From Candidatus Woesearchaeota archaeon (lineage in GTDB: Archaea > Nanobdellota > Nanobdellia > Pacearchaeales > GW2011-AR1): 61,227 bases of DNA. Numbering within the stretch: position 1 is the stretch's first letter; the number at the start of each line of letters is the position of its first letter. The position numbers and the translations under genes are program-made. The stretch lies in NCBI GenBank assembly GCA_964497435.1, contig CAZCCD010000005.1, forward strand, positions 46,214 to 107,440, in the 5' to 3' direction. The notes below the pieces were generated by a model. That model saw nothing but the letters and a program-made list of their open reading frames with translations, had not been told where the DNA came from and did not search any database. Of this stretch, positions 1 through 61,227 are shown one piece after another.

Positions 1-81
1 TTCCTGGCCTGGTTTTTGTTAGAATTATTTTTTAGGAATAAAGAAGATATAAAGGGCTGGTTTAAACATAAGAATAAATAA
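1..81 (+). CDS. 3' end of an ORF truncated by the window edge (hypothetical)
   Basis: Frame 1 is open from the window edge to TAA at 79-81. Hydrophobic tail FLAWFLLELFF. No other support. Confidence 0.2.
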   Translation, partial: FLAWFLLELFFRNKEDIKGWFKHKNK

Positions 82-121
82 GGTTAGATAGATATATAAA
101 ATAGCCCAATAGCATATAATA

Positions 122-451
122 ATGTCCAGATTAGTTAAAATATTAAAACTGGTAATAAAAAAGTTAAGAAATAGGCCAGATGACTTTTATTTTTTAGATA
201 AAGATAGTAATGGTAACTATACATATAATAATGAAGTTGTTAAAGCTGAATCTGTACATAATGAAATACAATTGAGTTACATGACTCTTCATGACATGTT
301 GCCCCATGCTATTAGAGGAGCTATGACTGTTTTAACGCATTTAGATTGTGTTCCTGCTAACGCAGTTTATGTTGATCAATCTAGATTTAAAAGAATTAGT
401 GAATATCATGGAGTGGTTCCTATTCAGCCACTAAAAGCAGATATTTCTTAA
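122..451 (+). CDS. hypothetical protein
   Basis: 109-aa ORF with ATG start and no competing ORF. No recognisable motif. Confidence 0.4.
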   Translation: MSRLVKILKLVIKKLRNRPDDFYFLDKDSNGNYTYNNEVVKAESVHNEIQLSYMTLHDMLPHAIRGAMTVLTHLDCVPANAVYVDQSRFKRISEYHGVVPIQPLKADIS

Positions 452-542
452 TGCATTTAATAAGTTATTTAAACTAATCTCTTCTTTATTAAATTATGGT
501 AAGCTAGAATCAAAGATTCTGCATAAGCCATTTTAATATAAA

Positions 543-1976
543 ATGTCTAGAGAAGAACAGATAATAAATGAAAGAAAGAAAAAGATTCATGAGTTGAAAA
601 AACAGGGAATAAATCCTTATCCTAGCAAGTTTGAGAAAAAACACACAATAAAACAGTGTTTAAAATCAAAAGGAAAAGTGCAGACAGCAGGAAGAGTTAT
701 GTTAATAAGAGACATAGGCAAGATTATATTCTCAAAGATAAAAGACGGAACAGGAGAAATCCAGATTGTTTTTCAAGATAAAAAAACACCAAAAGAAGTT
801 TTTAATTTTTTCAAGAAGTATATTGATTCTGGAGATTTTGTTGGAATTGAAGGCCAGATTTTTAAAACAAAAACAAAAGAACTGTCTATCTTAGTTAAAA
901 AACTTGACATTTTGTCTAAGTCTATTCTTCCTCTTCCTGACAAACATAAAGGGCTGCAAGATGAAGAAGAGAAATTAAGAAAAAGATATTTAGATATTCT
1001 AATGAATGAAGAAGTTAAAGAATTATTTATTAAAAAGGGTAAGTTTTGGAAAGCTATTAGAGATTTTTTGCTGGACAAGGGATTTATTGAAGTAGAAACT
1101 CCTGCTCTTGAAATATCTGCAGGAGGAGCTGCTGCAACTCCTTTTAAAACGCATCATAATGCCCTGGATTTAGATGTATATTTAAGGATTTCAATGGGAG
1201 AATTGTGGCAGAAAAAATTAATGGTTGCTGGATTTGAAAAGACTTTTGAAATTGGAAGGCAGTTTAGGAATGAAGGAATAGATCATGAACATTTGCAGGA
1301 TTACACTCAAATGGAATTTTATTGGGGATATGCAAATTACAGGGATGGAATGAAATTAGTCGAGGAAATGTATAAGAAAGTCGCTAAAGAAGTTATAGGC
1401 AGTTTAAAATTTGAAACTAGAGGTTATAAAGTTGATTTAGGAAAAAAATGGGAAGAATATGATTATGAAAAAACAATAAAGAAATATATAGGGGTTGATA
1501 TCTATAATGATTCTGATAAGAAAATAAAAGCAAAGATAAATGAATTAAATATCAAACATGAAGGACATGATAGCAAATGGAAATTAGTTGATTCTTTGTG
1601 GAAATACTGCAGAAAGAAACTTTCAGGGCCTGGCTTTTTAGTCGGCCAGCCAGTTGATATTATTCCTTTGGCAAAAAGATCTAAAGAGAATCCATTAAAA
1701 GTTGAGCAATTCCAAGTAATAATTGCCGGGACAGAGATTGGAAATGGATATAGCGAGTTGAATGATCCAATTGACCAAGAGGCAAGATTTCAAGAACAAA
1801 GAAAACTCAAGGAAGCTGGAGATAAAGAAACTCATGAACACGATGAAAGTTTTGTTGAAGCGTTGAAGTATGGAATGCCCCCTACCTGTGGCTTTGGTGT
1901 TTCAGAAAGGTTATTTGCTTATCTTGTCAATAAGCCTGTTCGAGAGTGTGTGATATTTCCGCTGATGAAAAAATAA
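543..1976 (+). CDS. lysS: lysyl-tRNA synthetase, class II
   Basis: N-terminal OB-fold region followed by a class II core. Motif 2-like FRNEGIDHEHLQDYTQMEFYWGY, GNGYSELNDP, and C-terminal GMPPTCGFGVSERL. Confidence 0.9.
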   Translation: MSREEQIINERKKKIHELKKQGINPYPSKFEKKHTIKQCLKSKGKVQTAGRVMLIRDIGKIIFSKIKDGTGEIQIVFQDKKTPKEVFNFFKKYIDSGDFVGIEGQIFKTKTKELSILVKKLDILSKSILPLPDKHKGLQDEEEKLRKRYLDILMNEEVKELFIKKGKFWKAIRDFLLDKGFIEVETPALEISAGGAAATPFKTHHNALDLDVYLRISMGELWQKKLMVAGFEKTFEIGRQFRNEGIDHEHLQDYTQMEFYWGYANYRDGMKLVEEMYKKVAKEVIGSLKFETRGYKVDLGKKWEEYDYEKTIKKYIGVDIYNDSDKKIKAKINELNIKHEGHDSKWKLVDSLWKYCRKKLSGPGFLVGQPVDIIPLAKRSKENPLKVEQFQVIIAGTEIGNGYSELNDPIDQEARFQEQRKLKEAGDKETHEHDESFVEALKYGMPPTCGFGVSERLFAYLVNKPVRECVIFPLMKK

Positions 1977-1979
1977 ACA

Positions 1980-2507
1980 TCAAATTTTTAATTTTTTAGT
2001 CTTGGTTTCTTTAGCATCATTTTTACAACTATTCTTTTCTTCATATTCTACTAGTTTCTTTTTTAAGAAGGATATTTCAGGACTTTGATAATTCGGAATG
2101 AAATCCCCTTTTCTATTAAATTGTTCCAAACAATGTTTAATTTCTTCTATTTCTGCTATATCTAATTCTTCATCATTCCAAGAACACACTAATTTATCCT
2201 CCGGGTAAAAATATTTACTATAATGATTATTAAAATTTCCACACTCTGCACAATATAGGATTAAACCAACCTCTCTTAAATAATACTGGAAATTTCTTTC
2301 TTTTCCTATCACCTTTATATCATTAAATAAACTACTTTCCTCTACAATACCCCAATCAATTCCTACATAAAAAAGAGGTGATTTACAATATTCACATAGT
2401 ACTGGATTATCTTTTTGTGCCAAACTCCATCCTTTTCTTGTTTCTATACTATCTGCAGTTAATACTGATTTGTTTATTCTTTCTAATTCTTTCATTTTTT
2501 CTGCCAA
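1980..2507 (-). CDS. hypothetical protein with two CxxC pairs (possible zinc ribbon)
   Basis: 175-aa ORF with CEYC...CAEC motifs and a K/E-rich tail. Confidence 0.5.
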   Translation of the reverse strand: MAEKMKELERINKSVLTADSIETRKGWSLAQKDNPVLCEYCKSPLFYVGIDWGIVEESSLFNDIKVIGKERNFQYYLREVGLILYCAECGNFNNHYSKYFYPEDKLVCSWNDEELDIAEIEEIKHCLEQFNRKGDFIPNYQSPEISFLKKKLVEYEEKNSCKNDAKETKTKKLKI

Positions 2508-2768
2508 TAATTTAAATATAATTGCCGATAGCTAAGAAAAATATAGGTATATGAGCCTTAACCTGTGATCATTAAACAATAATCGTTAATCTTTAATCAT
2601 TAAAACATCACATCTCCATGATTGGAATGAGTTACACTCATTATATTTAAAATCTATCTTACAACAATCCTCAAGAATTGCTATAAAATAAACCTATCCT
2701 ATATTCTTATCAAAGCCACCAGCAATCTTACCTATACAAAATAGATAAGCATTAAGACGTTAAGTTAT

Positions 2769-3242
2769 TTAATCTTGTAATGGAGTTGTCCAATTAGTTA
2801 TTTGTATTTTGTTGTCTAACTGAGTTTTTTCAATTTCCAATTTTTCTATTTCATCCTCAATCTCCAACTCATCAAGTTGTGCTATCATTTCTTTTTCATC
2901 TTTATCTTTATAAAAATAATCTCTCCTTCTTTCAAATAAATTACTAAGATTAGAAATTTTACTTCTTATATCATTAACTTTGATTATAGATTCTGCCAAA
3001 GTTATTTCTTCACCATCAATCTTTGTATTAAGATTAGTCTTCTGAATTTTAATTTTCAATACCCTAATTTCATCAATTTTATTATTTATTTCATTTGAGA
3101 GTTTTTTTGGGTCGAATTTTGTTTTCTTACCTTCTTCAACATAAACATTATCTTTTCTTAATGAAATTAGTCTGGCTAATCTACTTTTTTCTTTTTTTAG
3201 CTTACTTAATGCCTCTCCAAGTTTCATATTTCCAGTTTTCAT
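2769..3242 (-). CDS. DIP1984-family (septicolysin-like) coiled-coil protein
   Basis: MKLGEAL start, long coiled coil and a C-terminal NWTTPL motif. This matches my recollection of DIP1984-family proteins. Confidence 0.55.
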   Translation of the reverse strand: MKTGNMKLGEALSKLKKEKSRLARLISLRKDNVYVEEGKKTKFDPKKLSNEINNKIDEIRVLKIKIQKTNLNTKIDGEEITLAESIIKVNDIRSKISNLSNLFERRRDYFYKDKDEKEMIAQLDELEIEDEIEKLEIEKTQLDNKIQITNWTTPLQD

Positions 3243-3342
3243 TATCCTGCAAAAGTTTTTTGATTTAAAAAGTTATGACGTATGTTTTTGGGGGTGTGGA
3301 AACACTCTTTTATGTTTATAAAGAAATTAAAGAAGTATTTTA

Positions 3343-3966
3343 TTAGAGCATTAATTGCCTTATAGTATTAACAAATTCTTCTGCAGTATTAATTGCTTGT
3401 TTTGCATTATATTCTTCTACATTTGGAGTAACCCGATAAGTGAATATCTCTCTTGAAGAACGGCTTTTATCATATTGTTTAGTATATTCGTAAGCTTTCT
3501 CTTGAAAATCTTCAACATTGATTTTTTGGATCTGTGCAGTAGTTTCAAAAGTTTTTAGATATTCCTCATAAAGATGCTTAGCTAATTTTTTAGTTTTAAC
3601 TAGATAATACAGAAGTATATATTCTGTTATTACATGGACGCCCCTTAATCCTTCTTTAAGCTTTGTTTTATATTTCAATGCGAGAAATGAATGAACAATA
3701 TAATACATTGAATAATAAGCAGCAGATACAACCTCTGCGTAATCTTTATAATCCCTGCTAAGTTTAAGATTTTCTTTATTATCTTTAGATGCATCATAAA
3801 TAATCTTCGCTGTTTCTAATCTGTTTTTGCTTTTTTCCTCATAAAATTTGCTTATTTGATCTTTTTCTACTTCATCAAGTTTTTTCAAATCGCCCGATTG
3901 AATAAGCCTTAAAACCTGCTTTTCTGCAATTTCAATTTTCTTTTTAATTGTATCCTTTATTTGCAT
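3343..3966 (-). CDS. HEPN-like all-helical protein, partner of the upstream nucleotidyltransferase
   Basis: Lies 4 nt downstream of the MNT-type gene on the same strand. Helical, with AAYYSMYYIVHSFLALK. The HEPN assignment rests on context. Confidence 0.4.
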   Translation of the reverse strand: MQIKDTIKKKIEIAEKQVLRLIQSGDLKKLDEVEKDQISKFYEEKSKNRLETAKIIYDASKDNKENLKLSRDYKDYAEVVSAAYYSMYYIVHSFLALKYKTKLKEGLRGVHVITEYILLYYLVKTKKLAKHLYEEYLKTFETTAQIQKINVEDFQEKAYEYTKQYDKSRSSREIFTYRVTPNVEEYNAKQAINTAEEFVNTIRQLML

Positions 3967-3969
3967 TTC

Positions 3970-4569
3970 TTAATCCTCTTTTATTATTTGATAGTATTCT
4001 TCTACCCCATATAAAATAATGTGGTGTTTTCTCGCTTCATTGCCTATATTAAATTCATTTGTATTTTTTATCATTTCTTTAAAATCATTTATATCAACAA
4101 AATTAATTCTTTTTTTAACTTTAGTATATATTTTATCTATAAAATTCTCTATTTCTTTTATATCTTTTTTATTTTGTACAATAATTAATAAATCTAAATC
4201 AGACTTTTGTGTTTGAGTTTCTTTAGCGTAACTTCCAAAAATAAGCATAACAAAAAAATAATTTTTGCTTGCTGTTAAAATATCCTTTAACATTAATTTT
4301 ATCCATGGATTTTTTTGTAATAATCTTTCTCTTCTTTTGAGCTCAATGTTAATAAGAATATCTACAGGCGCGAATTCATTTAATCTTATAATTTGTGCTG
4401 GGGGTACAGCCTGTTTTTTAATGATTTTCTTTTTCTCTAAATCAGCAATATTGTTGTAAACCAGTGTATAGGATTTGTTTAATCTTTTAGCAAGCCCCCT
4501 TATAGTAAGTTGTTCGTCTGGGTTTCCTAATAAAAAATCTAAAAGTTCTTCTTGAGTCTTAGTTGTCAT
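3970..4569 (-). CDS. wHTH plus minimal nucleotidyltransferase (MNT-type) protein
   Basis: N-terminal wHTH (LTIRGLAKRLNKSYTLVYNNIADLEKK) and the NTase signature FGSYAKETQTQKSDLDLLII (GS..DxD). Confidence 0.7.
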   Translation of the reverse strand: MTTKTQEELLDFLLGNPDEQLTIRGLAKRLNKSYTLVYNNIADLEKKKIIKKQAVPPAQIIRLNEFAPVDILINIELKRRERLLQKNPWIKLMLKDILTASKNYFFVMLIFGSYAKETQTQKSDLDLLIIVQNKKDIKEIENFIDKIYTKVKKRINFVDINDFKEMIKNTNEFNIGNEARKHHIILYGVEEYYQIIKED

Positions 4570-4642
4570 GTTAATTATACTATTTCTAGTATCAATTGAT
4601 ATTAGTATTAGGTTATATATAAATCTTTCTATTTTAGTTCTT

Positions 4643-4906
4643 TCATTTTCTTTCTTTGCCGTCTAAATAAATAACTATTATAGGCCTATTATTTTTATCT
4701 TCGGCTAAATAACAATACAATAACTGGCCTTTTTTCAAGCAAGACCCGAGTGCAACCAATTTATTTATAGATATATTAAAAGTAGCTCTTTTTTGCGCCA
4801 CCTTGCTTTTCCATCCAATATTCTGAAATTTTATCCTCATTTTTATATTACCATATTTGGTAACCAATATTAAGAACAATAGATATATAAGGTTTTCGGT
4901 AATCAA
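4643..4906 (-). CDS. small hypothetical protein (true start possibly the internal Met at 4840)
   Basis: 87-aa ORF. The N-terminal 22 aa are hydrophobic and may be non-coding. Confidence 0.3.
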   Translation of the reverse strand: MITENLIYLLFLILVTKYGNIKMRIKFQNIGWKSKVAQKRATFNISINKLVALGSCLKKGQLLYCYLAEDKNNRPIIVIYLDGKERK

Positions 4907-4923
4907 TTAAATATCAATTTAAA

Positions 4924-5385
4924 ATGTACCCATCAAAAAAAGAAAAAATAATACATGATAAGGTTCTTGACATTTTGAAAAAGAATAGTAAAGGGCTTAC
5001 TATGACAGAATTAGTAAAGAGTAGTGGATTTTCTCGCAAAGCTATTGAAAAACATTTACAAATATTAATACTTGAAAACGAGATTTATATGAAACAATTT
5101 GGAGTTACAAAAGTTTACTATCCCAATCATAGAATTCAACATTTTGATTTTGAAAAGCTTTCATATAATAATAAGACTATATGGTTCAACATTTTAGAGG
5201 GGGAGTTTGGTATCTACCTATTAATTCAAAAAAAGAGAAAAGTTGGAAATGATTGGATTCATGAACACTCTATCTCTATTCCATTAGATCAGTGTGAACA
5301 ATTTTTAAATGTTCTAAATAAAATTTTACATACAAAGAGAATGAAAGAGTTAGTAAATAAAAAGCAAAAATCCAAACAAGAATAA
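4924..5385 (+). CDS. winged-helix DNA-binding protein
   Basis: N-terminal wHTH pattern GLTMTELVKSSGFSRKAIEKHLQILILENEIY. Confidence 0.5.
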   Translation: MYPSKKEKIIHDKVLDILKKNSKGLTMTELVKSSGFSRKAIEKHLQILILENEIYMKQFGVTKVYYPNHRIQHFDFEKLSYNNKTIWFNILEGEFGIYLLIQKKRKVGNDWIHEHSISIPLDQCEQFLNVLNKILHTKRMKELVNKKQKSKQE

Positions 5386-5450
5386 AATATAAAGATCTCC
5401 TTTTTTTGCAAAACAAACTCTTATAAACTTCCTCTAAGATATATTATTTT

Positions 5451-6122
5451 ATGTCAAAACTACCAATTACAAGAACTCAAGCCTTTGAACTTATCAAAAA
5501 GTATAATAAAGACGAAAGAGACCTAATTCATTACTTAGAAAGCGAGGCTGTCATGAGAGAGTTAGCTTCTAAACTTGGTGAAGATGTTGATTACTATGGA
5601 ATGCTTGGTTTGCTTCATGACATTGATTGGGGCTTAACAAAAGACAACCCAAAAACACACATGACTAAAGCTCCTGAAATTTTAAAAAAAACTGGTTTTG
5701 ACAATGAGTTTATTGAAATAATTTTAAGTCATGCTTACGGATTTGATTGCGGAGGAGATGATTCTGATTTTCTAAATAAAAAAAGAACAAAGAAAATAGA
5801 ATTTGCTTTAGCCGCTAGTGAAACTATAACTGGTTTAATACATGCCTATGCTTTAATGCGACAAGGAAGAATTTCAGACATGGAAGTTTCTGGCTTGAAA
5901 AAGAAATTTAAAGACAAGACTTTTGCAGCTGCAGTTGATAGAGAAATTATTCGAGAATGTGAAAACCTCCAGCGGGTTTCTCACACTTCCAGCGACCAAA
6001 CCGAATCTTCTAATTGCCTCCGACAGATTCGGAATGAAAATCTTGGTTTAACTTTAGATGAATTCTTCAAAATTGCAATAGAAGGAATTAAAAAAATTAA
6101 GGAAGAAGTTGGATTAAGTTAA
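5451..6122 (+). CDS. HD-domain phosphohydrolase carrying an in-frame ~26-aa insert
   Basis: LGLLHDIDWG (HD dyad) and SHAYGFD. The insert NLQRVSHTSSDQTESSNCLRQIRNEN is encoded by a GC-rich hairpin element. Confidence 0.75.
   Translation: MSKLPITRTQAFELIKKYNKDERDLIHYLESEAVMRELASKLGEDVDYYGMLGLLHDIDWGLTKDNPKTHMTKAPEILKKTGFDNEFIEIILSHAYGFDCGGDDSDFLNKKRTKKIEFALAASETITGLIHAYALMRQGRISDMEVSGLKKKFKDKTFAAAVDREIIRECENLQRVSHTSSDQTESSNCLRQIRNENLGLTLDEFFKIAIEGIKKIKEEVGLS
5967..6031 (-). mobile_element. miniature hairpin cassette inserted antisense and in frame inside the HD gene
   Basis: GC-rich block in an AT-rich gene. 8-bp stem ccgaatct/agattcgg (6001-6032) with loop ..ttgcctccgac. Homologous to the L11 leader cassette. 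Flanked by gaatgtgaaaac / gaatgaaaatc. Confidence 0.4.
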
Positions 6123-6172
6123 TAGCATAATAGCCCAATAATCTTTAAAAATAAATTAATTATTTTTTATAT

Positions 6173-7741
6173 ATGCAAATTAAAACCAATCCTTTGACAG
6201 CTGAATTATCTTTCTTAAGCCCAAATCAAAGATCTCAACTAATGTATATTGCTAAAGAAAAAGTATCTCAATATAAAGGACGAGCACCCTCTTCAATTGC
6301 AATTTGTCCAGTAAGAACTGGGCGCGGTTACAGAGGATATGACACTGCAGACCATCTAGTGGCTATATGGGAGGGTTTTCAATTGGATGAAGGCAAAGTA
6401 AGTGCTTTAGAATCCCTTATGATAGAAGTCAATGAACCAAATCAAGTTGAAACAAGAAGATATAGATCTGGGAGATTGGTTCCTGCAAGACCATACAGGT
6501 CTACTAGTTTTGGGGTGCATGAAAGTACAAGAGGATACTTAATCTCAGAAAATCCTTGGAAAAACCAGGGACTTTTCATTGTCAGAAAATTTGATTCAAG
6601 AGAAGAAGCAACAAAAGCTGTAAGAAGAGAAAGAGGCAGGTGGTTATTTAATGGAAGATCTTTTGTAGAATTAAGATTACCTCTTGAAACAACAAACTTA
6701 TCAGCCCTAGAACAAATTACTAGAGTCTCTTCAGTTCTTGGAGCAAATCTTCCAAAAGACCAGAAGAAAATGATTTATGATTTGTATAGATCATTGATGC
6801 TAGCAGATGTAGATCAAAAAACCTCTGATGAGTTAGCTGGTCTTGAAGGTATACTTGACTTCGTCAGATGGACCTTATTTGGAGGATCTGTAAACCCTAC
6901 AATTTCTGAATACTATGGATTAAGAGACCGTTCTGTAATGCTTGCTGGAGTTTATGGTGTTGGAAAGACAACTATTGCTAAGGTGCTAGCTACAGAAAAC
7001 CATAGCTCATTATTTATTCCAATAGAAGCCTTAACATTAGTTGAATCTCTTTTTGAAAAAAAGGGAGATGAAGAAAAATATACCTTGTTTGATGCTGTTA
7101 AAAGGTTACAAGGTAGGACTGGTGTTGATATTGCACTATTCTGTGATGATATAGAATCTGCAATGATAGATCCAAAGCATCATCATATGGGGCCTGAATA
7201 TTTAGCTGGTACATCCTCCTTGTTAAACAAATTACAAGGAATTGGGGGAGGAAATACTTTATTGAACGGATCAACAAATAATCCTTTTGTAATTGATCCA
7301 AGATTTTTAGAGTTTGGAAGGGTAGGATATATTATTCATGTTCCATTGCCAGATGAAATAGGTAGATTAAGAACTTTTGAGATACATACAAGACAAAGGC
7401 CAATAAAAAGAAAAATGGATTTTCAAGACCTAGCTAAAAAAACAGAAGGATTTAGTAACAGGGCTATTGAAGAGGTATGTAATAAAGCTGGCGAGTCTGC
7501 ACTGAGACGAGCTGCAAGGTCAATAAAAAAGCCTGGAGAAACAGAATTTGATGCAGCTAAAAGAGTTACTTTAGATATAGCAGAAGATTTTCCAATACGC
7601 GAAGAAGATTTTGAGAGAGGGTTGACAATTGTAAGAAGACACATAAGAACTGATCAGGTAAGGGCATTAGACAGAGATATAGGAAATTTTTGTGAAGACT
7701 ACAACAGTAGAACAATTGGCTTCAATTCTAAACCTCGTTAA
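6173..7741 (+). CDS. AAA+ ATPase (classical AAA clade, single module) with an unrecognised ~250-aa N-terminal domain
   Basis: Walker A GVYGVGKTT, Walker B-like ALFCDDIES, and a C-terminal lid typical of CDC48/PAN/FtsH-type AAA (LPDEIGRLRTFEIHT...GFSNRAIEEVCNKAGESALRRA). Arg-rich and visibly higher GC than its neighbours. Confidence 0.8.
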   Translation: MQIKTNPLTAELSFLSPNQRSQLMYIAKEKVSQYKGRAPSSIAICPVRTGRGYRGYDTADHLVAIWEGFQLDEGKVSALESLMIEVNEPNQVETRRYRSGRLVPARPYRSTSFGVHESTRGYLISENPWKNQGLFIVRKFDSREEATKAVRRERGRWLFNGRSFVELRLPLETTNLSALEQITRVSSVLGANLPKDQKKMIYDLYRSLMLADVDQKTSDELAGLEGILDFVRWTLFGGSVNPTISEYYGLRDRSVMLAGVYGVGKTTIAKVLATENHSSLFIPIEALTLVESLFEKKGDEEKYTLFDAVKRLQGRTGVDIALFCDDIESAMIDPKHHHMGPEYLAGTSSLLNKLQGIGGGNTLLNGSTNNPFVIDPRFLEFGRVGYIIHVPLPDEIGRLRTFEIHTRQRPIKRKMDFQDLAKKTEGFSNRAIEEVCNKAGESALRRAARSIKKPGETEFDAAKRVTLDIAEDFPIREEDFERGLTIVRRHIRTDQVRALDRDIGNFCEDYNSRTIGFNSKPR

Positions 7742-7786
7742 AAAAATAATAAAAAATTATAAAAACTCATTTTTGTTAATTGAATT

Positions 7787-8104
7787 ATGGTCTCATTATC
7801 AGAAGTTATTGGAGCTAAAATTACTTGGTATGTCTTGATTTTTCTTTCACCATTAATTTTATTGGTTATTATAAAGGCCAGACAAAAAAAACTTTTTGAA
7901 TTAATAAAAAGACCTGTTTTTTTAATTTTTTCAATAATTTCAATATTGGCAACTATTTATTATTTTTATGTCATGTTAACTTGTGAAAGTGGGTGGTTTG
8001 GAGGAGAATGTTTGTGGGCAGTACTCATATTCTATTTTTTCTTAATTCCAAGTTCCATAGTTTTGTTAATCGTGTTAATAAAAGATTTAAAAAAGAAAGA
8101 ATAA
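7787..8104 (+). CDS. small integral membrane protein
   Basis: 105 aa with three hydrophobic segments. Confidence 0.5.
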   Translation: MVSLSEVIGAKITWYVLIFLSPLILLVIIKARQKKLFELIKRPVFLIFSIISILATIYYFYVMLTCESGWFGGECLWAVLIFYFFLIPSSIVLLIVLIKDLKKKE

Positions 8105-8184
8105 TGCAGAATTGTTAATACCAAAACATTTATATACCTCCGATTATATAAATTTATATAGATAGATTAATAAACTTATATAAA

Positions 8185-8442
8185 ATGGAACAAATAATTC
8201 ATTATCCAAATCTTAAAACAGTGTTAATGGTAGAAAGGGCTTTAAAAGAAGCAGATAAAATAATGACTAGAGAAGAGCTTAAGGAAAAATTGCCAAAACA
8301 GATAATGCATCAAACATTAAACATAATTCTAAATTACCTAGAAAAGAGAGGGATGATTATAGATAGCCATAAAGGAATATTATGGATTTACAATCCAAGT
8401 CCAAGGCTAAAAAAAGCAATTGAAAAGGGAAGAGAGATATAA
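8185..8442 (+). CDS. wHTH protein, putative antitoxin
   Basis: 85 aa. TAATG stop/start overlap with the downstream toxin-like gene. wHTH-like LNIILNYLEKRGMI. Confidence 0.45.
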   Translation: MEQIIHYPNLKTVLMVERALKEADKIMTREELKEKLPKQIMHQTLNIILNYLEKRGMIIDSHKGILWIYNPSPRLKKAIEKGREI

Positions 8443-8816
8443 TGTATCAAGGTAAAGAAGTTAAAGTAATTTTATCTCAAGAGGCAGATGAAGTTTATGG
8501 AGATTTAAATAAGATTGTTGATGAAGAGAAAAATAAAGGGATAGACAGTTCTTTCCATCAAACTTTATTAAGGTCAATAAACAGAGTTAAGGAATTATTA
8601 AAACAAAACCCTTTTGCAGGGGATCAGGTTCCAAAAAAATTAATTCCTGAAAGATATATTAAAAAATACTTAGTAGAAAATGTCTGGAGAATTGAATTGG
8701 CAGACAGGTGGAGGCTTTTGTATACAATAACTGGAAATAAAATTGAGATAATAAATTTTGTTTTAGATATAGTTAACCATAGAGATTACGACAAAATTTT
8801 GGGATATAAACATTAA
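8442..8816 (+). CDS. RelE/ParE-like toxin
   Basis: VWRIELADRWRLLYTITGNKIEIINFV resembles the RelE/ParE core (W/YRI..gdyRiiY.i). Overlaps the upstream small gene. Confidence 0.45.
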   Translation: MYQGKEVKVILSQEADEVYGDLNKIVDEEKNKGIDSSFHQTLLRSINRVKELLKQNPFAGDQVPKKLIPERYIKKYLVENVWRIELADRWRLLYTITGNKIEIINFVLDIVNHRDYDKILGYKH

Positions 8817-8841
8817 TAAATAAAAAACATTTCAATAAGTT

Positions 8842-9030
8842 ATGTCCTTAATCGTAAAATCAAACATAAAAAAGGTCGTGAAAGATTTGCAGGGGAAAGA
8901 AGAAAATGTAACCTCTGTTGCTGAAGAAGTCGGCATGGCTTTGGAAAGAAAAGTTGAGGAGATTTTGAGAGAGGGGATAAAGAGAGCGAAGGAAAACGGA
9001 CGCCGTACACTACAAGCTAGAGATCTTTAG
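8842..9030 (+). CDS. histone-fold-like small DNA-binding protein (DUF1931-like)
   Basis: 62 aa. Helix-strand-helix pattern ending in AKENGRRTLQARDL, as in archaeal histone-fold proteins. Confidence 0.45.
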   Translation: MSLIVKSNIKKVVKDLQGKEENVTSVAEEVGMALERKVEEILREGIKRAKENGRRTLQARDL

Positions 9031-9497
9031 TAAGGTCTTGATTTCATATAAAAAGGTCCGTATAGTCTTGGACCATAACTACTTGTAAAATCTTCTACAA
9101 AATAAAGATCATCTCCACAAAATATTGCTCTTCTCCTATGTCCAAGACCTTCACCATAAGAACCATCATCTAAATAATAAAAATATTCAATTACTATTGG
9201 AGTTGCGTCTGTTGAAACACATTTGTAATCTTCCAAATCCCAACTTTTTGCATTACCCTGAATTAAATATTCTGACAAATCTCCATCAAATTGTATGAAC
9301 CCGTTTACAGATTTGCTTGGTTCAAAAAATTCCAATTCAAAATAACCTTCTGGCAGACCATATACACAATACCCGTCTTGATTAGAGCACTCCTGATTAA
9401 TTTTAGTAGTAGAAGTAGATTTAGCAAAGTTATAAACCAAAATTCCAGCTAAAATTACAATTAATAAAATTCCTATAGTCAAATATGCTTGTTTCAT
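9027..9497 (-). CDS. membrane-anchored secreted protein
   Basis: N-terminal anchor AYLTIGILLIVILAGILVY and a Cys/aromatic-rich ectodomain. Confidence 0.5.
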   Translation of the reverse strand: MKQAYLTIGILLIVILAGILVYNFAKSTSTTKINQECSNQDGYCVYGLPEGYFELEFFEPSKSVNGFIQFDGDLSEYLIQGNAKSWDLEDYKCVSTDATPIVIEYFYYLDDGSYGEGLGHRRRAIFCGDDLYFVEDFTSSYGPRLYGPFYMKSRPY

Positions 9498-9610
9498 ACA
9501 TAATTGAGATTAATCTTCTTTAAAAAGATAACGAAGACTTCAAATAAAATTGAAGTATTTAACTAATTATAAAAGTTAATTATAAAAACCCTTTCTTCAT
9601 TTTTATAATC

Positions 9611-9772
9611 ATGTCATCAAAACCAAAATTTCCAGCATTGGCAGTGATATTGTTAATATTCGGACTCGTATGGCTGTTTAATGAGCTTGGATATTTTAAT
9701 TTAACATTGCCATGGATTCCTGTTATCCTTGTTATTATTGCCTTAGGAATGATTATCAATAGGTATAGATAA
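9611..9772 (+). CDS. small two-TM membrane protein (53 aa, below the ORF-track cutoff)
   Basis: ATG at 9611 and TAA at 9770-9772. MSSKPKFPALAVILLIFGLVWLFNELGYFNLTLPWIPVILVIIALGMIINRYR. Confidence 0.35.
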   Translation: MSSKPKFPALAVILLIFGLVWLFNELGYFNLTLPWIPVILVIIALGMIINRYR

Positions 9773-9868
9773 TTAATGTGGAAATAAAAATTCAGATGAT
9801 TATTTAATTAGTTTTTTGTTGCTTCGACAAAAATAGTTCTGAAAACAAGTAGTTTTAATTAAGAAAAA

Positions 9869-10132
9869 TCAATTTAGTTTATGATTTACACTAATATCCA
9901 ACGGCAATCTTTTATTTACCTTAACTAACACTTTTTTTAAAACTTCAACCCTTTTCTTAAAACTCAATATTCCTATTCCCTTTATTTCATCAGTTTTTTC
10001 ATCTTTAGTCAGAAAAACTCCTGGCTCAATTTCTTCACTATATTCTGTTTGAGGAGGAATTCCGAAAGTCACTTCTAAGAAATCGCCTTCTTCATCATAA
10101 TATATATCATATGTCTCTGATTCTTTGTTCAT
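9869..10132 (-). CDS. DUF2283-like small protein (putative antitoxin)
   Basis: YYDEEGDFLEVTF...IKGIGILSFKK pattern. 4-nt overlap with the upstream gene. Confidence 0.55.
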   Translation of the reverse strand: MNKESETYDIYYDEEGDFLEVTFGIPPQTEYSEEIEPGVFLTKDEKTDEIKGIGILSFKKRVEVLKKVLVKVNKRLPLDISVNHKLN

Positions 10133-10425
10133 TTTATATGTTTTTCAAAAAATGCTGAAATTACAAATCCATCTTCGTTTAAATATTTAACGATAACCAA
10201 AAGATATTTTTCTGTAGATATCTTATGCTTTAGATACTTATAGTAATATCCTACTTCTTCGTCTATTCCATAATCAGTTATTTTCAATGGATTCTTTAAA
10301 GTTTCCTTAATTTCTTCATGATAACTTGCAACCTGCGGATGTTTCTTTGTAATATGGCTCCACTGCTTCTTAGTTAACCTTATTTTCCTTCCAGTCTTAT
10401 CAATTACTTCAAAAACATTATTCAT
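10129..10425 (-). CDS. small toxin-like protein paired with the DUF2283 gene
   Basis: 98 aa. KKQWSHITKKHP...YLLVIVKY...VISAFF pattern, as in small barnase/RelE-like nuclease families. Assignment is mostly by pairing. Confidence 0.35.
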   Translation of the reverse strand: MNNVFEVIDKTGRKIRLTKKQWSHITKKHPQVASYHEEIKETLKNPLKITDYGIDEEVGYYYKYLKHKISTEKYLLVIVKYLNEDGFVISAFFEKHIK

Positions 10426-10525
10426 TAATAAGATAAATATTATGCAATTTATAAAACTGTAGCCATTAATAATCCATTAATAATTTTTCACAAAAATTAT
10501 TAAACCTCTTTAGCTATTCATCTTC

Positions 10526-10942
10526 ATGAAAAAAAGTAATTCTATTCGTGGCAAAAAAGCAAGAGCTACAGGAGCAAGATTTGAGGCAAAAGTAAGGCAA
10601 CAATTAGAAGAAATGGGTTGGATCATTGACCGATGGACGAACAATGTTGACCTAGAGTTAAAGAAGATTGTGAAGGCAAAGAGAAAGTATAATCCTTTTC
10701 TTAAATTTTTGTCAATCGGAACCGGATTTCCAGACTTCGTATGCTTCAAAAGAGCTGGAACTAAGTATGATATTATTGGTGTAGAGGTAAAAAAAAATGG
10801 TTGGTTAGATAAAATTGAAAAAGAAAAATGCAAATTCATATTAAACAATAAAATATTCTCAAAAATATTGATAGCAAAAAACGGAAAAGAAAGAGGAAAT
10901 GTTGAATATATTAATTTTAAAGAAAAATATGGATTAGTTTAA
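10526..10942 (+). CDS. PD-(D/E)xK nuclease, Hjc/VRR-NUC-like (possible Holliday junction resolvase)
   Basis: GARFEAKVRQQLEEMGW ... GFPDFVCF ... IIGVEVKK matches the G..FE / PD / (D/E)xK layout. Confidence 0.55.
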   Translation: MKKSNSIRGKKARATGARFEAKVRQQLEEMGWIIDRWTNNVDLELKKIVKAKRKYNPFLKFLSIGTGFPDFVCFKRAGTKYDIIGVEVKKNGWLDKIEKEKCKFILNNKIFSKILIAKNGKERGNVEYINFKEKYGLV

Positions 10943-10994
10943 TGTTTCATTTTAGTATAATAAATGTTAAAAGATAGTATTATTAATAAATTAT

Positions 10995-11669
10995 ATGAAG
11001 ATAAAAAGAAATGTGTTCATTTTAATCGTATTTAGCCTAATGATTTCTAATGTTTCATCTTTAAGAATAAATGAGGTTGAATTAAATCCTGCTGGATCTG
11101 ACACTGGCAATGAATGGATAGAACTTTATTCTTTAGAAGAGATTGACCTTGAAGGCTATAAGTTTGTTAACGGAGATGGGGGAGAGGTAGTTTTAAGTGG
11201 TGAGTTTGATGGGTATTTTATTTATGTTTTTGAGAAACAGTGGCTAGACAATAGTGAAGAAATTTCTTTGTACAAAGAAAATGAATTAATTGACAAAACA
11301 GGAACTTTAAATGATGCAAAAAATAATGACGAGACCTGGCAGTATTGCAAATCCTGGCAATTTTTAATTCAAAGCAGGGGCAAAAGAAATTCATGTGAAG
11401 AGGAAGAAGAAATAAAAGAGAAATTAGATAAGGAAACAGAAAATATAAAAAATAATGAAAATGTTACTGAAAATTTATCTTATGATTATAAAAATATAAA
11501 TGAACTAAAAGTTTTTGATACTATAAATCTTGGAAAAGCTTTAAATAATGAAGAATCAAAGGAAGTAACAAAGAAGAATATTGCAATTTATGGCCTTATT
11601 GGTTTTTTAATAGTTATTATTCTTCTGTTCTTTTTAAAAAAAATGGAATACAAAAATGAGTTCGGATGA
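10995..11669 (+). CDS. secreted lamin-tail-domain (LTD) protein with a C-terminal TM anchor
   Basis: Signal peptide, LRINEVELNPAGSDTGNEWIELYS (LTD signature), acidic linker, and C-terminal IAIYGLIGFLIVIILLFFLKK. Confidence 0.65.
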   Translation: MKIKRNVFILIVFSLMISNVSSLRINEVELNPAGSDTGNEWIELYSLEEIDLEGYKFVNGDGGEVVLSGEFDGYFIYVFEKQWLDNSEEISLYKENELIDKTGTLNDAKNNDETWQYCKSWQFLIQSRGKRNSCEEEEEIKEKLDKETENIKNNENVTENLSYDYKNINELKVFDTINLGKALNNEESKEVTKKNIAIYGLIGFLIVIILLFFLKKMEYKNEFG

Positions 11670-12081
11670 AAAAATTTTAACGAATTTAATTTTGGAGATA
11701 ATAGGAAAGCCGGCAGAACATTTAGTAGAAACTCTAAGTGAGCTTGTAAAACAAATTGAAAATGAAGCGGGTGTTAAAGTTTTGGACAAAAAAATAAACG
11801 AACCCATAGAAATGAAAGAGCAAAAAGAATTTTATTCTAGCTTCGCTGTTGTTGAAATAGAAGCAAAAAGCATAGATAAAATCTTAGAAATTATTTTTAA
11901 ATATATGCCCTCACATATAGAGATTGTCTCGCCTGAAAAAGTTGTCTTATCAAATAATGATTGGAGCCTTTTTTTAAGTGAATTGGCAAGAAAACTCCAT
12001 GCTTATGATGAAGTTGCTAGAGTCATTCAAAATGAAAAATTTATTTTAGAAAAAAAATTTAAAGAAACGATGAAAAAATGA
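11656..12081 (+). CDS. hypothetical protein
   Basis: 141-aa ORF overlapping both neighbours (operon-like). No motif recognised. Confidence 0.45.
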   Translation: MSSDEKILTNLILEIIGKPAEHLVETLSELVKQIENEAGVKVLDKKINEPIEMKEQKEFYSSFAVVEIEAKSIDKILEIIFKYMPSHIEIVSPEKVVLSNNDWSLFLSELARKLHAYDEVARVIQNEKFILEKKFKETMKK

Positions 12082-12383
12082 AAACATCAATATGTAGTAT
12101 TGCTGGTATAAAGTTAACTGCTGAAGATTATGATGAAATAGCTTATAATATAGGTAGGATGAAAGATCTATCTCTCCAAAGAAGATTAAAGATTGTAGAA
12201 CAGGCAAATAATATGCTTTCTGAAGAAACAAGGAGAGAAATTCAATTATTGGTTATAAATCTTGCAAATGAAAAGAGGGTTTATGAAATAGCAGGCCTTT
12301 CTTATAGTGATGGGCCTCCAGCAGATCAACTTTTGTTTACGTCTGGTGTTACAGAGTATGTACTAAAGAAGATGGTAACCTAA
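12078..12383 (+). CDS. hypothetical protein
   Basis: 101-aa ORF with an ATGA overlap to the upstream ORF. Confidence 0.4.
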   Translation: MKTSICSIAGIKLTAEDYDEIAYNIGRMKDLSLQRRLKIVEQANNMLSEETRREIQLLVINLANEKRVYEIAGLSYSDGPPADQLLFTSGVTEYVLKKMVT

Positions 12384-13804
12384 TTTCTCTTCTTTAACAA
12401 ATCAGATATTTCTGACTTTTTCTTTTTCGTTCTCTTATATTTGAAATAAAACCAAAAAATAAATCCCAAAATAATAATCAAAAGAGACCACCCTATTATT
12501 TTTGAAGATGAACTCGTTCCTTGAGAGACACATTCATCAAGACAACAAATATTTCCTCTTATTGCTTGAGAATCTCCGCTACAGGTTTCTTTTGCACAGC
12601 AAATTCTCCCACCTAATTCATTGCATGTTTTTTGTGTAACAGGATCAATTGTTTGATTTTTCTTTACACAAATTCCACTTAAGCATTCTTCATCGCTTTT
12701 ACAGCTATCACATTGATTAATATCTTTAGGTACACACGTACCTCTTATACACTCTTCTGATGACGGGCATGGATCGAAAATACCACATTCGTCTTTTTCT
12801 TCAAGAATACATTCTCCATTATCGCATCTCTCCCAGGAATCACAATCTCTATCATATCTGCATTCATCTTCTTCTTTGTCAACGCATTCATTATCTGTAC
12901 ATTCTTCATTACTATTACAATCACTGTCTTTTTTACATTCCACCTGAACACAAATTCCATTATCACAGATTTCATCATCATTACATTGAAAAGTAAATAT
13001 GCAAGATTTTGCTTGGCTTTTATTTAAACAACTAGAGACGTCAAAAGTACAATCTGCCTTGCATTTTAATGTCCCGCTATTATAATCCAAACTATTACAA
13101 CTCTCTCCAGATAAATTTGTTCCATCACAATCCTCTCCACTATTAATAATGTTATTTCCGCATAAAGGAGATTGAGGTGCTTGACCATAAACAAGAACAG
13201 GTAGAATATATTCAAGTCCTGAATATGAAATTTTTATATTTCCAAAAGTATTTTCATTAATGTTCGAAACTCCAAATGATAGTGATTTTATTGTTCCTGC
13301 AGCTACTGACTCAGAAGATAAAGATGATAAGCTATTAAATGTATTTATTTCTACATTAATTGTATTATCAACTAAATTAGTGATATCAATTGAAAAATCG
13401 CTTGAGGAAATTACAAATCCTGGTTTTACAGAAAAATAAGCTGTGTCGTTAGTTACAGTAAAATTCTTTATTATATCATCATCTATTAATTGGCCTGCCT
13501 GATAATATCTTACATTTTCTATTTTTATGGAATAATTATTTTGTGTTTTTCCAACTAAAGAAGCCCATATATAATAAGTATCATTAATCTTTTTAATATC
13601 AAACTCCATTGGTATCTGGACGTGGTTTCTATAAAAAAGGACATTGCTTGTTTGTATTGTATCAAAAAAACTTCCTGAAATCTTTGCTATTATTGTTTCT
13701 CCTTGTTTATATTCATTTTTCATTTCTATTGATGCTGCAGAAGCATTTTTTATATTTACAAATAAAAACATCAAAACAAAAATTAAAATCACGACTCTTT
13801 TCAT
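12380..13804 (-). CDS. Cys-rich surface protein with a C-terminal TM anchor
   Basis: Signal peptide, beta-rich N domain, then CGNNIINSGEDCDGTNLSGESC...CKADCTFDVSSC (resembles the Myxococcus-type Cys-rich repeat). Followed by CxxDxDCxxxxxC modules, a TM segment and a KKKK tail. Confidence 0.7.
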   Translation of the reverse strand: MKRVVILIFVLMFLFVNIKNASAASIEMKNEYKQGETIIAKISGSFFDTIQTSNVLFYRNHVQIPMEFDIKKINDTYYIWASLVGKTQNNYSIKIENVRYYQAGQLIDDDIIKNFTVTNDTAYFSVKPGFVISSSDFSIDITNLVDNTINVEINTFNSLSSLSSESVAAGTIKSLSFGVSNINENTFGNIKISYSGLEYILPVLVYGQAPQSPLCGNNIINSGEDCDGTNLSGESCNSLDYNSGTLKCKADCTFDVSSCLNKSQAKSCIFTFQCNDDEICDNGICVQVECKKDSDCNSNEECTDNECVDKEEDECRYDRDCDSWERCDNGECILEEKDECGIFDPCPSSEECIRGTCVPKDINQCDSCKSDEECLSGICVKKNQTIDPVTQKTCNELGGRICCAKETCSGDSQAIRGNICCLDECVSQGTSSSSKIIGWSLLIIILGFIFWFYFKYKRTKKKKSEISDLLKKRN

Positions 13805-13840
13805 TATTAATTTAAGAAATAATAGTTAATAAATATTGTT

Positions 13841-16174
13841 TTATTTACTTATATCTTTCAATTTTTTTAACACTTCCTCTAATTCTCCTTTAGGCTTTTC
13901 CTTAATTTGTTGTTGCGGCCTTACAGGAGGCCTTGCTGGAGTAGGGATTCTTGGAATTATTCTTCTTGGTCTTAATAAAGGCCTTGGCATAATTCTCGTT
14001 GTTGGTGGAGGAGGGAATAAACTAGGTCTTGGCTTTGGTTTTCCGCCTTTAAATCTTAAAAAGAACATTCTTAATCTATTTCTAAACAATATACCTATAA
14101 GCAAGAGTAAAATTAAGGCTGAAAGAATCCATATCCATAAATAATTTTTCTCTTCAGGTATGATAGGGCCTTCAGTAGATTCACAGCATACTTGAGTTAA
14201 ATCTAGACACTCATCATCATTTTGAGTTTCATCAGAAAAACACGAATCTCTACATCTTCCTCCGTAAAGCTCACAATCAGAAGTTGTTGGTGTTGTCTCG
14301 CATGTTCCCCCAGTACAGCAGGTTTCACCATAACTAAGATCAGAGGCGTCGTTTTTTTCAATTCCATCAATACAAGACTCGCTTGAACTACATATCTCTC
14401 CTTGAAGTTGAGAGCATGTTTTATCTTCTTCTGGGAGCGTGCAACACTTTTGTGGAACAGGACAGTCATAATTGCTTAAAATCCTTCCTCCATCTTCTTC
14501 GCATGTTGAGAATCTTCCTCTACAATAATATCCTGCATCCTCACAATCAATCAATCCTTCTGAAACACAAGAGCCTCTATCACAAACATATCCTTCCTGG
14601 CCGCAATCTGCGTCATCAACACAATCATCTCCTCCAAGATTAATGCATCTATAATTTTGACAGACGTAAGCAGCAGAGCAACCAGTTTCATTAACACATT
14701 CAACACATGTTTGATTGACACAAAATCCTGAAGAGCAATCAGCATTGTTTATACAAGAATCTCCTCCTGAAATACAATAGCCTGCTAAACTGCAGACATC
14801 TCCTGGATTAGGACAATCAGAATCATCATTACATTCTTTTATTTTCTCGCAGACATTATTATCATTACAAGCATAACCATCATTACAATCATCATCATAT
14901 TCGCACTCAACACAATAATAATCAACGCAAATTTTATCGTTTGAACATTGTCTGTCTAAAGTACAGTCAGCATCTTCTGGAATGCAAATTCCAGTAACGC
15001 ATTTCTCATCGTCATCACAATCAGCCTTATCAAAACAAGAAGCCTGGACAGGAGATTCTTCAGGCCATGTAGAAGCAAGAACAAAAGCTGTATTTCTTAT
15101 ATTATTTTCCCAGCATCCGTTTGCCCCCTGAACATCAAGGAGCCAGGTTTTAGCCCTTGTTTTTTCTTGAGGCTCTTCACCAACTAAAGAGAATAAAGCA
15201 ACAGATGTATCATAAACTCTATTTCCCAAAGACGAGCCTGAAGCCTGCCAGTATCCTTTTGTCGAAGAACCGCCAGTAACTGTTTTTTGTTTCGAAAGCA
15301 AACTGTATTTAAATTCATCAGAACCAGTTATATAATAAAGGAAAGAATCAGGAATAAACTGCTGATTATTTTCTGCCGAAGTTATTAGGTAAGGAATAAA
15401 AGAAGAAATATCGTCTTCTCTTCCAAGGAAAGTTAATGCAAATGCTGCCCACAAACTTCCCCCATAATCACAACCAGAGCCGCTTGAAAAGCAAGAAGAA
15501 GTGATTTTTTCCTCTGTAGAAGAGCCCCCACCAGGTGCTGAGCTTAATTTTCCAGAAATATAAAAAACATTAGAACCATCTTTTTGAAATATTAAATTAG
15601 TAGAAAAACCTTTATCGCAAGAAATAGTGAATGTTTTATCATGACAAGAACCAGCTATTTTAAGCCAGTAATCATCTTGAGCTTTAGTAAAACACTGGCC
15701 TGAGGATGTTATTATTTTTTTGTCTTCTCCAATTGAAAAAGAAAAAGAGCCTCCTGTAAATTCTATGGAACATGATGTTTCCTCATTAGATTCTGTTTGT
15801 AAATACCATGTTATATCTGTTGGAATTGCTTTCTTGCTTAAGAGCCAGTTTTCTCCTTTTGTTGTATCAAAGGTTGTCTTCTCCAAAGCAATCAAGGCTT
15901 GGGCAGTTGTCTTTAAATTGCAATTTGTTGAGGGCCAGCATTCATTATTTTTTGATTTTGAAACAACATCACTCTTGCATTCTCCAACAGAAAGCAAAGA
16001 AAAAATCTCTTCCTCTAAAGTAAGGGCCAAACATTTTCCTTCAACTTTATCAAGAAGACATTCATATCCAAGACTTACATTTCCTGCTGCACTAGTAGAT
16101 TGAGTAAAAACTAAAGATAAAAATATCAAAACAAAAAACAAAATCACCTGCTTTTTCATACGTTTTAAAGACAA
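13841..16174 (-). CDS. large surface protein: alpha/alpha-toroid (prenyltransferase/terpene-cyclase-like repeat) N domain, tandem Cys-rich modules, TM, Pro/Arg-rich tail
   Basis: Signal peptide. SLWAAFALTFLG, VYDTSVALFSLVG and NIRNTAFVLAS repeats. About 10 modules of CxxDxDCxxxxxCxxxxC (about 14497-15037). C-terminal LWIWILSALILLLLIGILF followed by PPPPTTRIMPRP. Confidence 0.65.
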   Translation of the reverse strand: MSLKRMKKQVILFFVLIFLSLVFTQSTSAAGNVSLGYECLLDKVEGKCLALTLEEEIFSLLSVGECKSDVVSKSKNNECWPSTNCNLKTTAQALIALEKTTFDTTKGENWLLSKKAIPTDITWYLQTESNEETSCSIEFTGGSFSFSIGEDKKIITSSGQCFTKAQDDYWLKIAGSCHDKTFTISCDKGFSTNLIFQKDGSNVFYISGKLSSAPGGGSSTEEKITSSCFSSGSGCDYGGSLWAAFALTFLGREDDISSFIPYLITSAENNQQFIPDSFLYYITGSDEFKYSLLSKQKTVTGGSSTKGYWQASGSSLGNRVYDTSVALFSLVGEEPQEKTRAKTWLLDVQGANGCWENNIRNTAFVLASTWPEESPVQASCFDKADCDDDEKCVTGICIPEDADCTLDRQCSNDKICVDYYCVECEYDDDCNDGYACNDNNVCEKIKECNDDSDCPNPGDVCSLAGYCISGGDSCINNADCSSGFCVNQTCVECVNETGCSAAYVCQNYRCINLGGDDCVDDADCGQEGYVCDRGSCVSEGLIDCEDAGYYCRGRFSTCEEDGGRILSNYDCPVPQKCCTLPEEDKTCSQLQGEICSSSESCIDGIEKNDASDLSYGETCCTGGTCETTPTTSDCELYGGRCRDSCFSDETQNDDECLDLTQVCCESTEGPIIPEEKNYLWIWILSALILLLLIGILFRNRLRMFFLRFKGGKPKPRPSLFPPPPTTRIMPRPLLRPRRIIPRIPTPARPPVRPQQQIKEKPKGELEEVLKKLKDISK

Positions 16175-16200
16175 TGCTTATTTTTAAAATTATCTTTAAT

Positions 16201-17178
16201 TCAATAGCCAAATTCTTTTTTATAGAATTCTATTGTATGATTAAGGCCTTCTTCAAAATTAATAAAAGAATTAAATCCAAGATCAGAAATCTTTCTTATG
16301 TCTGCGCAAGAATTTCTTATTTCTCCAGGCCTGGGAGAGGTATAAACAGGCTCTATGTTGAGTTTAAGGAGTTGATTTAACTTTTCTACTAAGAAGTTTA
16401 TAGAATAAGTAGAGCCACAAGCCAAATTAAAGACTTTTCCTGCTACTTTTTCCTTAGGAAGCTTTGAAAAAAATATGTTTCCATCAACAACATTTTTAAT
16501 AAAAGTAAAATCTCTTGATTGTTCTCCATCTCCAAAAACTATGGGCCTTTCTCTATTCATCATTTTTTTTATGAATATGGGAATTGCCGCAGAATACTGG
16601 CTATTTGGATCTTGTTTAGGCCCAAAAACATTAAAATATCTTAAAGAAACTGTTTCAAGTCCATGAAGATGGTAAAACTGCCTCATTAAATGTTCGCAGG
16701 TCTGTTTACTTAATGCATAAGGAGACAATGGAGAACCTGTTTTTTCTTCTATTTTTGGAAGATTTTCATCATCTCCGTAAACTGATGAACTTGAGGCAAA
16801 AAGCACTCTTTTTACGCCTGCTCCCTTGCATGCAATAAGAAGATTCAAAGTTCCATTGATGTTATTAGAAAGGGTTGTATCAGGGTCATTTATAGATCTT
16901 GGGACAGAGGTAACAGCAGCCTGATGAAACACATAAGAAGGCTTTCTTTCAAGAATTAAATCTTTTAGATATTCGTTTCTTATATCTAATTTTATATACT
17001 CTAAATTACCTAGCTTTGGATCATCACTTAATTCATGGGCTTCATCCAAATTCTTTTTTTTCCCGCTAAATTCGTTATCAATTACAATAACATTAGCTCC
17101 TTGTCTCACTAGCTCTGTAACTAAATGACATCCAATAAAACCTGCACCTCCTGTAACAAGGACTCTTTCTTTAAACAT
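16201..17178 (-). CDS. NAD-dependent sugar-nucleotide 4-epimerase/dehydratase (UDP-Glc/GlcNAc 4-epimerase-like)
   Basis: GGAGFIGCHL Rossmann motif, SSSSVYGD, and the catalytic YALSK. Confidence 0.85.
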   Translation of the reverse strand: MFKERVLVTGGAGFIGCHLVTELVRQGANVIVIDNEFSGKKKNLDEAHELSDDPKLGNLEYIKLDIRNEYLKDLILERKPSYVFHQAAVTSVPRSINDPDTTLSNNINGTLNLLIACKGAGVKRVLFASSSSVYGDDENLPKIEEKTGSPLSPYALSKQTCEHLMRQFYHLHGLETVSLRYFNVFGPKQDPNSQYSAAIPIFIKKMMNRERPIVFGDGEQSRDFTFIKNVVDGNIFFSKLPKEKVAGKVFNLACGSTYSINFLVEKLNQLLKLNIEPVYTSPRPGEIRNSCADIRKISDLGFNSFINFEEGLNHTIEFYKKEFGY

Positions 17179-18453
17179 TTATCTATTCTTTTTTGGTTCT
17201 TTAAATTCTTTTTTATTCTCTAATAAACCCTTTCTTATCACATAATTAACAGGGTTTTTTGCTTTGAGCTCTTCTTCTGTAGGAATAATTCCTATTCCTT
17301 TATAATAATCTTTGTCAAAATTAGGAGGAAGTACAACTTTATTCCTATAACTCCAAGAAAGCTGGGCTTTAATATAACCTTCTTTGAGAGGAATTTTATT
17401 TTTTTTATTCCAGTCAGAAACTCTCTTTTCAAGCTCTTCTTTATCTATGCCTATTGACCTGAAGAGGTTAATTAAAATAAAAAGAGATCTTTTTCTTCCA
17501 TCAGAAACTCCTTTCAGTATTTTTTGGATTGAGGGAGGGAAATAAGAATCAGAGATTTTTTCGAGTTTTAATGGTTTAAAATCTGATTTTATTTTTTCAT
17601 CATTTGGTTTTATTTGTTTATGCCAATCAAGAGCCTGCATCAAAAGCTCTTTTGCCTCTCCTTCTTTGCAATCTGGCATAAAACTAAGGACTTTTACTTT
17701 CATTGGATGAGCATCTTTAATGTCAAAAAAAGAAATTTTACTTGGGTTTATAACTACGCTTGAGAGTGCTGTTTTTTCATGGAGAGAGTAAGGAGCCCTA
17801 AAAAGATGTCTCGGAGAGACTAAAATAAGGTCTGGCATGACTTCTTTTGAAATTTGAAAATCCCTCACATACTTACTCTCTTTCTCAAGATTAGATATTT
17901 TTTTTATTAAATCTTTTTCTATTGTAGCTGTTATATAATTGGTTATTATCCTTGGCCATTCAGGAAACATCTCGGATGTTTTAATATTGTTTATTTTTGT
18001 GGGAAAAGCCTTCCAGGGTAGGATAATATGGAAACCTTTGCTTCCACTAAACTTTAATCCTATATTCTTAACTCCATGGAACTCTAGCATTTTTATAACA
18101 AGCTCTGCCATAATCTTGCTATAATCTATGTACTTACTATCAATGTCAATTAAAAAGTTCCACCCTTCTCTTAAATTATTCAATTCCTCTTCACTCATTC
18201 CTGTTGAAACTTTTAGAGGGTCACTCCAGAGTTCTTGTGAACAATGAAAGGAAGTTGCACCTTTTTTAACAAGCTCAAAAACATCATTAGGATACTGAAG
18301 AGAATCTGGTCTTTTTCCGAAATTCTCAGTTATGTAGTACGGAATTGTTTCTCTATTAACGCAAAACTTAAATATTGCTTCTTGTATGTCTTTTCTGGAA
18401 TAATACAATGAAGCTGTTTTTTTTATTCTCTCTGACTTTATACTTTCTTCCAT
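17179..18453 (-). CDS. priS: DNA primase: PriS catalytic domain fused to a PriL-CTD-like helical domain
   Basis: AEP motifs LIDIDSK (DxD), SGSKGFHIILPW (SGxGxH) and FRAPYSLHEKT. C-terminal FPPSIQKILKGVSDGRKRSLFILINLFRSIGI resembles the PriL FPPC..L...R...FL..iG motif. Confidence 0.8.
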   Translation of the reverse strand: MEESIKSERIKKTASLYYSRKDIQEAIFKFCVNRETIPYYITENFGKRPDSLQYPNDVFELVKKGATSFHCSQELWSDPLKVSTGMSEEELNNLREGWNFLIDIDSKYIDYSKIMAELVIKMLEFHGVKNIGLKFSGSKGFHIILPWKAFPTKINNIKTSEMFPEWPRIITNYITATIEKDLIKKISNLEKESKYVRDFQISKEVMPDLILVSPRHLFRAPYSLHEKTALSSVVINPSKISFFDIKDAHPMKVKVLSFMPDCKEGEAKELLMQALDWHKQIKPNDEKIKSDFKPLKLEKISDSYFPPSIQKILKGVSDGRKRSLFILINLFRSIGIDKEELEKRVSDWNKKNKIPLKEGYIKAQLSWSYRNKVVLPPNFDKDYYKGIGIIPTEEELKAKNPVNYVIRKGLLENKKEFKEPKKNR

Positions 18454-18538
18454 GAATATTTATGTTAGGTAAGGTTTATATAAATAACTTATACTAAACT
18501 ATAATAATGCTTAAAAGATAATCCTGGTATTATTTAGA

Positions 18539-19276
18539 ATGATAATTAAACTTAACAATCCCGGCACACTCACAAGAGTCATAGAGCTTATTTCTGAGTT
18601 AGTAACGGAGGTGAGAATAAAGGTGAATGAGTTTGGCCTTTCAATAACTGCAATGGATCCTGCGAATGTATCAATGGTTGGATTTAAGTTGCCAAAGAGC
18701 TCTTTTATTGAGTTTCAGGGAGATAAAGAAACGCTTGGGGTTAACTTAGAAAATTTAAAAAGAGTCTTAAGAAGAGCCAGTCCTGGCAGTTCGTTGATAA
18801 TTCAGAGAGAGGATAATACCTTAAATATACAGATACTCGATAGGATAAGAAGGAGTTTTAAATTAAGTTTAATTGACATAGAAGGTGAAGAAATTGATTT
18901 TGATGCAAAAACAAGAAGAATGGAGTTCACTTCAAGGGTTGAATTGCCTTCTAATGATTTTATTGATTCAATAGAAGATTGTGCAGTAGTGGCTGATGCG
19001 TGTTCTTTCATAATCAAAGAAAATTATTTTATAATAGAAGCTAGAGGATTAGACTCTGCACTCTCAGAATTTTCAAGTGATGAGGCAAAAATAGACGCTG
19101 AAAATTGCAAGGCAAGGTATAGTTTAGAATATCTACAAAAATTCATAAAGGGCGCGAAACTCTGCGACAGAACAATTATAAATTTCGCAGAAGACCATCC
19201 TCTAAGAATTGATTTTAAGACTCCTTCTATGGAATTGAGTTTTGTTCTTGCACCTAGGGTGGAGACCGAGGACTAA
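18539..19276 (+). CDS. pcn: DNA polymerase sliding clamp (PCNA)
   Basis: 245 aa. Two-domain clamp pattern (ELISELVTEVRIKV...GLSITAMDPANVSMV; YSLEYLQKFIKG; LRIDF...MELSFVLAPRVE). Divergent from the primase gene. Confidence 0.85.
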   Translation: MIIKLNNPGTLTRVIELISELVTEVRIKVNEFGLSITAMDPANVSMVGFKLPKSSFIEFQGDKETLGVNLENLKRVLRRASPGSSLIIQREDNTLNIQILDRIRRSFKLSLIDIEGEEIDFDAKTRRMEFTSRVELPSNDFIDSIEDCAVVADACSFIIKENYFIIEARGLDSALSEFSSDEAKIDAENCKARYSLEYLQKFIKGAKLCDRTIINFAEDHPLRIDFKTPSMELSFVLAPRVETED

Positions 19277-19490
19277 CACGAAACTTTCTTGGATATAAAT
19301 AATGAGTGTTAGTCCGAGTAGAAGATTGAAAATAGGTAAGAAGTTTTATATAGTTTTTAGTTAAAATTAGGTTAAGAGTTTTATTAACATTATTAAAATT
19401 TAGTTTCCTTTATTCCAAATATATTTAAATACTAAGTAACTCTTATAATAAGTAAAGGTTATATAGTAAAAGTAAGTATTACTAAGTAAA

Positions 19491-19673
19491 TTGGCCAAAA
19501 AATATAGCATCAAAAAATTCCTGCTGGAAATTCCAGAAGAAATCTGGGAAAAATGGAAAGAAACTGTTCCAAGAGCTATTTCTTTAAATGAAGCATTAAT
19601 AGAGATGATTAAAAGAGAGGGAAAGAATTTACCTCTGTCCAAGCGCGGCCAGAGAAGAGGGAGTAAAAAATGA
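19491..19673 (+). CDS. small ribbon-helix-helix-like protein
   Basis: 60 aa with beta-alpha-alpha pattern KKFLLEIPEEIWEKWKETVPRAISLNEALIEMIKRE. ATGA overlap with the first gene of the surface cluster. Confidence 0.4.
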   Translation: MAKKYSIKKFLLEIPEEIWEKWKETVPRAISLNEALIEMIKREGKNLPLSKRGQRRGSKK

Positions 19674-20443
19674 TAAATAAAAACAATAAAGGCCAGGTAG
19701 CAATGTTTATAATAGTAGGGATTATGATAGTTTCAATAGTAATAATATTTATTTTATTGAGGAATGTTTCAAAGCCTGATTTGAGTTTAAGTCCTGACAA
19801 AAATCCAAATGCTTTTTTATCAAGCTGTTATAAAGACAACGTTGAAAAAAGTGTTGATTTACTGATGAAAAATGGCGGCTATATAAATCCGCCTTTATAC
19901 TTAGATTTTGAATTTGAAAATGAGGATGTTTCAAGGATTTCTTATCTTTGTTATTATGAAAACTATAATATGCCTTGTGTTAATCAAGAGCCAATGTTTA
20001 TACAACATTTAAAAGATGAAATAAAAAATTATATTAAAGACGATGTAAAAAATTGTTTTGATAATTTAGGGGTCAGCCTTGAAAATGATGGGTATGTTGT
20101 TCAGGCAGTTTATAGAGGATTTGATATTTCTCTAGATGAAAAGGGAGTGTCTATTGATATTATTGGGGAATTAACACTTACTAAATCAGGGGAAACTGGC
20201 AAGGAAACTGGTTTTGGAACAAGAATTTCATCTAATCTTTATAATTTAGCAATTGTTTCACAAAGAATAGTAAACGATGAAGTTAGAAATTGTGATTTTG
20301 ATTACATAAATTATATGACTATTTATCCTGAATATGACATAGACAAAGTGATAACTCTAGATAAGACTAAGATTTATACAATTAAACAGGCAGATTCTGA
20401 AGAATTCTTTAGATTTGCTGTAAGAGGATGTGTCTATGGTTAA
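19670..20443 (+). CDS. pilin-like protein (class III signal-like N-terminus), paralog of 23544-24308
   Basis: MINKNNKGQVAMFIIVGIMIVSIVIIF, then a globular Cys-containing domain collinear with the 23544 protein (SC..D......L...GG......YLCY......C..Q.P). Confidence 0.55.
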   Translation: MINKNNKGQVAMFIIVGIMIVSIVIIFILLRNVSKPDLSLSPDKNPNAFLSSCYKDNVEKSVDLLMKNGGYINPPLYLDFEFENEDVSRISYLCYYENYNMPCVNQEPMFIQHLKDEIKNYIKDDVKNCFDNLGVSLENDGYVVQAVYRGFDISLDEKGVSIDIIGELTLTKSGETGKETGFGTRISSNLYNLAIVSQRIVNDEVRNCDFDYINYMTIYPEYDIDKVITLDKTKIYTIKQADSEEFFRFAVRGCVYG

Positions 20444-23400
20444 TGTAAAATTTTTATTGAGCATATTTATCTTGATTTCTTTAATAGGAATTACAGATTC
20501 TGTTTTATTGCAAACTGGTTGCTGTGAAAAAACAACAAAAAATGCATGGTGCCAAGATGGGCCTGTTGACTGTGCTTCTGGATACAGAACAAATTCAAAT
20601 ATTTGCGAGGAAACAAATTTTTGTCAGACAGGATATTGCTATGATGTAAGTGAGGGAATATGTGAATCTGGCTCTACAAGCAAAAGATGTGATGAAAAAG
20701 GAGGCCAATTTTTCAGGAATTATGATGAACAATTATGTCAGGAAGGATGTTGTTATCGTGGAAAAAACACTGATTATGTAACTGAATCAAGATGCAATAT
20801 ATTGGCTAAAAGAGCAAGCTTTCCTGATCCTGTATGGGATTCATCAGTTTCTGAAGAAGCGTGTAGATTTTTAAGTGAAGAAGAAGGAGCTTGCGTTATT
20901 GATGAAAGATGTATATTCACGACTGAAAAAGAATGTGTAGAAATGTTTAATGGAGAAATTAATCTTGGAAGATTTTGTTCTGACTTAAACAACGATTATG
21001 AAAAAAAAGATCATAAAGAGTGTTATAACGGAGATGTTTATTGGTATGATTCTGGAGGAAACAGGGAAAATGTAGCTGAGGATTGTGTAGAAGGAGAATC
21101 CATATGCAAGCTGCAAGGAGGAGATTATACTTGCAAGGATATAACTTGTTTTGATGAAAAAAATGACAAAATAAGAAAACATGGAGAGAGTTGGTGTGAA
21201 TATGAAGGATATATAGGAGAAAGTAGATCCTTAGTAGGAAGTGAGCAATGCAAATTAGCCTGTGTCAATGGAGAGATAGAAGTTGAGTGCAGTGATAAAA
21301 GAACAAAATTATGCGCTGAAAATATAACTAATGGAAAATCTAATGCTGTAATGAGAAACAATCTTGCCATGGATTGCTTTAATATAAAGTATTATGACGA
21401 ATGCAACAATCACCCTGATTGTAAATATACTTCTTTTTTTACTGCTGGTTGGTTTAATGTCGGAATGTGTGTTCCAAAATATCCTCTTGGTATTGATTTT
21501 AAATCTGAAAATCCTAAGTATAATGGAGAGAACATATGTGCTTTAGGAAATTTAAGATGTTGGGTTGCAGTAAAACCAGGATTTCCTGATCCTAGAGATT
21601 ATAATATTGGAGAATGGACTGCTAATATTGAATGCACTGGCCCTGAATTTATAAGAGATATGAATTATCTTTGCACTTCTATTGGAGATTGTGGAATGGA
21701 GATAAATTATGTTGGAGTCAAAACAACAAATTATCAGACAATTGATAATATGTGGCAGGGGGTAAATTACAGGGTAATGGAACCTTATGATGAAGGATTC
21801 TCTGGAGGATTACATGAAGTGTGCGAAGATTATGTCAAAAGAGTTCTTAGAGGAGATGAAGGAGGTTCTTGGAAAGAATGGTATTTTTGGTTATGTAGGC
21901 AATATTTAAACGCTAATATTGGATTACCATCAACCTGGGATACCGGAGTTCCAGCATATTGGAATGTCAGTGATTTTCTAAAAAAAGAAAATCCTCAAGA
22001 TGTTCTTCCAGAATATTTCTTGACAAATAGAAATCCAAGTTTTTTAGGAACTAAGTACATAAATGTTATATACAAACCACAAGAATGGGACAAGATTTTA
22101 GCTATAGACTTTAGATGCAACCCATGGCAGCCTCCTTTTGGAGGAAGAGACTGCAACAAATGTAATGAAGGAGATATTCCTTGCAATGATTACAGATGCA
22201 ATGCTCTCGGACAAACATGCAAAATATTAGATGACACGAGATATAGTGAAAATCCTATATGCATAAGTGAAATTCCTCCAGAATTTAGAGCTCCTGAAAT
22301 AACATTTAAAGAATCTCCTGGATATAAAGGAGAGGAATTTGTAAATGGAGTAAAAATAACAAATCTAGATGGCAGTTGCATTGAAAAGCATAGCGATATA
22401 TCTATTGTCCTTGAAACAGATGAAAGAGCTAAATGTGCATTTGTATTAAATTCAAGCGAGCTTCTTCAGGCATTAGAAAATGAAAAAAGATATAACACAA
22501 CCCATCAAATAGATATTAGATTAAGTTTTGATGATAGATTGAGGATTTACACTTCTTGCCAGGATGTTTATGGAACCAGAAATACTGCAGAATATGTAAC
22601 TGATATCTGCATAAGTCCTGAAGCAGATAATAAAGAGCCAGGAATAGAAAGGTTTGAACCAGAAGATGGAAGCTTTATTCCTTTAGAGCAGACAAACCTA
22701 TCTCTAAATATTATTTTAAAAGAGCCTGCTGAATGCAAATATGAGAGATTCCCTTTCTCTTCTTATGATGAAATGACAGGTTTAATGTCTTGCAATAAAG
22801 ACCAAGAAGGATATGTAGAAAGATTTTGTTTAACAACTCTTGAGGGTTTAGACCAGGATGAAAATAAGATTTATATAAAATGCAGAGATTTAGCTGGAAA
22901 TACAAATATAGAAGATAAAATTTACACTGTTTACGCAACAAAAGAGCCATTATTAATCGAGGCTGTTTCTCCTTTAAATGGAGAAATATTAAAAAGGCCT
23001 GTAAACAGGGAAAATCCTCTTGACCTTGAAATAAAAACTTCTGGAGGAGCCTATAATGGAAATGCAGAATGTGGCTATGTTTTTGTTGAGCAAGGATGGA
23101 GTGATAATGATTTGCCTACAGAAACAGGAACAATTTCTCATAAATACAGATTCACTAACTTAGAAGAAGGGAGTTATAATGTTAAGGTTTCGTGCAATGA
23201 TAAAGCAGGAAATACAGCAGAAACAATAATCAGTTTTTCAATAGAGGTTGATGAAACACCTCCTAAAGTCGTAAGAGTATTCAAAGATGGCTCGAGATTA
23301 AAGATAATAACTGATGAAGAAGCAAGATGTTATTATAATAATATAAATGCCTGCACACCTTTTGAATTAGATGAAAGAGGGACTATGACACAAGGAACTT

Positions 23401-23519
23401 CATCCTTTTCAAAAAACCATTCTGCAAATTGGGATGAAAGTAAGACTTATTATATAAAGTGCAAAGACCAATTTGGTAATTCAAATAACGGATGTGCAAT
23501 AATTGTAAAACCAAGCTAA
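20430..23519 (+). CDS. giant Cys-rich secreted protein (1029 aa) with C-terminal beta-sandwich repeats
   Basis: Signal or anchor, CCEKTTKNAWCQ, dozens of Cys, CNKCNEGDIPCNDYRCNALGQTC, and repeated ..Y.KC.D..GN.. modules. Its N half is paralogous to 24590 and its C half to 27182+28343. Confidence 0.7.
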   Translation: MSMVNVKFLLSIFILISLIGITDSVLLQTGCCEKTTKNAWCQDGPVDCASGYRTNSNICEETNFCQTGYCYDVSEGICESGSTSKRCDEKGGQFFRNYDEQLCQEGCCYRGKNTDYVTESRCNILAKRASFPDPVWDSSVSEEACRFLSEEEGACVIDERCIFTTEKECVEMFNGEINLGRFCSDLNNDYEKKDHKECYNGDVYWYDSGGNRENVAEDCVEGESICKLQGGDYTCKDITCFDEKNDKIRKHGESWCEYEGYIGESRSLVGSEQCKLACVNGEIEVECSDKRTKLCAENITNGKSNAVMRNNLAMDCFNIKYYDECNNHPDCKYTSFFTAGWFNVGMCVPKYPLGIDFKSENPKYNGENICALGNLRCWVAVKPGFPDPRDYNIGEWTANIECTGPEFIRDMNYLCTSIGDCGMEINYVGVKTTNYQTIDNMWQGVNYRVMEPYDEGFSGGLHEVCEDYVKRVLRGDEGGSWKEWYFWLCRQYLNANIGLPSTWDTGVPAYWNVSDFLKKENPQDVLPEYFLTNRNPSFLGTKYINVIYKPQEWDKILAIDFRCNPWQPPFGGRDCNKCNEGDIPCNDYRCNALGQTCKILDDTRYSENPICISEIPPEFRAPEITFKESPGYKGEEFVNGVKITNLDGSCIEKHSDISIVLETDERAKCAFVLNSSELLQALENEKRYNTTHQIDIRLSFDDRLRIYTSCQDVYGTRNTAEYVTDICISPEADNKEPGIERFEPEDGSFIPLEQTNLSLNIILKEPAECKYERFPFSSYDEMTGLMSCNKDQEGYVERFCLTTLEGLDQDENKIYIKCRDLAGNTNIEDKIYTVYATKEPLLIEAVSPLNGEILKRPVNRENPLDLEIKTSGGAYNGNAECGYVFVEQGWSDNDLPTETGTISHKYRFTNLEEGSYNVKVSCNDKAGNTAETIISFSIEVDETPPKVVRVFKDGSRLKIITDEEARCYYNNINACTPFELDERGTMTQGTSSFSKNHSANWDESKTYYIKCKDQFGNSNNGCAIIVKPS

Positions 23520-23543
23520 ATTTATAAACATGCAACGCTTAAG

Positions 23544-24308
23544 ATGGATATGAAAAAAGATGTGAAGGGGCAGACAACAATTTTTATAATAATAGGAATA
23601 ATAATCGTTGCATTAGCTGTCTTAATTTATTTTTTATATCCAAAAATAAGAACTGGAGTTGGAGGAGTTGAAAATCCATACACTTTTATACAAAGCTGTT
23701 TGGAAGATAAAATTACTGATGTTGTTGACATTTTATCTTTAACAGGCGGAAGTGTTTCTCCTGTGCATTATATAATTTACAACGGAGAAAAAATAGAGTA
23801 TCTTTGTTATACAAATGAATATTATAAGACTTGTGTAATGCAGCAGCCATTCTTAAAAGAGCATATAGAAGAGGAAATTAGAAAAGAAATAAACATAGAG
23901 AGTGGAAAATGCTTTGACAATTTAAAGAAAAGTTATGAAAACAAAGGTTATAGTATTGAGCTAAGAAGAGGCTCTATGGCTGTTGAATTACTGCCAAAGA
24001 GAATAGTGGTAAATTTCAATAATACAATGACTGCAACGAAAGACAGCACAGAAAAATATGAATCATTTAGAGTGATTGTGAACAACAATCTTTATGAATT
24101 TGTAAGTATAGCTAATAGCATATTAAATTGGGAAGCAAGATACGGTGATGCTGAAACAACTCTTTATATGACATATTATAAGGATTTGAAAGTTGAAAAA
24201 AAAGTCCAGGAAGACGGCTCGACAATATATATTTTAACTGACAGAAACAATGGAAATAAATTTCAGTTTGCATCAAGGAGTGTTGCATGGCCTCCAGGAT
24301 ATGGATAA
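23544..24308 (+). CDS. pilin-like protein (class III signal-like N-terminus), paralog of 19670-20443
   Basis: MDMKKDVKGQTTIFIIIGIIIVALAVLIYF. Collinear similarity to the 19670 protein. Confidence 0.55.
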   Translation: MDMKKDVKGQTTIFIIIGIIIVALAVLIYFLYPKIRTGVGGVENPYTFIQSCLEDKITDVVDILSLTGGSVSPVHYIIYNGEKIEYLCYTNEYYKTCVMQQPFLKEHIEEEIRKEINIESGKCFDNLKKSYENKGYSIELRRGSMAVELLPKRIVVNFNNTMTATKDSTEKYESFRVIVNNNLYEFVSIANSILNWEARYGDAETTLYMTYYKDLKVEKKVQEDGSTIYILTDRNNGNKFQFASRSVAWPPGYG

Positions 24309-24615
24309 GATGAAAAATATAGAAATGAAAGTTGGCGTTCCTCTATTGATTGTAATAGGTTTTGGAGGATATACTATTGGGGGGGGTTTTGGATCAAGAG
24401 GAACAAATAAAGTTTACGAATTTAGTTACTTAGAAAAACCTGCCGCGATTGTTAAAGAAGATATAAAATTAGGGCCAGATAGATATTATGCTATATTAGA
24501 TAATGGAGATATAATAAGAACAGAGATAACTAGTGATGAAGGTAATAAAATTAGCTTTACAGGATTATTTGGATCTGAGTATTACATAAATGGAGTTAGA
24601 CAAGATGATAAATAA
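24301..24615 (+). CDS. small single-TM protein
   Basis: In-frame ATG at 24301 overlaps the upstream stop (ATGGATAA). VGVPLLIVIGFGGYTIGGGF TM segment. Confidence 0.4.
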   Translation: MDKMKNIEMKVGVPLLIVIGFGGYTIGGGFGSRGTNKVYEFSYLEKPAAIVKEDIKLGPDRYYAILDNGDIIRTEITSDEGNKISFTGLFGSEYYINGVRQDDK

Positions 24616-26296
24616 AAAAATAATTTTAATGCTGATGCTTGTAATCTTTTTAATTGGCCTTGTCAATGTCCAAAAAGTAAATGCTGTCGGCGAAGTCTCT
24701 TTCTGCTGTGAGAAAACAAAAGCAGGGGCTTATTGTTTAAATGCCCCTGAAAATGAATGCGACACTTCAATAGATCCTGTTACAAAAAATGCTTATAGAA
24801 AAGTTCCGACAAACTGCGAGGCAACTAATTACTGCAAGCTTGGAACATGTATAAATTCAAGGCAAGGAATTTGCATGGAAAACACTCCTTTAAGAATATG
24901 TGATAATACTAAAGGATTATGGAAGCCAGAAGAGCCTGAAGAAATCCCTCAATGTGCATTAGGATGCTGTTTAATTGGAGATCAGGCAGCTTTTGTCACA
25001 CAAACAAGATGTAAAACTCTTTCTTCTCAATATGGACTTGAGATTAATTTTAGAGCAGATATAACTGATGAAGCAGAATGCATTGCTGCAGCATCTTCGA
25101 GTGTAAAGGGAGCTTGTGTTTTTGACAAAGAGTTTGAAAGGACCTGTAAAATATTAAGCCAGAAAGAATGCAAAAAATTAGAAGGAAGTGTTGAGAATGT
25201 TGAATTTCACGATGGGTTTTTATGCACTGCAGAAGAGCTTGCAACTAATTGTGCTCCGACAAAAAAAACAACTTGTATAGAAGGAGGAGATGAAGTCTTT
25301 TTCCTCGATTCATGTGGGAATTTAGCTAATATATATGACTCAACAAAATATGAAAATGATAGGCCAGACAGAGAATACTGGACAAGGATTAAAGATAAAG
25401 GTGAAAGCTGCAATCCAAATTCTCCAAATGGAAATGCTGGCTCTGCCTCATGCGGAAACTGTGATTATCTTCTTGGAAGTGTTTGTAAAAAATATGACAG
25501 AACAGAAGATATAACAAATCCTAAATTAGGAAATAATATTTGTAGAGATTTATCCTGTAATTATGAAGGAAATAGATATGAACATGGAGAAACCTGGTGT
25601 GCAACAAATGGTGTAGAAAATGTTCCTGGAAGCGAGAGTTTCAGGCTTGTTTGCTATGCTAATGAAGTGACTATAGAGCCGTGCGCTGCATTTAGAGGAG
25701 AGAGATGCATCCAAGACAATGAAAGAGGATTTAGTTTTGCTGCGTGCAGGGTAAACAGATGGAGAGATTGTATTGCACAAACAACAGAAAAAAATTGTTT
25801 GAATGAAGATAAAAGAGATTGTCAATGGATAAATTCTGGAAATTTAAGGGCTGATTTAAACGAGGAAAAAACTAAAGAGCTTGCAGAGAAATTAAGTGAT
25901 GCTGCAAAAGATGGAGATATTTATGAGCCAAGCCAATATTATCAGTTTGTCTGTGTCCCAAAATATTCTCCTGGTTATGATTTTTGGCAGGCTGAAAGCG
26001 ACGCTGTTGATATCTGTTCCCTAGGAAATGCTCAAGGAAAAGTATTTTACAAGGCAGATAATGTTTTTGACACTCCCGACCAAAACCTAGAAGATTGTGA
26101 CCAAGGATGTTATTTCATATCAGATAAAGGAGTCTGGAGCCAGGATGCGTTCAATTGGGTCGCTCAAAAAAATAATCTCTGTATTAATCTAGGAGATTGC
26201 GGGGACAAGAATAATTTCCTTGATGTGTTTGGATTTAATCATGGAGAAGATCCTGTGACTTGTGATGGAGATCCAGAAGCATGTGAATGGAAATAA
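24590..26296 (+). CDS. Cys-rich secreted protein, paralog of the N-terminal half of 20430-23519
   Basis: Signal peptide and FCCEKTKAGAYC. Collinear blocks (HGETWC, CVPKYSPGYDF, NLGDCG). The start may be the ATG at 24605. Confidence 0.7.
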   Translation: MELDKMINKKIILMLMLVIFLIGLVNVQKVNAVGEVSFCCEKTKAGAYCLNAPENECDTSIDPVTKNAYRKVPTNCEATNYCKLGTCINSRQGICMENTPLRICDNTKGLWKPEEPEEIPQCALGCCLIGDQAAFVTQTRCKTLSSQYGLEINFRADITDEAECIAAASSSVKGACVFDKEFERTCKILSQKECKKLEGSVENVEFHDGFLCTAEELATNCAPTKKTTCIEGGDEVFFLDSCGNLANIYDSTKYENDRPDREYWTRIKDKGESCNPNSPNGNAGSASCGNCDYLLGSVCKKYDRTEDITNPKLGNNICRDLSCNYEGNRYEHGETWCATNGVENVPGSESFRLVCYANEVTIEPCAAFRGERCIQDNERGFSFAACRVNRWRDCIAQTTEKNCLNEDKRDCQWINSGNLRADLNEEKTKELAEKLSDAAKDGDIYEPSQYYQFVCVPKYSPGYDFWQAESDAVDICSLGNAQGKVFYKADNVFDTPDQNLEDCDQGCYFISDKGVWSQDAFNWVAQKNNLCINLGDCGDKNNFLDVFGFNHGEDPVTCDGDPEACEWK

Positions 26297-26362
26297 GTAG
26301 TAATTAAAAAATAGTAACATTTAAAAATAAAACAAACAAAGTAAAAACATGGTAAAAAACTT

Positions 26363-26416
26363 TCCTCAAAGGCAACAAAAGAAAGTTGTTTGAGGGATCA
26401 AAAACCGTAGGTTTTT
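26363..26416 (+). mobile_element. 54-nt hairpin/palindrome leader cassette inserted at the start codon of 26420
   Basis: Bracketed by an exact 17-nt duplication aacatggtaaaaaactt (26346-26362 and 26417-26433) that contains the ATG. About 80% identical over ~50 nt to the L37Ae leader. Confidence 0.5.
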
Positions 26417-26419
26417 AAC

Positions 26420-27172
26420 ATGGTAAAAAACTTAGCAAGATTGGTTGGGGCAGGATTTTTAGTTGGAAGTAGTTTTCTTCCAGCTTATGCTGATGAAAAG
26501 GAAAAAAAAGCTGATGAAAAAATATTTCAAGGAACTATTATTGAATGGGGTGGAAGGCAAAAATCAGGAAAACTTGGTAGATTATTCGAAATAGGTGGAG
26601 GTTTGTTAAGAGGACAAGGAGAAAGAGAGCATGAAAGAATTGTTGCTCGTGAAAGTGCTGATAAAACTAACCTAATTATTGTAAATGGAAAATATTATCC
26701 TGCTCCTGGTTATGATTGGGCTGATAAAAATGATCCAGATAATTATGAGGTTGTAAGAGAAATTACTAACGAAAAAAATATTCCAAGAGATGACCTTAAT
26801 CCTACAAGTATAATAAAACATTTTGCTTGCAGTAGATGGGATGATAATGGAAATAATATTCCTAGTTTAGATGAGTTTAAAGAAAGAAAACTTGTGTTTA
26901 GAAGAGGTGAACCTATAATAATTGCAGCTTCAATTGAATCAGAAAGTGCAAGAGGAAAAAAAATAACAGCAAAGATATATTCTTCAAGAGGGCAAATAGC
27001 AGATCAGGACTGGACAATAATAGGAAATCCTTTTTGTGCGACACTTGGTCATGAAAATAGTTACGACTTTTCTGCTTGGTTGTTTGATAGAGGAGGAGCT
27101 GGCGAGTATCAAGTAAGATGGTGGTATAAAGGAGATATAATAGGGCTAACAGATTTCACAATAACAGAGTAA
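26420..27172 (+). CDS. secreted hypothetical protein
   Basis: Signal peptide LVGAGFLVGSSFLPAYA. 250 aa. No recognised domain. Confidence 0.55.
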   Translation: MVKNLARLVGAGFLVGSSFLPAYADEKEKKADEKIFQGTIIEWGGRQKSGKLGRLFEIGGGLLRGQGEREHERIVARESADKTNLIIVNGKYYPAPGYDWADKNDPDNYEVVREITNEKNIPRDDLNPTSIIKHFACSRWDDNGNNIPSLDEFKERKLVFRRGEPIIIAASIESESARGKKITAKIYSSRGQIADQDWTIIGNPFCATLGHENSYDFSAWLFDRGGAGEYQVRWWYKGDIIGLTDFTITE

Positions 27173-27181
27173 AAACTTAAA

Positions 27182-28321
27182 ATGCAAAAAAAAGTGGTGA
27201 AGAAAAAAAGAGAAAGTGAACTTTCTACTAGCTCGCCTAGACGTAGTCAAGCTAAAGGGATGGTGATAAGCCAGTTAATGATTTTATTAATTGGAATTTT
27301 TGCATTTGCATACATTCTTAGTGAGATAAACTTAGTGGGTGCGGTAGGTGAAGAAGGAGAAGATGAACCTCCTGCTGAAAAACCTGCTCCTTCTACAACA
27401 TTTAATCCTGTGCCTTTTGTTTTTACTCTTAAAGGTGTTGAAAAAATTACACCTAACCAAAAAATAATCAGTGAGGCAGGAAAGGCTGTTGGAGAAAGTG
27501 CAGTAGAAGAATCTGCAAAATTCGGCTTTAAAACAATACTTAAAAATGCAGCAGTTGCATCAACAATATTCTTTGCTATACAACTTCTTGGTCCTTTAAT
27601 AACAAGCGATAGGGGAGCAATAAACATTATATCAACAGCAGCCTCAATAGGATATTTTACAGCAAGCACTTTATCTGCAAAAGCTGTGGCTGCAAAACTG
27701 CCTGGATTTTTAGGAGATAAGACAGGAGTTCTAGGTTTAACATGGGGGGCTGCGATTATAACTATAGGAGTTATTGCAGTCATTGTAATCTGGGGGTTTA
27801 AGAAAACAGCTGAAGAAACTGTTCAGTATTCTTGTTTTGTCTGGGATGCTCCTCTCGGAGGAAATGATTGTGATAAATGCAATCAAGGAAGTCTTCCTTG
27901 CACAGAATACATGTGCAAAAGTCTAGGACAAAGCTGCGAGTTAATAAATAAAGGAACAGGAGAAGAAAAATGTGTCTGGCTGAATAAAGACGATGTAAGG
28001 CCTCCTGAAATAAGGCCATGGAATGATGCTTTATTAAATAGCGACTATAAATATAAAGAAGATACAGCAATCTCTCCTCCAGACAGAGGAGTATTTATAA
28101 GATATAAAGAAGGTTGTATCCAGGCTTTTACACCTTTCAAATTTGGAATAACATTAGATGAACCTGCAAGATGCAAGATAAGTCCTGATAGAAAAAGAAC
28201 ATTCGATGAGATGTCTTTAAGTTTCGGAGGAAGCAGCACAGCAAAATACAATCACAGCATGGAAATTGTTTTGCCAAGCAAAGAGTCTTTAGAAGCTGAA
28301 AATATAACTCTTCAAAATTGA
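27182..28321 (+). CDS. membrane/Cys-knot part of a split paralog of 20430-23519 (ends at an in-frame TGA)
   Basis: AKGMVISQLMILLIGIFAF, three more TM segments, then CDKCNQGSLPCTEYMCKSLGQSC matching CNKCNEGDIPCNDYRCNALGQTC. Same frame as 28343-29362. Confidence 0.6.
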   Translation: MQKKVVKKKRESELSTSSPRRSQAKGMVISQLMILLIGIFAFAYILSEINLVGAVGEEGEDEPPAEKPAPSTTFNPVPFVFTLKGVEKITPNQKIISEAGKAVGESAVEESAKFGFKTILKNAAVASTIFFAIQLLGPLITSDRGAINIISTAASIGYFTASTLSAKAVAAKLPGFLGDKTGVLGLTWGAAIITIGVIAVIVIWGFKKTAEETVQYSCFVWDAPLGGNDCDKCNQGSLPCTEYMCKSLGQSCELINKGTGEEKCVWLNKDDVRPPEIRPWNDALLNSDYKYKEDTAISPPDRGVFIRYKEGCIQAFTPFKFGITLDEPARCKISPDRKRTFDEMSLSFGGSSTAKYNHSMEIVLPSKESLEAENITLQN

Positions 28322-28342
28322 GGATTATTTAATTTATATGTT

Positions 28343-29362
28343 ATGTGCCAGGATTCTAATGGAAATCCTAAAGGAGATTCTCCTTCAGCAAGTTTTGTCT
28401 TTAAGTATTGTGTCGATGACAGCCCTGACACACAAGCTCCAAAGATATTAGGGACAAACATTAATACAAATTCACCAATAGCATTCAATACTAGCTCAGT
28501 AAAAATAGAGCTTTACACAGACGAGCCTGCTGAATGTAGATGGAATAGAGATAGGGATGCGAGTTTTGGTTCAATGGAAGGAACAATGTCATGTAACTTA
28601 AGAGTATTTGACATGAATGCACAAAACACTTACAAATGCACAGCAACTTTAAGTGGCTTACAAGACAAGCAAGACAACAACTTTTATTTTAGATGTAAGG
28701 ACAAGCCATTAGAAAAAGATGAAAAAAAGAGATATGAAAACTCTCAAGGATATAAATTAACATTAATAGGAACACAGCCATTAGTAATAAACAAGATTGA
28801 GCCAGAAGGAATTGTCAAAGGCTCATCTGATTTAATTAAAGTTACATTGAAGGCAGAGACATCGGCGGGATATAAAGAAGGAGAGGCAATATGTTTTTAC
28901 AGCGAATCTTGTTTTGATGTATCGGGAAGCAAGACAGACTACACTTCTTTCTTTTATCCTGATAATAAATTCACCCATACACATAGCCAGGATATTTATT
29001 TAGAAGAGGGAACATATCAATGCTCTATAAAATGTGAGGATCTTGGAGGAAACGCTGATACTAAAGAAACAAGTTATACAGTTGAAATAGATGAATCAAC
29101 TCCAAAAGTCATAAGGGCATACAAAGTCGGATCCAGACTAGAAATTATAACTGATGAAGAAGCTGCCTGTGTTTACAGTCTACAAAGCTGTAGTTATTTA
29201 TTTGATGACGGGGTTAAAATAAACACCTTTGACAAGAAAGTGCATTCTCTTGAATGGGACACTACAAGGACTTATTATATAAAGTGTATGGATGAATTCA
29301 CGAACGAGCCTTTCCCTGATCAATGTTCAATAATAATAAGGGCGAGTGAAGATTTTGAATGA
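28343..29362 (+). CDS. beta-sandwich repeat part of the split paralog (continuation of 27182-28321)
   Basis: C-terminus PKVIRAYKVGSRLEIITDEEAACVY...YYIKCMDEFTN aligns with PKVVRVFKDGSRLKIITDEEARCYY...YYIKCKDQFGN of the 1029-aa protein. Confidence 0.6.
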   Translation: MCQDSNGNPKGDSPSASFVFKYCVDDSPDTQAPKILGTNINTNSPIAFNTSSVKIELYTDEPAECRWNRDRDASFGSMEGTMSCNLRVFDMNAQNTYKCTATLSGLQDKQDNNFYFRCKDKPLEKDEKKRYENSQGYKLTLIGTQPLVINKIEPEGIVKGSSDLIKVTLKAETSAGYKEGEAICFYSESCFDVSGSKTDYTSFFYPDNKFTHTHSQDIYLEEGTYQCSIKCEDLGGNADTKETSYTVEIDESTPKVIRAYKVGSRLEIITDEEAACVYSLQSCSYLFDDGVKINTFDKKVHSLEWDTTRTYYIKCMDEFTNEPFPDQCSIIIRASEDFE

Positions 29363-29591
29363 GGATCAATAATTGTCTCAAATCATTCATCCTCCGGCCA
29401 TAATTCTTTATCTATTTCGTCCAGCACTTTTTGAGTATCAATCTTCTTCATTTTCTTTTTTCTGCTTAATTCAAGAACATCTTCTACTGTCATAACTTTT
29501 TTGATTTAACCTTTACTATAATATATTCTATACTTTTAAGTTTAAATTCTTATTGAAAAACCTTTATAAGTTTAGAACTTCTTATTTCACT

Positions 29592-30041
29592 ATGTTAAAA
29601 AAGAGTAAAAGGGGCGAGATGCACATTTCTTTCGGAATGTTGTTTTCAATAATATTGATTATTGCTTTCATCGCATTTGCATTTTACGCAATAAAAACTT
29701 TCTTAGGAGTCCAGGGCACAGCTCAATTAGCAAAATTCAGGGAAAATCTCCAGGAAGATGTTGATGAGTTATGGAGAGCCAGTCGAGGAAGCCAGAAAAT
29801 GCCTTATTCTCTTCCTAAAAAAGTGGAACAAGTCTGTTTTCAAAAAGGAAATTACGAAAATTTAATTTTTCTACCCATAGAATCAGCAGAAGGCTTGAGT
29901 CCTAAGAGCATAGAGCATATTGACATTGACATCATAACATTAAGAGAGAATCCTTATTGTATAGATGTTGTTAATGGAAAGTTTGAATTAGTCTTAAAAA
30001 AAGATTTTGGTGAGGAATTAGTTACAATAACGAGGGCTTAA
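29592..30041 (+). CDS. pilin-like/N-terminally anchored small protein
   Basis: The ATG at 29592 gives MLKKSKRGEMHISFGMLFSIILIIAFIAFAFYAI. The ORF-track start at 29553 is TTG. Confidence 0.45.
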   Translation: MLKKSKRGEMHISFGMLFSIILIIAFIAFAFYAIKTFLGVQGTAQLAKFRENLQEDVDELWRASRGSQKMPYSLPKKVEQVCFQKGNYENLIFLPIESAEGLSPKSIEHIDIDIITLRENPYCIDVVNGKFELVLKKDFGEELVTITRA

Positions 30042-30080
30042 GAAATAAGAATATTTAAAGTGTAATCTATTATTTTTTAT

Positions 30081-33000
30081 ATGAAAAAGAGGATGAGTAA
30101 AAATCAAAAGTTAGTTATATTGTTTCTATCTGTGATTATTATTGTTGAATTGATTCTTCTAAGTGAATTTACAGGATTTGCTATTAGCCAATTAAATAAA
30201 AAAACAATTGTATTAGAAGAAGAAAAAATTCTGCCGGTTCAAAGCACCTGCACAGACACAGACAAAGGAATAAATATTTACATTGAAGGAACTACTTGTG
30301 ATGGCGGAGCTGGTGGTGGACTTCCTTGTTATAGGGATGAATGTAATGGTGATTATATTTTGGAATATTATTGTGAAGATGGTATAACTAAGGGTGACTG
30401 GTTTGAATGTTCATCAGGAATGTGTAGTAATGGTGCATGCTTTATTGATCCAGATAGAGCTTACTACATAAGTTTAGTGGTAGCAGAACAAGATGGGGGT
30501 GCTACAATACGAGTTGATGATTCTACAAAAGAGATTTCTTTAGGAGGAACAAAAACTATTGATTACTTACCAATAACCCTAACAAGAGCTAAAGAATACA
30601 TTGATCATTATGAAGCAACAATCAATGTAAATTTAGTTTTCTCGCAGGATAAAAATTACATCCAACTACATTCATCTTTTCCAAGAAAGTGGTATGAATT
30701 TAACTTATTAGATGTTTCTGAAGAAAATCAAAGCGCGACTTTTAGGATTAAAACTTATGATGGAGAGGATGTAATTAAGGAGATTAGTTTTGGGTCGGAA
30801 AACTTAGGAAACTTAAGTTTGATTTTAAAAAATCCAGTGTATAAAAATGACTCTCAAATGATTGCAGATATTTTAGTTGAAAATTTGGAATTAATTTCTT
30901 ATGCTAATTGTTTTGACACAGATGGACTTAACTATACAAATAAGGGAAATATTTATGGGAACTACACAGACGGATCTCCATTCAGCTTATTTGATTACTG
31001 TGATGGAGATTTGTTAGTGGAACAAACATGTGAATTGGGACAACCATATTTTAGAGGCTTGAATTGTGCAAATTATGGTTCTTCCTGTGTTAATGGAGCA
31101 TGTCTGCCTTTTAATGGAACATGCATTGAATCAGATTCAGGCATTGATTATTTTAATTATGGAAACAATTATGGGTATTATTCTAATTTAAGCTTCTATG
31201 ACTTAAATGATTATTGCCTTAATAATAACACTATTAATGAGTTTTATTGCCCTAGTAACTTTAGCGAGGTAAAAAATGTTTTATTTAATTGCAGTGATAT
31301 AAATGCAACATGTGATGGGGGTTATAAAAGATGTATATTAAATTTGAAAAGTTGCACAGATTCTGATGGATATGATCCTATTGTCTTTGGTTATATTTAT
31401 GGAATTCGTAGTAATTCTTCATCTTTCCAGTATAATGATACTTGTGTGGATAATTCTAGCGTTATAGAGTATTGGTGTAGTTCGAAAGACTCTTACCCTA
31501 TTTCAAGTGAAAGAAGTTGTAAGTTATATTTAGGAAATTCAAATGCAAGCTGTATTAATGGAGCATGTGTCCCATCTTGTAGAGCTGCTAGTGATTTATC
31601 TGGCGAACAATATGTTTATGGTAGTTACTCTAATGGCACATCTTTCAAAATTTATGACGAATGTATTGATAATGAAACTCTAAGACGTGTTAAATGTGAT
31701 GCAAATGGTTATTATGGTGAACCTTTTTTTGAAGAGTATAATTGTTTAGCAAATGAGTTTGATGGTTGTGTTTCCAACAAATGTATTAATATATGTTATA
31801 AAGATAAAGATTGTAGTCCCTTAGAAGGATATTACTGCAGTGGAAATAAAGTATTTGCCAACACTAGCAGAAGATGTGTTAATCCTGGAACTATTAATTC
31901 TTATTGTGAAGATGTTATTGGAACAACTCTTGTTAATGATTGTGGCACAAACAGTCAGTGTGTTGATGGAATAAAATGTTGCCAGAAAGAGCCAGAAAAA
32001 TTTTTCCCTATAGGATTATGGATGTTTAATAAAACAAACTTTAGTGTTGCTTTAGATCTTAATGTTAACACTATTTTGCCAATTAAATATAATATTGAAA
32101 GCAATATTCTGTTTAATAAACTCCTTGACGATGCAAATAAAAAAAGTATTAAAGTATTTGGAAATAGTCCTTGGTATGGTTGGTTTATTGATGATGTTAT
32201 TAGAAAAGTTAAAGTAAATTCTGTCTGTGGATACAACTCTTTTTCAAGATATATTGTTATGGATGAACCTTACCCTGAAGAGTTAGATGGTTTAAAAAGA
32301 GCTTATGAAAGAATTAAGTTCTATGACAAACAACACCCTGCTTATACAACTGTTCATTTACCATGGATTTTTGAAGATTTTGTAGAAACAGTTCAGCCAA
32401 ATGAATTAGATATCCATAATTTTCCAATACAGCCAGAAACACCTTATCCAGATGAAGACTCTTATGAATACGATAAAGCAATTAATGAATACGGAATTGT
32501 TTTATCCCAAGCTAGAGACATTACTCTTAGACACAATATTCCATTATGGGCAACAACCCAGTCATTTGTTTACCAAAACGAAGATAATACTCAAAGAGAT
32601 ATGTTGTTAAGCGAGGCCAGATTATTAAATTACATGCCTCTTGCATATGGCTCAAAAGGAATTTCTCATTTTATTGATTATTCTTATCCAGAGTCTGGAA
32701 GAGTTGTCTCAGCTTTAATAGATATAAACGGACAAAAAACACAAAGATATTACGAAATAAAAGAATTTAATAGAAAATTAAAGAAAATTGCACCAATTCT
32801 CCTAGAGTTAAACTCGACTGGAGCTTGTAATTCAAGATTTATTAATTATTTTCCAAATCAAGCTAATATTATAATAAATCCTAGTTTTGAAACAACAACA
32901 CCAACATCGATTGATGGATGGAATGGAGATCCTAATTTAGTTATAGCTAATGGAGCAACCATTGGAGGATGTAATTCTGGAAGCAAATGCTCTAAAGCAA

Positions 33001-33989
33001 TAAGAGCTAATTGGGGCTTTCATCAAATAATTTCAGGAATGCAACCAGACACTTATTACGAACTAAGTTACAGTTTAAAAGAGGGGCCAATAGAAACAAT
33101 TCCCAGAGTTCATATTTATTCGTCTACAGGAGAATCAATCATTGGTTGTTCTTCTAATCCTGAAGACTCGTGGAAAAGAGTTTCTTGTGTATTTAGGACT
33201 CCTTTTACTCTAACTGGAAATCCTGTAATGTATGTTATTAGTGGAACAGACCCTTTTGATTCTAATGAATTTAACTATGTAGATGACATTGATTTAAGAA
33301 AAATAAATCCATTTGGAGGAGGATGTAACATTTCTTCAATAACTGAAGTAAGTGGAAATCTTGAAATTGGAACTTTTATAGATGTTAATAATGATAATTA
33401 CATAATGGTTGTTAATAGAGACACTTTAAATCCTATTACAACTGATTTGACATTAAGTGTTGATCTCTCAAAATATAATAATCCTTATTTAATTGATTTA
33501 ATAACTGGAGAAATAGGACAATTAAATAAAGGTTCGTCGCAGATAACTATTTCTAAATCTTTAGAATCTGGTGAGGGGAAAGTTTTCAAAATTGGAGATG
33601 TTTTGTGTGGAGATAATAATTTTGATGGTCGTTTAAGTGCAGCTGATGTACTTTACTTAGTAAATTTTATATTTAAAGGTGGTCAAGATCTAATAATTCC
33701 GTCTGTTGCAGATGTTAATGGAGATGGTGTTATTTCTGCTGCAGATATCATTTATCTCGTGAACTATCTCTTTAAAACAGGTTCTGCGCCAACATGCTCC
33801 TTAGGAAATAGTGTTTCAACACAAACAACATATTCTCAAAGTGAATTACAAGATTATGAAAACAAATTAAAAGAAGTAGGAATAGATATTGACTTAACTA
33901 CTAAATCTCAAACCCAAATAGAACAAACTCAAGAAGAATCGCAAAATATCTTAGAGAAGTTTTGGAATTTTGTGAAAGAGATTTTTTAA
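30081..33989 (+). CDS. giant secreted protein: five Cys-rich modules, TIM-barrel glycoside-hydrolase-like region, CBM-like domain, C-terminal dockerin
   Basis: Five C.D[ST]DG...C...L.E..C...C.NGAC modules. NPSFETTTPTSIDGWNGD (CBM4/9-like). Dockerin repeats DGRLSAADVLYLVNFIF and DVNGDGVISAADIIYLVNYLF (about 33600-33800). Confidence 0.7.
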   Translation: MKKRMSKNQKLVILFLSVIIIVELILLSEFTGFAISQLNKKTIVLEEEKILPVQSTCTDTDKGINIYIEGTTCDGGAGGGLPCYRDECNGDYILEYYCEDGITKGDWFECSSGMCSNGACFIDPDRAYYISLVVAEQDGGATIRVDDSTKEISLGGTKTIDYLPITLTRAKEYIDHYEATINVNLVFSQDKNYIQLHSSFPRKWYEFNLLDVSEENQSATFRIKTYDGEDVIKEISFGSENLGNLSLILKNPVYKNDSQMIADILVENLELISYANCFDTDGLNYTNKGNIYGNYTDGSPFSLFDYCDGDLLVEQTCELGQPYFRGLNCANYGSSCVNGACLPFNGTCIESDSGIDYFNYGNNYGYYSNLSFYDLNDYCLNNNTINEFYCPSNFSEVKNVLFNCSDINATCDGGYKRCILNLKSCTDSDGYDPIVFGYIYGIRSNSSSFQYNDTCVDNSSVIEYWCSSKDSYPISSERSCKLYLGNSNASCINGACVPSCRAASDLSGEQYVYGSYSNGTSFKIYDECIDNETLRRVKCDANGYYGEPFFEEYNCLANEFDGCVSNKCINICYKDKDCSPLEGYYCSGNKVFANTSRRCVNPGTINSYCEDVIGTTLVNDCGTNSQCVDGIKCCQKEPEKFFPIGLWMFNKTNFSVALDLNVNTILPIKYNIESNILFNKLLDDANKKSIKVFGNSPWYGWFIDDVIRKVKVNSVCGYNSFSRYIVMDEPYPEELDGLKRAYERIKFYDKQHPAYTTVHLPWIFEDFVETVQPNELDIHNFPIQPETPYPDEDSYEYDKAINEYGIVLSQARDITLRHNIPLWATTQSFVYQNEDNTQRDMLLSEARLLNYMPLAYGSKGISHFIDYSYPESGRVVSALIDINGQKTQRYYEIKEFNRKLKKIAPILLELNSTGACNSRFINYFPNQANIIINPSFETTTPTSIDGWNGDPNLVIANGATIGGCNSGSKCSKAIRANWGFHQIISGMQPDTYYELSYSLKEGPIETIPRVHIYSSTGESIIGCSSNPEDSWKRVSCVFRTPFTLTGNPVMYVISGTDPFDSNEFNYVDDIDLRKINPFGGGCNISSITEVSGNLEIGTFIDVNNDNYIMVVNRDTLNPITTDLTLSVDLSKYNNPYLIDLITGEIGQLNKGSSQITISKSLESGEGKVFKIGDVLCGDNNFDGRLSAADVLYLVNFIFKGGQDLIIPSVADVNGDGVISAADIIYLVNYLFKTGSAPTCSLGNSVSTQTTYSQSELQDYENKLKEVGIDIDLTTKSQTQIEQTQEESQNILEKFWNFVKEIF

Positions 33990-34023
33990 ATAATTTTAAA
34001 TAAGCTATCTGCTTCTTTTATTC

Positions 34024-34941
34024 ATGAGGAAAAAGAGTGGCTTCATAGATATATCATTCAACTGGATATTTTCTTTAATTGTCGGAGCTTTCATATTATT
34101 CATGGCTATATTCATAGCCGTAAAAATAACAAACATAGAAAGAGTTAGTCAAGGCGCTCAAACAAGCAAAGACATAGGGATTTTATTAAGCCCATTAGAA
34201 ACAGGATTTGAAACATCGATAGCAACAACATTAATACTTCCTTCTGAAACAATAATTCAAACTGATTGTAATGAATTCGGGAATTTTGGAAACCAGATAA
34301 TAAAAACATTTCAAAAAAAACCTCTTAATTCAAACCAGGTTTCTGTCTCTTTCCAGAATAAATACATAATGTCAGAGAAAACCATTGAAGGAAAGAATTT
34401 TTACGTGTTTTCTATGCCTTTCAATTTTCCTTTTAAGGTTGCTAGCTTAACATATTTAATTCCTGTTAATAAAGAGTATTGTTTTGTTAAAGCTCCTGAA
34501 AATATAATAAAAGAGTTGAATGATTTAGAAATAAATAATATTCTAAATTCAACAAGGGCCGGAGATTGTAATGAAGATAGTGTAAGTGTCTGCTTTCAAG
34601 GAGCAGGCGGCTGTTCTATTAATGTTAGAAGTGATTATATTGAAAAAAACAATAAAAGAGTTTATTTTGAGGGCAATGAATTGATGTATGCCTCTATTTT
34701 TTCAGACCCTGATATTTATGAATGCCAGCTTGTAAGATTAATGAAAAGAACAAGTAAATTAACATCTTTATATGAGGATAAAGCTGTTTTCATAGCTCAA
34801 AAATGTAATACAAATATTAATTTTGATGAATTTAAGGCTCTTGTAGACAGCTTTGAAAACTCTCAAGACTTAAACAATTTAGAAGTAGAATCTTCAATTT
34901 TAACTAAATCAAATGATGTTGCTAACTGCAAGTTGTGGTGA
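34024..34941 (+). CDS. pilin-like/N-terminally anchored protein
   Basis: MRKKSGFIDISFNWIFSLIVGAFILFMAIFIAV, then a 270-aa ectodomain containing Cys residues. Confidence 0.5.
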   Translation: MRKKSGFIDISFNWIFSLIVGAFILFMAIFIAVKITNIERVSQGAQTSKDIGILLSPLETGFETSIATTLILPSETIIQTDCNEFGNFGNQIIKTFQKKPLNSNQVSVSFQNKYIMSEKTIEGKNFYVFSMPFNFPFKVASLTYLIPVNKEYCFVKAPENIIKELNDLEINNILNSTRAGDCNEDSVSVCFQGAGGCSINVRSDYIEKNNKRVYFEGNELMYASIFSDPDIYECQLVRLMKRTSKLTSLYEDKAVFIAQKCNTNINFDEFKALVDSFENSQDLNNLEVESSILTKSNDVANCKLW

Positions 34942-34944
34942 ACA

Positions 34945-35310
34945 ATGTCAAATGATAATGGATTAGTTGATGAATATGAAAAGCTGCAGACATTAAAGAA
35001 CGAAATAAATGAGAAAATTGAGAATATGAAAAAAGAAATTATTAATCTGGCAGAACAAAAGAACACTAACATTCTCTTTGGTTCTAATAAAAAATGTTCA
35101 ATAAAAGAATACTTTAAAGTGATTTATCCTGATGATAAAACTAAAATAATTGAGCTTGTTAAAAGAAAAGGCCTTTATGAAATGTTTTCTTCTATTAATT
35201 ATCTAAAGTTAGGTTCAGCAATAGTTAAAGGAGCAGTTGATTATGATATTCAAAATTTAGTTAAAAAAGAAAAAGCCTTTAGGCTTTCTTTGTTAGATAT
35301 TCAAAAATGA
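34945..35310 (+). CDS. soluble coiled-coil hypothetical protein
   Basis: 121 aa with no TM segment. Starts 3 nt after the upstream stop and has an ATGA overlap downstream. Confidence 0.45.
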   Translation: MSNDNGLVDEYEKLQTLKNEINEKIENMKKEIINLAEQKNTNILFGSNKKCSIKEYFKVIYPDDKTKIIELVKRKGLYEMFSSINYLKLGSAIVKGAVDYDIQNLVKKEKAFRLSLLDIQK

Positions 35311-35861
35311 AAACAATAAAAAATCAGAGATTTTTTCATCCTTCGTTTTTTCCAAAAACGAGAAAATCGCAGATGAAAATACAGCAGACAGCATTCATGT
35401 TAATAGCTGTTACTTTACTTTTTGTACTTGTTGGATTGTTTTTTTTGAGTGTAAGGCTTTCTGAACTTAAAAGAGGAGCATCTGAACTTGAGGAGAAAAA
35501 TGCCAAGCTCCTTATTACAAGATTGGCTGACTCTCCAGAATTTAATTGCGATAGCTCTAATTTAAGAGTAGGGTGTGTTGATGCAGATAAAGTAATGACG
35601 TTGAAAGAAAGAATAAATGAATATGCTAATTTTTGGGGAGTTTCAGGGATAGAGATAAGGAAAATATATCCAAAATCAAGCCAGGACATAAAATGTACTC
35701 TCTCTAATTATCCTAATTGCAATATAATTGAGGTAAAAAAAGGCCAAGGAACATTTGTTGGAAATTTTGTGAGTTTATGCAGGAAAGAGGTTTATGAAGG
35801 AGATGTTTATGATAAATGTGAGATAGCTTTATTGCAGGTTAGTTATGAAGCGAAAACATAA
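35307..35861 (+). CDS. pilin-like/N-terminally anchored protein
   Basis: KTRKSQMKIQQTAFMLIAVTLLFVLVGLFFL. Confidence 0.5.
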   Translation: MKTIKNQRFFHPSFFPKTRKSQMKIQQTAFMLIAVTLLFVLVGLFFLSVRLSELKRGASELEEKNAKLLITRLADSPEFNCDSSNLRVGCVDADKVMTLKERINEYANFWGVSGIEIRKIYPKSSQDIKCTLSNYPNCNIIEVKKGQGTFVGNFVSLCRKEVYEGDVYDKCEIALLQVSYEAKT

Positions 35862-36348
35862 AATGCTAAAAAAAATTAAATCTGGACAGGAAGAGCTAGT
35901 AGGGTTTGGAATCATAATTGTTATCTTAGCAGTCATAATGCTTTTCTTTCTTTGGTTCTTTATTTCAAAGCAAGATAATAGTGTGAAAAGCTATGAAGTT
36001 GAAAGTTTTCTTCATTCAACCTTACAGTTTACTAGTGAATGTAGGCACTACAGGGAAGGCTATCTTGATATTAATGATTTGATATTTGAATGTGAGAATG
36101 AATTTACATGTTTAAATGGGGAATATAGCTGTGAAGTATTAAATTCAACTATCTCAGGCATTTTAAAGGAAAGCTATATTATAAGAGGGAATAGTCCTGT
36201 AAAGGGTTATAAATTAGAGATAAATATAGAAAATAATGTGTTATTAAACATAAAATCTGGGAACGAAACAGGCAATTCAAGAGGTGCATACCAAGAAATA
36301 CCTGAAAGAGGGGATGTAGCTATTATGTCTTTCAATATCTATACCTAG
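35845..36348 (+). CDS. pilin-like/N-terminally anchored protein
   Basis: KKIKSGQEELVGFGIIIVILAVIMLFFLWF. Overlaps the upstream gene by 17 nt. Confidence 0.5.
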   Translation: MKRKHKMLKKIKSGQEELVGFGIIIVILAVIMLFFLWFFISKQDNSVKSYEVESFLHSTLQFTSECRHYREGYLDINDLIFECENEFTCLNGEYSCEVLNSTISGILKESYIIRGNSPVKGYKLEINIENNVLLNIKSGNETGNSRGAYQEIPERGDVAIMSFNIYT

Positions 36349-36698
36349 ACTTTGAAATGAATAGTAAGTGTATCTACAGAAATAACAGGTCTAAGCCTCT
36401 TCCTTTCCTTTGTCTTTTCCTCTATAAAGTCTATGAACCCGAACCTTTCAAGCAGGTTAAGGTCATCTTTTACTGTTTTAAAGCCTCTGCCAAGTTTCTT
36501 TGCAAGCTCATAAATTGACTTGGGTTTTTCTTGTTTTATAACATGGAGAATCCTGGCCTTTTCATTGTTTAAAAGTTGCCTTAAAGCCAAAAGACTCTCA
36601 AAATCATAGTTTTCTTTAGGAGAATCTTTCTTAGAAAATAAAGAGAACATTCCTTTTGATTCTTCTATTGTCACTTCTCTTATTTTTACCCTTGTCAT
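36345..36698 (-). CDS. winged-helix transcriptional regulator
   Basis: KPKSIYELAKKLGRGFKTVKDDLNLLERFGFIDF. Convergent with the surface cluster and divergent from the S-layer gene. Confidence 0.55.
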   Translation of the reverse strand: MTRVKIREVTIEESKGMFSLFSKKDSPKENYDFESLLALRQLLNNEKARILHVIKQEKPKSIYELAKKLGRGFKTVKDDLNLLERFGFIDFIEEKTKERKRLRPVISVDTLTIHFKV

Positions 36699-36712
36699 TT
36701 TATCGACGGAAA

Positions 36713-36743
36713 AATATATCTATTATTTTTAAATAGATATATT
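36713..36743. promoter_or_regulatory. perfect 12-bp inverted repeat (aatatatctatt N7 aatagatatatt), candidate operator
   Basis: Read directly from the sequence. Lies 15 nt upstream of the wHTH gene start, in the divergent wHTH/S-layer intergenic region. Confidence 0.35.
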
Positions 36744-37046
36744 AGACATATTCTTCTCATATATATGTATTACTTTTAATCATGTATTAGGGGGTTTATT
36801 ATGTTAATAAACTTTTCGTTATAAGGATGAGGAGAATATATATCTAAACTATATATTAATTATAAAATAGTTACGCAAAGTTTATAAATAAAAATCTAAA
36901 ATTAAGGGTCTTCTTTGTTAAAATTAAAAGTTTAGACAATAAGCTTTTTAAAGGAAATGCCTTGGTTTTATTGCACCTTTAACATTATACTCACACTCCA
37001 ATAATGGGGTGAAGTTGTCATAAGACAATGGTCTATAGAGGTGAAA

Positions 37047-37052
37047 GGAGGT
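37047..37052 (+). promoter_or_regulatory. Shine-Dalgarno-like GGAGGT for the S-layer gene
   Basis: GGAGGT lies 9 nt upstream of the ATG at 37062. Confidence 0.5.
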
Positions 37053-37061
37053 TTAATAAAT

Positions 37062-39740
37062 ATGAGATTAAATTTCAAAAAAATCTCGGCACTCGCAACA
37101 AGCGCATTAATGGTTGGAATGACTGCTGGAGTTGCTGCTGCAGCAAATTATCCTGTGCCTTTCGTGCAAAGTGGAGTTGCTAATGTAGCTGTTGTTTATG
37201 GTACTGGAACAGGTGTTTCATATCTAGACACAGTTGAAGCAGGAAAGATTATGTCTAACCTTCAAACCTACTTAACAGGAACTTCAACTTCAACAACAGA
37301 TACAACTGCAGGTGAGACATATCCTTTATTCACAAGTTCATCAAAAGTCTATATGAACGACAGCATAAATGCTGTAAGGTCAATCCTAACAGACAGTGAA
37401 CTGCCAACAGTTCTATTAGATGGTGACTTTGAAGGAAATGTTGCTGCTGAATACACACAGACTATTACTCTTGGTTCAAACCCAAGATTGGTTTATGGAA
37501 AACACCCTGAAAGTGATAGTGACCCTACAATAGCAATATCTTTAAGTACAAGTGCTACAACGAACCCTGTTTACAATGCAACAGTTAACTTCAACAAAGC
37601 CGTAAATCTAACACATTCTGACTCTATTGGAGAAAAGCTAACCTTATTTGGGCAAGTATTCTCAATTGGAGCAGGAACAACAGGAACAGATCTTGTATTG
37701 TTCAAGTCTTCGCAAGAAGTCAGCTTGTCTATTGGAGGTAGTGATCCTAGCTCTCAATCAGTAACTGTTGATGATAAAGCATACACAATAGAATTGACTG
37801 GAGCATCAGATACATCTGCTACAATTAAAGTTACTGACTCAACAGGAGCATCAGATGCTAAAGAAATTAATGAGGATGCCTCAAAGAAAATTCAAGGAAT
37901 TGATGTTGCTGTGACTCTTGCTGATGAAGATACTGCAACTAATAGATTAACTGCAACAGTTACTGTTGGTGCTAATAGAGTAGAGTTAACAGATGGAAGT
38001 GAAGTTAAAGTTGGCTCTGACGAAGACACTCTTGAAGGAACTAATGTAGATATTACCACAGGAGGAAATTCGTGGACAAATGTAACTTCATTTGTAGTTC
38101 AGGTTGCTGCATTGGATAGTGATACTGATGCCATAATTGAAGGTGGAAGTTTTGTAGATACTGTATTTGGAAGTTTCAAAGTAGACTTCCCTGCATTGAA
38201 TATTGGTACAGATTCTACTGCAAGAGAAGACATCATTATTAAAGGATCTGGAAGTGACAAAGCAACAGTAACAGCTGTTACTCATAAAGGAGGAGAAGCG
38301 AAAAGTGTTGAATGGTATTACAATGTATCAGTTACTCCACCAAAGATTGCTGATAGTGATGGAAATGTTATTAATGTCATTGAGATGGCCCAGGTAAATA
38401 AGACAGAATTCGTCGTCATAGGTAACGAGGATGAAGGTTATCTCTTAGAATTAATAACTTTCACAAACTCCAGTTCAAGCACTGATGATAATATTGTTTT
38501 CAGAGATGCGTTCACAGGAGATGATTACACAGTTTCTGTATCTTCAGAAGGTACTGGTAAATTAACTGTTGGAGGGAAATCTTACACAGTTACATATGAA
38601 GGTAAGAGTTCTGATACAGACACATCCAGATTTATAAGATTGAACTATGATAGTGATAGCTCGGCAAACCAGGCTGTTATTTTCCCAACAATAGAGACAA
38701 GTAAAGGAGCTAAATTATTCTTTTACGAACCAACAATACTTGACTTAGATGATTGGGATGGTTCAAATAACCTTAGCGCATTACTTTTCCCTGATGGAGA
38801 TGGTTACACTACTGTAACAGTGACTGCAAATAACAATGGTACTGGCGGATTGCCAGGACATCCTGGAGGAACAAGAGTATCATACAACTTTACTTTTGGT
38901 TCAACAACAAGAGTAATCTTTAGTAATGGTACTGGTGGGGGTGGAACATTGACAGTTGGTCAATTAACTTATCGTGTTGAAGGTAACTCAACTAATCACA
39001 CAGCGCAAGTGTACTTACAAGATGTAGGTAGCACAGATATAACTCTCCCAGCAATAGGTATCTTTGAAGAACAGGATGATAGTACTTCAAAGGTTTACAA
39101 TGCAATACTTGTAAAAATGGAAGGAGCTGGAACAAGCGATGCAAGCGTTGGTGTTAGTGATGTTGAATTCACATGGGGCGCTGATGCAACATGGGATGAG
39201 ATACAAATGGAAACTGATGATGATCTATACAAGAGTATGGATTATTATGGAGTCATTGTAACAACAGATAGATCAGACACTGACTCATACATTGCAACAA
39301 TAAGTTATCCTGACGACCAAGTATATCCAAAGCTTTATGTTGGAGAAATTGCTTCAAGCATTAGTGCAGGAACAGTTGGAGGTGGTGGAGGCTCACTAGG
39401 TGACATACTTGTCATGGATAGTGAGGTTTCATCTGTAGCTGCTAAGAACCTAATAGTTGTTGGAGGAAGCTGTATTAATTCAGCTGCTGCCAAGCTAGTA
39501 GGAGGAGCATATTGTGGAAGTGATTGGACTCAGGCAACAGGAGTTGGAGCAGGACAATTCTTAATAAAGGGTTATGCTACCAACACACTAAGCTCTAAGT
39601 TAGCTTTACTTGTTGCTGGTTACAATGCTGCTGATACGGTCAATGCAGCTACGTACTTGAGAAACAAGATGCCTGACACAGGCATGGCTTGGAAAGGTAC
39701 ATCATCAACCAGTGCTGAGCAAATTGTAGCTGGTGCTTAA
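37062..39740 (+). CDS. S-layer protein (MJ0822/methanococcal type)
   Basis: Signal peptide ending AAAANYPVPFV (the S-layer N-terminal motif). T/S/G/D-rich beta protein. C-terminal NLIVVGGSCINSAAAKLVGG motif. Higher GC and a strong SD. The ORF-track GTG start at 37041 was rejected. Confidence 0.8.
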   Translation: MRLNFKKISALATSALMVGMTAGVAAAANYPVPFVQSGVANVAVVYGTGTGVSYLDTVEAGKIMSNLQTYLTGTSTSTTDTTAGETYPLFTSSSKVYMNDSINAVRSILTDSELPTVLLDGDFEGNVAAEYTQTITLGSNPRLVYGKHPESDSDPTIAISLSTSATTNPVYNATVNFNKAVNLTHSDSIGEKLTLFGQVFSIGAGTTGTDLVLFKSSQEVSLSIGGSDPSSQSVTVDDKAYTIELTGASDTSATIKVTDSTGASDAKEINEDASKKIQGIDVAVTLADEDTATNRLTATVTVGANRVELTDGSEVKVGSDEDTLEGTNVDITTGGNSWTNVTSFVVQVAALDSDTDAIIEGGSFVDTVFGSFKVDFPALNIGTDSTAREDIIIKGSGSDKATVTAVTHKGGEAKSVEWYYNVSVTPPKIADSDGNVINVIEMAQVNKTEFVVIGNEDEGYLLELITFTNSSSSTDDNIVFRDAFTGDDYTVSVSSEGTGKLTVGGKSYTVTYEGKSSDTDTSRFIRLNYDSDSSANQAVIFPTIETSKGAKLFFYEPTILDLDDWDGSNNLSALLFPDGDGYTTVTVTANNNGTGGLPGHPGGTRVSYNFTFGSTTRVIFSNGTGGGGTLTVGQLTYRVEGNSTNHTAQVYLQDVGSTDITLPAIGIFEEQDDSTSKVYNAILVKMEGAGTSDASVGVSDVEFTWGADATWDEIQMETDDDLYKSMDYYGVIVTTDRSDTDSYIATISYPDDQVYPKLYVGEIASSISAGTVGGGGGSLGDILVMDSEVSSVAAKNLIVVGGSCINSAAAKLVGGAYCGSDWTQATGVGAGQFLIKGYATNTLSSKLALLVAGYNAADTVNAATYLRNKMPDTGMAWKGTSSTSAEQIVAGA

Positions 39741-39743
39741 AAA

Positions 39744-39779
39744 TTTTTATTTTTTTATTTCTTATTCTTTATTTTTTTA
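39744..39779 (+). terminator. oligo-T tracts downstream of the S-layer gene
   Basis: Runs of T5-T7 begin immediately after the stop codon, in the style of archaeal oligo-T terminators. Confidence 0.3.
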
Positions 39780-40007
39780 TGTCTTAATTGGAATTATGAA
39801 GAAAATTGTGCTCGTAAACTCGCAAGATGATTTTATTTAAAAGATAGATAATTTTAATTAATAATAGATAAGGGTAAAATTTTATAGATATAATATTGTG
39901 TAATTAAATTGTAGTAGTTAAGAGCAATGATACCCATAAATCTGAGTAATTAATATACAAATTGAAGTGTTAGAAATATTTTTATACTAAAATAATGAAT
40001 TTATTTT

Positions 40008-40592
40008 ATGAGAAAGATAATGTCTAAAGAGGATGAGGAAAGAAAGAAAAGAAGAAACCAAATAATTATAGGAGTGATTCTTGTTGGAGTCATGTTATTC
40101 AGCACTCTAGGTTTTGCATTAAATAGCAATCCAACAGATAACAGTGATAGTGTTAAAGGAAGAAAGGTAAATTATAATGGATATGAATTCACTTTATTAG
40201 ATAATGGTTTATGGTATCTAAATATTGGAAATTCTGAATTTGTATTTAAATATAATCCTAATGAAGTTGAAAGGGTGCCTGGCTTTATAAAGTCTTTAAA
40301 TGCTTATTCTGGCCTTCCTTTATACATTTCTTCTGAAAGTCTTGAGGCAGAGCAAGAAATATACATAAATCTAGATAATGTTATTTTAAGAAGACAATAT
40401 GCATGCATTAATGAAAACAACTGCAAAGAGGGTTTTCCAATAAAAACATGCAGTGATAATTTCATAATAATTGAAGAATCTAATGTAACTGAAATATCTC
40501 AAAATAACAGCTGTGTTTTTATAAAAGCTCCAAAAACAGAATTAGTAAAGGTAACAGATGAATTTTTGTTTAAGACAATTGGTGTTGAATAA
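40008..40592 (+). CDS. N-terminally anchored hypothetical protein
   Basis: Basic N-terminus followed by the TM segment IIIGVILVGVMLFSTLGFAL. Confidence 0.5.
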   Translation: MRKIMSKEDEERKKRRNQIIIGVILVGVMLFSTLGFALNSNPTDNSDSVKGRKVNYNGYEFTLLDNGLWYLNIGNSEFVFKYNPNEVERVPGFIKSLNAYSGLPLYISSESLEAEQEIYINLDNVILRRQYACINENNCKEGFPIKTCSDNFIIIEESNVTEISQNNSCVFIKAPKTELVKVTDEFLFKTIGVE

Positions 40593-40895
40593 ATGACGTT
40601 TCAGTTTATTACAAAAATTAAATGAGAAAATAAAACCTGCTTACTAACGTTCTACTCGCAATTCCACTCAATTATTAACTGATATACAGACTCGTGAAAT
40701 CGCTCGCATATTATCTATAATTAGCCTAATAATATCTAAATAAAGTTGTATTAGTTTAAGCATTTATTTTAAAGTACTGGTTAAATAAGATGAACTTATA
40801 AATATCTTAAATTAAAGTTATACAAACTAATTACTAAATTAAAATGTTTAACTGAATAAATAAAAATTTATAAAGTAGAAAGACAAATTAAAAAT

Positions 40896-41546
40896 ATGGA
40901 AGAAAAGAGTAATGAAAAAAGTGATGAGGTAAAAAAGATGGAGAGTAATAAAAAAAACAGTCAAAACAAAACATTAAGAAATGTAATAATTGTCGTGATT
41001 TTCTTGGGTGTTTTTTTCTTGATTGTGTATTATTTCATAAATTCTGTAAGGGAATTTGAATATTCTGGCATAACAGGAAATGTTGTAAGAGAAGGAAATT
41101 TAATATTTTACCAGATATCAATACCTGTAACATATAAAGGAGAAAAAGTTCCTTATAATTTTTATCTAAGGAATGATCCAAGAAAACTAGATAATGTGCC
41201 TTTCAATGGAAGAATAGAATTTCTGAAAAATGTGGCTATAAAAGGAGAAGGAGATTTTAACTGTAATGGAGAAGGCATTATTGCAATTGCTAATCTTGCA
41301 CGGCTTTATGAGGTGTTAGGAGCCGATGTTATAAATGATGAAACAGCTGAATGTGATACTCAAGGAAGATATATGCTAATAAAAATAAAAGAAGGAGAAA
41401 AAACAGAGATAGAACAAGTAGGCCTTGCATGTTATGAAATAAGGATTAATAACTGCGAGATACTTAAAGGAACTGAAAGATTTATGGTAGAGACATTTAT
41501 AGAATTTGATAAAATAAAAGACAATGTGGATGTAGTTATATCTTAA
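40896..41546 (+). CDS. N-terminally anchored hypothetical protein
   Basis: TM segment VIIVVIFLGVFFLIVYYFI followed by a Cys-containing ectodomain. Confidence 0.5.
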   Translation: MEEKSNEKSDEVKKMESNKKNSQNKTLRNVIIVVIFLGVFFLIVYYFINSVREFEYSGITGNVVREGNLIFYQISIPVTYKGEKVPYNFYLRNDPRKLDNVPFNGRIEFLKNVAIKGEGDFNCNGEGIIAIANLARLYEVLGADVINDETAECDTQGRYMLIKIKEGEKTEIEQVGLACYEIRINNCEILKGTERFMVETFIEFDKIKDNVDVVIS

Positions 41547-41637
41547 ATTGTTAATCCTGTTTATAATTTAACTCAATGCCGCTTTTATCTTGCTTATATA
41601 CGGCTTAAAATCGTTTGTCAGATTCTTCAATTAATAT

Positions 41638-42168
41638 TTACTTAAAAATTGATTTTTTGTATACTAATTTCAAGTCAGAATAAAAAGGAGTATCTTTTAT
41701 TTTAAATTTTTTCACTTCAAAAAACCATATAAAAACAACCATTAGAGTGCTTAAGACATACCAAAATAATTTGTGCGTAAAATCAAACCATTGAAAATTA
41801 AAAATATATAATAATCCAAGGAAAAAAATTCTTAATATATTTAATAGCAGGAATAATATAAAAGAAATTAAAAGTATCTTTATTCTCTTTGATAATTTAA
41901 TTTCCGGAGTTGATAAGTTCAAAATTAAAAGCAAAAAATAAGCAGAGCCAGCAATACAAGCATCAATTAATATTATAGGAATCTGGCCTATTATGATTCT
42001 GTTTCCTATTAAAATTGGATCAAAAATCATGTCAAATAAGAAAAAAACAGGGATTATTGTTATTGGCCTGAATATAATATAAAATAAATTAAGGCCAAAT
42101 AAACCAATTATTATTAAAATAGCGTATCTAAAAATAATGTCTTGGAAAAAACCTCTTTTTTCTTTCAT
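41638..42168 (-). CDS. exosortase/archaeosortase-family protein (mini archaeosortase)
   Basis: 176 aa and polytopic. Candidate catalytic triad in the expected order: IDACIAGSAYF (Cys), NILRIFFLG (Arg), FDFTHKLFWY (His). Confidence 0.55.
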   Translation of the reverse strand: MKEKRGFFQDIIFRYAILIIIGLFGLNLFYIIFRPITIIPVFFLFDMIFDPILIGNRIIIGQIPIILIDACIAGSAYFLLLILNLSTPEIKLSKRIKILLISFILFLLLNILRIFFLGLLYIFNFQWFDFTHKLFWYVLSTLMVVFIWFFEVKKFKIKDTPFYSDLKLVYKKSIFK

Positions 42169-42216
42169 ATAATAGAGACAAGAAATATATTTAAATAATT
42201 TAACATTTAGTTTTTG

Positions 42217-42810
42217 ATGAGAAAAAACACAAAGGCTCTTATTTGGGTTGGTATAGGGTTATTAATTATATTGAGTTTTTACTTTGATTCTGAAATTATA
42301 AGCTTAATGTCAAAGATAAAAAACAACTATCTTAATTATTTCTTTTTAGGCATAAATTATATCAGTGAAGAGCTTATAATTTTTATTTTCCTGACTATCT
42401 TATTTGGATGGAAAATTCATAAAAGAAAATGGGTCATACCATTATGGGTTACATTTTTATTGACGGCAATAGTTGGATTTCTTTTGAAGGTTTCTGTTCA
42501 GAGACTGAGGCCTTTTCAGACTGAAATTGTAAGTATTCTTCCATCGTTAGTGAAAGCAAGCTACGATGTCTGGAATTTTTCATTTCCATCAAGCCATGCA
42601 ATGTTTGCTTTCTGCGCCCTGCCTATTTTGGATAAAGAATTTCCAAAGCTAAAAAAAGTGTGGATAACATTTGCAGTATTAATTGCTCTTTCAAGAGTCT
42701 ATCTTGGATTGCATTACTTTAGTGATGTTGTTGTAGGGGCTTTAATAGGATATTTAACTGGATGGTTGATATTTGTAAATAGAAGAAAAATATTGAAGGA
42801 GCTTAATTGA
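42217..42810 (+). CDS. PAP2-family phosphatase (polyprenyl-diphosphate phosphatase-like)
   Basis: KVSVQRLRPF, PSSHAMFAF and SRVYLGLHYFSDVVVG match the three PAP2 motifs. Confidence 0.8.
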   Translation: MRKNTKALIWVGIGLLIILSFYFDSEIISLMSKIKNNYLNYFFLGINYISEELIIFIFLTILFGWKIHKRKWVIPLWVTFLLTAIVGFLLKVSVQRLRPFQTEIVSILPSLVKASYDVWNFSFPSSHAMFAFCALPILDKEFPKLKKVWITFAVLIALSRVYLGLHYFSDVVVGALIGYLTGWLIFVNRRKILKELN

Positions 42811-42814
42811 AAAA

Positions 42815-43111
42815 TTACTTGACTTGAAATCTTTCATCATTTCCTGAAACAGAATATCCACTATCTTTGTGTACGATTATATCATATTCTGTTAAATTAA
42901 CAGAATGAAAAGAAGCCCTTAAGGCTCCAGATGAATCATAAATATTTAGTGAATAATCATCAATATTTGCTTGATTAATATTTTTAACTATTTCTACTCT
43001 GGTTGGAGTATTAATTTTAATTTCATCTACTTTCTTTTGATGAGGAGTATCACAACCTAAAAGAGAAACAAGACTTAAACCAGCTATGACTGTTGTTAAT
43101 TTTTTATTCAT
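42815..43111 (-). CDS. small lipoprotein-like secreted protein
   Basis: MNKKLTTVIAGLSLVSLLGC lipobox-like signal. The internal Met start was chosen to avoid overlapping the upstream gene. Confidence 0.45.
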   Translation of the reverse strand: MNKKLTTVIAGLSLVSLLGCDTPHQKKVDEIKINTPTRVEIVKNINQANIDDYSLNIYDSSGALRASFHSVNLTEYDIIVHKDSGYSVSGNDERFQVK

Positions 43112-43112
43112 T

Positions 43113-44978
43113 TTATCTCTTCTTTGCGACTCGAACAGCAACAACTATAATTATAATAACAAGAATAACATTCAAAAGCCCTATAAGCCATAAATACCAG
43201 TTTCCTTTAAATAACCCTGAAAGGTCAATTCCTCTTGCTCTCTCTCCCTCAATTGTCACTGAAACAGGCTGGGTGGCTACAAGATTTCCATTAGAGACAA
43301 TCTCTATGTTAAACAAATAATCGCCTGAAGAAATGCCTTCCTTAACTTTGAATGTAAAAGTAACTTCTTCAGAGTCATCTTTTGAAACAGTTATTGTGTC
43401 TTCGCTAACATCAAAAGAAGACGCCCAGTCTGCAAATCCTGCAGCGTTTAAAACATAAGTAGCTGTATCTTCTCCTGTGTTTGTTATTATTGACTTAATC
43501 ACGAGTTCTTCTCCAGCTTTTCCTCCTGAAACCAATGAAGCTGAAACTAATACTTTTTCTTTGGTACCTGTATCTTTAGGAGGGGCTCCACATCCTGCAA
43601 CCTTAAATGTCCTTGTGAACTTTGATTCATCATTATTATCATTTTCAAATATATCTCTGTCTTCGTCATAAACCTCAAAGTTTATAATATAGGATTTTTC
43701 TTGGGCATTATTTGGAATTGGAATTGAAAATTCAACATCCTCATTTTTAAAAGATTCTATTTCTGAGATTTCGACTAATTTATTATATTGAAAATCTCTT
43801 ACAACTGCACTAACACTAACATCATCTTGGTCTCTTGTTCCGACATTCCAGGCATCTGCATTTATTACAAGATTCTCTCCACAAGAAACGCTTTCTGGAA
43901 TATCAAAGTTACTTAATACAACAAAATCCCTTTCAATTATTAATTCTATATCTTGAGAATCCCACTCGCAAGTATCGTCTCCTTCATTATCTCCTTCTGC
44001 TATTTCTCCTGTTGCCCTAACAAAGAGTATGTAATGATCTCCATCATCTAAATCCTCTAAATCAACATCTAAATCATCATCAATTGTTATTGTGAAAGTA
44101 ACTGTTTCATCATCGTCCTCATTTATGTCAAATTCATCTTCTTCATCAACATCAATAACCCATTCATCATTTTCTGTATCATAAAGGCCCCATTCAAAGG
44201 CTATATTATCTACATCATCATTTCCATTGTTTTCTATTTTAACTTCTATCTCAATCTCATCAAAAGGATACCATTCTTCATCATCTCCAAATCCGCTTGT
44301 TACAGTTACATCTTCTATAGATATATCCAAATCTCCAGGATTGTTAGGTTCTCCCTTGTCAAAAACACAGAAATTACTAAGGAAATCTTGATCATTACTT
44401 GGAGGTGGAATTGTCGAACCTTCGACTCTTAAATTGTCAATCCTCCATGTTCCAGAACTTGAGTTAGCATCTGTTGGAGTTGTTATTCTAATCTTTGTGT
44501 TTACATTATTATCTATAGAGGTAATAGAAGAAAAATCAAAAGTGTGCATTGGATTTGTCCCGAAATTAGCAGAGGTTAAGGTGCTTCCAGAAAGATTATT
44601 AAATGTTGAGCCATCAGAGCTATATTGTATTATAAAAGAGGTAGGACCTGTGGATGATGCTCTCTCATCGAACTTCAATATAATGTCTCTATATCCTACA
44701 GTACTTAAGTCTATATCAAAATTATCCCCTACATTCCAGCTAGAAGAGGATAAAGAAAAGTTAGCAGATGGCGGATTTCCAGATGTGAATGAGGCATTAT
44801 CCCCTGTATTAAGAGTTAAAACAGCCCCAGATGTGATATCTGTTGAAGGAGTTAAATTTTGAGATTCGAAATTCCATTCTGCCAAAACTGCTGCATTTAC
44901 AAGGCTTAAAGAAAAAATAGCAAATAATATGCTTAAAAAGAATAAATTTAGCGTTTTTGTTCTCATTTTTGTAATCAT
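43113..44978 (-). CDS. acidic surface protein with beta-sandwich (CARDB-like) domains and a C-terminal TM anchor
   Basis: Signal peptide, highly acidic D/E stretches, and C-terminal GNWYLWLIGLLNVILVIIIIVVAVRVAKKR. Confidence 0.6.
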   Translation of the reverse strand: MITKMRTKTLNLFFLSILFAIFSLSLVNAAVLAEWNFESQNLTPSTDITSGAVLTLNTGDNASFTSGNPPSANFSLSSSSWNVGDNFDIDLSTVGYRDIILKFDERASSTGPTSFIIQYSSDGSTFNNLSGSTLTSANFGTNPMHTFDFSSITSIDNNVNTKIRITTPTDANSSSGTWRIDNLRVEGSTIPPPSNDQDFLSNFCVFDKGEPNNPGDLDISIEDVTVTSGFGDDEEWYPFDEIEIEVKIENNGNDDVDNIAFEWGLYDTENDEWVIDVDEEDEFDINEDDDETVTFTITIDDDLDVDLEDLDDGDHYILFVRATGEIAEGDNEGDDTCEWDSQDIELIIERDFVVLSNFDIPESVSCGENLVINADAWNVGTRDQDDVSVSAVVRDFQYNKLVEISEIESFKNEDVEFSIPIPNNAQEKSYIINFEVYDEDRDIFENDNNDESKFTRTFKVAGCGAPPKDTGTKEKVLVSASLVSGGKAGEELVIKSIITNTGEDTATYVLNAAGFADWASSFDVSEDTITVSKDDSEEVTFTFKVKEGISSGDYLFNIEIVSNGNLVATQPVSVTIEGERARGIDLSGLFKGNWYLWLIGLLNVILVIIIIVVAVRVAKKR

Positions 44979-45121
44979 TGAAGAGTTACTAACGTTTATA
45001 AGCTTTTCTATTCTAAAAAATGTATTCTAAAAAATATAGTTTCCAGTAAATATTTTTTTAATGGGTTTTTTAACCTTATTCAAAAAATTTATATATTTAA
45101 TGTTTTTTATATTATTCAAAT

Positions 45122-45511
45122 ATGGTGATAAAATCAAGAGAAAATTCTGTAAGTGCATGGGCATTATTGATAGGAGTATTAATTGCAATCATTATTGGAA
45201 TAGGGACTTCATCACTCCTTCCACTCTCAAGAATAGAAACCTACAGTGCCAAGATATATGCTATTTTAGTTGTCCTTGGCATAATTATTGGCTCTACAAT
45301 AAAAATTTCAGGGAAAGAATCTGAAACTTTCTTGATTACAGGCGCTATACTAGTTATTGTAAGCAGATTTGGAATGGAAAGTGTTTCTGGATCTTTAATA
45401 GGAATAGGCCTTGGAGATGTTGTATCTTCAACATTCTCTGCTTTATTGACTATCCTTGTTCCAGCAACCATCATTGTTGCATTAAAAAGAGTTTTCTCGT
45501 TAAGTGTTTAA
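45122..45511 (+). CDS. integral membrane protein
   Basis: 129 aa with four hydrophobic segments. The overlapping ORF 45061-45324 was judged spurious. Confidence 0.5.
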   Translation: MVIKSRENSVSAWALLIGVLIAIIIGIGTSSLLPLSRIETYSAKIYAILVVLGIIIGSTIKISGKESETFLITGAILVIVSRFGMESVSGSLIGIGLGDVVSSTFSALLTILVPATIIVALKRVFSLSV

Positions 45512-45590
45512 ACTCAAATTTCCCTACGGTAAAATGAACAGGAATTTCAGGTTTCCCTACGGTAAAAAGAGTTTTCTCGTTAAGTGTTTA
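45483..45590. repeat. exact 28-nt direct repeat flanking a 52-nt insert
   Basis: taaaaagagttttctcgttaagtgttta occurs at 45483-45510 and 45563-45590. The insert holds two copies of tttccctacggtaaaa. Confidence 0.85.
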
Positions 45591-46203
45591 GTTCTTCCAC
45601 TTCTGTAAGATTTAAGAAAGATCTATCATAATCAAGCCTAGGGCAAGCTGTATTAACCCAGCTTCCGACATTAAAATTCTCTAACTGTCTTATATCAAGA
45701 GTATGATCAAGAAAAAAATAAAAATTCTTGTTTGTAAATTTTTCTTTTAACTTTAATGCCCTCTCTAATCTTTCTTGTCCTGGTTTAGTTGAAATTATTA
45801 CTCCTATATTGTCTGAATTAAAAAACTTTAATTTTTCTGCTTTGTGTTTTTTTTCTAGAGAAATTATGTATTCATTTGGAACTCTTTCTAGAATTCTATC
45901 ACTAAAAACATAAACAGGGAGTTTTGTTTCAAATGCTAAACCTCCTCCATGAAATTTCCCAGAACCGACTAAAAGTATTGCTTCAACATCTTTGTGTAAT
46001 CTTGGTTTTGTGCAACCTAAGACCTGTATTATTCCAAGGATGTTATGAGTTTTAGAAAGTATTTCTTTAACTTTCAAAGCAAACTCTCTAAATTGCACAG
46101 AATAAGCTAAAGCTATTGTTTTAGGTAATTTTTCAGATATTTTTTCTATATCTAATTTACCAACCTTTAGCCTTGATTTTGCAGGGATGAATATTTTTTT
46201 CAT
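45580..46203 (-). CDS. dph2: Dph2-like diphthamide synthesis protein, short two-domain form
   Basis: IQVLGC, LLVGSGKFHGGGLA, GVIISTKPGQ and WVNTACPRLDYD are collinear with domains 2-3 of archaeal Dph2. It lacks the ~100-aa N-terminal domain. Confidence 0.6.
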   Translation of the reverse strand: MKKIFIPAKSRLKVGKLDIEKISEKLPKTIALAYSVQFREFALKVKEILSKTHNILGIIQVLGCTKPRLHKDVEAILLVGSGKFHGGGLAFETKLPVYVFSDRILERVPNEYIISLEKKHKAEKLKFFNSDNIGVIISTKPGQERLERALKLKEKFTNKNFYFFLDHTLDIRQLENFNVGSWVNTACPRLDYDRSFLNLTEVEELNT

Positions 46204-46460
46204 AGAAGAAAGAGAGAATATGGGTTTAAAAAATTATTCACTATATTAAATCCAATCTACAATTTAACACAAATATATTTACTTACTTATCTCATATATT
46301 AATTTAAATTCGATCAATAAAATTAATATAAATATATCTCCCGTTCAATACCTAAATCAATTTTAATGGATAAATTAACTATGATGCATTTAAAATTATC
46401 TACTTACTATTATACTAATATAAAAATAAATTTTACAAACTAAGCAAATTTGTAAACAAC

Positions 46461-47300
46461 TTACTCGCCAGAAAGCTTTTTCAATTCGTCCTGCTCTTTG
46501 GCCATTCTCTTCTTAATTTCGTCTATCTTTTCAACGTTCTTTAATTTCTTTATTTCTTGCTGCGCTTCTCTAATTTTTTCTTCTGCGTCCTCAATAGTTT
46601 TTTTATATTCTTTATCCACTCTGTCATCTTTACCTTTGATATTGCTAAGCTTCACTGTTTTGATTTCTTTAGTCTTTTTTCCAGTGCCATCGCTTTTGAA
46701 GATGTTCGCTTGTTTAAGTCTAGGAACGCCGAAAAAGGCCACAACTCCTAGAACGATTAATCCAATGATGTAATATATTGCTTTGTTTGAGAAGATGCTT
46801 TCTCCACCAACATCCTCTCCTGCTGTTAGTCCAGTTATTCCAGGTGAATTTTCCTGAGTCTCGCTAACATTTGTTGTGTTTTCAACGGGTTGTGTTTCTT
46901 CAGTAGTGTTTGTTGTGTTTACTTCCTCCACGAAATTTCTAACTATTTGTGTATCCCCAGGAAATAAAATTAATTGAATTGGTTCTCCTGCCTTATTTGC
47001 ATCAAATCTTTCATAGACTATTTTTTCTCCATTATTAAGAACGAAAGCAGTAACATCAAAAGAATCCAGGTTTGTAGAAAAAGTAACTGTCAATTCTCCT
47101 TCTGTGCCAGTATTTAGATTAAACTTCTTAATCAAAGGAGACTGTCCTGAAGCAGGGGTAGGATCTAAAAACTGCAACTCCAAGTCATAATTTGGATATG
47201 TTGATACTTTTACAGTCGTGTCAATTGCAGAGATTAATGGAATTAATAGTGAAAACAATGCAAAAATCAAAAATGTAAACAGTACTCTCTTTTTGTCCAT
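46461..47300 (-). CDS. surface protein with a TM segment and a cytoplasmic coiled-coil tail
   Basis: Signal peptide, beta-rich domain, T/E/N linker, AIYYIIGLIVLGVVAFFGV TM segment, and a K/E coiled coil. Confidence 0.5.
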   Translation of the reverse strand: MDKKRVLFTFLIFALFSLLIPLISAIDTTVKVSTYPNYDLELQFLDPTPASGQSPLIKKFNLNTGTEGELTVTFSTNLDSFDVTAFVLNNGEKIVYERFDANKAGEPIQLILFPGDTQIVRNFVEEVNTTNTTEETQPVENTTNVSETQENSPGITGLTAGEDVGGESIFSNKAIYYIIGLIVLGVVAFFGVPRLKQANIFKSDGTGKKTKEIKTVKLSNIKGKDDRVDKEYKKTIEDAEEKIREAQQEIKKLKNVEKIDEIKKRMAKEQDELKKLSGE

Positions 47301-47503
47301 GTTTTAAATACTAAAACCTTCTTTATAAATTTTTTTATGAAAGAAAATAACATTAATTTAATTCAAAATGAAATATATTAGATTAATAGAGATATTTTAG
47401 TAAAGTTTAACATTATTCATGATAGATTAGTTAAAGTTAATATAATAAAAAATGTAGTTGAATACAAGCCAAGAGTAAATGTATTTATATTAATCTATAA
47501 TCA

Positions 47504-47893
47504 TTAATCAAACCTGCTTCTTGTTTCTTTTACTGGTTGCTTCATTGGTTCTTTGTGGATTTTTGCAAAGGATGGAGTAACAATAACAGTATTTTCTCCA
47601 AAACCAGCGATGTTTCCTTCAATTGCATCTGCTGTCTTCTTTATTTTTGAAACAGCTCTTTTAAGTTCTATAGAGTCTTTTTGTTTCAAAACCCTTATAT
47701 CCACTACAGCTATAGTAAATCCCTCTCTTAAAGAATTAAGAATTTCATTGACATCCTCATACTGCTTAAGAGCAAAGAGTTTTACAAAAACTTTACTCTC
47801 CTTTTCTTTCTGTTCTAAGTCAATTTCAAGGTATTCATCGCCTGAATCATAGGACGATCCTGAAAATACTTTTTTTAATGTATCAAAAACCAT
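47504..47893 (-). CDS. sepF: cell division protein SepF
   Basis: DUF552/SepF core VFVKLFALKQYEDVNEILNSLREGFTIAVVDIRVL...IEGNIAGFGENTVIVTP. Confidence 0.75.
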   Translation of the reverse strand: MVFDTLKKVFSGSSYDSGDEYLEIDLEQKEKESKVFVKLFALKQYEDVNEILNSLREGFTIAVVDIRVLKQKDSIELKRAVSKIKKTADAIEGNIAGFGENTVIVTPSFAKIHKEPMKQPVKETRSRFD

Positions 47894-47971
47894 AGTAAAT
47901 TTAACTACCTTCTATTTATAAAGATTTCGCAATTCTATTTATAATATTCCTGTTTTAAAAATCTAGATTAA

Positions 47972-48289
47972 TTAATGTTTTTTTGTCTTAATAGCTTCTT
48001 CCCTGGCTTTTTCTAGTTGTTCTGAAAGCGAGATTTCTTGTTTTTCAAGAGTTTTAAGTCTAAGATCGAGGAATTTTTCTTTATTAGATAAGTCCCCTTT
48101 TATAGAATCTTTATCTTTTTTTATCATTAATTGCCCTACTATCTTAAAAACATCGTCTCCTGTTTTCTCTATCTCTCTTAAAGCTTCTTTTGTTTCTGAG
48201 AGTTCCATCTGAAATGCTTGTTTCTGGATAAGTATGTTCTGCAAACTTTGTTCTATCATGTACATTTCTTGGATTTTCTTTTCATTCAT
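47972..48289 (-). CDS. pfdB: prefoldin beta subunit
   Basis: 105-aa coiled coil - beta hairpins - coiled coil, with VFKIVGQLMIKKDK. Confidence 0.7.
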   Translation of the reverse strand: MNEKKIQEMYMIEQSLQNILIQKQAFQMELSETKEALREIEKTGDDVFKIVGQLMIKKDKDSIKGDLSNKEKFLDLRLKTLEKQEISLSEQLEKAREEAIKTKKH

Positions 48290-48290
48290 T

Positions 48291-48428
48291 TTAGATTGCT
48301 TTAATTTTCTTTACAGCATCTCTTGGCTTGAAGAATATTTTTGAGCCGCAAGATGGACATATAAACCTCTTATCTAAATCAACATTTTTAATTTTTCTTC
48401 CACATTTAAAGCATTTGTAAGTTGTCAT
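48291..48428 (-). CDS. rpoP: DNA-directed RNA polymerase subunit P (Rpo12)
   Basis: 45 aa (below the ORF-track cutoff): MTTYKCFKCGRKIKNVDLDKRFICPSCGSKIFFKPRDAVKKIKAI. C4 zinc ribbon next to L37Ae. Confidence 0.65.
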   Translation of the reverse strand: MTTYKCFKCGRKIKNVDLDKRFICPSCGSKIFFKPRDAVKKIKAI

Positions 48429-48453
48429 TTTTATGTAAATTTATTTTCTTTTG

Positions 48454-48672
48454 TTATTCCAAATAATAAACATCTGAGGCAAATTTTTTTTCGCATCTCT
48501 TACATTGCCAGATTCCTTTTGAGAGTCTTTTAATTCCTAATTTACCACAAAAAGGACATTTTTGTTTTTTTCTTTGTTTTTCTTCTATTTTAACAAGCTT
48601 GGCTCTGACTGTTTTTCCATATCTCGCTCCAAATCTGCCAGATGATTTTGATTTTTTTGATTTTGATGACAT
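48454..48672 (-). CDS. rpl37ae: ribosomal protein L37Ae (eL43)
   Basis: GRFGARYGKTVR...CPFCGK...WQCKRCEKKFA zinc ribbon. Confidence 0.85.
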   Translation of the reverse strand: MSSKSKKSKSSGRFGARYGKTVRAKLVKIEEKQRKKQKCPFCGKLGIKRLSKGIWQCKRCEKKFASDVYYLE

Positions 48673-48676
48673 CTTA

Positions 48677-48733
48677 AAACCTGCGGTTTTATATCCCTCA
48701 AGCGACTTCTTTTCGTTGCCTCCGGTAGAAGTC
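48677..48733 (-). mobile_element. 57-nt leader cassette between a degenerate duplication of the L37Ae start region
   Basis: 7-bp stem gacttct/agaagtc with loop ..gttgcctccggt, then aaaacctgcggtttt abutting the ATG. Flanks are ttgatgacatctta and ttgataaaactta. Confidence 0.4.
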
Positions 48734-48779
48734 TTGATAAAACTTAGAGATAAAAATGGTTTTTAAATTATTCTATAAA

Positions 48780-48901
48780 TGGGGCAGGGAGGATTTGAAC
48801 CCCCGTCGCCAGCTATTTAGGAAGGCTCTCGAGATGAATATATTTTGCTCGAGACTTCCTTCACCCAAAGCTGGAAGCCTACCAAACTAGCCTACTGCCC
48901 C
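48780..48901 (-). tRNA. tRNA-Pro(UGG) with a 49-nt intron at 37/38
   Basis: Acceptor GGGGCAG/CTGCCCC, anticodon stem CCAGC/GCTGG, loop TTTGGG^A, T arm GGGGG-TTCAAAT-CCTCC, discriminator A. Intron 48815-48863 contains its own hairpin. Confidence 0.75.
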
Positions 48902-48989
48902 GAATAAGAATAAATAAAGAAATCAATTTATAAAGCTATTTATGTAATTATTTCTTCTTTAGATCGGCCAAGCTTGGACGAGTTTAGTT

Positions 48990-49703
48990 TTATTTTTTCT
49001 TAGCTTTTTCTTCTTTCTTTTGGGGTTCTTTTTTTACTTCTGTGCTTCCTGGAGAAACCAGTGTTGTAGCTGGAGCTGTTTCACCTTCTTTAGGAGCTGT
49101 TGGAGTTGCTGCAGCTGTTGCAGCTTCTTTAGCTGCCTGTTCTTGTTTAATGATTTCATCTTGTTTAGCCTTTACTTCATCAAAATATTTCTTTAACTCT
49201 AATAACTTTTCCTTAGATGTTTCTGTTTTTTCTGATTCAATTTCATTGTCAAATTTACCTTCGTTAATTTGCAGTTCTATATATTTGGGAGGCTGATTCT
49301 CTATTAAAATTCCAAGACTAATACATGTTCCAACGACTGACTTAACAGCTGACTTCAAATTCTTGGAAAGCATATTTGGAAATTTTGTCTTAGATACTAA
49401 AATAATTTGTTCTATTGAAGCATTTCCGACATATTGTTTTTTTTGAGCTCCTGATCCTTTTTCAATTCCTAATTCTCTCTTTAATAACTCTGAGACTGGT
49501 GGCGAGAAAACCTTAACATCAAATTCTTTTGTTGATGGAATAATCTCGAGTTCTACAGGAACTTTCATTCCTTTGAAGTTTTTTGTTGCATCATTAACTT
49601 TTGATATTACTTGGCCAAGGTTAATTCCTGCTGGCCCAAGTTTCTGGCTAAGGGCAGGTCCTGGTTTCATTTCTCCACCCTCGACTAAAAGTTTAATTTG
49701 CAT
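48990..49703 (-). CDS. rpl11: ribosomal protein L11 with a ~80-aa low-complexity C-terminal extension
   Basis: N-terminal GGEMKPGPALSQKLGPAGINLGQV... core. Tail is rich in A/T/P/K/E (AAKEAATAAATPTAPKEGE...KKEEKAKKK). Confidence 0.85.
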   Translation of the reverse strand: MQIKLLVEGGEMKPGPALSQKLGPAGINLGQVISKVNDATKNFKGMKVPVELEIIPSTKEFDVKVFSPPVSELLKRELGIEKGSGAQKKQYVGNASIEQIILVSKTKFPNMLSKNLKSAVKSVVGTCISLGILIENQPPKYIELQINEGKFDNEIESEKTETSKEKLLELKKYFDEVKAKQDEIIKQEQAAKEAATAAATPTAPKEGETAPATTLVSPGSTEVKKEPQKKEEKAKKK

Positions 49704-49705
49704 TT

Positions 49706-49797
49706 GAAAACAACCTACGGTTTTTTTCGATTTTCCCTTTCAGCACAGATAAGCGATTTTTTAAATTGCCTCCGACGAAAATCGCACATTTAATTGT
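49706..49797 (-). mobile_element. 92-nt leader cassette inserted at the L11 start codon
   Basis: Bracketed by an exact 14-nt duplication tttaatttgcattt (49692-49705 and 49798-49811), which reads AAATGCAAATTAAA on the gene strand and includes the ATG. Contains stem gcgatttt/aaaatcgc with loop ..ttgcctccgac, and aacctacggtt. Confidence 0.5.
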
Positions 49798-49810
49798 TTT
49801 AATTTGCATT

Positions 49811-50065
49811 TTATTTTGTTGATAATTTTAATTGTAATTTACTTAGTTTATCTCTTAGTTTATTTCTTTGAATAACTAAAGGAGCAGTCTCGATATCTGC
49901 AATTTGCTGAAAAGTTTCGATTACAACATCTAAGATAGGATAGAATGGTAAATTGCTCATGATAAATCTATTATAATATCTACAAACACTATTAATTCTA
50001 TAATCAATTACCTTTATCCTAAATTGGTAATATTTTTCTAATGCTGTTTCTTTCAATCTATTCAT
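49811..50065 (-). CDS. hypothetical protein between spt5 and rpl11
   Basis: 84-aa ORF. Its SD plus ATG is a duplicated copy of the spt5 3' end. No recognised family. Confidence 0.35.
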   Translation of the reverse strand: MNRLKETALEKYYQFRIKVIDYRINSVCRYYNRFIMSNLPFYPILDVVIETFQQIADIETAPLVIQRNKLRDKLSKLQLKLSTK

Positions 50066-50122
50066 TTTCTTCCTCCAAATCGGCCAAGCCTGGACGATTT
50101 CTTATTCATTTTCTTCCTCCAA
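50059..50122. repeat. exact 20-nt direct repeat flanking a 24-nt palindromic insert
   Basis: tattcattttcttcctccaa occurs at 50059-50078 and 50103-50122. The insert atcggccaagcctggacgatttct matches 48963-48981 at 18 of 19 nt. Confidence 0.85.
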
Positions 50123-50560
50123 TTCTTCTCTCCTAATTACTTTAACATTATCTAATTTTATTGTAACAGGCAAAGGAACAACAGCTCCTAACAAACTAAC
50201 AACAACTTCTTCTTTCTGTTTATCTATTCTTATAACTTTCGCTTTTTCTTTCTTAAAGGGTTCTGCAATAATTTCAACAATGTCTCCTTCTTTAATAGAT
50301 ATTTCTGCCACAGAAGGCTCCACCATATTTTTTATTTCATCATAACCAATAGTTTTTCCAATTATGCCTTTAACATAAGGTAAATTAAAAACAGCTTCTT
50401 CTGCCGACTCTCTATCTTCGGCTTCAATAAGAACATAACCTCTTAAACCATGAGGCCTCGATATAGAATATATTTGAAGGGCTTTTTTTTCTGCTCGCTC
50501 AGCTATCAAATCTACTGCCCTTTCTTCTTTATTTGTTGTAACTTTTATTATAAAAATCAT
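50102..50560 (-). CDS. spt5: transcription elongation factor Spt5/NusG
   Basis: NGN domain (IFIIKVTTNKEERAVDLI...GYVLIEAE) plus KOW (GDIVEIIAEPFKKEKAKVIRID). In the conserved secE-spt5-rpl11 order. Confidence 0.85.
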   Translation of the reverse strand: MIFIIKVTTNKEERAVDLIAERAEKKALQIYSISRPHGLRGYVLIEAEDRESAEEAVFNLPYVKGIIGKTIGYDEIKNMVEPSVAEISIKEGDIVEIIAEPFKKEKAKVIRIDKQKEEVVVSLLGAVVPLPVTIKLDNVKVIRREELEEENE

Positions 50561-50668
50561 TTCAAAACTCTAAACAAATCTAATTATTATTTAGCTCCAA
50601 CTATCCTTTAACTTATTAATTATTAAAGAATAATGATATTAATTAAAATTAAGGGTTTATAAATCTTT

Positions 50669-50848
50669 TTAAGCGAATAGCTTCATAATTATTGATATTA
50701 AAAATCCACAAACTCCTAAAAAAACTATTCCTATTGCAGATATTTTTGCCGTGGTTTTAAATTCTTCTTTTGTCGGCTTTCTTAAAACCTGCCATACTCT
50801 CTTACACTTTATTAAAAATGATTTTGCCTTATTTCCTAGATTTCCCAT
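50669..50848 (-). CDS. secE: preprotein translocase subunit SecE/Sec61-gamma
   Basis: 59 aa (below the ORF-track cutoff): MGNLGNKAKSFLIKCKRVWQVLRKPTKEEFKTTAKISAIGIVFLGVCGFLISIIMKLFA. Lies upstream of spt5. Confidence 0.7.
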   Translation of the reverse strand: MGNLGNKAKSFLIKCKRVWQVLRKPTKEEFKTTAKISAIGIVFLGVCGFLISIIMKLFA

Positions 50849-50882
50849 AAATAAAAAAGAATTAAAGAGTTTTTAAGGTTTT

Positions 50883-51242
50883 TCAAAAAGGAAGATCTTC
50901 TTCATCACTAATTGAGGGATTAAAGGTAATAGATGTTAATTCATGCTTTTTAGGCTCTCTATCAATTCCTTCAATTTGATCAACCGCTCCTCTTATTGCA
51001 ACATAATAATTCATCCACATTTGAAATACTTTAGTTTTATCATCTGTGAATCTTTTTAAAAATTCGCTTTGAAGTTCTCTGCTTTGATTTGGAATAAAAC
51101 CACTTTTATTAGAAGTAAGAGAGATATATCTCAATAATTCATGTTTAGGATCATGTTTTTCTAATCTCTGATATTCTTCTATTAATAAATCATATCCTGC
51201 ATCTATATCGCTCATTAAATCGCCCATCTTATTCTCCTTCAA
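50883..51242 (-). CDS. hypothetical protein, translationally coupled to ftsZ
   Basis: 119-aa ORF overlapping the ftsZ 3' end by 14 nt. Acidic C-terminus SDEEDLPF. Confidence 0.45.
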   Translation of the reverse strand: MKENKMGDLMSDIDAGYDLLIEEYQRLEKHDPKHELLRYISLTSNKSGFIPNQSRELQSEFLKRFTDDKTKVFQMWMNYYVAIRGAVDQIEGIDREPKKHELTSITFNPSISDEEDLPF

Positions 51243-52341
51243 AAAACTCTATTCCAAGTTCTTCCTCGATTTCTCTATGCTTTCTGCTTTCTATTGATTC
51301 TGAACGGCCAAGAATTTGATCGCTCTTTACTCCAGTAACAATAAGTAAAACCCTCATTGACTTTTCCATGTCTGCAGAAATTTGTGCGCCCCAAATTATT
51401 TTTGCGTCAGGATTTAATCTCTCTCCTATAATCTCAATAACTGTCTTGCATTCATCTAGACTCATATCATTTCCTCCTATTATGTTTATTAAGGCTCCTG
51501 AAGCATTAGATATATCAACATCTAAAAGAGGATTCTGAATTGCTTTTTCAACAGATTCTACAGCTCTTTGTTGACTATCTGATTCCCCCATTCCAATAAG
51601 AGAAACACCTCCATCAATCATCACAGCTTTAATATCTGCGAAATCTAAATTCACCAAACCTGTCATAGTAACTAATTCAGTAATTCCTTTAACTGCATTT
51701 GTCAATATTTCGTCTGCAATTTTGAATGCTGTATGTAAAGGAAGCTCTGGAGCAAGTTCTAGAAGCTTGTCATTTGGGATAACTATTAAAGTATCAACAA
51801 CACTCTGAAGCCTTTCTAAACCATCCATGGCATTTTCTATTCTCTTTCTTCCTTCGATTGTGAAAGGAAGAGTTACAACAGCTATTGTTAATGAGCCTTG
51901 TTTTTTTGCTAGACCAGCTATTATTGGTGCAGCGCCTGTTCCTGTTCCACCTCCTAATCCACAAGTAACAAAAACCATATCACTACCAGCTAATTTCTTC
52001 TTTATTTCTGATTCTGATTCTTTTGCTGCTTCTTGACCAATTTTTGGATTGCTTCCTGCTCCTAAACCTTGGGTTAATTCTCTTCCAATTAAAATCTTTT
52101 GATCAGCATTTGCATAAAGGAGATCTTGTGCATCTGTATTGACTGCAATTAATTCTCCTCCTTTAATCCCTATTTCTCTCATCCTGCTAAGAGAATTATT
52201 TCCTCCTCCGCCAACACCAACAACTTTTATTTTTGCTGTCTGCTTTTTGATTAGCTCTGCAAGTTCTTTATCTATCTCCCTAACCTCTGGAGAAATATCG
52301 ATGTTGGAAACCATACCTGTCTTTTGATAAACATTATCCAT
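51229..52341 (-). CDS. ftsZ: cell division GTPase FtsZ
   Basis: [13 protein letters not shown], the tubulin signature [15 protein letters not shown], and [11 protein letters not shown]. Confidence 0.9.
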
Positions 52342-52389
52342 AGACTAAACAGCCAATCACTGTTTAAAAAAATTGTTGTGGTATCAGAA

Positions 52390-53034
52390 TCACTTAATAG
52401 AGGGTACATTCTCTATTTTTTTTATTTCTACGTCGAGATTCAAAATTTCCTTAAACTTTTCCTTAAATAATTCTACCAGCTTCACGATTTTTTCTTCGAC
52501 CTCAATTATTATTTTTCCCTCTTCAATCTTGAATTTAAGCTCTTTTTTAAAGAAAAAATCTATTAAAGCCCTTGTTTTCTCATTAACATCTTCAACCTTT
52601 CTTATGACTCTTACTTTATATATGACTTCTTTTCCTGCTAAAGGATTATTAAAATCAACAATTACTCTTCCACCAGAAACTGCAAGAATTTTTCCAACTG
52701 CATTATCAAAGGTTAATGTTGCTCCCTGTACAGGATTTAATTTATGCTCTTTAAAAACTTTCATTGGAATTATGTGGATTAGTTTTTGGTCTCTTTTTCC
52801 AAACGCTTTTTCAGGAGAAAGATATATTTCATAAACCCCAATTTCCTTGCCTATCAAGAAATCTTCAACACCTTTAAGAAACATTCCTTGTCCAAGACAA
52901 AAAATTAATGGCTTTGCCTCTAAATTAGGATTTATGCTTTTCAAATCTTCTTTTATATTAGAATCAAATATATAACTATCTTTTATTCTTCCTGTAAATT
53001 CTATTTCAATGAAATCGTTTTGCTTTAAAGGCAT
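52390..53034 (-). CDS. FKBP-type peptidyl-prolyl cis-trans isomerase (archaeal SlyD-like with insert-in-flap)
   Basis: IEFTGRIKDSYIFDSN...PLIFCLGQGMFLKGVEDFLIGKEIG...NPLAGKEVIYKVRV. Confidence 0.8.
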   Translation of the reverse strand: MPLKQNDFIEIEFTGRIKDSYIFDSNIKEDLKSINPNLEAKPLIFCLGQGMFLKGVEDFLIGKEIGVYEIYLSPEKAFGKRDQKLIHIIPMKVFKEHKLNPVQGATLTFDNAVGKILAVSGGRVIVDFNNPLAGKEVIYKVRVIRKVEDVNEKTRALIDFFFKKELKFKIEEGKIIIEVEEKIVKLVELFKEKFKEILNLDVEIKKIENVPSIK

Positions 53035-53106
53035 TAAAAGGAAAAATTAGGGAGGTTTAAAAAATTATTGTAAAAGATTCATTGATTAATATGATATCAA
53101 GCTAAA

Positions 53107-53856
53107 TTACTTTTCTTGCTCAACTAACCTATACCCGAAGGAAGGAAACTCGTCAAGAGGAATCCTGCAGGCGCTGAGGTAGAGCCTGACAGAGTCAGCG
53201 TAGAACCTCACGACTCTTTCTAAAACATTTTGTGAAGCTGCATTTTCTCTATAGATATAAGCAGGAATTTTATTAATTTCACTAATAACTCTGCTTACTT
53301 CATCAACATTTTTTTCTCCAAGCATTCCTTCCAAAACAGAACTGTCTTCTGGAGTTATTATTCTGTCAGGACCAACTATTTTAACTGGAAATACATATTC
53401 ACTTTTCATTCCTGCATCATGGACAAATTTGTCATTTCTTTTCCCATCATAGTTATAAACTGCTAAAGTAGTTGTTGAAGGAAAGGTGTCGCGCAACTTA
53501 CGTCTCAAAAATTTTATTATTGCATCTTTTTCAGAGGCATTAGAATTAACAACTGACCTAAATGCCGAGAAATTAAATTGAGAATCATATAGGCTGAATT
53601 CTCCGTTAGTTCTTGCATTTTCAGCGTATCTGACACTGTCTTGAAAATTCATCGAGGGAAGCATGTGCTGGCTTAATTCATACATTCCTGTTTTCCCCCT
53701 ATGAGAGAGTTCAATTAACCATCTATTTGAAGGAGTAATTATTTCGGGCCCCCTGACAGATTTTTCTTCAGGTTGAGAAGACAGTAATTCGTAAGGAACG
53801 CCTAACTTGGTTAAACATTCTGCAATTTCGTCGCTTACTCGTATGTCTGGAGCCAT
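53107..53856 (-). CDS. hypothetical protein (Arg-rich, compositionally atypical)
   Basis: 249-aa ORF with no recognised motif. Higher GC, especially at both ends. Confidence 0.5.
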   Translation of the reverse strand: MAPDIRVSDEIAECLTKLGVPYELLSSQPEEKSVRGPEIITPSNRWLIELSHRGKTGMYELSQHMLPSMNFQDSVRYAENARTNGEFSLYDSQFNFSAFRSVVNSNASEKDAIIKFLRRKLRDTFPSTTTLAVYNYDGKRNDKFVHDAGMKSEYVFPVKIVGPDRIITPEDSSVLEGMLGEKNVDEVSRVISEINKIPAYIYRENAASQNVLERVVRFYADSVRLYLSACRIPLDEFPSFGYRLVEQEK

Positions 53857-53956
53857 AAAATCTCCATATTACTTAGGTTTTTAAATATTTCTAATGTCGC
53901 AATTTTGTAATAATTACACAAAATAAAATTTTACAAGAACTAAGTCATCAAAAATG

Positions 53957-53965
53957 TTTATAAAT
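53957..53965 (+). promoter_or_regulatory. TATA box (tttataaat) for aIF5A; transcript probably leaderless
   Basis: Centred about 25 nt upstream of the ATG at 53986. No SD in between. Confidence 0.35.
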
Positions 53966-53985
53966 CTATTTCCTTTATTTTTTTC

Positions 53986-54372
53986 ATGGTCTTAAAAATT
54001 ATTGATGCTACAGAGGCTAAAGTCGGAACAAACATCCTTCTTGAAAATGAACCTTACACAATCAAAAAAATGGATGTTAGTAAGACAGGAAAACACGGAC
54101 ATGCAAAAGTTAGGATTGAGGCTATTGGTATTATAAATGACCAGAAAAAGGTTTTTGTTGTTCCAGGACATGAGAGGATTGAAATTCCCATGATAAACAA
54201 AAACAAAGGGCAGGTTTTGTCAGTTGGAAATAAAGTTAGTGTAATGAATCTGGAAAGCTTTGAAACCCTTGAGATAGATTGTCCTGAAGAAATAAAAAAT
54301 CAGTTAGAAGAAAATTCTAATGTCGAGTATTGGGACATTGAAGGAAGAAAGATTATAAAGAGGAAGCTATAA
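53986..54372 (+). CDS. eif5a: translation initiation factor 5A (aIF5A)
   Basis: Hypusine loop SKTGKHGHAKVRIEAIGI. Confidence 0.9.
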   Translation: MVLKIIDATEAKVGTNILLENEPYTIKKMDVSKTGKHGHAKVRIEAIGIINDQKKVFVVPGHERIEIPMINKNKGQVLSVGNKVSVMNLESFETLEIDCPEEIKNQLEENSNVEYWDIEGRKIIKRKL

Positions 54373-54422
54373 ATTAAAAATGAATAGATAAATTAAATTG
54401 TTAAATAAGTATAATTTTTAAT

Positions 54423-54599
54423 ATGAAAGGAATAGCAAAATGCCCTAAATGTGGGAAATTATTGACTACAAATTGTGGAGGGTGTATAATTGCTGGAACA
54501 GATATTCACAAGTGTAAACGAATGAAAAATGTTGATATTGTTAGCGGAATTAAATGGAAAGAGGTTCCTGAAACTAAAAAAGAATTATTAAAAAAATAA
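54423..54599 (+). CDS. small zinc-ribbon protein (58 aa, below the ORF-track cutoff)
   Basis: MKGIAKCPKCGKLLTTNCGGC..HKCKR. Tightly packed between aIF5A and L40e. Confidence 0.4.
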   Translation: MKGIAKCPKCGKLLTTNCGGCIIAGTDIHKCKRMKNVDIVSGIKWKEVPETKKELLKK

Positions 54600-54602
54600 A
54601 AA

Positions 54603-54764
54603 ATGGCAAAAATACCTGAGGCCCAGGCAAGAATGTTTAAGAATGTTTTTGTATGTAAAAGCTGCCAGTCAAAAATTAGGGCTGATCCTCAAAGAATATT
54701 AAAAGGAAAGGTCAAATGCAGGAAGTGTAAGAAAAGAGCGTTCAGGCCTTTAAGAAGAAAATAG
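54603..54764 (+). CDS. rpl40e: ribosomal protein L40e (eL40)
   Basis: 53 aa: MAKIPEAQARMFKNVFVCKSCQSKIRADPQRILKGKVKCRKCKKRAFRPLRRK. Confidence 0.75.
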   Translation: MAKIPEAQARMFKNVFVCKSCQSKIRADPQRILKGKVKCRKCKKRAFRPLRRK

Positions 54765-54771
54765 GTGTAAA

Positions 54772-56184
54772 ATGAGTTTTATTTTTTATGATCTGGCTTT
54801 ATTAATCATTTTTATATTATGTGTCTCTCTGTTTCTTAAAAAAAATAAACATAATATAAAAAAAGAAGGACTCTTACTTCTTTACAAAACTGGGTGGGGC
54901 ATAAAATTAATAAATAAAATAGGAAACAAATACAAAAAAACACTAAAATCACTAAGTTATCTCTCTGTCATTCTTGGGTATTTGTTGACTATCGGAATGA
55001 TTTATCTTGTTTATACTATTATGAAGATTTATTTATTCAGGCCAGAAATTGTTAGTCAGATAAGGGTTCCTCCAATAATGCCTTTAATACCTTATATAGA
55101 CCGGGTTGTTACATTTTTGCCGCCTTTTTACTTTACATATTGGATAGTTATTCTTGCAGTTATAGCAATAAGCCATGAACTAGCTCATGGAATTTTTGCA
55201 GCTTATTATAAAGTTGGAATAAAAAAGACTGGTTTTGGTTTTTTCCCTTTTTTCTTACCTGTTTTCCTTGCAGCCTTTGTTGAATTAGATGAAAAGCAAA
55301 TGGCAAAGAAAAAGAACTTTAATCAAAGAGCAATATTGTCGGCAGGAACTTTTGCAAATGTCTTAACAGCTATTCTATTCTTAGTAGTTTTATGGATGTT
55401 TTTCTCTTCAACGTTCACTGCAGGGGGTGTTGTCTTTAATGATTATTCTTACTCAATAGTTCCAATAGGTTCTATAACAATGGTCAATGGAATTGCTGTT
55501 GCTAATCCTTCGTATGAAAGCCTTGAGAAAATAATGAAGGATGCTGATTTTAATGACATAAGGGCTGATGGAAAAAAATATCTTGGTATTAAAGGGTTTA
55601 GTGAAAATAAGAGTTTAGTTGCTTTATATGACGATGCGCCTGCGATTAATGCAAAATTAAACGGAGCAATAACAGAGATAAATGGAGAAAAAGTAAAAAA
55701 TATTAATGAACTTGGAAAAGTTCTGGAAAAATATGAGCCTGGAGATAAAATAATTGTAAGGACAGAAAGAAGGAATAATGTAACTAATTATGAAATTACC
55801 CTAGGAGAAAACCCTCAAAAGCCAGGAAATGCTTGGATTGGAATAATCTTGGTTGCTGAAAAACCAAGTGGTTTAGGAGGGAAAATTACTTCATTAATAT
55901 CGTCTTTCAAAGATTCAAACACATATTATGTTTCAAAAATAGGGGAGTTTGGCTGGTTCATATACTATTTATTATGGTGGTTAGTAATAATTAGTATTAG
56001 CGTTGCATTAGTTAATATGCTTCCAATGGGAATTTTTGATGGTGGGAGATTTTTCTATTTAACCATACTATCAATAACAGGAAGTGAGAGAGCTGCAAAG
56101 CATAGTTTTAAATTGCTAACAAAAATATTTTTGTTTTTGTTATTTGTATTAATGGCTTTCTGGGTTTATGCTTTGGTGAGGTGA
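54772..56184 (+). CDS. site-2 protease (M50 family) with a PDZ domain
   Basis: HELAHG zinc motif in a TM segment. PDZ-like ITEINGEKVKNINELGKVLEKYEPGDKIIV. C-terminal NMLPMGIFDGG. Confidence 0.8.
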   Translation: MSFIFYDLALLIIFILCVSLFLKKNKHNIKKEGLLLLYKTGWGIKLINKIGNKYKKTLKSLSYLSVILGYLLTIGMIYLVYTIMKIYLFRPEIVSQIRVPPIMPLIPYIDRVVTFLPPFYFTYWIVILAVIAISHELAHGIFAAYYKVGIKKTGFGFFPFFLPVFLAAFVELDEKQMAKKKNFNQRAILSAGTFANVLTAILFLVVLWMFFSSTFTAGGVVFNDYSYSIVPIGSITMVNGIAVANPSYESLEKIMKDADFNDIRADGKKYLGIKGFSENKSLVALYDDAPAINAKLNGAITEINGEKVKNINELGKVLEKYEPGDKIIVRTERRNNVTNYEITLGENPQKPGNAWIGIILVAEKPSGLGGKITSLISSFKDSNTYYVSKIGEFGWFIYYLLWWLVIISISVALVNMLPMGIFDGGRFFYLTILSITGSERAAKHSFKLLTKIFLFLLFVLMAFWVYALVR

Positions 56185-56215
56185 ATTAGTTATTAATTAT
56201 TACAAATCAATCACT

Positions 56216-56341
56216 CCTCCGACGTGTTTCACGAAGTAAACCGTCGAATTTTCTTTCCGACGTGTTTCACACGACGCCATGAAAATGGCGAAGTCATTTT
56301 CCAAAGAAAATGCCTAAAGTAAACCGTCGCAGATGGGGGCG
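56216..56341. repeat. GC-rich structured island (nested inverted plus direct repeats); candidate ncRNA or element remnant
   Basis: tccgacgtgtttcac occurs at 56218 and 56256. aagtaaaccgtcg occurs at 56234 and 56317. The arms are mutually complementary, and there is an inner hairpin cgccat-gaaa-atggcg. Confidence 0.4.
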
Positions 56342-56342
56342 A

Positions 56343-56702
56343 TTATAAATCAATAACCCCATCTTTAGTCAAAGCCGCGAATCTTATTCCTACTGGAAGA
56401 TTGATTAAAGCAGAAATTAAAGCCATGTGTTCTTTTCCATCACCACTTGCAATGCTTAAAGCAACCTCTATTCCAGAAATCTTTCCTTTAATCTTATCAG
56501 TAATTTCATTTCTAAGGTCTTTAATTTTTTTAGATAAATCAATTTTAATAAATTCGGTTTTATCTTTTTTATCTTCTATTAAAAATTTAGAGGCAAAATC
56601 ATCTCCAAGGAGAATTATCTTATCCCAATCTCCATGTTTAATCAATCCTGATACCTGCGCCCATGAGCCTTTTCCGCTTGATAATAATGCGATTAGATCC
56701 AT
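56343..56702 (-). CDS. hypothetical protein
   Basis: 119-aa ORF. The ATG is preceded by AAAAACCGTAGGTTTTTAAA. Confidence 0.5.
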   Translation of the reverse strand: MDLIALLSSGKGSWAQVSGLIKHGDWDKIILLGDDFASKFLIEDKKDKTEFIKIDLSKKIKDLRNEITDKIKGKISGIEVALSIASGDGKEHMALISALINLPVGIRFAALTKDGVIDL

Positions 56703-56864
56703 TTTAAAAACCTACGGTTTTTAATTTAAAATAAGTTAATAATTTATAAGGATTGTTGTGGTAAACTTTATAAACCAACTTTATCTTTAAATTTCAACCG
56801 TTTGAACCATATCGTTACAAGATACATTCTAGACTTGCAGCGCAGAAAATGGGAGGTTGTAATA

Positions 56865-57494
56865 ATGGACTTGAAAGAAGAATTAAAAAAAGCCCTAGAT
56901 ACATTAAAGGCTGAAAAACAAAGAAAATTTGATCAGACAGTTGACTTAATTGTAAATCTACAAAAATTCAATATAAAAAAGGATTCTGTGAATTTATTTG
57001 TTCAAGTGCCATTTAAAATCAAAGACAAAAAAATTGCTGGTTTTTTTGAATCTAAAAAACAAGGTATTTATACAATCACACAAGAAGAATTCAAAAAGTA
57101 TTCTGACAAAAAGGAATTGAAAAAACTCGTAAAAAAATTTGATTTCTTTATTTCAGAAGCAGGTTTAATGCCAAAAGTGGCAACAGTTTTTGGTAAAGTC
57201 CTTGGACCAGTAGGGAAAATGCCTTCTCCACAATTAGGAATAATAATGGATAATGATGACAATACTAGAGAGGTTTTGAAGGAGAGGGTTAATAAAAGTA
57301 TTAGAATAAGGACAAAAGAATCAAGTATAAAAGTGCCTATAGGAAAACAAAGTATGAAAGATGAAGAAATAATAGAAAATATAATGGCCGTTTATAATTC
57401 TCTTACTATCTCGCTTCCAAAACAAAAAGACAACATAAAAAATCTTGAAATTAAATTCACGATGACCAAACCAGTTAAGATAAATGTAAGATGA
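56865..57494 (+). CDS. rpl1: ribosomal protein L1
   Basis: MDLKEELKKALDTLK... and GKVLGPVGKMPSP. GGGAGGT SD lies 7 nt upstream. The upstream TTG extension was rejected. Confidence 0.85.
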   Translation: MDLKEELKKALDTLKAEKQRKFDQTVDLIVNLQKFNIKKDSVNLFVQVPFKIKDKKIAGFFESKKQGIYTITQEEFKKYSDKKELKKLVKKFDFFISEAGLMPKVATVFGKVLGPVGKMPSPQLGIIMDNDDNTREVLKERVNKSIRIRTKESSIKVPIGKQSMKDEEIIENIMAVYNSLTISLPKQKDNIKNLEIKFTMTKPVKINVR

Positions 57495-58387
57495 AACCTA
57501 AAGCAAGAGTATCAAAGAAGAAAGTCAAAGAAGTAGAATCATTAATTGATTTAATAAAAGGAAAGAAGACAATATTAATAGCTTCAATAAAAAATATTCC
57601 TGCCTCTCAATTTCAGGAAATTAGTAAAAAGTTAAGAGGAAAGGCTATAATTAAAGTTCCTAAAAAGAATTTGGTTTTTAGAGCCATAGACGATTCCGAA
57701 AAAAAAGAACTTGAAGAATTAAAAGAATATTTTTTAGATAATTCAGCGATACTTTTTTCAGATTTAGAGACTTATGATCTTGCGACTGAGTTAATAAAGA
57801 ACAAAATTCCTGCAAAGGCAAAGCCAGGACAAGAAGCTCCTCAAGACATAGAAATTCAAGAAGGGCCTACTGATTTAGTTCCAGGGCCTGCAATCTCTGA
57901 GTTAGGTGCTTTAGGAATTCAAATACAAATAGAAAAAGGAAAGATTCATATTAAAGCATCAAAAGTCATAGCAAAAAAAGGAGAAAAAATATCAAAGGCT
58001 GCTGCCGAATTTATGACTAAACTTGACATAAAACCTTTTTCAATTGGTTTTGTACCATTAGTATCCTATGATACAAAAGAAAACAAAATTTATCTTGAAA
58101 TAAAAATAGACCCTGAAAAAGTAATTAAAGAAATTAAAGAAGCATATTCAAGGGCTTTGGCATTTGCTGTTGAAATAGCATATACAAGCAAAGACACAAT
58201 TAAATTTTTGTTGATGAAGGCTGCAAGGCAGGAAAAGGTTATTAGTTCTTTGATAAAAATTGATGATAACAAAGGTAAAAAAGATGTTAATATGCAATCA
58301 TTTGAGGATATTAATAATAAAGGTAGTGGGGTAGATGGTGGAATTAGCAATCAAACTTCTGAATTAAATTTTAGGGAGGTTAAATAA
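57491..58387 (+). CDS. rpl10: ribosomal stalk protein P0 (uL10)
   Basis: ATGA overlap with L1. [21 protein letters not shown] and [13 protein letters not shown]. The C-terminus lacks the stalk tail motif. Confidence 0.85.
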
Positions 58388-58389
58388 AA

Positions 58390-58680
58390 ATGGAATATGT
58401 ATATGGTGCGTTGTTGCTGCATAAGCTAGGAAAACATATAACAGAAGAACATTTGAAGAAAGTTGTTATTGCTGCTGGTACAGATGCTGATGAATCAAAA
58501 GTTAAGTCTTTAGTAGCTAGTCTTAATGGAGTCGACATAGATAAAGAGTTAGAAAGTGCGAGTTTAGTGACTGCTGCTCCTGCACATGCAACTCATGCTG
58601 CTGAAGAGAAGAAAGAAGAAAAGAAACATGAAGAAAAAAGAGAAGCTGCGGCAGAAGGATTGTCGGCTTTATTTGGTTAG
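58390..58680 (+). CDS. rpl12: ribosomal stalk protein P1 (aL12)
   Basis: [11 protein letters not shown]... and the C-terminal EEKKEEKK...[11 protein letters not shown]. Confidence 0.85.
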
Positions 58681-58705
58681 GTATATTTTTGTTAGCCGAC
58701 AATCC
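58657..58705 (+). terminator. 12-bp perfect hairpin spanning the P1 stop codon
   Basis: ggattgtcggct (58657-58668) pairs with agccgacaatcc (58694-58705). 25-nt loop. Confidence 0.35.
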
Positions 58706-59088
58706 ACTCTTCGTAGTCTGAACTTTACAATTTTAAGTTGGTTAATCTAATAAACATAAATTATTTTGCTAACTTGATAATTATCTATTTCTAATGTATC
58801 TTCGTTAACATTTATCACATATTCTAACGAGCTCAGCGAGTTAGCTATTTTTTATTTTACTACAATAATATTTTAATATTTCAAATATTTTTAGCACGAA
58901 CCAAAAATTTTTATAATATGATTAATTAATATTTATATGGAATTAAAGAATATTTTTGGAATATTATCTATTTTTTCTTTTATAGCAATATTGTTTACGC
59001 CAACAAACTCAAAAGCATGGGTTTGGTTTTTAATTATAGGAGTTATCTTTGGATTTTTGTGGTGGAAGAAGAAATAAAATTTTGATAC

Positions 59089-59187
59089 GCCTCTGTAGCT
59101 CAGTTAGTTTTAGAGCAGTTGCTTCGTAAAATAATAATTTAAAAACGAAACAGCAAAAGGTCATGGGTGCAAATCCCATCAGGGGCT
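59089..59187 (+). tRNA. tRNA-Thr(CGU) with a 23-nt intron at 37/38
   Basis: Acceptor GCCTCTG/CAGGGGC, D arm GCTC..GAGC, loop TTCGTA^A, variable AGGTC, T arm ATGGG-TGCAAAT-CCCAT, discriminator T, followed by T7. Intron 59129-59151. There is a G-A mismatch at 27-43. Confidence 0.7.
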
Positions 59188-59296
59188 TTTTTTGAAGACA
59201 AAGTGGAATTCTGGAGTTCGGATGTGAGAGTGCTGGATGGGTTTGAGAAAATGAAATAGACGTAACATTTATAATTATTAGGACCGTAGTAATAAA

Positions 59297-59539
59297 ATGA
59301 AATTTTGGGATAGATATAAACAAAAGTTAAATGATGAAATAACTGGAAATGATTATAAAAAACTCTCAAAACCAGACAAAAAAGCTTTCTTGGTGAAAAA
59401 AATAAATGACCATAAACAAACAATGTGGATTGGTATTATTTTATGTTTTACTATTGTGGGGGCAATTATTGGGTTACCCATAGCGATAATAGGTCATGAA
59501 TTAAAGAGCAAGAAAGAACAAGAATTAGCAAAATTATAG
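59297..59539 (+). CDS. small membrane protein
   Basis: 80 aa with one TM segment, MWIGIILCFTIVGAIIGLPIAIIG. Confidence 0.4.
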   Translation: MKFWDRYKQKLNDEITGNDYKKLSKPDKKAFLVKKINDHKQTMWIGIILCFTIVGAIIGLPIAIIGHELKSKKEQELAKL

Positions 59540-59583
59540 TAAAATGAATAAATCTTTAAAAAGAGTATGTGCGTAGTTTTTTC

Positions 59584-60333
59584 ATGATACAAAATCTAAA
59601 ATTATTTCTTTGTGGATTCTTAATGGTTGTATTTATTGGAATCACAACTGCAGAACAGGTTTGCGAAGCATACGATGATTTTTCTTCTGGAAGTTTAGAT
59701 ACAAATAAATGGGAAATTAGACAAGATGTAGAAGGACAACCATTTATGGATGAATATGGGGTTTTAAACGAGAGTGGATTTGTTTTTCACACCCAACAAA
59801 ATATCATCGAGGATAGAAGAGTTTACTTGTTTCCGAAAAGAACCTTTACAACAGGAGACACTTTGAATTATGATGTTAATTTAATCTCAAGAGAAGGAAC
59901 TTATGCTAATATGGTTTTGCTTACTGGAGGCCAATACATCAGAATTGGGATGAGGGGAACATCTGCAGGATTTGACGAGTTAGGAGTTGCTCACATGCAA
60001 TTAGAATTTCAAGAAAATAATTTACATATTTTAAGAGAAACTCCTTCTGGAAGTGTTTTAGTTGATGATTTAACTTTAACTAATTCTAATGGAACTTACG
60101 AATTTTATATAGGGAGTTTTTCAGGTAGTAACGGAGCAGTTCACATGGATTACGATAACTTTGTCGTATGTGTAAATCAACCAGATATAAATTTAGAAGA
60201 AAGGGTTGAAATGCTAGAACAAAGAGTAAATGAGTTAGAAAACAGAACAAGTTTATTAGAATCAATTGTGAATAAAATTGTTGACTTTATCAATGCTATT
60301 CCTGAAGGATTAAGAAAAGATTGGGTTTATTAA
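59584..60333 (+). CDS. secreted ConA/LamG-like protein with a C-terminal coiled coil
   Basis: The ATG at 59584 gives the signal MIQNLKLFLCGFLMVVFIGI. DDFSSGSLDTNKWEI motif. LEERVEMLEQRVNELENRTSLLE. Confidence 0.5.
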   Translation: MIQNLKLFLCGFLMVVFIGITTAEQVCEAYDDFSSGSLDTNKWEIRQDVEGQPFMDEYGVLNESGFVFHTQQNIIEDRRVYLFPKRTFTTGDTLNYDVNLISREGTYANMVLLTGGQYIRIGMRGTSAGFDELGVAHMQLEFQENNLHILRETPSGSVLVDDLTLTNSNGTYEFYIGSFSGSNGAVHMDYDNFVVCVNQPDINLEERVEMLEQRVNELENRTSLLESIVNKIVDFINAIPEGLRKDWVY

Positions 60334-60350
60334 AAGATTTATATTAGATA

Positions 60351-60500
60351 CGCCCCCGCCAGGAATCGAACCTGGAAGCCCGTAAGGGCCCAGTTTACTT
60401 GTTAACTTACTTTTCTCTCTAATTTAGGAAAGATAGCATTAGGAAAACCTAGATTTTCCACAAACTCAAGACTGGCGCAATACCATTATGCGACGGAGGC
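60351..60500 (-). tRNA. tRNA-Ser(UGA), type II, with a 69-nt intron
   Basis: Acceptor GCCTCCG/CGGGGGC, 3-bp D stem, anticodon stem CCAGT/ACTGG, loop CTTGAG^A, long variable arm GCCC-TTAC-GGGC, T arm CCAGG-TTCGATT-CCTGG. Intron 60396-60464. Confidence 0.75.
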
Positions 60501-60641
60501 ATAGTGAAACGAAGCCAAGTCGTACTCTCTTAAAGGAGAGGTTGTGAGAGCGATTTTGTTTGGACAAAATCTCACTAATCCGCAACCAAACAAGGTCGCG
60601 AATTAAGGGGAACCTTGGTTCCTCACATATGCGACGGAGGC
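60487..60641. repeat. 14-nt direct repeat (tatgcgacggaggc) duplicating tRNA-Ser nt 1-14, flanking a 127-nt hairpin-rich GC-richer spacer
   Basis: Copies at 60487-60500 and 60628-60641. The spacer contains four hairpins (60525-60540, 60544-60575, 60581-60600, 60607-60624). Confidence 0.85.
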
Positions 60642-60723
60642 TTTTTCTTCGAAAAAGCGTTCAATAAATTGAACAAAGATTTTTACAAAATCTTTCTGCT
60701 GCATATTTTTCTAAAGAAAAATA
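60641..60723. repeat. four contiguous perfect palindromes
   Basis: ctttttc-ttc-gaaaaag, gttcaat-aa-attgaac, aaagatttt-tac-aaaatcttt, tatttttct-aa-agaaaaata. Confidence 0.75.
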
Positions 60724-60944
60724 CACAGAGGCTTATGATATAAGAATTAAATAATAGGTTTTAAAGGTTACGATAATAAAAATTGCTCGCTCGTAAACTC
60801 GCTCGAAATTGATAAATAGTTAATATAAAAATAATTAGTAAAGTAATATTATGTATCTAAGAGCAAATTATATTAAATTAACAATACTATAAATTTCAAA
60901 CAGAATAAGAAAATTATAAGATTTAAAGAAACAAAGATTTTGGC

Positions 60945-61227
60945 TTACAGTCCAAAAAATCTTCTCCACCAAGATTTCTGAACTTCAACAGATTGTGTTT
61001 CTTCAGGTACAACCTCATATTTTATCTCTGGTTTATTTTTAAGGACAGGTGCTTCATCAGCCAATTCTTTAGTTGCTGACTTTATTGCTTCCTCGACAAA
61101 GACTCTCGAATATCCTTGCTTTACTAGAGCCCATCTTAGAGATTCTATGGTGTATCCTTTCTTAAGATTTTTTTTAAAATAATTTTTTAATTTTCTCTTA
61201 TACTCAGCTATACAATAGCAAGACTTT
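60945..61227 (-). CDS. 3' part of an ORF running off the window edge (hypothetical)
   Basis: Open minus-strand frame to TAA (60945-60947). ...GYTIESLRWALVKQGYSRVFVEEAIKSA...WWRRFFGL. Confidence 0.4.
   Translation of the reverse strand, partial: KSCYCIAEYKRKLKNYFKKNLKKGYTIESLRWALVKQGYSRVFVEEAIKSATKELADEAPVLKNKPEIKYEVVPEETQSVEVQKSWWRRFFGL

Follow-up and report, generated by a model that had tools for sequence, protein, structure and literature searches.

The window analysed here, a 61,227-nucleotide stretch of DNA, belongs to a Nanoarchaeota genome of the Pacearchaeota/Woesearchaeota type, which bears out the DPANN-type source proposed in the original prediction. Between 19.5 and 36.3 kb it carries secreted- and membrane-protein genes, all on one strand, and relatives of their families were not found in Pfam, NCBIfam, or PDB searches. 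The predicted ORFs, their coordinates, their overlaps (at 19670, 20430, 24301, 24590, 35307, and 35845), and the quoted peptide strings are all present in the sequence, but the list holds 15 plus-strand ORFs instead of sixteen. Two of these (27182-28321 and 28343-29362) lie in the same frame and are separated solely by a TGA at 28319-28321. The orthologue is uninterrupted in all of 78 related loci, where the residue aligned to the stop is G, D, or N, and the independent sibling assembly L087, with 99.985% identity over 6539 bp, carries G and not T at 28319, giving an intact gene of 726 residues. Accordingly, g08 and g09 are one gene (g08/9) split here by a single T, so that 14 genes remain. 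Their packing is operon-like, most junctions overlapping or leaving a gap of at most 39 bp.

Six of the plus-strand genes encode pilin-like proteins (in the following sequences, a slash marks the putative processing site): g02 (19670-20443; 257 residues; leader MINKNNKG/QVAMFIIVG), g04 (23544-24308; 254 residues; MDMKKDVKG/QTTIFIIIG), g10 (29592-30041; 149 residues from the ATG at 29592; MLKKSKRG/EMHISFGMLF), g12 (34024-34941; 305 residues; MRKKSG/FIDISFNWIF), g14 (35307-35861; 184 residues; site ...KTRKS/QMKIQQTAFMLIAV), and g15 (35845-36348; 161 residues from the ATG at 35863; MLKKIKSG/QEELVGFGIIIV). The six families share a near-invariant K-[KR]-[GAS]/Q in front of a hydrophobic helix, preceded by a leader of variable length (3 to about 30 residues). 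Lysine occupies position -3 in 54 to 86% of sequences, K or R position -2 in 77 to 90%, and G, A, or S position -1 in 99 to 100%, while +1 is Gln in 85 to 100% for five families and Y or F in g12. Seven N-termini had been proposed to resemble class III signal peptides rather than ordinary Sec signals, and six of them carry this conserved site; the seventh, AKGMVISQ of g08, was rejected as the site is not conserved as such in its family. Among 4168 ORF segments from related loci totalling 1.1 Mb, 193 have [KR][GAS]Q in front of a hydrophobic stretch, and 187 of the 193 fall in the six pilin-like families; the site is absent from the conserved anchored neighbours at 40008-40592 and 40896-41546. 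The experimentally defined EppA sites of the Methanococcus maripaludis Epd pilins are KGQV, KGQL, KGQI, and RAQI, and the +1 Gln is required (PMC4371748). As far as sequence can tell, K-[KR]-[GAS]/Q is the same site as that of the EppA-processed Epd pilins. Curated pilin models in Pfam and NCBIfam matched no family, Pilin_N being reached by just 2 of 77 family members (E 0.05).

The individual families differ in what surrounds this site. Orthologues of g04 were found in 48 loci (median identity, 55%), with -3 K at 75%, -2 R/K at 88%, -1 G/A/S at 99%, and +1 Q at 100%. Its paralogue g02 (31% identity) has 125 homologues, every one with [KR][GAS]Q[VI]T[IL]F, and the g02/g04 superfamily comprises 6301 clusters at 50% identity. 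In the AF2 model of g02 (pLDDT, 90.8), a helix (residues 7 to 32) is followed by a disordered segment (33 to 43) and an alpha/beta domain, so that the globular part appears tethered to the helix by a disordered 11-residue linker; the PDB fold search returned no match for this model, pilin-like or otherwise. The logos of g10 (58 loci) and g12 (55 loci) read K-[RK]-[GAS]/Q-M-K-L-S-F-G-M-I-F and K-[KR]-[GA]/[YF]-L-[QE]-I-S-F-x-W-L-F, respectively, and homology between the two extends beyond the helix (hhalign, 96% over 163 columns), a shared descent expected of a diversified pilin set. For g14 (50 loci; median identity, 53%), Q at +1, K at +3, and Q at +5 all reach 100% and six cysteines are invariant; for g15 (46 loci), +1 Q, +3 E, +6 G, and +7 F are at 100% and +2 E at 95%. 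No short candidate for a major pilin was found in the window.

Interleaved with these genes are large, Cys-rich proteins, and the claim of unusual Cys content held up for g03 (60 Cys, 5.8%), g06 (43 Cys, 7.6%), and g11 (50 Cys, 3.8%), the remaining ORFs of the window averaging 1.49% when pooled. The large proteins also proved, as anticipated, to belong to no family named in Pfam, NCBIfam, or PDB. The core protein g06 (24605-26296, plus strand; 563 residues, Sec secreted; 50 loci) has 1333 homologues, none bearing a Pfam domain or a name, and about 40 invariant cysteines. Its AF2 model (pLDDT, 83.5) predicts small beta modules, with no fold match in PDB or BFVD; the confident models of g02 and g06 alike thus match, as predicted structures, no known fold. 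The other core gene, g08/9 (27182-29362, plus strand; 81 to 82 loci), encodes a protein that combines an N-terminal anchor with an acidic linker, a hydrophobic region, the motif CDKCNQGSLPCTEYMC, and Ig-like modules, which end in Y..C.D..GN. The Sec-signal protein g03 (20430-23519, plus strand; 1029 residues; 29 loci) is a fusion-type paralogue that joins a g06-like N-terminal half to the C-terminal part of g08/9: by BLASTP, residues 3 to 435 correspond to g06, 559 to 669 to g08, and 710 to 1029 to g09. It also contains a Big_13 Ig-like domain (27.7 bits; cut-off, 27).

Conservation was assessed by tblastn against 80 species-level Nanoarchaeota loci. The conserved core is g04-g06-g08/9-g10-g12-g14-g15, an order kept in all 28 complete loci. 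Among GTDB species representatives, the cluster was found in 323 stretches. Homologues in relatives are therefore clustered and colinear, not scattered. The core is flanked by primase and PCNA genes on one side and by a winged-helix gene and an S-layer-like gene on the other; its proteins are 41 to 55% identical in relatives, compared with 64% for PCNA. Genes g02 and g03 form an optional paralogous module. The proposed unit of sixteen genes stands for the core, but five genes (g01, g05, g07, g11, and g13) are local inserts outside it, and secreted proteins specific to a lineage occupy slots between core genes, as g07 and g11, the dockerin protein, do here.

These inserts, all on the plus strand, are diverse. 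The 60-residue ORF g01 (19491-19673), overlapping g02 by 4 nt and previously described as RHH-like, matched no Pfam family, and tblastn at E≤1 found nothing like it in 83 related loci. The variable gene g05 (24310-24615; 101 residues; also called as a gene in L088) has an N-terminal hydrophobic segment, with no Pfam family and no tblastn match in related loci at 1e-5. A Sec-signal protein of 250 residues, g07 (26420-27172), with a single weak match among related loci, lies between g06 and g08/9 in a variable slot, where other genomes have unrelated small lipoprotein-like genes. The secreted Cys-rich g11 (30081-33989; 1302 residues) is specific to this window and without tblastn matches in related loci; between g10 and g12 the median gap is 15 bp, and just 4 of 52 loci have more than 600 bp there. 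This protein had been said to end in a dockerin, and a type I dockerin is indeed present (PF00404, Dockerin_1; 33.2 bits against a cut-off of 22.9; 6.2e-8), but at residues 1177 to 1230 and not at the terminus. Finally, g13 (34945-35310; 121 residues, no signal or transmembrane segment) has no matches in related loci, where the median distance from g12 to g14 is 36 bp.

Beyond the run lie two conserved neighbours that accompany the core in 27 of 28 complete loci. The convergent gene g16 (36345-36698, minus strand), correctly recognised as a winged-helix regulator, matches PF25212 (HVO_A0114; 8.6e-19). The secreted protein g17 (37041-39740, plus strand; 899 residues; 41 loci) is Thr/Ser/Gly-rich, Cys-poor, and acidic, with 13 N-X-S/T sequons and no Pfam or NCBIfam family; by its composition it is S-layer-like.

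The expected lack of assembly machinery in the window was borne out, as no T2SSE ATPase, T2SSF platform, or A24 peptidase was detected among the 46 ORFs scanned with Pfam (at least 110 residues, leaving out seven ORFs of 110 to 152 residues outside the cluster). Likewise, neither a T2SSE ATPase signature nor an A24-like polytopic ORF turned up in the 61-kb window or, in about 80 genomes, up to 10 kb from the cluster, and none of the genomes examined has a platform gene in that range. Homologues of flaI, flaJ, and flaK are annotated in most Woesearchaeota metagenome-assembled genomes (PMC11606122, PMC5994134, PMC8407392), an Epd-type System 1 has been reported in DPANN (bioRxiv 10.64898/2026.04.22.720090), and archaeal pilin genes are commonly encoded apart from the ATPase (PMC4858521). 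A contrary claim describes DPANN genomes without type IV pilus components (bioRxiv 10.1101/2020.05.14.094862).

Among known systems, the Epd pili of M. maripaludis (System 1; EpdA-E, peptidase EppA) have the same [KR]-[GA]/Q-[VIL] and helix with a near-invariant +1 Gln, and, like the cluster, a run of distinct pilin-like genes, with some located apart from the ATPase. However, similarity of the cluster proteins to Epd pilins, or to the pilin models of Pfam and NCBIfam, was detectable neither by sequence nor by profile, their Cys-containing globular domains are much larger (with a fold predicted to be novel in g02), and the locus adds conserved giant Cys-rich partners while lacking EppA, the ATPase, and the twin platform genes. 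The bacterial minor-pilin/PilY1 complex (FimU-PilVWXE with PilY1) and the tip of the T2SS pseudopilus (GspH-I-J-K) comprise four to six distinct pilin-like proteins, encoded in a fixed order beside a large surface protein that is not a pilin, and often off the ATPase operon. Such complexes act as a heteromeric stem or tip and not as bulk filament (see also PMC7541494). The likeness is organisational, the cluster being archaeal and without homology to them; moreover, PilY1 is a beta-propeller, whereas the partners here are disulfide-rich small-module and Ig-like proteins. The Sulfolobus bindosome (sugar-binding proteins, BasEF) also places class III-type signals on large globular non-filament proteins, at loci without their own ATPase, but the cluster differs in lineage, in its +1 Q site, and in lacking substrate-binding-protein domains and a nearby ABC transporter. 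Pacearchaeota-specific modules such as Module 222 are similarly lineage-specific, unannotated, and predicted to be membrane or extracellular, and are given as family lists, without a class III site, gene order, or link to pilins (Castelle et al. 2021, PMC8204110). The above-threshold dockerin of g11 recalls cohesin-dockerin display, yet a cohesin was not among the domains detected in the cluster, and g11 is a rare insert outside the conserved unit.

Tentatively, and somewhat short of an even chance, we read the locus as a lineage-wide minor-pilin-like set with disulfide-rich partners, its machinery encoded elsewhere, which would serve in a pilus and in adhesion. The six pilin-like preproteins would insert in the membrane, where a class III signal peptidase of the EppA/PibD type, with its gene elsewhere, would cut the short basic leader at [G/A/S]/Q. 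The mature N-terminal hydrophobic helices could then join as a heteromeric complex, a short stem or tip, as in bacterial minor pilins and pseudopilins, built on a type-IV-filament ATPase and platform likewise encoded elsewhere. Secreted g06 and anchored, Ig-like g08/9 may associate with g04 and with each other as the exposed distal part; an association between g06 and g08/9 is suggested by the fusion of their counterparts in g03 of the g02-g03 module. The points that weigh against this reading are the unlinked machinery, the unmatched pilin models, the linker and non-pilin fold of g02, the lack of a major-pilin candidate, and the paper on DPANN without type IV pili.

Several of these same points would suit a distinctly less likely arrangement, in which the proteins are class III processed but form no filament and, helix-anchored as in the Sulfolobus bindosome, make up with g06 and g08/9 a fixed complex of the envelope, serving to support, anchor, or perforate the S-layer encoded beside the core. 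The recurrence of the winged-helix and S-layer-like genes after the core in 27 of 28 complete loci, the absence of a linked ATPase or platform in every genome, the missing major pilin, the modelled flexible tether between the g02 helix and a compact non-pilin domain, and a conservation as wide as that of a housekeeping envelope component (41 to 55% identity in the core against 64% for PCNA) are consistent with it, and the bindosome section of a preprint gives precedents for non-filament proteins with class III signals. Neighbouring genes, however, need not share a function, g17 is S-layer-like by composition only, and five to six distinct pilin-like proteins in a fixed order look more like minor-pilin sets than like anchored binding proteins. 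We consider improbable a pseudopilus-type secretion or display device, whose pilin-like piston or stem would push or present the Cys-rich proteins and variable cargo (e.g., the dockerin protein) across the S-layer: the interleaving of five or six pilin-like genes with genes for large Sec-signal proteins and the variable cargo slots would fit, and a pseudopilus needs no major filament pilin, but the ATPase and platform are not linked, and Cys-rich partners as conserved and fixed in position as the pilin-like genes fit structural partners better than cargo. A pseudopilus-type secretion system is, moreover, not known in archaea. Equally little credence goes to ordinary signal-anchored (type II) membrane and secreted proteins that keep K-K/R-G-Q for a reason other than a prepilin peptidase and use no type-IV-filament machinery. 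Unmatched curated pilin families, an absent pilin fold, unlinked machinery, and the claim of DPANN without type IV pilus components (bioRxiv 10.1101/2020.05.14.094862) agree with that account, but the positive-inside rule covers the K/R residues and not an invariant small -1 residue plus a +1 Gln in six families with unrelated ectodomains, the site is identical to EppA sites, and conserved anchored neighbours lack the motif.

This unannotated gene block, which keeps its order in dozens of such tiny archaea, qualifies as a good candidate for a cell-surface or attachment structure not described so far. It would probably serve in contact with a host cell or a surface, either at the S-layer, for which the adjoining gene is a candidate, or through it.

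The cluster is carried by DNA of an archaeal chromosome (~31% GC) that, within the window, also encodes primase, PCNA, FtsZ, ribosomal proteins, and aspartyl-tRNA synthetase. A mobile element or virus was considered as its origin and is ruled out by the uniform GC content, the lack of integrase-like matches, and the conserved chromosomal place between PCNA and an S-layer-like gene. On the plus strand, 15 listed ORFs (g01 to g15, 19491-36348) are closed off by a convergent winged-helix (wHTH) gene (g16, 36345-36698, minus strand), with junctions that mostly range between -14 and +39 bp, apart from two of 123 and 229 bp. The original prediction had described a same-strand run of 16 ORFs with short or overlapping junctions; the run and its junctions stand, but the listed ORFs number 15, and two of them, g08 and g09, are a single gene. 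Every peptide string quoted in that prediction was found in the window, and the winged-helix assignment of g16 is borne out by a match to HVO_A0114 (PF25212; 67.6 bits against a cutoff of 27.6). Distant from the cluster, at 3970-4569 (minus strand), another HVO_A0114/MarR-like wHTH is encoded as a fusion with a nucleotidyltransferase domain.

As predicted, the giant secreted proteins are packed with cysteine, which makes up 5.8% of g03 (20430-23519), 7.6% of g06 (24605-26296), and 3.8% of g11 (30081-33989), compared with 1.49% in all other ORFs. The dockerin proposed for g11 was also recovered (Dockerin type I, PF00404, residues 1177-1230; 33.2 bits, cutoff 22.9). Searches of every cluster protein against Pfam and NCBIfam returned no family other than this dockerin, the wHTH, and a borderline Ig-like match in g03, one module of which scores 27.7 bits against Big_13 (PF19077; cutoff 27); the claim that the large proteins lack a named family holds with the dockerin and this borderline match as the only hits. 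Big_13 scores 19.9 bits in g09, under the same cutoff, and gives a "faint" match in the orthologue from a related locus (L002). PDB sequence searches with the g02, g06, g14, and g15 family profiles found no relatives. Besides its dockerin, g11 carries in its N-terminal part a repeated Cys-rich module of ~70 aa that was missed by Pfam. It also contains a stretch with an NPSFE...W motif, typical of carbohydrate-binding modules, that Pfam did not detect.

The ORFs listed as g08 (27182-28321) and g09 (28343-29362) share a frame and are separated by a single TGA (28319-28321). The orthologue is uninterrupted in 78/78 related loci, with G, D, or N at the position of this codon. An independent Logan assembly, the sibling L087, is identical to the window at 6538 of 6539 positions, and the sole difference is a G for the T at window position 28319 (L087 position 4078), which creates GGA and an intact 726-aa gene. 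Because the ORF of the relatives is continuous and L087 reads GGA, g08 and g09 are one gene (g08/9), and the TGA of the window is either an assembly error or a nonsense variant at the strain level. Recoding of the TGA was also considered and is ruled out by the same two observations.

Seven proteins of the cluster had been proposed to carry archaeal class III signals. Such a signal was defined here as a basic leader ending in [KRDE]-[GAS] and followed directly by ~20 hydrophobic residues. Across 40 to 77 orthologues each, the layout of a short basic leader, G/A/S at position -1, and a hydrophobic stretch was confirmed for g02, g04, g10, g12, g14, and g15; the seventh proposed signal, that of g08, is not conserved as a class III site among its orthologues. 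According to the orthologue alignment, the same site precedes the hydrophobic helix in the six families, and leader lengths differ widely. Depending on the family, position -3 is K in 54 to 86% of the sequences, position -2 is K or R in 77 to 90%, and position -1 is G, A, or S in 99 to 100%, while position +1 is Q in 100% of g02, g04, g14, and g15, Q in 85% of g10, and Y or F in g12. The predicted mature proteins would start with QVTIFIII (g02 and g04), QMKLSFGMIF (g10), YLQISFAWLF (g12), QMKIQQMAFML (g14), or QEEMVGFALII (g15). In Methanococcus maripaludis, the mapped EppA sites of the Epd pilins are KGQV, KGQL, KGQI, and RAQI, and EppA needs a Gln at position +1, which FlaK excludes (PMC4371748). 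The families of the cluster show the same pattern as the Epd pilins, including the +1 Gln, with the exception of g12. We therefore describe the six-family site as a predicted cleavage site of class III (prepilin-type) layout, specifically of the EppA-type pattern. Curated pilin and archaellin models (Pfam Pilin_N and Class_IIIsignal; NCBIfam archaeal flagellin N-terminal) gave no match at their thresholds. Pilin_N matches 2/77 members of the g02 family with an E value of only 0.05, and Pfam run member by member on the g02 and g15 families returned nothing but noise.

Close homologues of g02 (125) and g06 (1333) are all unnamed and without a Pfam domain, and those with a taxon label are assigned to archaeon, Nanoarchaeota, or Pacearchaeota. 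A g02-family profile recovered 6301 clusters at 50% identity among 1.84 billion representatives. Comparison of a g09-type alignment with GTDB species representatives yielded 323 confirmed stretches, and the 80 loci fetched all belong to Nanoarchaeota, Pacearchaeota, or Woesearchaeota MAGs except for two tiny contigs. These two (L006, JALUTR010000404.1, and L054, CAZWFM010000422.1) are 1 to 2 kb long, carry an archaeal g09-type gene with 45 to 49% identity, and are binned as Neomarinimicrobiota and Bacteroidales, respectively, labels that probably reflect mis-binning. The cluster is conserved in relatives, since all eight core matches are present and colinear in 28/28 loci containing them. The order found by tblastn is primase (minus strand), PCNA, an optional g02 and g03, g04, g06, g08/9, g10, g12, g14, g15, the wHTH gene (minus strand), g17, and two anchored proteins. 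Among the 28 complete loci, g16 and g17 follow downstream in 27, and g02 and g03 are also present in 14. The g01, g05, g07, g11, and g13 genes are not conserved among related loci: the g10-g12 gap, which holds the dockerin-bearing giant g11 in the window, normally measures 15 bp elsewhere, and the g06/g08 and g09/g10 gaps are variable slots with unrelated small secreted genes. Median identity is 40 to 55% for the core proteins, 64% for PCNA, 60% for primase, and 45% for g17. Exact-protein look-ups made to extend the region past the window retrieved short Logan contigs only.

Several neighbours of the cluster also encode secreted or anchored proteins. Downstream, g17 (37041-39740, plus strand) encodes an 899-aa secreted protein that is acidic, rich in Thr, Ser, and Gly, poor in Cys, and S-layer-like by composition only. 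Together with g17, two N-terminally anchored proteins without a KGQ site (40008-40592 and 40896-41546, both plus strand) lie downstream in nearly all complete loci. Farther along, a secreted protein of 621 aa (43113-44978, minus strand) has Ig-like matches that include CARDB; tblastn located it in 16 related loci. Upstream of primase, two Sec-signal proteins (12380-13804 and 13841-16174, both minus strand) contain 7.0% and 7.5% Cys, have no Pfam family, and showed no relation to g03 or g06 by BLAST. Their position is kept in the 12 to 13 related loci reaching that far, so a conserved "envelope island" may extend beyond the cluster.

Comparison of the cluster proteins with one another uncovered paralogy at several levels. 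The g02 and g04 proteins are paralogues with 31% identity, and g03 aligns with g06 over its N-terminal half and with the end of g08 plus g09 over its C-terminal half. The cluster thus holds one module twice, in a compact form (g02 and g03) and in a split form (g04, g06, and g08/9). As a fusion-type paralogue, g03 covers g06 and the C-terminal two thirds of g08/9 (27182-29362), and the g03 orthologues of four related loci (L002, L027, L041, and L050) also retain internal hydrophobic segments as in g08. Since the g06 and g08/9 parts are fused in g03, the compact module provides sequence-level evidence that g06 and g08/9 may act together. Past the helix, g10 and g12 are homologous (hhalign probability of 96% over 163 columns); the remaining pilin-like families have the helix alone in common. 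In two related loci, g10 is duplicated in tandem (L049, 11087-11988) or an additional partial g08/g09 copy is present (L071, 1179-2306), copies that indicate local duplication inside the cluster.

In classical pilins, the N-terminal helix runs without a break into a beta-sheet head domain and packs against it. The g02 model (pLDDT of 90.8, from a 77-sequence alignment) comprises a helix at residues 7-32, a disordered segment at 33-43, and a separate compact alpha/beta domain, a predicted arrangement that departs from the classical one. Foldseek against the PDB gave no match for g02 at an E value of ≤0.001 (best E value of 1.8e-3, TM scores of 0.12 to 0.22). The g06 model (pLDDT of 83.5) consists of small beta modules with many invariant Cys; it has no global match in the PDB or BFVD and shows a short local likeness (46 to 73 residues) to fibronectin-type-I/tPA finger modules. 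As far as these libraries show, the modelled ectodomains would be new at the fold level.

The absence of an assembly ATPase, platform protein, and prepilin peptidase from the window, noted in the original prediction, was upheld by Pfam, with no T2SSE, T2SSF, or A24 among 46 scanned ORFs of at least 110 aa. Regex searches for T2SSE and A24 signatures had no hit in any locus: the T2SSE signature and Walker-A variants are absent from the window and 83 loci, and the related loci (1.18 Mb), like the window itself, lack an A24-like ORF. Only three ORFs with at least six transmembrane segments were found, none of them inside the cluster. Across ~80 genomes, no ATPase, platform, or prepilin peptidase, including EppA and a twin platform, lies within 10 kb of the cluster. 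The literature on such machinery is divided. Homologues of flaI, flaJ, and flaK are reported in most Woesearchaeota MAGs, along with highly expressed archaellin (PMC11606122, PMC5994134, PMC8407392), and a 2026 census places Epd-type System 1 in DPANN (bioRxiv 10.64898/2026.04.22.720090), whereas He et al. describe DPANN without type IV pilus components and Pacearchaeota as unusually firmly attached to hosts (bioRxiv 10.1101/2020.05.14.094862).

In the best-supported interpretation, the core encodes predicted prepilin-type processed proteins that recur throughout the lineage and whose organisation resembles that of minor pilins or pseudopilins. This set would be accompanied by two disulfide-rich partner proteins, both conserved, and its peptidase and filament machinery would be encoded elsewhere. 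We infer that the site would be cleaved, that the helices would bundle, and that the proteins would be exposed at the surface with a role in host or surface contact. The main rival accepts processing and dispenses with the filament, seeing instead a complex anchored in the envelope and linked with the downstream S-layer-like gene. It is favoured by the non-pilin domain that g02 seems to carry on a flexible tether, by the lack of any convincing candidate when a short Epd-like major pilin was sought in the window, and by machinery that is unlinked to the cluster. Both shared machinery and pilin loci at a distance from the ATPase gene are common in archaea (PMC4858521).

A pseudopilus-like display device is less likely than either the processed minor-pilin-like set or the anchored complex. 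Plain signal-anchored proteins are likewise a less likely reading; among 4168 ORF segments of related loci, 187 of the 193 occurrences of the site motif fall in the six families, and the motif is lacking in the two conserved anchored proteins next to the cluster (40008 and 40896). A bolder proposal, which we consider improbable, is a new surface organelle that defines Pacearchaeota and Woesearchaeota, in which processed proteins of novel fold and giant disulfide-rich partners would form an S-layer-integrated host-contact structure with no dedicated type-IV-filament ATPase or with borrowed archaellum machinery. If true, it would be the attachment apparatus that has long been sought in these uncultivated episymbionts; we give a distinct organelle a modest chance.

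Few uncultivated archaea are as abundant as Pacearchaeota and Woesearchaeota. Their genomes are minimal, and their attachment to other cells is seemingly firm (bioRxiv 10.1101/2020.05.14.094862). The cluster takes up 10 to 17 kb of a genome of ~0.7 to 1 Mb (PMC8407392), its order is kept in dozens of species, and its families amount to thousands of sequence clusters. It is not described in the searchable literature, the nearest mention being modules specific to Pacearchaeota that consist of membrane or extracellular families lacking annotation (PMC8204110). Absent from Pfam, NCBIfam, and the PDB, the families of the cluster are new families, folds, and partners for pilin-like sets with class III signals. 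The EppA-type prepilin site on six proteins offers a concrete testable handle, namely a peptidase, mature N termini, and a defined protein set, and the cluster would add new pilin families and partner proteins to the type-IV-filament-related systems known from archaea.

Follow-up and report, generated by a model that had tools for sequence, protein, structure and literature searches.

Small non-coding repeats upstream of genes, such as the Correia/NEMIS elements of Neisseria and, comparably, ERIC and BOX, are co-transcribed with their neighbours, fold into hairpins and alter the expression of those neighbours (PMC10969869). Correia elements end in inverted repeats, are flanked by a fixed TA duplication, bring their own promoters and occur in a single genus. 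Short structured repeats also occur in reduced, host-dependent genomes: the Rickettsia palindromic elements (RPE), for which no transposase is known, are found in frame within open reading frames (ORFs) and in non-coding DNA alike (PMC10969869); they are 100-150 bp long, frequent inside ORFs and characterized by the conserved peptide that they encode. In leaders that sequester the Shine-Dalgarno sequence (riboswitch platforms, fourU-type thermometers and ribosomal-protein leaders), AGGU is paired with an A/U-rich strand beside the AUG. The ribosomal-protein leaders known to us are specific to one operon. In template switches of the MMBIR/FoSTeS type, the copied segment is bounded by 3-8-nt microhomologies and the target between the departure and return points is duplicated. 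Here we analyze an insert at the start of an archaeal gene, which is a member of an undescribed family of 60-100-nt folded elements in Pacearchaeota/Woesearchaeota-like DPANN archaea.

The window, the whole 61,227-nt stretch of DNA analyzed, contains two exact copies of the 17-mer AACATGGTAAAAAACTT on the plus strand (26346-26362 and 26417-26433), spaced 71 nt apart and separated by 54 nt (26363-26416). Shuffled sequence yields only 0.15 matches to this 17-mer window-wide even with up to 2 mismatches. The initial annotation had regarded this arrangement as a leader cassette inserted at a start codon, and its description of the two repeat copies was confirmed: the downstream copy supplies the working ATG at 26420 of a 250-aa gene (26420-27172, plus strand) with a hydrophobic N-terminus, and the upstream copy opens an upstream ORF (uORF), MVKNFPQRQQKKVV, at 26349-26393, consisting of 14 codons and a TGA at 26391-26393 (ATG GTA AAA AAC TTT CCT CAA AGG CAA CAA AAG AAA GTT GTT TGA). 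A TATA-like box, tttaaaaata (26322-26331), begins 27 nt 5' of the upstream ATG. This spacing matches that of the leaderless genes, which are the majority in the window and whose TATA-to-ATG distances cluster at 28-31. The ATG at 26349 is likely to be the old leaderless start, and the uORF, which begins where the transcript is predicted to start, is presumably translated.

An assembly or chimera artefact behind the 17-nt repeat had been a concern from the outset, as metagenome assemblies may collapse or chimerise at repeats, and one locus (L175) has the upstream flank of L152 and the downstream gene of L148. The repeat is nevertheless reproduced in independent assemblies: two assemblies from other sequencing runs (L001 and L003) contain the whole region in identical form, and another (L002) begins within the insert and agrees with it; assemblies of three different runs match at every base. 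Moreover, the k-mers used in assembly are typically longer than 17 nt, and we regard an artefact as hardly conceivable. The 250-aa protein belongs to no Pfam family, a homologue search with it returned only itself, and the empty allele GTAAAAACATGGTAAAAAACTTAGCAAG, sought by exact matching in metagenome contigs, gave 0 matches. Lacking both an orthologue of the gene and an empty allele, we infer the insertion at 26420 from the scar and from the behaviour of the family rather than from direct observation.

About 90 copies of the family were found in Pacearchaeota/Woesearchaeota-like genomes and metagenomes, among them 19 in ~11 species-representative genomes, ~50 more in metagenomes and >15 degenerate ones detected by the covariance model. 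The proposal that the cassette now serves as the 5' leader and is one copy of a dispersed element was supported. Because our search patterns demanded conserved motifs, leader-type copies are over-represented in this collection. Rfam 15 gave no match at the gathering cut-off across the whole window and only noise matches of at most 15 bits in 26300-26460 at E up to 10, while the loci of other copies matched tRNA and 5S only; a search of the literature on DPANN leaders, repeats and RNA motifs found no relevant account. Viral contigs gave a single chance match that had neither the first hairpin (P1) nor the linker described below. Box C/D or H/ACA RNA, a K-turn, a bulge-helix-bulge intron, the repeat of a diversity-generating retroelement and mimicry of 16S helix 45 by CCGUAGG were considered by eye and dropped, as supporting features were lacking.

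In 51 distinct copies an ATG lies 3-9 nt 3' of AGGTT, and in at least 7 copies a tRNA gene follows the element directly. The last hairpin (P3) ends 1-4 nt 5' of an AUG or of the initial tRNA base, and the copies in front of tRNA genes and operons lie 1-5 nt from them. TATA-to-P1 distances cluster at 27-38 nt, and the predicted transcription start lies 0-25 nt 5' of P1, with exceptions; the element itself has no TATA box, and its orientation is almost absolutely biased to the sense of the downstream gene. The genes behind it include ribosomal-protein genes, tRNA operons and the genes for Spt5, SRP54, RFC and EF-2, among others, and the same genes carry the element across lineages: Spt5 in at least 4, S10 in several, and L37Ae, L11, SMC and RFC in 2 each. 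Other copies are placed in frame inside ORFs, in tandem, nested or beside the 3' ends of convergent genes, and some have no sense gene downstream. The earlier claim that the element lands specifically at translation starts was not supported, tRNA-adjacent, intragenic and other sites being occupied as well.

Two further leaders in the window belong to the family, both on the minus strand. The leader of the L37Ae gene is a short-form copy (48672-48737; covariance model score 83 bits), and the insert at 26420, from GGCAAC to the ATG, is identical to it at 42 of 52 positions (48670-48720; 81%), close to the 80% first estimated. The leader of the L11 gene is a long-form copy (49692-49811, element 49704-49787) with AAATGCAAATTAAA on either side (49798-49811 and 49692-49705); the upstream AAATGCAAATTAAA directly follows the stop codon that closes the ORF before it, at the position of the L11 start in relatives. 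A lone P3 hairpin, ATTAAAAACCGTAGGTTTTTA (56705-56725, minus strand; 22.5 bits), is located 2 nt before the ATG of the gene at 56343-56702. Before Spt5 there is a 32-nt stretch (50561-50592, minus strand; ..TTAGAGTTTTGAAATG); at this position an 89-nt long-form element is found in two relatives (L004 and L010), and the stretch is probably a deletion remnant. In L010, a DDE transposase gene adjoins Spt5, and in L004 reverse transcriptases are encoded next to it.

In the copy at 26420, hairpin P1 (26358-26387) is formed by pairing of AACTTTC (26358-26364) with GAAAGTT (26381-26387), and its loop CTCAAAGGCAACAAAA is a variant of the near-invariant family loop UCGGAGGCAAU. Because P1 starts inside the upstream repeat, the module begins at about 26358 and not at 26363. 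Across 28 short copies, 99.5% of the P1 cells are paired, with compensatory changes in 5 of the 7 pairs, and none of 500 shuffles equalled the observed covariation score of the short forms. The long forms, which have an additional variable hairpin at the linker GAGGGA 3' of P1, show covariation in P1 and P3 too (10 pairs changed on both sides versus 3.9 in shuffles). The loop and the linker are conserved even between genomes whose L11 proteins share no more than 65-75% identity. The initial annotation had proposed another hairpin (26364-26395), in which CCTCAAA (26364-26370) pairs with TTTGAGG (26389-26395) around an inner CAAC/GTTG. This is indeed the minimum-free-energy fold of this copy, but the family helix backed by covariation is ACTTTC/GAAAGT. 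The proposed hairpin, within which the conserved linker GAGGGAT (26392-26398) falls, might compete with P1, or its outer part might form a pseudoknot helix, P2', alongside P1; P2' is 85% paired across the family with zero pairs changed on both sides, lending it weak support.

Hairpin P3 (26400-26416), in which AAAAACC and GGTTTTT enclose GTA, is the palindrome AAAAACCGTAGGTTTTT and ends 3 nt before the ATG, in agreement with the first description. Its 3' strand contains a Shine-Dalgarno-like AGGT (26409-26412) followed by a T run. The family form, AAAACC-GYA-GGUUUU, is 100% paired with AU, UA or CG as the closing pair, and short forms have 4-5 T immediately 3' of it; long forms have no run of five or more T. 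The AGGT of the element lies 7-13 nt before the ATG and matches the AGGT(T/G) found 5-9 nt upstream of operon-internal starts in the window; the retrieved loci contained no 16S rRNA 3' end for comparison. Like known Shine-Dalgarno-sequestering leaders, the element has AGGU paired with an A/U-rich strand beside the AUG, a structured conserved domain upstream of it, and a place before ribosomal-protein genes. Unlike them, one element serves unrelated genes including tRNA operons, has no Rfam match, and shows an alternative pairing in a subset of copies only: an upstream strand able to pair with the 5' strand of P3 ("P0") is present in about 8 of 63 copies. A general P0 helix competing with P3 was rejected, being strong in these ~8 copies, not significant overall against mismatched controls (p = 0.14) and absent from the copy at 26346-26433.

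No conserved reading frame runs through the element: among 64 copies, 27, 20 and 20 are stop-free in the three frames, none of which is preferred, and a conserved uORF was likewise rejected (upstream ATG in 28 of 51 copies, uORF reaching the main ATG in 19 of 51, none in 23). Like RPE, the DPANN element is found in frame within protein genes. An extra-long diverged copy (5960-6034, minus strand) is antisense in the HD-domain gene at 5451-6122, to which it adds 25 aa in frame with the junction microhomology TTTTCA: the protein is 223 aa long versus 194-195 aa for its homologues, the 25-aa insert coincides with the element, and more than 100 homologues are without it. In a Hef/XPF gene (L132), an in-frame copy accompanies an ERCC4 domain ~36 residues longer than that of PDB 1J22. 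Unlike RPE, most of the conserved copies are sense 5' leaders, and no frame is kept open.

The element could be an ancient, vertically inherited cis-regulatory leader, riboswitch-like or bound by a protein or the ribosome, of a translation, replication and tRNA regulon, which lineages have only lost, the 17-nt repeat being an unrelated local duplication. The strongly conserved loop and linker, the covarying helices in distant lineages, the recurrence of the same genes (Spt5, S10, L37Ae, L11, SMC and RFC) in several lineages and the switch-like upstream pairing to the P3 5' strand in a subset of copies would all suit such a leader. The alternative pairing is, however, not general, and the evidence from individual sites argues for gain. 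Exact start-region duplications of at least 12 nt flank 4 of 51 gene-adjacent copies versus 0.08 expected, an enrichment of about 50-fold beside the element, and all four contain the ATG; start-codon duplications are found here, at L11 in the window and in two other organisms (L032 and L152). The comparison with related genomes that the initial annotation had called for was informative elsewhere than at the 26420 gene: in four related lineages neither L11 nor L37Ae has the element in front of it (at L37Ae, L095 does have it), and those lineages carry it before Spt5, where the window keeps a probable remnant only. Two loci of one genome (L043 and L057) share an identical 62-nt stretch in unrelated flanks, the size class of the element differs between orthologous genes (S3Ae-like and SMC), and the HD-gene copy sits where so many homologues have no insert. 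The in-frame copy in the Hef/XPF gene and the tandem and nested copies likewise speak for gain. Regulatory function and mobility are compatible, and it is the vertical-only reading that is disfavoured; we consider it unlikely. These duplications, empty sites and the intragenic insert support a recent gain of the element at 26420 and at other gene starts, and to this extent the idea of a mobile module stands, the event at 26420 itself being reconstructed and not seen.

How did the element spread? The flanking repeat had been read as a 17-nt target duplication. On that reading, the element could be a classical MITE, a truncated insertion sequence that a transposase mobilizes in trans. It is small, multicopy and non-coding, direct repeats flank several copies, some copies are intragenic, and MITEs of the Correia type also sit upstream of genes (PMC10969869). 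The duplication is not clean, however: the last 5 nt of the repeat, AACTT, are the start of P1. Elsewhere the repeats run into the element ends as well, with AGATTTT at L152, TTTTCA at the HD gene and ATG at L142 and L105, and the duplications vary in length (6, 12, 13-14 and 17 nt), while most copies retain none. Terminal inverted repeats are absent: when the first 14 nt of ~74 copies were compared with their reverse-complemented last 14, on average 4.1 of the 14 positions matched (max 6). The near-absolute orientation bias and a conservation reaching far past the genus level also speak against a MITE, which we consider very improbable. The DPANN element resembles Correia/NEMIS in being small, multicopy, non-coding, mostly just 5' of genes and folded into hairpins, and differs from Correia in having neither inverted ends nor a TATA box, in its variable, end-overlapping duplications and in covariation maintained across divergent genomes. 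Given repeats that overlap the ends, duplications of variable length and the absence of terminal inverted repeats, a copy-and-paste process at microhomologies appears to fit better than a staggered transposase cut, although this model rests on few cases, as only five junctions were clean enough to read. Unlike the sporadic MMBIR/FoSTeS events, the DPANN case would reuse the same donor class, with the start codon recurring as the point of return.

We therefore lean towards the view that the insert is a young copy of a structured family, copied at microhomologies into a leaderless gene and now a 5' leader of a shared type, which we think rather probable. A donor at another locus would have been copied into the first codons of the leaderless gene by microhomology-guided template switching or illegitimate recombination, for which a transposase is not needed. 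The left junction would be AACTT, common to codons 4-5 of the gene and the P1 strand of the element, and the right junction (AAC)ATG, common to the gene start and the start downstream of the donor; the gene segment between both junctions would therefore be duplicated. Transcription would still start at the old ATG (26349), 27 nt from the TATA box, so that the 5'-terminal AUG now opens the 14-codon uORF ending at 26393 and the real ORF begins 71 nt further on. The main start could be reached through the Shine-Dalgarno-like AGGU, which P3 both supplies and hides, or by reinitiation after the uORF. As far as the fold and the reading frames tell, the last hairpin would hide AGGU, and a leaderless gene would have gained a leader together with a uORF. 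In the family as a whole, the element might serve as a common 5' leader for highly expressed housekeeping genes, copies elsewhere being by-products of its spread.

The copies before tRNA genes cannot work through a Shine-Dalgarno sequence, and therefore the shared function, if any, may lie elsewhere. A rival reading is processing: a cut after P3, or a stop at the T run, would release a ~70-nt RNA, so that an mRNA would be left almost leaderless and a tRNA would keep a minimal leader, or the element would act as a stand-alone small RNA. In Haloferax, tRNase Z generates the 5' end of 5S rRNA by cutting a tRNA-like element that precedes it, and here P3 ends at a fixed 1-4 nt before AUGs and the first tRNA base alike, the window genes are mostly leaderless, short forms have 4-5 T after P3 and certain copies lack a sense downstream gene. 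On the other hand, the element has no likeness to ribozyme or tRNA-like families in Rfam, its P3 loop of 3 nt is unlike an acceptor/T-arm minihelix, the long forms lack the T run, and full termination would silence the downstream genes, for which the element contains no promoter. This reading seems doubtful to us. A repeat that was purely selfish would not usually keep its loop and linker conserved to this extent, which implies a trans-acting partner. Tentatively, and with less confidence than we place in a young microhomology copy at 26420, we raise the possibility of a self-propagating regulatory leader: a conserved, possibly pseudoknotted RNA that would join its genes into one regulon via a single trans-acting partner and recruit genes by copying itself into transcription starts, turning leaderless genes into leadered, controllable ones. 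The partner may be the small ribosomal subunit, given three Shine-Dalgarno-like purine tracts, or a protein.

DPANN archaea have tiny genomes and mostly leaderless mRNAs, and we know of hardly any regulatory RNAs in them. The family is missing from Rfam and misleads gene callers into wrong starts and false calls of small ORFs, for example one of 38 aa before L11. The scars provide a stepwise record of the change from a leaderless to a leadered gene, in which the old start is kept, a uORF is made and a Shine-Dalgarno sequence is provided. A functional RNA motif that seemingly spreads in the manner of a repeat, with no transposase, also bears on how cis-regulatory networks are wired. If it is regulatory, the element would be the first DPANN candidate for regulon-wide RNA control of the translation apparatus, through a leader placed before tRNA, ribosomal-protein and core replication and transcription genes.

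The 17-mer AACATGGTAAAAAACTT occurs exactly at 26346-26362 and again at 26417-26433 around a 54-nt insert, and shuffled sequences gave 0.15 matches even at two mismatches. As the initial annotation had described, the downstream copy supplies the ATG at 26420, which opens a 250-aa ORF, and the upstream ATG at 26349 opens a 14-codon uORF ending in the TGA at 26391-26393; the similarity of about 80% to the L37Ae leader was also reproduced (42 of 52 positions identical from GGCAAC to the ATG). The repeat is not an assembly artefact, because the assemblies of two other sequencing runs reproduced the whole region and a third, which starts within the insert, agreed with it. The window is AT-rich (~31% GC) and archaeal, with intron-containing tRNA genes and the genes for L37Ae, L11 and Spt5, and the closest proteins to its L11 are from Pacearchaeota and Nanoarchaeota (65–75% identity). 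Rfam located three tRNA genes, at 48780-48901, 59089-59187 and 60351-60500, none reported by ARAGORN; presumably they contain introns, because they are 99–150 nt long. The 26420 gene lies in a run of large ORFs (20430-33989), the longest of 1302 aa, for which Pfam gave no match. The N-termini inspected (26420 and 27182) are hydrophobic, the 568-aa ORF is cysteine-rich, and the run resembles a cluster of cell-surface genes.

Three full copies of the element are present in the window, namely the 26420 leader, the L37Ae leader and, ahead of L11, a longer version. When one genome per species was scanned with a pattern that fits these three, most matches were chance hits in bacteria, and 19 clear-cut copies came from about 11 DPANN genomes (labelled Woese-, Pace- or Nanoarchaeota, or Naiadarchaeum); of the 54 metagenome contigs matched by a stricter pattern, 51 were true. 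These patterns required the conserved motifs and therefore under-represent decayed copies outside leader positions. A covariance-model search for the cassette, as the initial annotation had proposed, used a model built from 28 short copies and added more than 15 copies beyond the pattern matches, often degenerate. Three size classes were found, measured from AGGCAA to AGGTT (~44 nt, 57–61 nt and 63–64 nt). No Rfam family matches the element, and we found no description of it in the literature.

The structure of the short forms was derived from a gap-free alignment (A3). The 5' hairpin, P1, was 99.5% paired, with changes on both sides in five of seven pairs (compensated examples are ACTTTC/GAAAGT, GATTTTC/GAAAATC, ACTTCT/AGAAGT and ACATTC/GAATGT), and the terminal hairpin, P3 (AAAACC-GYA-GGTTTT), was 100% paired with AU, UA or CG as the closing pair. 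The covariation score was reached by none of 500 shuffles, and slid controls were only ~40–60% paired. In the long forms P1 was 91.5% paired with six compensated pairs, P3 had a 9–10-bp stem with a conserved A-G mismatch and two compensated pairs, and the extra middle hairpin was weak (68% paired). Sequence is near-invariant across the family in the P1 loop (UCGGAGGCAAU) and in the linker between P1 and P3 (GAGGGA). The hairpin originally proposed is indeed the lowest-energy fold of the 26420 copy, but family covariation supports P1 instead. Its outer stem may correspond to a pseudoknot in which the linker pairs with the 5' side of the P1 loop; this candidate helix is only 85% paired family-wide with no pair changed on both sides. 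Relative to the near-identical L102 (L numbers denote sequences from other genomes or metagenome contigs), the 26420 copy has AA for GG and T for C, which strengthens the candidate pairing. We also saw P3 alone (AAAAACCGTAGGTTTTT) on the minus strand at 56705-56725, directly after a TATA-like box; the ATG of an uncharacterised gene of 119 aa follows 2 nt further on, and the hairpin may be what remains of the element or a minimal version of it.

In 51 of 64 distinct copies, always in the sense orientation, an ATG follows AGGTT by 3–9 nt. The downstream genes, identified by eye from N-terminal sequences (with a Pfam check for the window L37Ae, L11 and Spt5), appear to encode the ribosomal proteins S10, L37Ae, L11, L10e, L24e, S24e, S3Ae-like and L44e-like, as well as Spt5, SRP54, the RFC small subunit, EF-2, EF-1beta, TBP, SMC, DNA ligase, the proteasome beta subunit, RNase J-like proteins and several membrane or secreted proteins. 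The earlier view that the module lands specifically at translation starts does not hold: at least seven copies are followed after 1–5 nt by a tRNA gene or three-tRNA operon, and minorities are tandem or nested (L026, L032, L045, L062, L142 and L163), neighbour a convergent gene at its 3' end (L057, L133, and L135 with its relatives) or lie inside ORFs.

When the 90 nt upstream of every long window ORF were inspected, most genes proved leaderless, with a TATA-like box beginning ~28–31 nt before the ATG, and operon-internal genes had AGGT(T/G)- or GAGG-type motifs 5–9 nt ahead of the start instead. At the 26420 locus tttaaaaata (26322) begins 27 nt before the upstream ATG, and thus the upstream repeat copy is where a leaderless start is expected; the working ATG is predicted to lie 71 nt inside the transcript. 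Among copies with a visible TATA-like box P1 begins 27–38 nt after the box in half of the cases, which places the element at the predicted 5' terminus of the transcript.

A less likely rival reading is that the element is a purely vertical regulatory leader. Several observations indicate that copies are gained. For each copy, the 28 nt around the main ATG were checked against the 80 nt that precede the element, and an exact match of at least 12 nt was found in four of 51 copies, where 0.08 were expected (0.0016 per comparison between unrelated copies). All four matches include the ATG; they belong to the 26420 leader, the window L11 (AAATGCAAATTAAA twice), L032 (16/17) and L152 (17 nt), and in L177, whose gene is that of L152, the upstream repeat copy has decayed. 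Orthologous loci in four related lineages, a comparison also suggested at the outset, are empty: the L11 start immediately follows the stop codon of the preceding ORF, at the exact site of the window's upstream repeat copy, and L37Ae is leaderless. Two of the four have a long form before Spt5, where the window keeps only a 32-nt remnant between otherwise conserved flanks. The element is present at L37Ae in L095 and at L11 in L105, and its size class can differ between orthologous genes. One genome has two copies, L043 and L057, that are identical over a 62-nt stretch within unrelated flanks; one of them is a leader and the other is not.

The 32 nt upstream of Spt5 (50561-50592, minus strand) replace the 89-nt element of L004 and L010, with which the promoter-proximal sequence is conserved, and keep only ..TTAGAGTTTTGAAATG, as if the core of the element had been deleted. 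The 84-aa ORF without Pfam match between Spt5 and L11 (49811-50065, minus strand) is probably a real conserved small gene, because relatives have counterparts of 82–88 aa at the same place. The gene at 6173 begins with ATGCAAATTAAAAC (6173-6186), the same 14 nt as the upstream, old L11 start copy (49796-49809), probably by coincidence, since only 2 nt exceed what L11's own start explains.

Coding sequence has also received copies. In the window HD-domain gene (5451-6122) a diverged extra-long copy lies antisense at 5960-6034 (minus strand) as a 25-aa in-frame insert, ENLQRVSHTSSDQTESSNCLRQIRN; the protein has 223 aa, almost all homologues listed have 194–195 aa, and the extra 25 aa coincide with the element. 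In L132 an extra-long copy (339-406, minus strand), in frame and sense to a Hef/XPF-like gene, adds ~36 residues to the ERCC4 nuclease domain between IIEG and HPNAIRG relative to PDB 1J22, as checked for this sequence against Pfam and PDB; the near-identical L176 (minus strand) apparently has the same in-frame copy. L175 joins the upstream flank of L152 to the downstream gene of L148 at identical element copies, through either recombination of the copies or an assembly chimera at the repeat.

The 17 nt had been taken as a target duplication, a reading not supported as it stood: flanking duplications vary in length and extend into the element itself, and the copies lack terminal inverted repeats. 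The last 5 nt of the 26420 repeat (AACTT) are the start of P1, the overlap in L152 is AGATTTT, the sole repeat in the HD gene is TTTTCA, common to the target and the element 3' end, and in L142 and L105 the long form starts exactly at an ATG. On the 3' side, (A/T-rich)ATG ends every donor and likewise every leaderless target. From five readable junctions we infer copying via microhomology, in which an event would depart the target at one microhomology, copy the donor element and return at the ATG microhomology; this would give exactly the observed junction products and the sense orientation, and the pattern would be sharpened if selection favoured copies that leave the gene expressed. Copying may involve a dedicated enzyme or pass through RNA. 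Near the Spt5-L11 cluster L004, from a related genome, has two reverse-transcriptase (RVT_1) genes (1-745 and 8121-9143), beside Spt5, and L010 has a DDE transposase gene at the same place.

P3 puts AGGU 7–13 nt before the AUG, a motif and spacing also found ahead of the operon-internal window genes. Because P3 pairs AGGU with AAAACC, initiation would need this hairpin to open. Two other tracts, GGAGG in the loop and the linker sequence GAGGGAUC, also resemble Shine-Dalgarno motifs, which suggests possible docking of the small ribosomal subunit. At 26420 the old 5'-terminal AUG should remain in use and would give a 14-codon peptide whose end lies 27 nt upstream of the real start. In L152, L177 and L174 the corresponding uORF terminates in ATGA and overlaps the main start, and in the window L11 and L032 it runs 8 nt past it; uORFs are not universal among copies. 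Translation cannot be the only context, since copies precede tRNA genes; a processing or small-RNA role is an unlikely rival.

The original proposal, that a small mobile module turns into a 5' leader, is supported in substance, with its target specificity, boundaries, supposed target duplication and structure corrected. Among the closest known systems are MITE-like repeats upstream of genes (Correia) and the Rickettsia palindromic elements, which insert in frame (PMC10969869); Shine-Dalgarno-sequestering leaders are the other comparison. The element has neither the inverted ends nor the fixed duplication that define a MITE; unlike the Rickettsia elements, it lacks a conserved reading frame. 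What is distinctive is the combination of deep conservation with covariation, a strict 5'-end position at tRNA operons and housekeeping genes, scars that clearly point to recent copying into start codons, and junctions at microhomologies.

Follow-up and report, generated by a model that had tools for sequence, protein, structure and literature searches.

The 92-nt block at the start codon of the ribosomal protein L11 gene in a Candidatus Woesearchaeota genome is a real insertion with a target duplication. With a probability of roughly 55%, it is a recently inserted copy of a non-coding two-hairpin family specific to Woese-/Pacearchaeota-type DPANN archaea. The element is previously undescribed, and as a new structured RNA family it is well supported, with two covariance models (R1 and R2) and ~58 copies across many MAGs. 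A full-text literature search returned no such element described for DPANN archaea, and to our knowledge archaea have yielded very few cis-acting RNA elements. The data are best read as describing a structured 5′ leader cassette that is, or once was, mobile. Its copies mark where ribosomal-protein, transcription-factor and tRNA genes begin, and the sequence itself directly shows insertion accompanied by target duplications of unusual length. The family offers a handle on gene expression in mostly leaderless organisms and on the conversion of leaderless into leadered genes. All coordinates refer to the window, the 61,227-nt stretch of DNA that was analysed.

Insertion at the L11 start codon

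On the minus (gene) strand, an exact 14-mer occurs twice with a start-to-start spacing of 106 nt, leaving 92 nt in between (Table 1). A flank match of at least 14 nt was obtained with just 1 of 200 random 45-mers sampled from the window as controls. The L11 ATG lies inside the downstream copy, whereas the first base of the upstream copy is the last A of the TAA stop of an 84-aa ORF. A uORF of 38 codons starts in the upstream copy, and its out-of-frame stop falls 10 nt beyond the A of the L11 ATG. The block ends in ...AAACCGTAGGTTGTTTTC at 49706, directly before the duplicated ATG context. A preliminary description of the sequence had reported these features, and each was reproduced. ATGCAAATTAAACTTTTA is conserved as 5′ coding sequence of L11 among relatives, so the upstream 14-mer is a duplicate of L11 codons 1–4. 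The element breaks an ancestral stop/start junction (TAA-A-ATG), having entered 12 nt inside the L11 reading frame with duplication of 14 nt of target, and this duplication therefore regenerated an intact L11 start at the element 3′ end. A similar C-terminal coding sequence precedes L11 at a related locus (L081), which argues that the 84-aa ORF is probably a real small gene lying outside the insertion.

Related genomes agree with the empty sites anticipated earlier. Of 69 related L11 loci, 44 have an upstream ORF that overlaps the L11 ATG, as with Spt5 at L057, or stops within 5 nt of it, and the insertion site in these loci is therefore empty. Family elements precede L11 only in the window (long form), at L048 and L079 (diverged long form) and at L119 (short form); because these copies differ, at least three separate gains are required. 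The preliminary description had also considered that orthologous L11 leaders might hold the same sequence without duplications. The copies at L048, L079 and L119 indeed carry no exact repeat, but they are different copies, and the closest L11 relatives have no element at all. The window genome is without a close relative (best L11 identity 72–75%), and the only other contigs of the same organism are 99.98–100% identical and also carry a second repeat-flanked copy at 26346–26433, so no insertion polymorphism was seen. The organism is present in SRR12113384, SRR12113420 and SRR12113430. Exact look-up gave no record of the window L11 protein, and no homologues were found for the orphan protein downstream of the 26346–26433 copy.

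Hairpin architecture, copies and covariation

Family members fall into two main length forms, alongside some variants, and the L11 block belongs to the long form. Its P1 contains the exact 8-bp stem already described, closed by a loop of 17 nt (CGTCGGAGGCAATTTAA) rather than 16 nt; a purine linker and a second hairpin, P3, follow, and AGGTT in the P3 3′ arm lies 8 nt ahead of the L11 ATG. Conservation of the linker is partly imposed by the search pattern, but copies that only the model recovered carry the motif too. In one variant form the P3 3′ arm has the full GGAGGTTTT; in some variants the 3′ hairpin ends in UUUCCUCGC with the AUG immediately next. No convincing terminal inverted repeats were detected in the element: the sole inverted match near the termini, an A/T-rich 7-mer (75% over 20 nt), overlaps the duplication and is not kept in the other repeat-flanked copy. 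Rfam 15 yielded no match to the elements at gathering score (window and 14 loci) or at E up to 10 (48600–49900), and only tRNAs and 5S rRNA were recovered at gathering score.

Table 1. Coordinates of the L11 insertion and of family copies in the window.
Feature	Position	Strand	Details
Upstream copy of 14-nt duplication, AAATGCAAATTAAA	49798..49811	-	Old stop/start junction; supplies uORF ATG (49809-49807)
Downstream copy of 14-nt duplication	49692..49705	-	Holds true L11 start (ATG 49703-49701)
38-codon uORF	49693..49809	-	Spans whole element; stop 10 nt past L11 ATG, out of frame
Ribosomal protein L11 gene	48990..49703	-	PF03946 and PF00298 on homologues
Upstream 84-aa ORF	49811..50065	-	No Pfam match
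Inserted long-form element, 92 nt	49706..49797	-	100.9 bits, E 3e-19, covariance model R2; absent at most orthologous L11 loci
Hairpin P1	49753..49785	-	Arms GCGATTTT (49785-49778) / AAAATCGC (49760-49753); 17-nt loop with GGAGGCAA (49773-49766)
Conserved purine linker, AAAGGGAAAA	49731..49740	-	From alignments; GAGGGAT in short form
Hairpin P3	49706..49728	-	GAAAAAAACC / GTA loop / GGTTGTTTTC; one A.G mismatch
Short-form copy before L37ae	48673..48746	-	P1 48733-48727 / 48710-48704; GAGGGAT; P3 48691-48675; 91.9 bits
Short-form copy	26346..26433	+	P1 26358-26364 / 26381-26387; P3 26400-26416; 86.9 bits
Solo P3-type hairpin, TTAAAAACC-GTA-GGTTTTTAA	56704..56724	-	27.4 bits; 1 nt before ATG of ORF 56343-56702
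Degenerate long-form copy	5957..6044	-	38.2 bits; P1 and loop intact, P3 altered

Over its 61 kb, the window holds three full copies, one degenerate copy and one solo hairpin. The short-form copy at 26346–26433, with the short form itself at 26363–26416, precedes an orphan 250-aa ORF and is flanked by an exact 17-nt repeat, AACATGGTAAAAAACTT (26346–26362 and 26417–26433; 0/200 controls). It is without the usual 5′ flank, and the repeat contributes part of its P1 5′ arm. Its upstream ATG, 21 nt downstream of a TATA-like box, represents the former leaderless start. The L37ae copy sits directly 3′ of an intron-containing tRNA and showed no significant flanking repeat in the control sampling. The three start-codon insertions proposed previously do belong to one family in two length forms, with repeats confirmed at L11 and 26346–26433 and none that is significant at L37ae. 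The solo hairpin lies ~20 nt downstream of a TATA-like box, and the degenerate copy is antisense within the 3′ end of an HD-domain ORF (5451–6122).

Coincidence, with the repeat as mere low-complexity sequence of an AT-rich genome, or simple leader conservation at L11 is an exceedingly improbable account that these data refute. The genome is 31.6% GC and ATGCAAATTAAA also begins another gene, at 6173, both of which would favour coincidence; the controls (1/200 and 0/200), the matches to AACCGYAGGTT in the window (four exact, five in all when ≤1 mismatch is allowed, against 0.57 expected at the latter threshold) and model matches in many genomes with E values down to 1e-20 oppose it. The ordinary-leader version is countered by the finding that most L11 orthologues are leaderless.

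Compensatory base changes were observed in both P1 and P3. In the short form, 99.6% of cells are paired versus 39–63% when the pairing is slid, with six pairs changed on both sides; the long form has 97.1% of cells paired and eight such pairs. P1 in 15 long-form copies shows 6 of 7 pairs changed on both sides, while in long-form P3 two pairs covary and 100% of cells are paired. Single-sequence folding was no better than shuffles (z = −0.88), so that support for the structure comes solely from the comparative data. An alternative pairing in the L11 copy, CGATTTTC/GAAAATCG, was rejected for want of covariation in copies with a different P1. Orthologous copies are 78–97% identical, compared with 33–63% at third codon positions of the downstream gene, and this conservation in excess of neighbouring coding sequence suggests function. 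Compensatory P1 changes also occur among orthologous copies, indicating together with their conservation that most copies are old and probably functional, not fresh insertions. Conservation and compensatory change of this kind are no less compatible with a host regulatory RNA than with a selfish element.

Downstream genes and expression setting

Several copies per genome are present in Woesearchaeota, Pacearchaeota and Nanoarchaeota MAGs, several of which have 5–6 pattern matches each. About 40 of the ~58 copies end 0–8 nt ahead of the ATG of an ORF and nine end 1–7 nt ahead of tRNA genes, in each case sharing orientation with the downstream gene. Pfam-checked downstream genes encode L11, L37ae, S3Ae, S10, L10e, an L18e-type protein, Spt5, SRP54, SMC, a clamp-loader AAA protein and a DRG-type GTPase. 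Ribosomal proteins, Spt5, SRP54 and tRNAs are over-represented among the downstream gene products, which also include orphan, secreted, membrane and CBS-domain proteins. L11, L37ae, Spt5 and S3Ae are preceded by different element forms in different lineages. An autoregulatory ribosomal-protein leader, tied to one operon and an rRNA-like site, was rejected because the motif stands before more than 15 different genes and also tRNAs.

Leaderless genes predominate in this genome. Of 63 genes, 19 have a TATA-like box whose end lies 20–23 nt ahead of the ATG, and only four have a Shine-Dalgarno (SD) sequence. Upstream of short forms, the TATA box ends 24–31 nt before P1, which places the element at the 5′ end of the transcript; neither form contains an internal promoter, as judged by a TATA-like box 20–23 nt before the ATG. 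L11 has no TATA-like box at the appropriate distance (15 nt), and the targeting of transcription starts is therefore not a general rule. AGGTT is spaced 5–8 nt from the ATG, the same spacing as that of the GGAGGTT SD sites of this genome. This supports part of the earlier suggestion of a transplantable translation-initiation leader; the element is nevertheless not simply that, since the same element ends before tRNA genes in nine cases. An SD role can explain neither these tRNA-linked copies nor the variants with UUUCCUCGC directly before the AUG. The proposed preference for A-rich ATG targets is inseparable from the 32% GC composition and from survivorship, a confounder because a compact genome keeps only start-regenerating insertions.

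A host cis-regulatory leader RNA that is not mobile, such as an attenuator or a protein- or ligand-binding switch serving a regulon of translation, information-processing and tRNA genes, is a possible but doubtful alternative. P1 and the purine linker would then act as sensor, P3 with AGGUU and the U-run as expression platform, and the flanking repeats would be rare by-products of the origin of new copies. This proposal accommodates the conservation of orthologous copies beyond adjacent coding sequence, the compensatory P1 changes, the conserved loops, the enrichment of downstream genes and the location of the element within the 5′ portion of primary transcripts. In 7 of 23 short forms (0.47 expected), GGTTTTN, a copy of the P3 3′ arm, is found immediately before P1 and could pair with the P3 5′ arm in a mutually exclusive helix; the other short forms and the long form are without it, and no alternative helix finds support in the long form. 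However, exact 12–17-nt duplications of target coding sequence and the empty sites show de novo insertion, a given gene carries different forms according to lineage, some downstream genes encode orphan, secreted or membrane proteins, and Rfam has no matching family. P3 is also not terminator-like: it has two G-C pairs only, with the T-run inside the stem, and the terminator scan flagged neither the L11 nor the L37ae copy, for which reasons P3 was rejected as an intrinsic terminator or attenuator. The upstream copy of the P3 3′ arm is also readable as an insertion scar.

The position of the 3′ hairpin bears on a second, unlikely alternative, a processing cassette in which an endonuclease that recognises this hairpin cuts at its base to release an mRNA beginning at or near the AUG, feeding the leaderless pathway, or a near-mature tRNA 5′ end. 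Mitochondrial tRNA punctuation and a tRNA-like element before 5S rRNA in Haloferax provide analogues. The geometry is equal in both classes (0–8 nt from the ATG, 1–7 nt from tRNA +1), an SD could not fit between the AUG and the GC-rich hairpins that directly abut it in some variants, most of the genome is leaderless, and the solo hairpin lies 1 nt before an ATG. Against this, the analysis gave neither cleavage evidence nor a candidate nuclease, the element is not tRNA-like, known ribozyme families gave no match, and the adjacency is equally explained by a target duplication that starts at the old 5′ end.

We consider it quite improbable that the copies are genes for a multi-copy small RNA of ~65–95 nt, running from the upstream promoter to the P3 U-run, acting in trans via purine-rich loops and merely lying beside strong promoters. 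The TATA-like box 24–31 nt upstream of P1 and the T4–T5 end of P3 suit such a gene, archaeal RNA polymerase terminates at oligo-T, and RNase P would release the tRNA-linked copies. Essential downstream genes, however, have no promoter of their own between element and ATG, so read-through must be the rule, and copy A sits within an operon. No complementary target for the loops was found in the window, where occurrences of TTGCCTCY and ATCCCTC are the elements themselves or background.

Insertion mode and comparison with known elements

For a mobile leader cassette, a trans-acting enzyme may cut the target with a stagger of 12–20 nt; in a compact, mostly leaderless genome, the surviving insertions would be those at gene 5′ ends that regenerate the start. 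The element would be transcribed as a 5′ leader folding into P1 and P3, with AGGUU of the P3 3′ arm as a putative weak SD site for the newly leadered gene. At L11, ribosomes starting at the duplicated ATG may cross the element and stop just past the real ATG, which would keep translational coupling. The strongly conserved loops (GGAGGCAA, GAGGGAU) point to additional binding of a factor by the RNA and to its co-option by the host. A broader version, to which we give little credence, is a self-propagating, host-used RNA module that wires genes into a lineage-wide system for control or maturation serving ribosomal-protein mRNAs and tRNAs alike. Genes would join this system through element insertion at their 5′ end, and it could consist, for example, of hairpin-directed 5′ processing that produces leaderless mRNAs from leadered transcripts and mature tRNA 5′ ends, or of a global leader-binding regulator.

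A significant flanking repeat was found in 3 of 33 tested copies (12, 14 and 17 nt; 0–3/200 controls), the 12-nt repeat belonging to the copy at L012, and the other 30 were without one. The uORF of the L012 copy (minus strand) reads the same element frame as that at L11, and one reading frame is open throughout in 14 of 18 long-form copies. A Pfam scan of 20 window ORFs, the large ones, revealed no transposase, reverse transcriptase or Cas1-like gene.

MITE-like intergenic repeats, namely Neisseria Correia elements, ERIC, RUP and BOX, are likewise short, non-coding, structured, multi-copy and co-transcribed, lie beside gene starts, vary in presence by lineage and show target duplications in some copies. 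Their duplications are of fixed length (2–9 bp), whereas those of the DPANN element are long and variable; the latter also has no terminal inverted repeats, is conserved in internal hairpin loops, resides in an archaeal host and is strict in orientation and in its spacing from the start codon or tRNA 5′ end. We know of no parent element. SINE/LINE-type retroposition, by analogy with target-primed reverse transcription, may be a lead: duplications there are variable (7–20 nt) and targets A/T-rich, the DPANN element is an RNA-like structured unit ending in a U/A-rich tail, and the 26346–26433 copy looks 5′-truncated with microhomology at the junction. Unlike SINEs and LINEs, the element has no poly(A) tail, no reverse transcriptase was identified, and we know of no such retroposition system in archaea. 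Casposons produce a target duplication of similar length (14–15 bp) but are 8–20 kb long with terminal inverted repeats and genes, neither of which the element has, and no Cas1 was seen among the scanned ORFs. Rickettsia palindromic elements are also small palindromic insertions tolerated at or in genes of a reduced genome; they lie in frame within coding sequence and are translated, whereas the DPANN copies lie ahead of the start codon, with an out-of-frame uORF.

Ribosomal-protein leaders, such as the L1-binding leader of the bacterial L11 operon and the archaeal S15, eL15 and L4 leaders (PMC7247131, which lists no DPANN motif), resemble the element: they too are structured, stand as 5′ leaders immediately ahead of ribosomal protein genes, have a hairpin adjoining the ribosome-binding region and are supported by covariation. 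The DPANN motif differs in preceding many unrelated genes as well as tRNA genes, in having no Rfam match and in that rRNA mimicry was not shown. AACCGYAGGTT resembles the E. coli-type helix 45. The idea that it mimics this 16S helix, or an extended anti-SD, was dropped, the one related 16S 3′ end examined reading GTATCTGTAGGGGAACCTGCAGATGGATTACCTCCT. Homology with a multi-copy repeat of Clostridia and two IMG/VR contigs proved unsupported: these share only AAGGGAAA-N7-hairpin (AACC-GYA-GGTT) with the element, have no P1 and score 13–32 bits with R2. The C-GNA-G triloop is a generally stable hairpin apex.

An unrelated 24-nt hairpin element shows the same behaviour in the same genomes, with 19–20-nt duplications at the same gene junctions, and the two-hairpin family offers a handle on an insertion mechanism that moves both.

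Target duplication at the L11 start

The 92-nt block preceding the ribosomal protein L11 gene (49706–49797, minus strand) is bounded on the minus (gene) strand by two copies of the 14-mer AAATGCAAATTAAA, at 49811–49798 and 49705–49692. Inside it, the stem GCGATTTT/AAAATCGC pairs exactly around a 17-nt loop, and the upstream ORF (uORF) stops 10 nt beyond the L11 ATG in a frame different from that of L11. The preliminary description of this start was borne out, with the exact 14-nt duplication, the stem and the uORF all present. A flank match of equal length occurred in 1/200 random 45-mers. The companion site before an orphan 250-aa ORF (26346–26433, plus strand) carries an exact 17-nt repeat (controls, 0/200), while the same comparison revealed no flanking repeat at the site before L37ae.

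Close relatives of the window organism are lacking, the best L11 match being 72–75% identical. In 44 of 69 related metagenomic L11 loci, the upstream ORF, usually Spt5, stops ≤5 nt short of the L11 start codon or runs into it; at L057 (handles prefixed L with three digits denote loci from other genomes or metagenomes) Spt5 overlaps L11. Since ATGCAAATTAAACTTTTA is the conserved L11 5′ end, the upstream 14-mer in the window duplicates L11 codons 1–4 plus two junction bases. The duplicated codons, together with the abutting or overlapping upstream ORFs, support the earlier proposal that the block is an insertion with target duplication. Among the L11 loci compared, only four have a family member ahead of L11: the window has the canonical long form (100.9 bits), L048 and L079 have a diverged long form that ends in ...CTCGCAATG, and L119 has a short form whose flanks may hold a decayed 17-nt repeat. 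Different lineages also carry different forms before L37ae, Spt5 and S3Ae. This distribution indicates that sites of one kind have gained elements repeatedly.

As a separate observation, window 27182–29362 is 99.98% identical, with one mismatch, to L154:2941–5121, which represents contigs of the same organism from other sequencing runs. Those contigs were called with one 726-aa gene there, and the window has two ORFs (27182–28321 and 28343–29362), probably through a single substitution that makes or removes a stop codon.

Features at the L11 locus and additional hairpin copies in the window
Feature	Position	Strand	Remarks
L11 ORF	48990–49703	−	ATG inside downstream 14-mer copy
84-aa ORF	49811–50065	−	Last base of its TAA stop is first base of upstream 14-mer
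uORF, 38 codons	49809–49693	−	Opened by upstream 14-mer copy
24-nt hairpin, insert	50079–50102		Right after Spt5 stop
20-nt repeat TTGGAGGAAGAAAATGAATA, exact	50103–50122 and 50059–50078		Flanks 24-nt hairpin
24-nt hairpin, other copy	48964–48981		Directly past L11 stop
Degenerate long-form copy	5957–6044	−	P1 and loop intact; P3 altered, 7-nt loop
Solo P3-type hairpin, no P1	56704–56724	−	Directly 3′ of promoter-like box

Architecture of the two-hairpin family

The three sites in the window are built alike. P1, a hairpin whose stem varies and whose loop is conserved (..TCGGAGGCAA..AAA), is followed by a purine linker (GAGGGAT or AAAGGGAAAA), by the P3 hairpin (A-run, CC, GYA loop, GG, T-run) and, after 1–8 nt, by the ATG. 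Copies come in two lengths, a short form (such as 48673–48746 and 26363–26416) and a long form typified by the L11 block. AACCGYAGGTT occurs four times exactly in the window and five times at ≤1 mismatch, a cutoff at which 0.57 matches would be expected; the fourth of the exact occurrences is a solo P3 hairpin 1 nt 5′ of the ATG of ORF 56343–56702. Searching the genome collection with a three-block DNA pattern gave 71 loci, of which about 35 belong to MAGs of Woesearchaeota, Pacearchaeota and Nanoarchaeota (at most six hits per MAG). Two covariance models (R1 and R2) recovered additional, more diverged copies, the degenerate one in the window among them, as well as variants whose 3′ hairpin is G+C-rich or carries GGAGGTTTT. 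No Rfam 15 family overlaps the elements at E values up to 10, and no description of them was found in the literature searched, including a paper on archaeal ribosomal leaders.

Both hairpins are supported by covariation in the alignments. Paired cells account for 99.6% in the short form, versus 39–63% with the partner slid, and six pairs have both-side changes; the long form has 97.1% of cells paired and both-side changes in eight pairs, and 0/500 shuffles matched the observed values. The reading frame ..GCG AUU .. GGG AAA .. AAC CGY AGG UUG.. is stop-free in 14 of 18 long-form copies (window 49706–49785 and 17 others), the remaining two frames usually containing one or two stops.

Genomic placement, expression context and conservation

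The 3′ end lies 0–8 nt 5′ of the ATG of an ORF in ~40 of ~58 copies and 1–7 nt 5′ of a tRNA gene in nine. Protein identities were checked with Pfam. The element precedes L11 in four lineages, L37ae in six and Spt5 in five; S3Ae (L047 by Pfam; L055 on N-terminal similarity only), S10, L10e and L18e-type ribosomal proteins, SRP54, SMC (L026 by Pfam; L049 on N-terminal similarity only), a clamp-loader ATPase and a DRG-type GTPase also lie downstream, as do orphan, membrane and CBS-domain proteins. The set is therefore rich in translation and information-processing machinery, yet wider than that. The adjoining tRNAs are Leu, Pro, Ala, Val, an intron-containing tRNA that Rfam detects (L041) and further ones recognized by reading the sequence. 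Because tRNA-linked copies exist, the element cannot be a translation-initiation device only. Within the window itself, ARAGORN reported no tRNA genes, and the Rfam tRNA model identified three with long insertions (introns) at 48780–48901 (−), 59089–59187 (+) and 60351–60500 (−).

The window genome appears mostly leaderless: of 63 genes, 19 have a TATA-like 8-mer ending 20–23 nt 5′ of the ATG, and only four have a Shine-Dalgarno site (GGAGGTT). Start codons are recurrently preceded by a promoter-like consensus, CCACAACAAT-C-TTTAAAAA (or TTATAAA), whose end lies 20–23 nt upstream, a spacing that fits leaderless mRNAs (for example, window 56741–56762 (−) and upstream of 52341 (−); L007, L016, L067). 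For short-form copies, 24–31 nt separate the end of the TATA-like box from P1, so that primary transcripts should begin with the element. At 26346–26433 the duplicated upstream ATG, 21 nt past a TATA-like box, is the predicted former leaderless start. The L11 copy is intra-operonic, at a former stop/start junction, and no TATA-like box was found there at the proper distance (15 nt). AGGTT in P3 lies 5–8 nt 5′ of the ATG, the spacing of true GGAGGTT sites, and could keep a newly leadered gene translated; at L11, the uORF may preserve translational coupling. L012 is the second long copy whose repeat is intact, and its uORF reads the element in the identical frame, the one noted above as stop-free in 14 of 18 long copies.

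In orthologous copies, the element core is 78–97% identical versus 33–63% at third codon positions of the downstream gene, and compensatory P1 differences occur between orthologues (L048/L057 and L011/L019, a tRNA-linked pair included). These patterns argue for selection on RNA structure at individual loci; alternatively, orthologues could be alike because other family members overwrote them. Conservation of the loops suggests that they bind a factor. The transplantable translation leader proposed earlier holds only in part: elements lie before tRNA genes as well, the majority of copies are old, and their conservation points to a further function of the RNA. We assign the family to small structured multi-copy elements that join transcripts; its unusual features are strict placement at gene 5′ ends, long target duplications of variable length, lack of terminal inverted repeats and archaeal (DPANN) hosts. 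The main rivals to this assignment are that the element is a regulatory leader that does not move, a cassette for 5′ processing or a gene for a small RNA.

Solo hairpins, a second element and similar repeats

A P3 3′-arm copy (GGTTTTN, variable seventh base matched) lies 4–11 nt 5′ of P1 in 7 of 23 short-form copies (0.47 expected; e.g., L048, L057, L043, L089, L047), and may be either an alternative-helix partner or an insertion scar; at L089 the repeat runs on into the initial bases of tRNA-Pro. P3-type hairpins that lack P1 also stand alone at L105:6674–6743 and in L049 upstream of 5853, immediately downstream of a promoter-like box and with the same spacing to the start codon or tRNA gene. 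A solo hairpin or P3 3′ arm precedes some full elements (L004, L012, L022, L030, L049). The degenerate copy is antisense to the 3′ end of an HD-domain ORF (5451–6122, plus strand), whose final ~55 codons may originate from element insertion.

A second tiny element, unrelated to the two-hairpin family, is a 24-nt near-palindromic hairpin (TCGTCCAGGCTTGGCCGA; AGAAATCGTCCAGGCTTGGCCGAT). In the window, the second copy of its 20-nt flanking repeat supplies the ATG of the 84-aa ORF. The hairpin also occurs at the L11 start of L092 (~550), with a 19-nt duplication, AAGAAGATGCAAATTAAAT, and at L120:~742. It behaves like the two-hairpin element, which indicates a process inserting small hairpins, with 12–20-nt target duplications, at gene junctions.

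Outside archaea, AAGGGAAA, ~7 nt and a hairpin with apex AACC-GYA-GGTT recur in a multi-copy intergenic repeat of Clostridia (Oscillospiraceae/Ruminococcaceae MAGs; L001–L003, L005, L008, L009, L014 and others) and on two viral-labelled IMG/VR contigs (L152, L153). Their apparent likeness to the archaeal family is limited to these parts. The L152 hairpin, too, adjoins an ATG.
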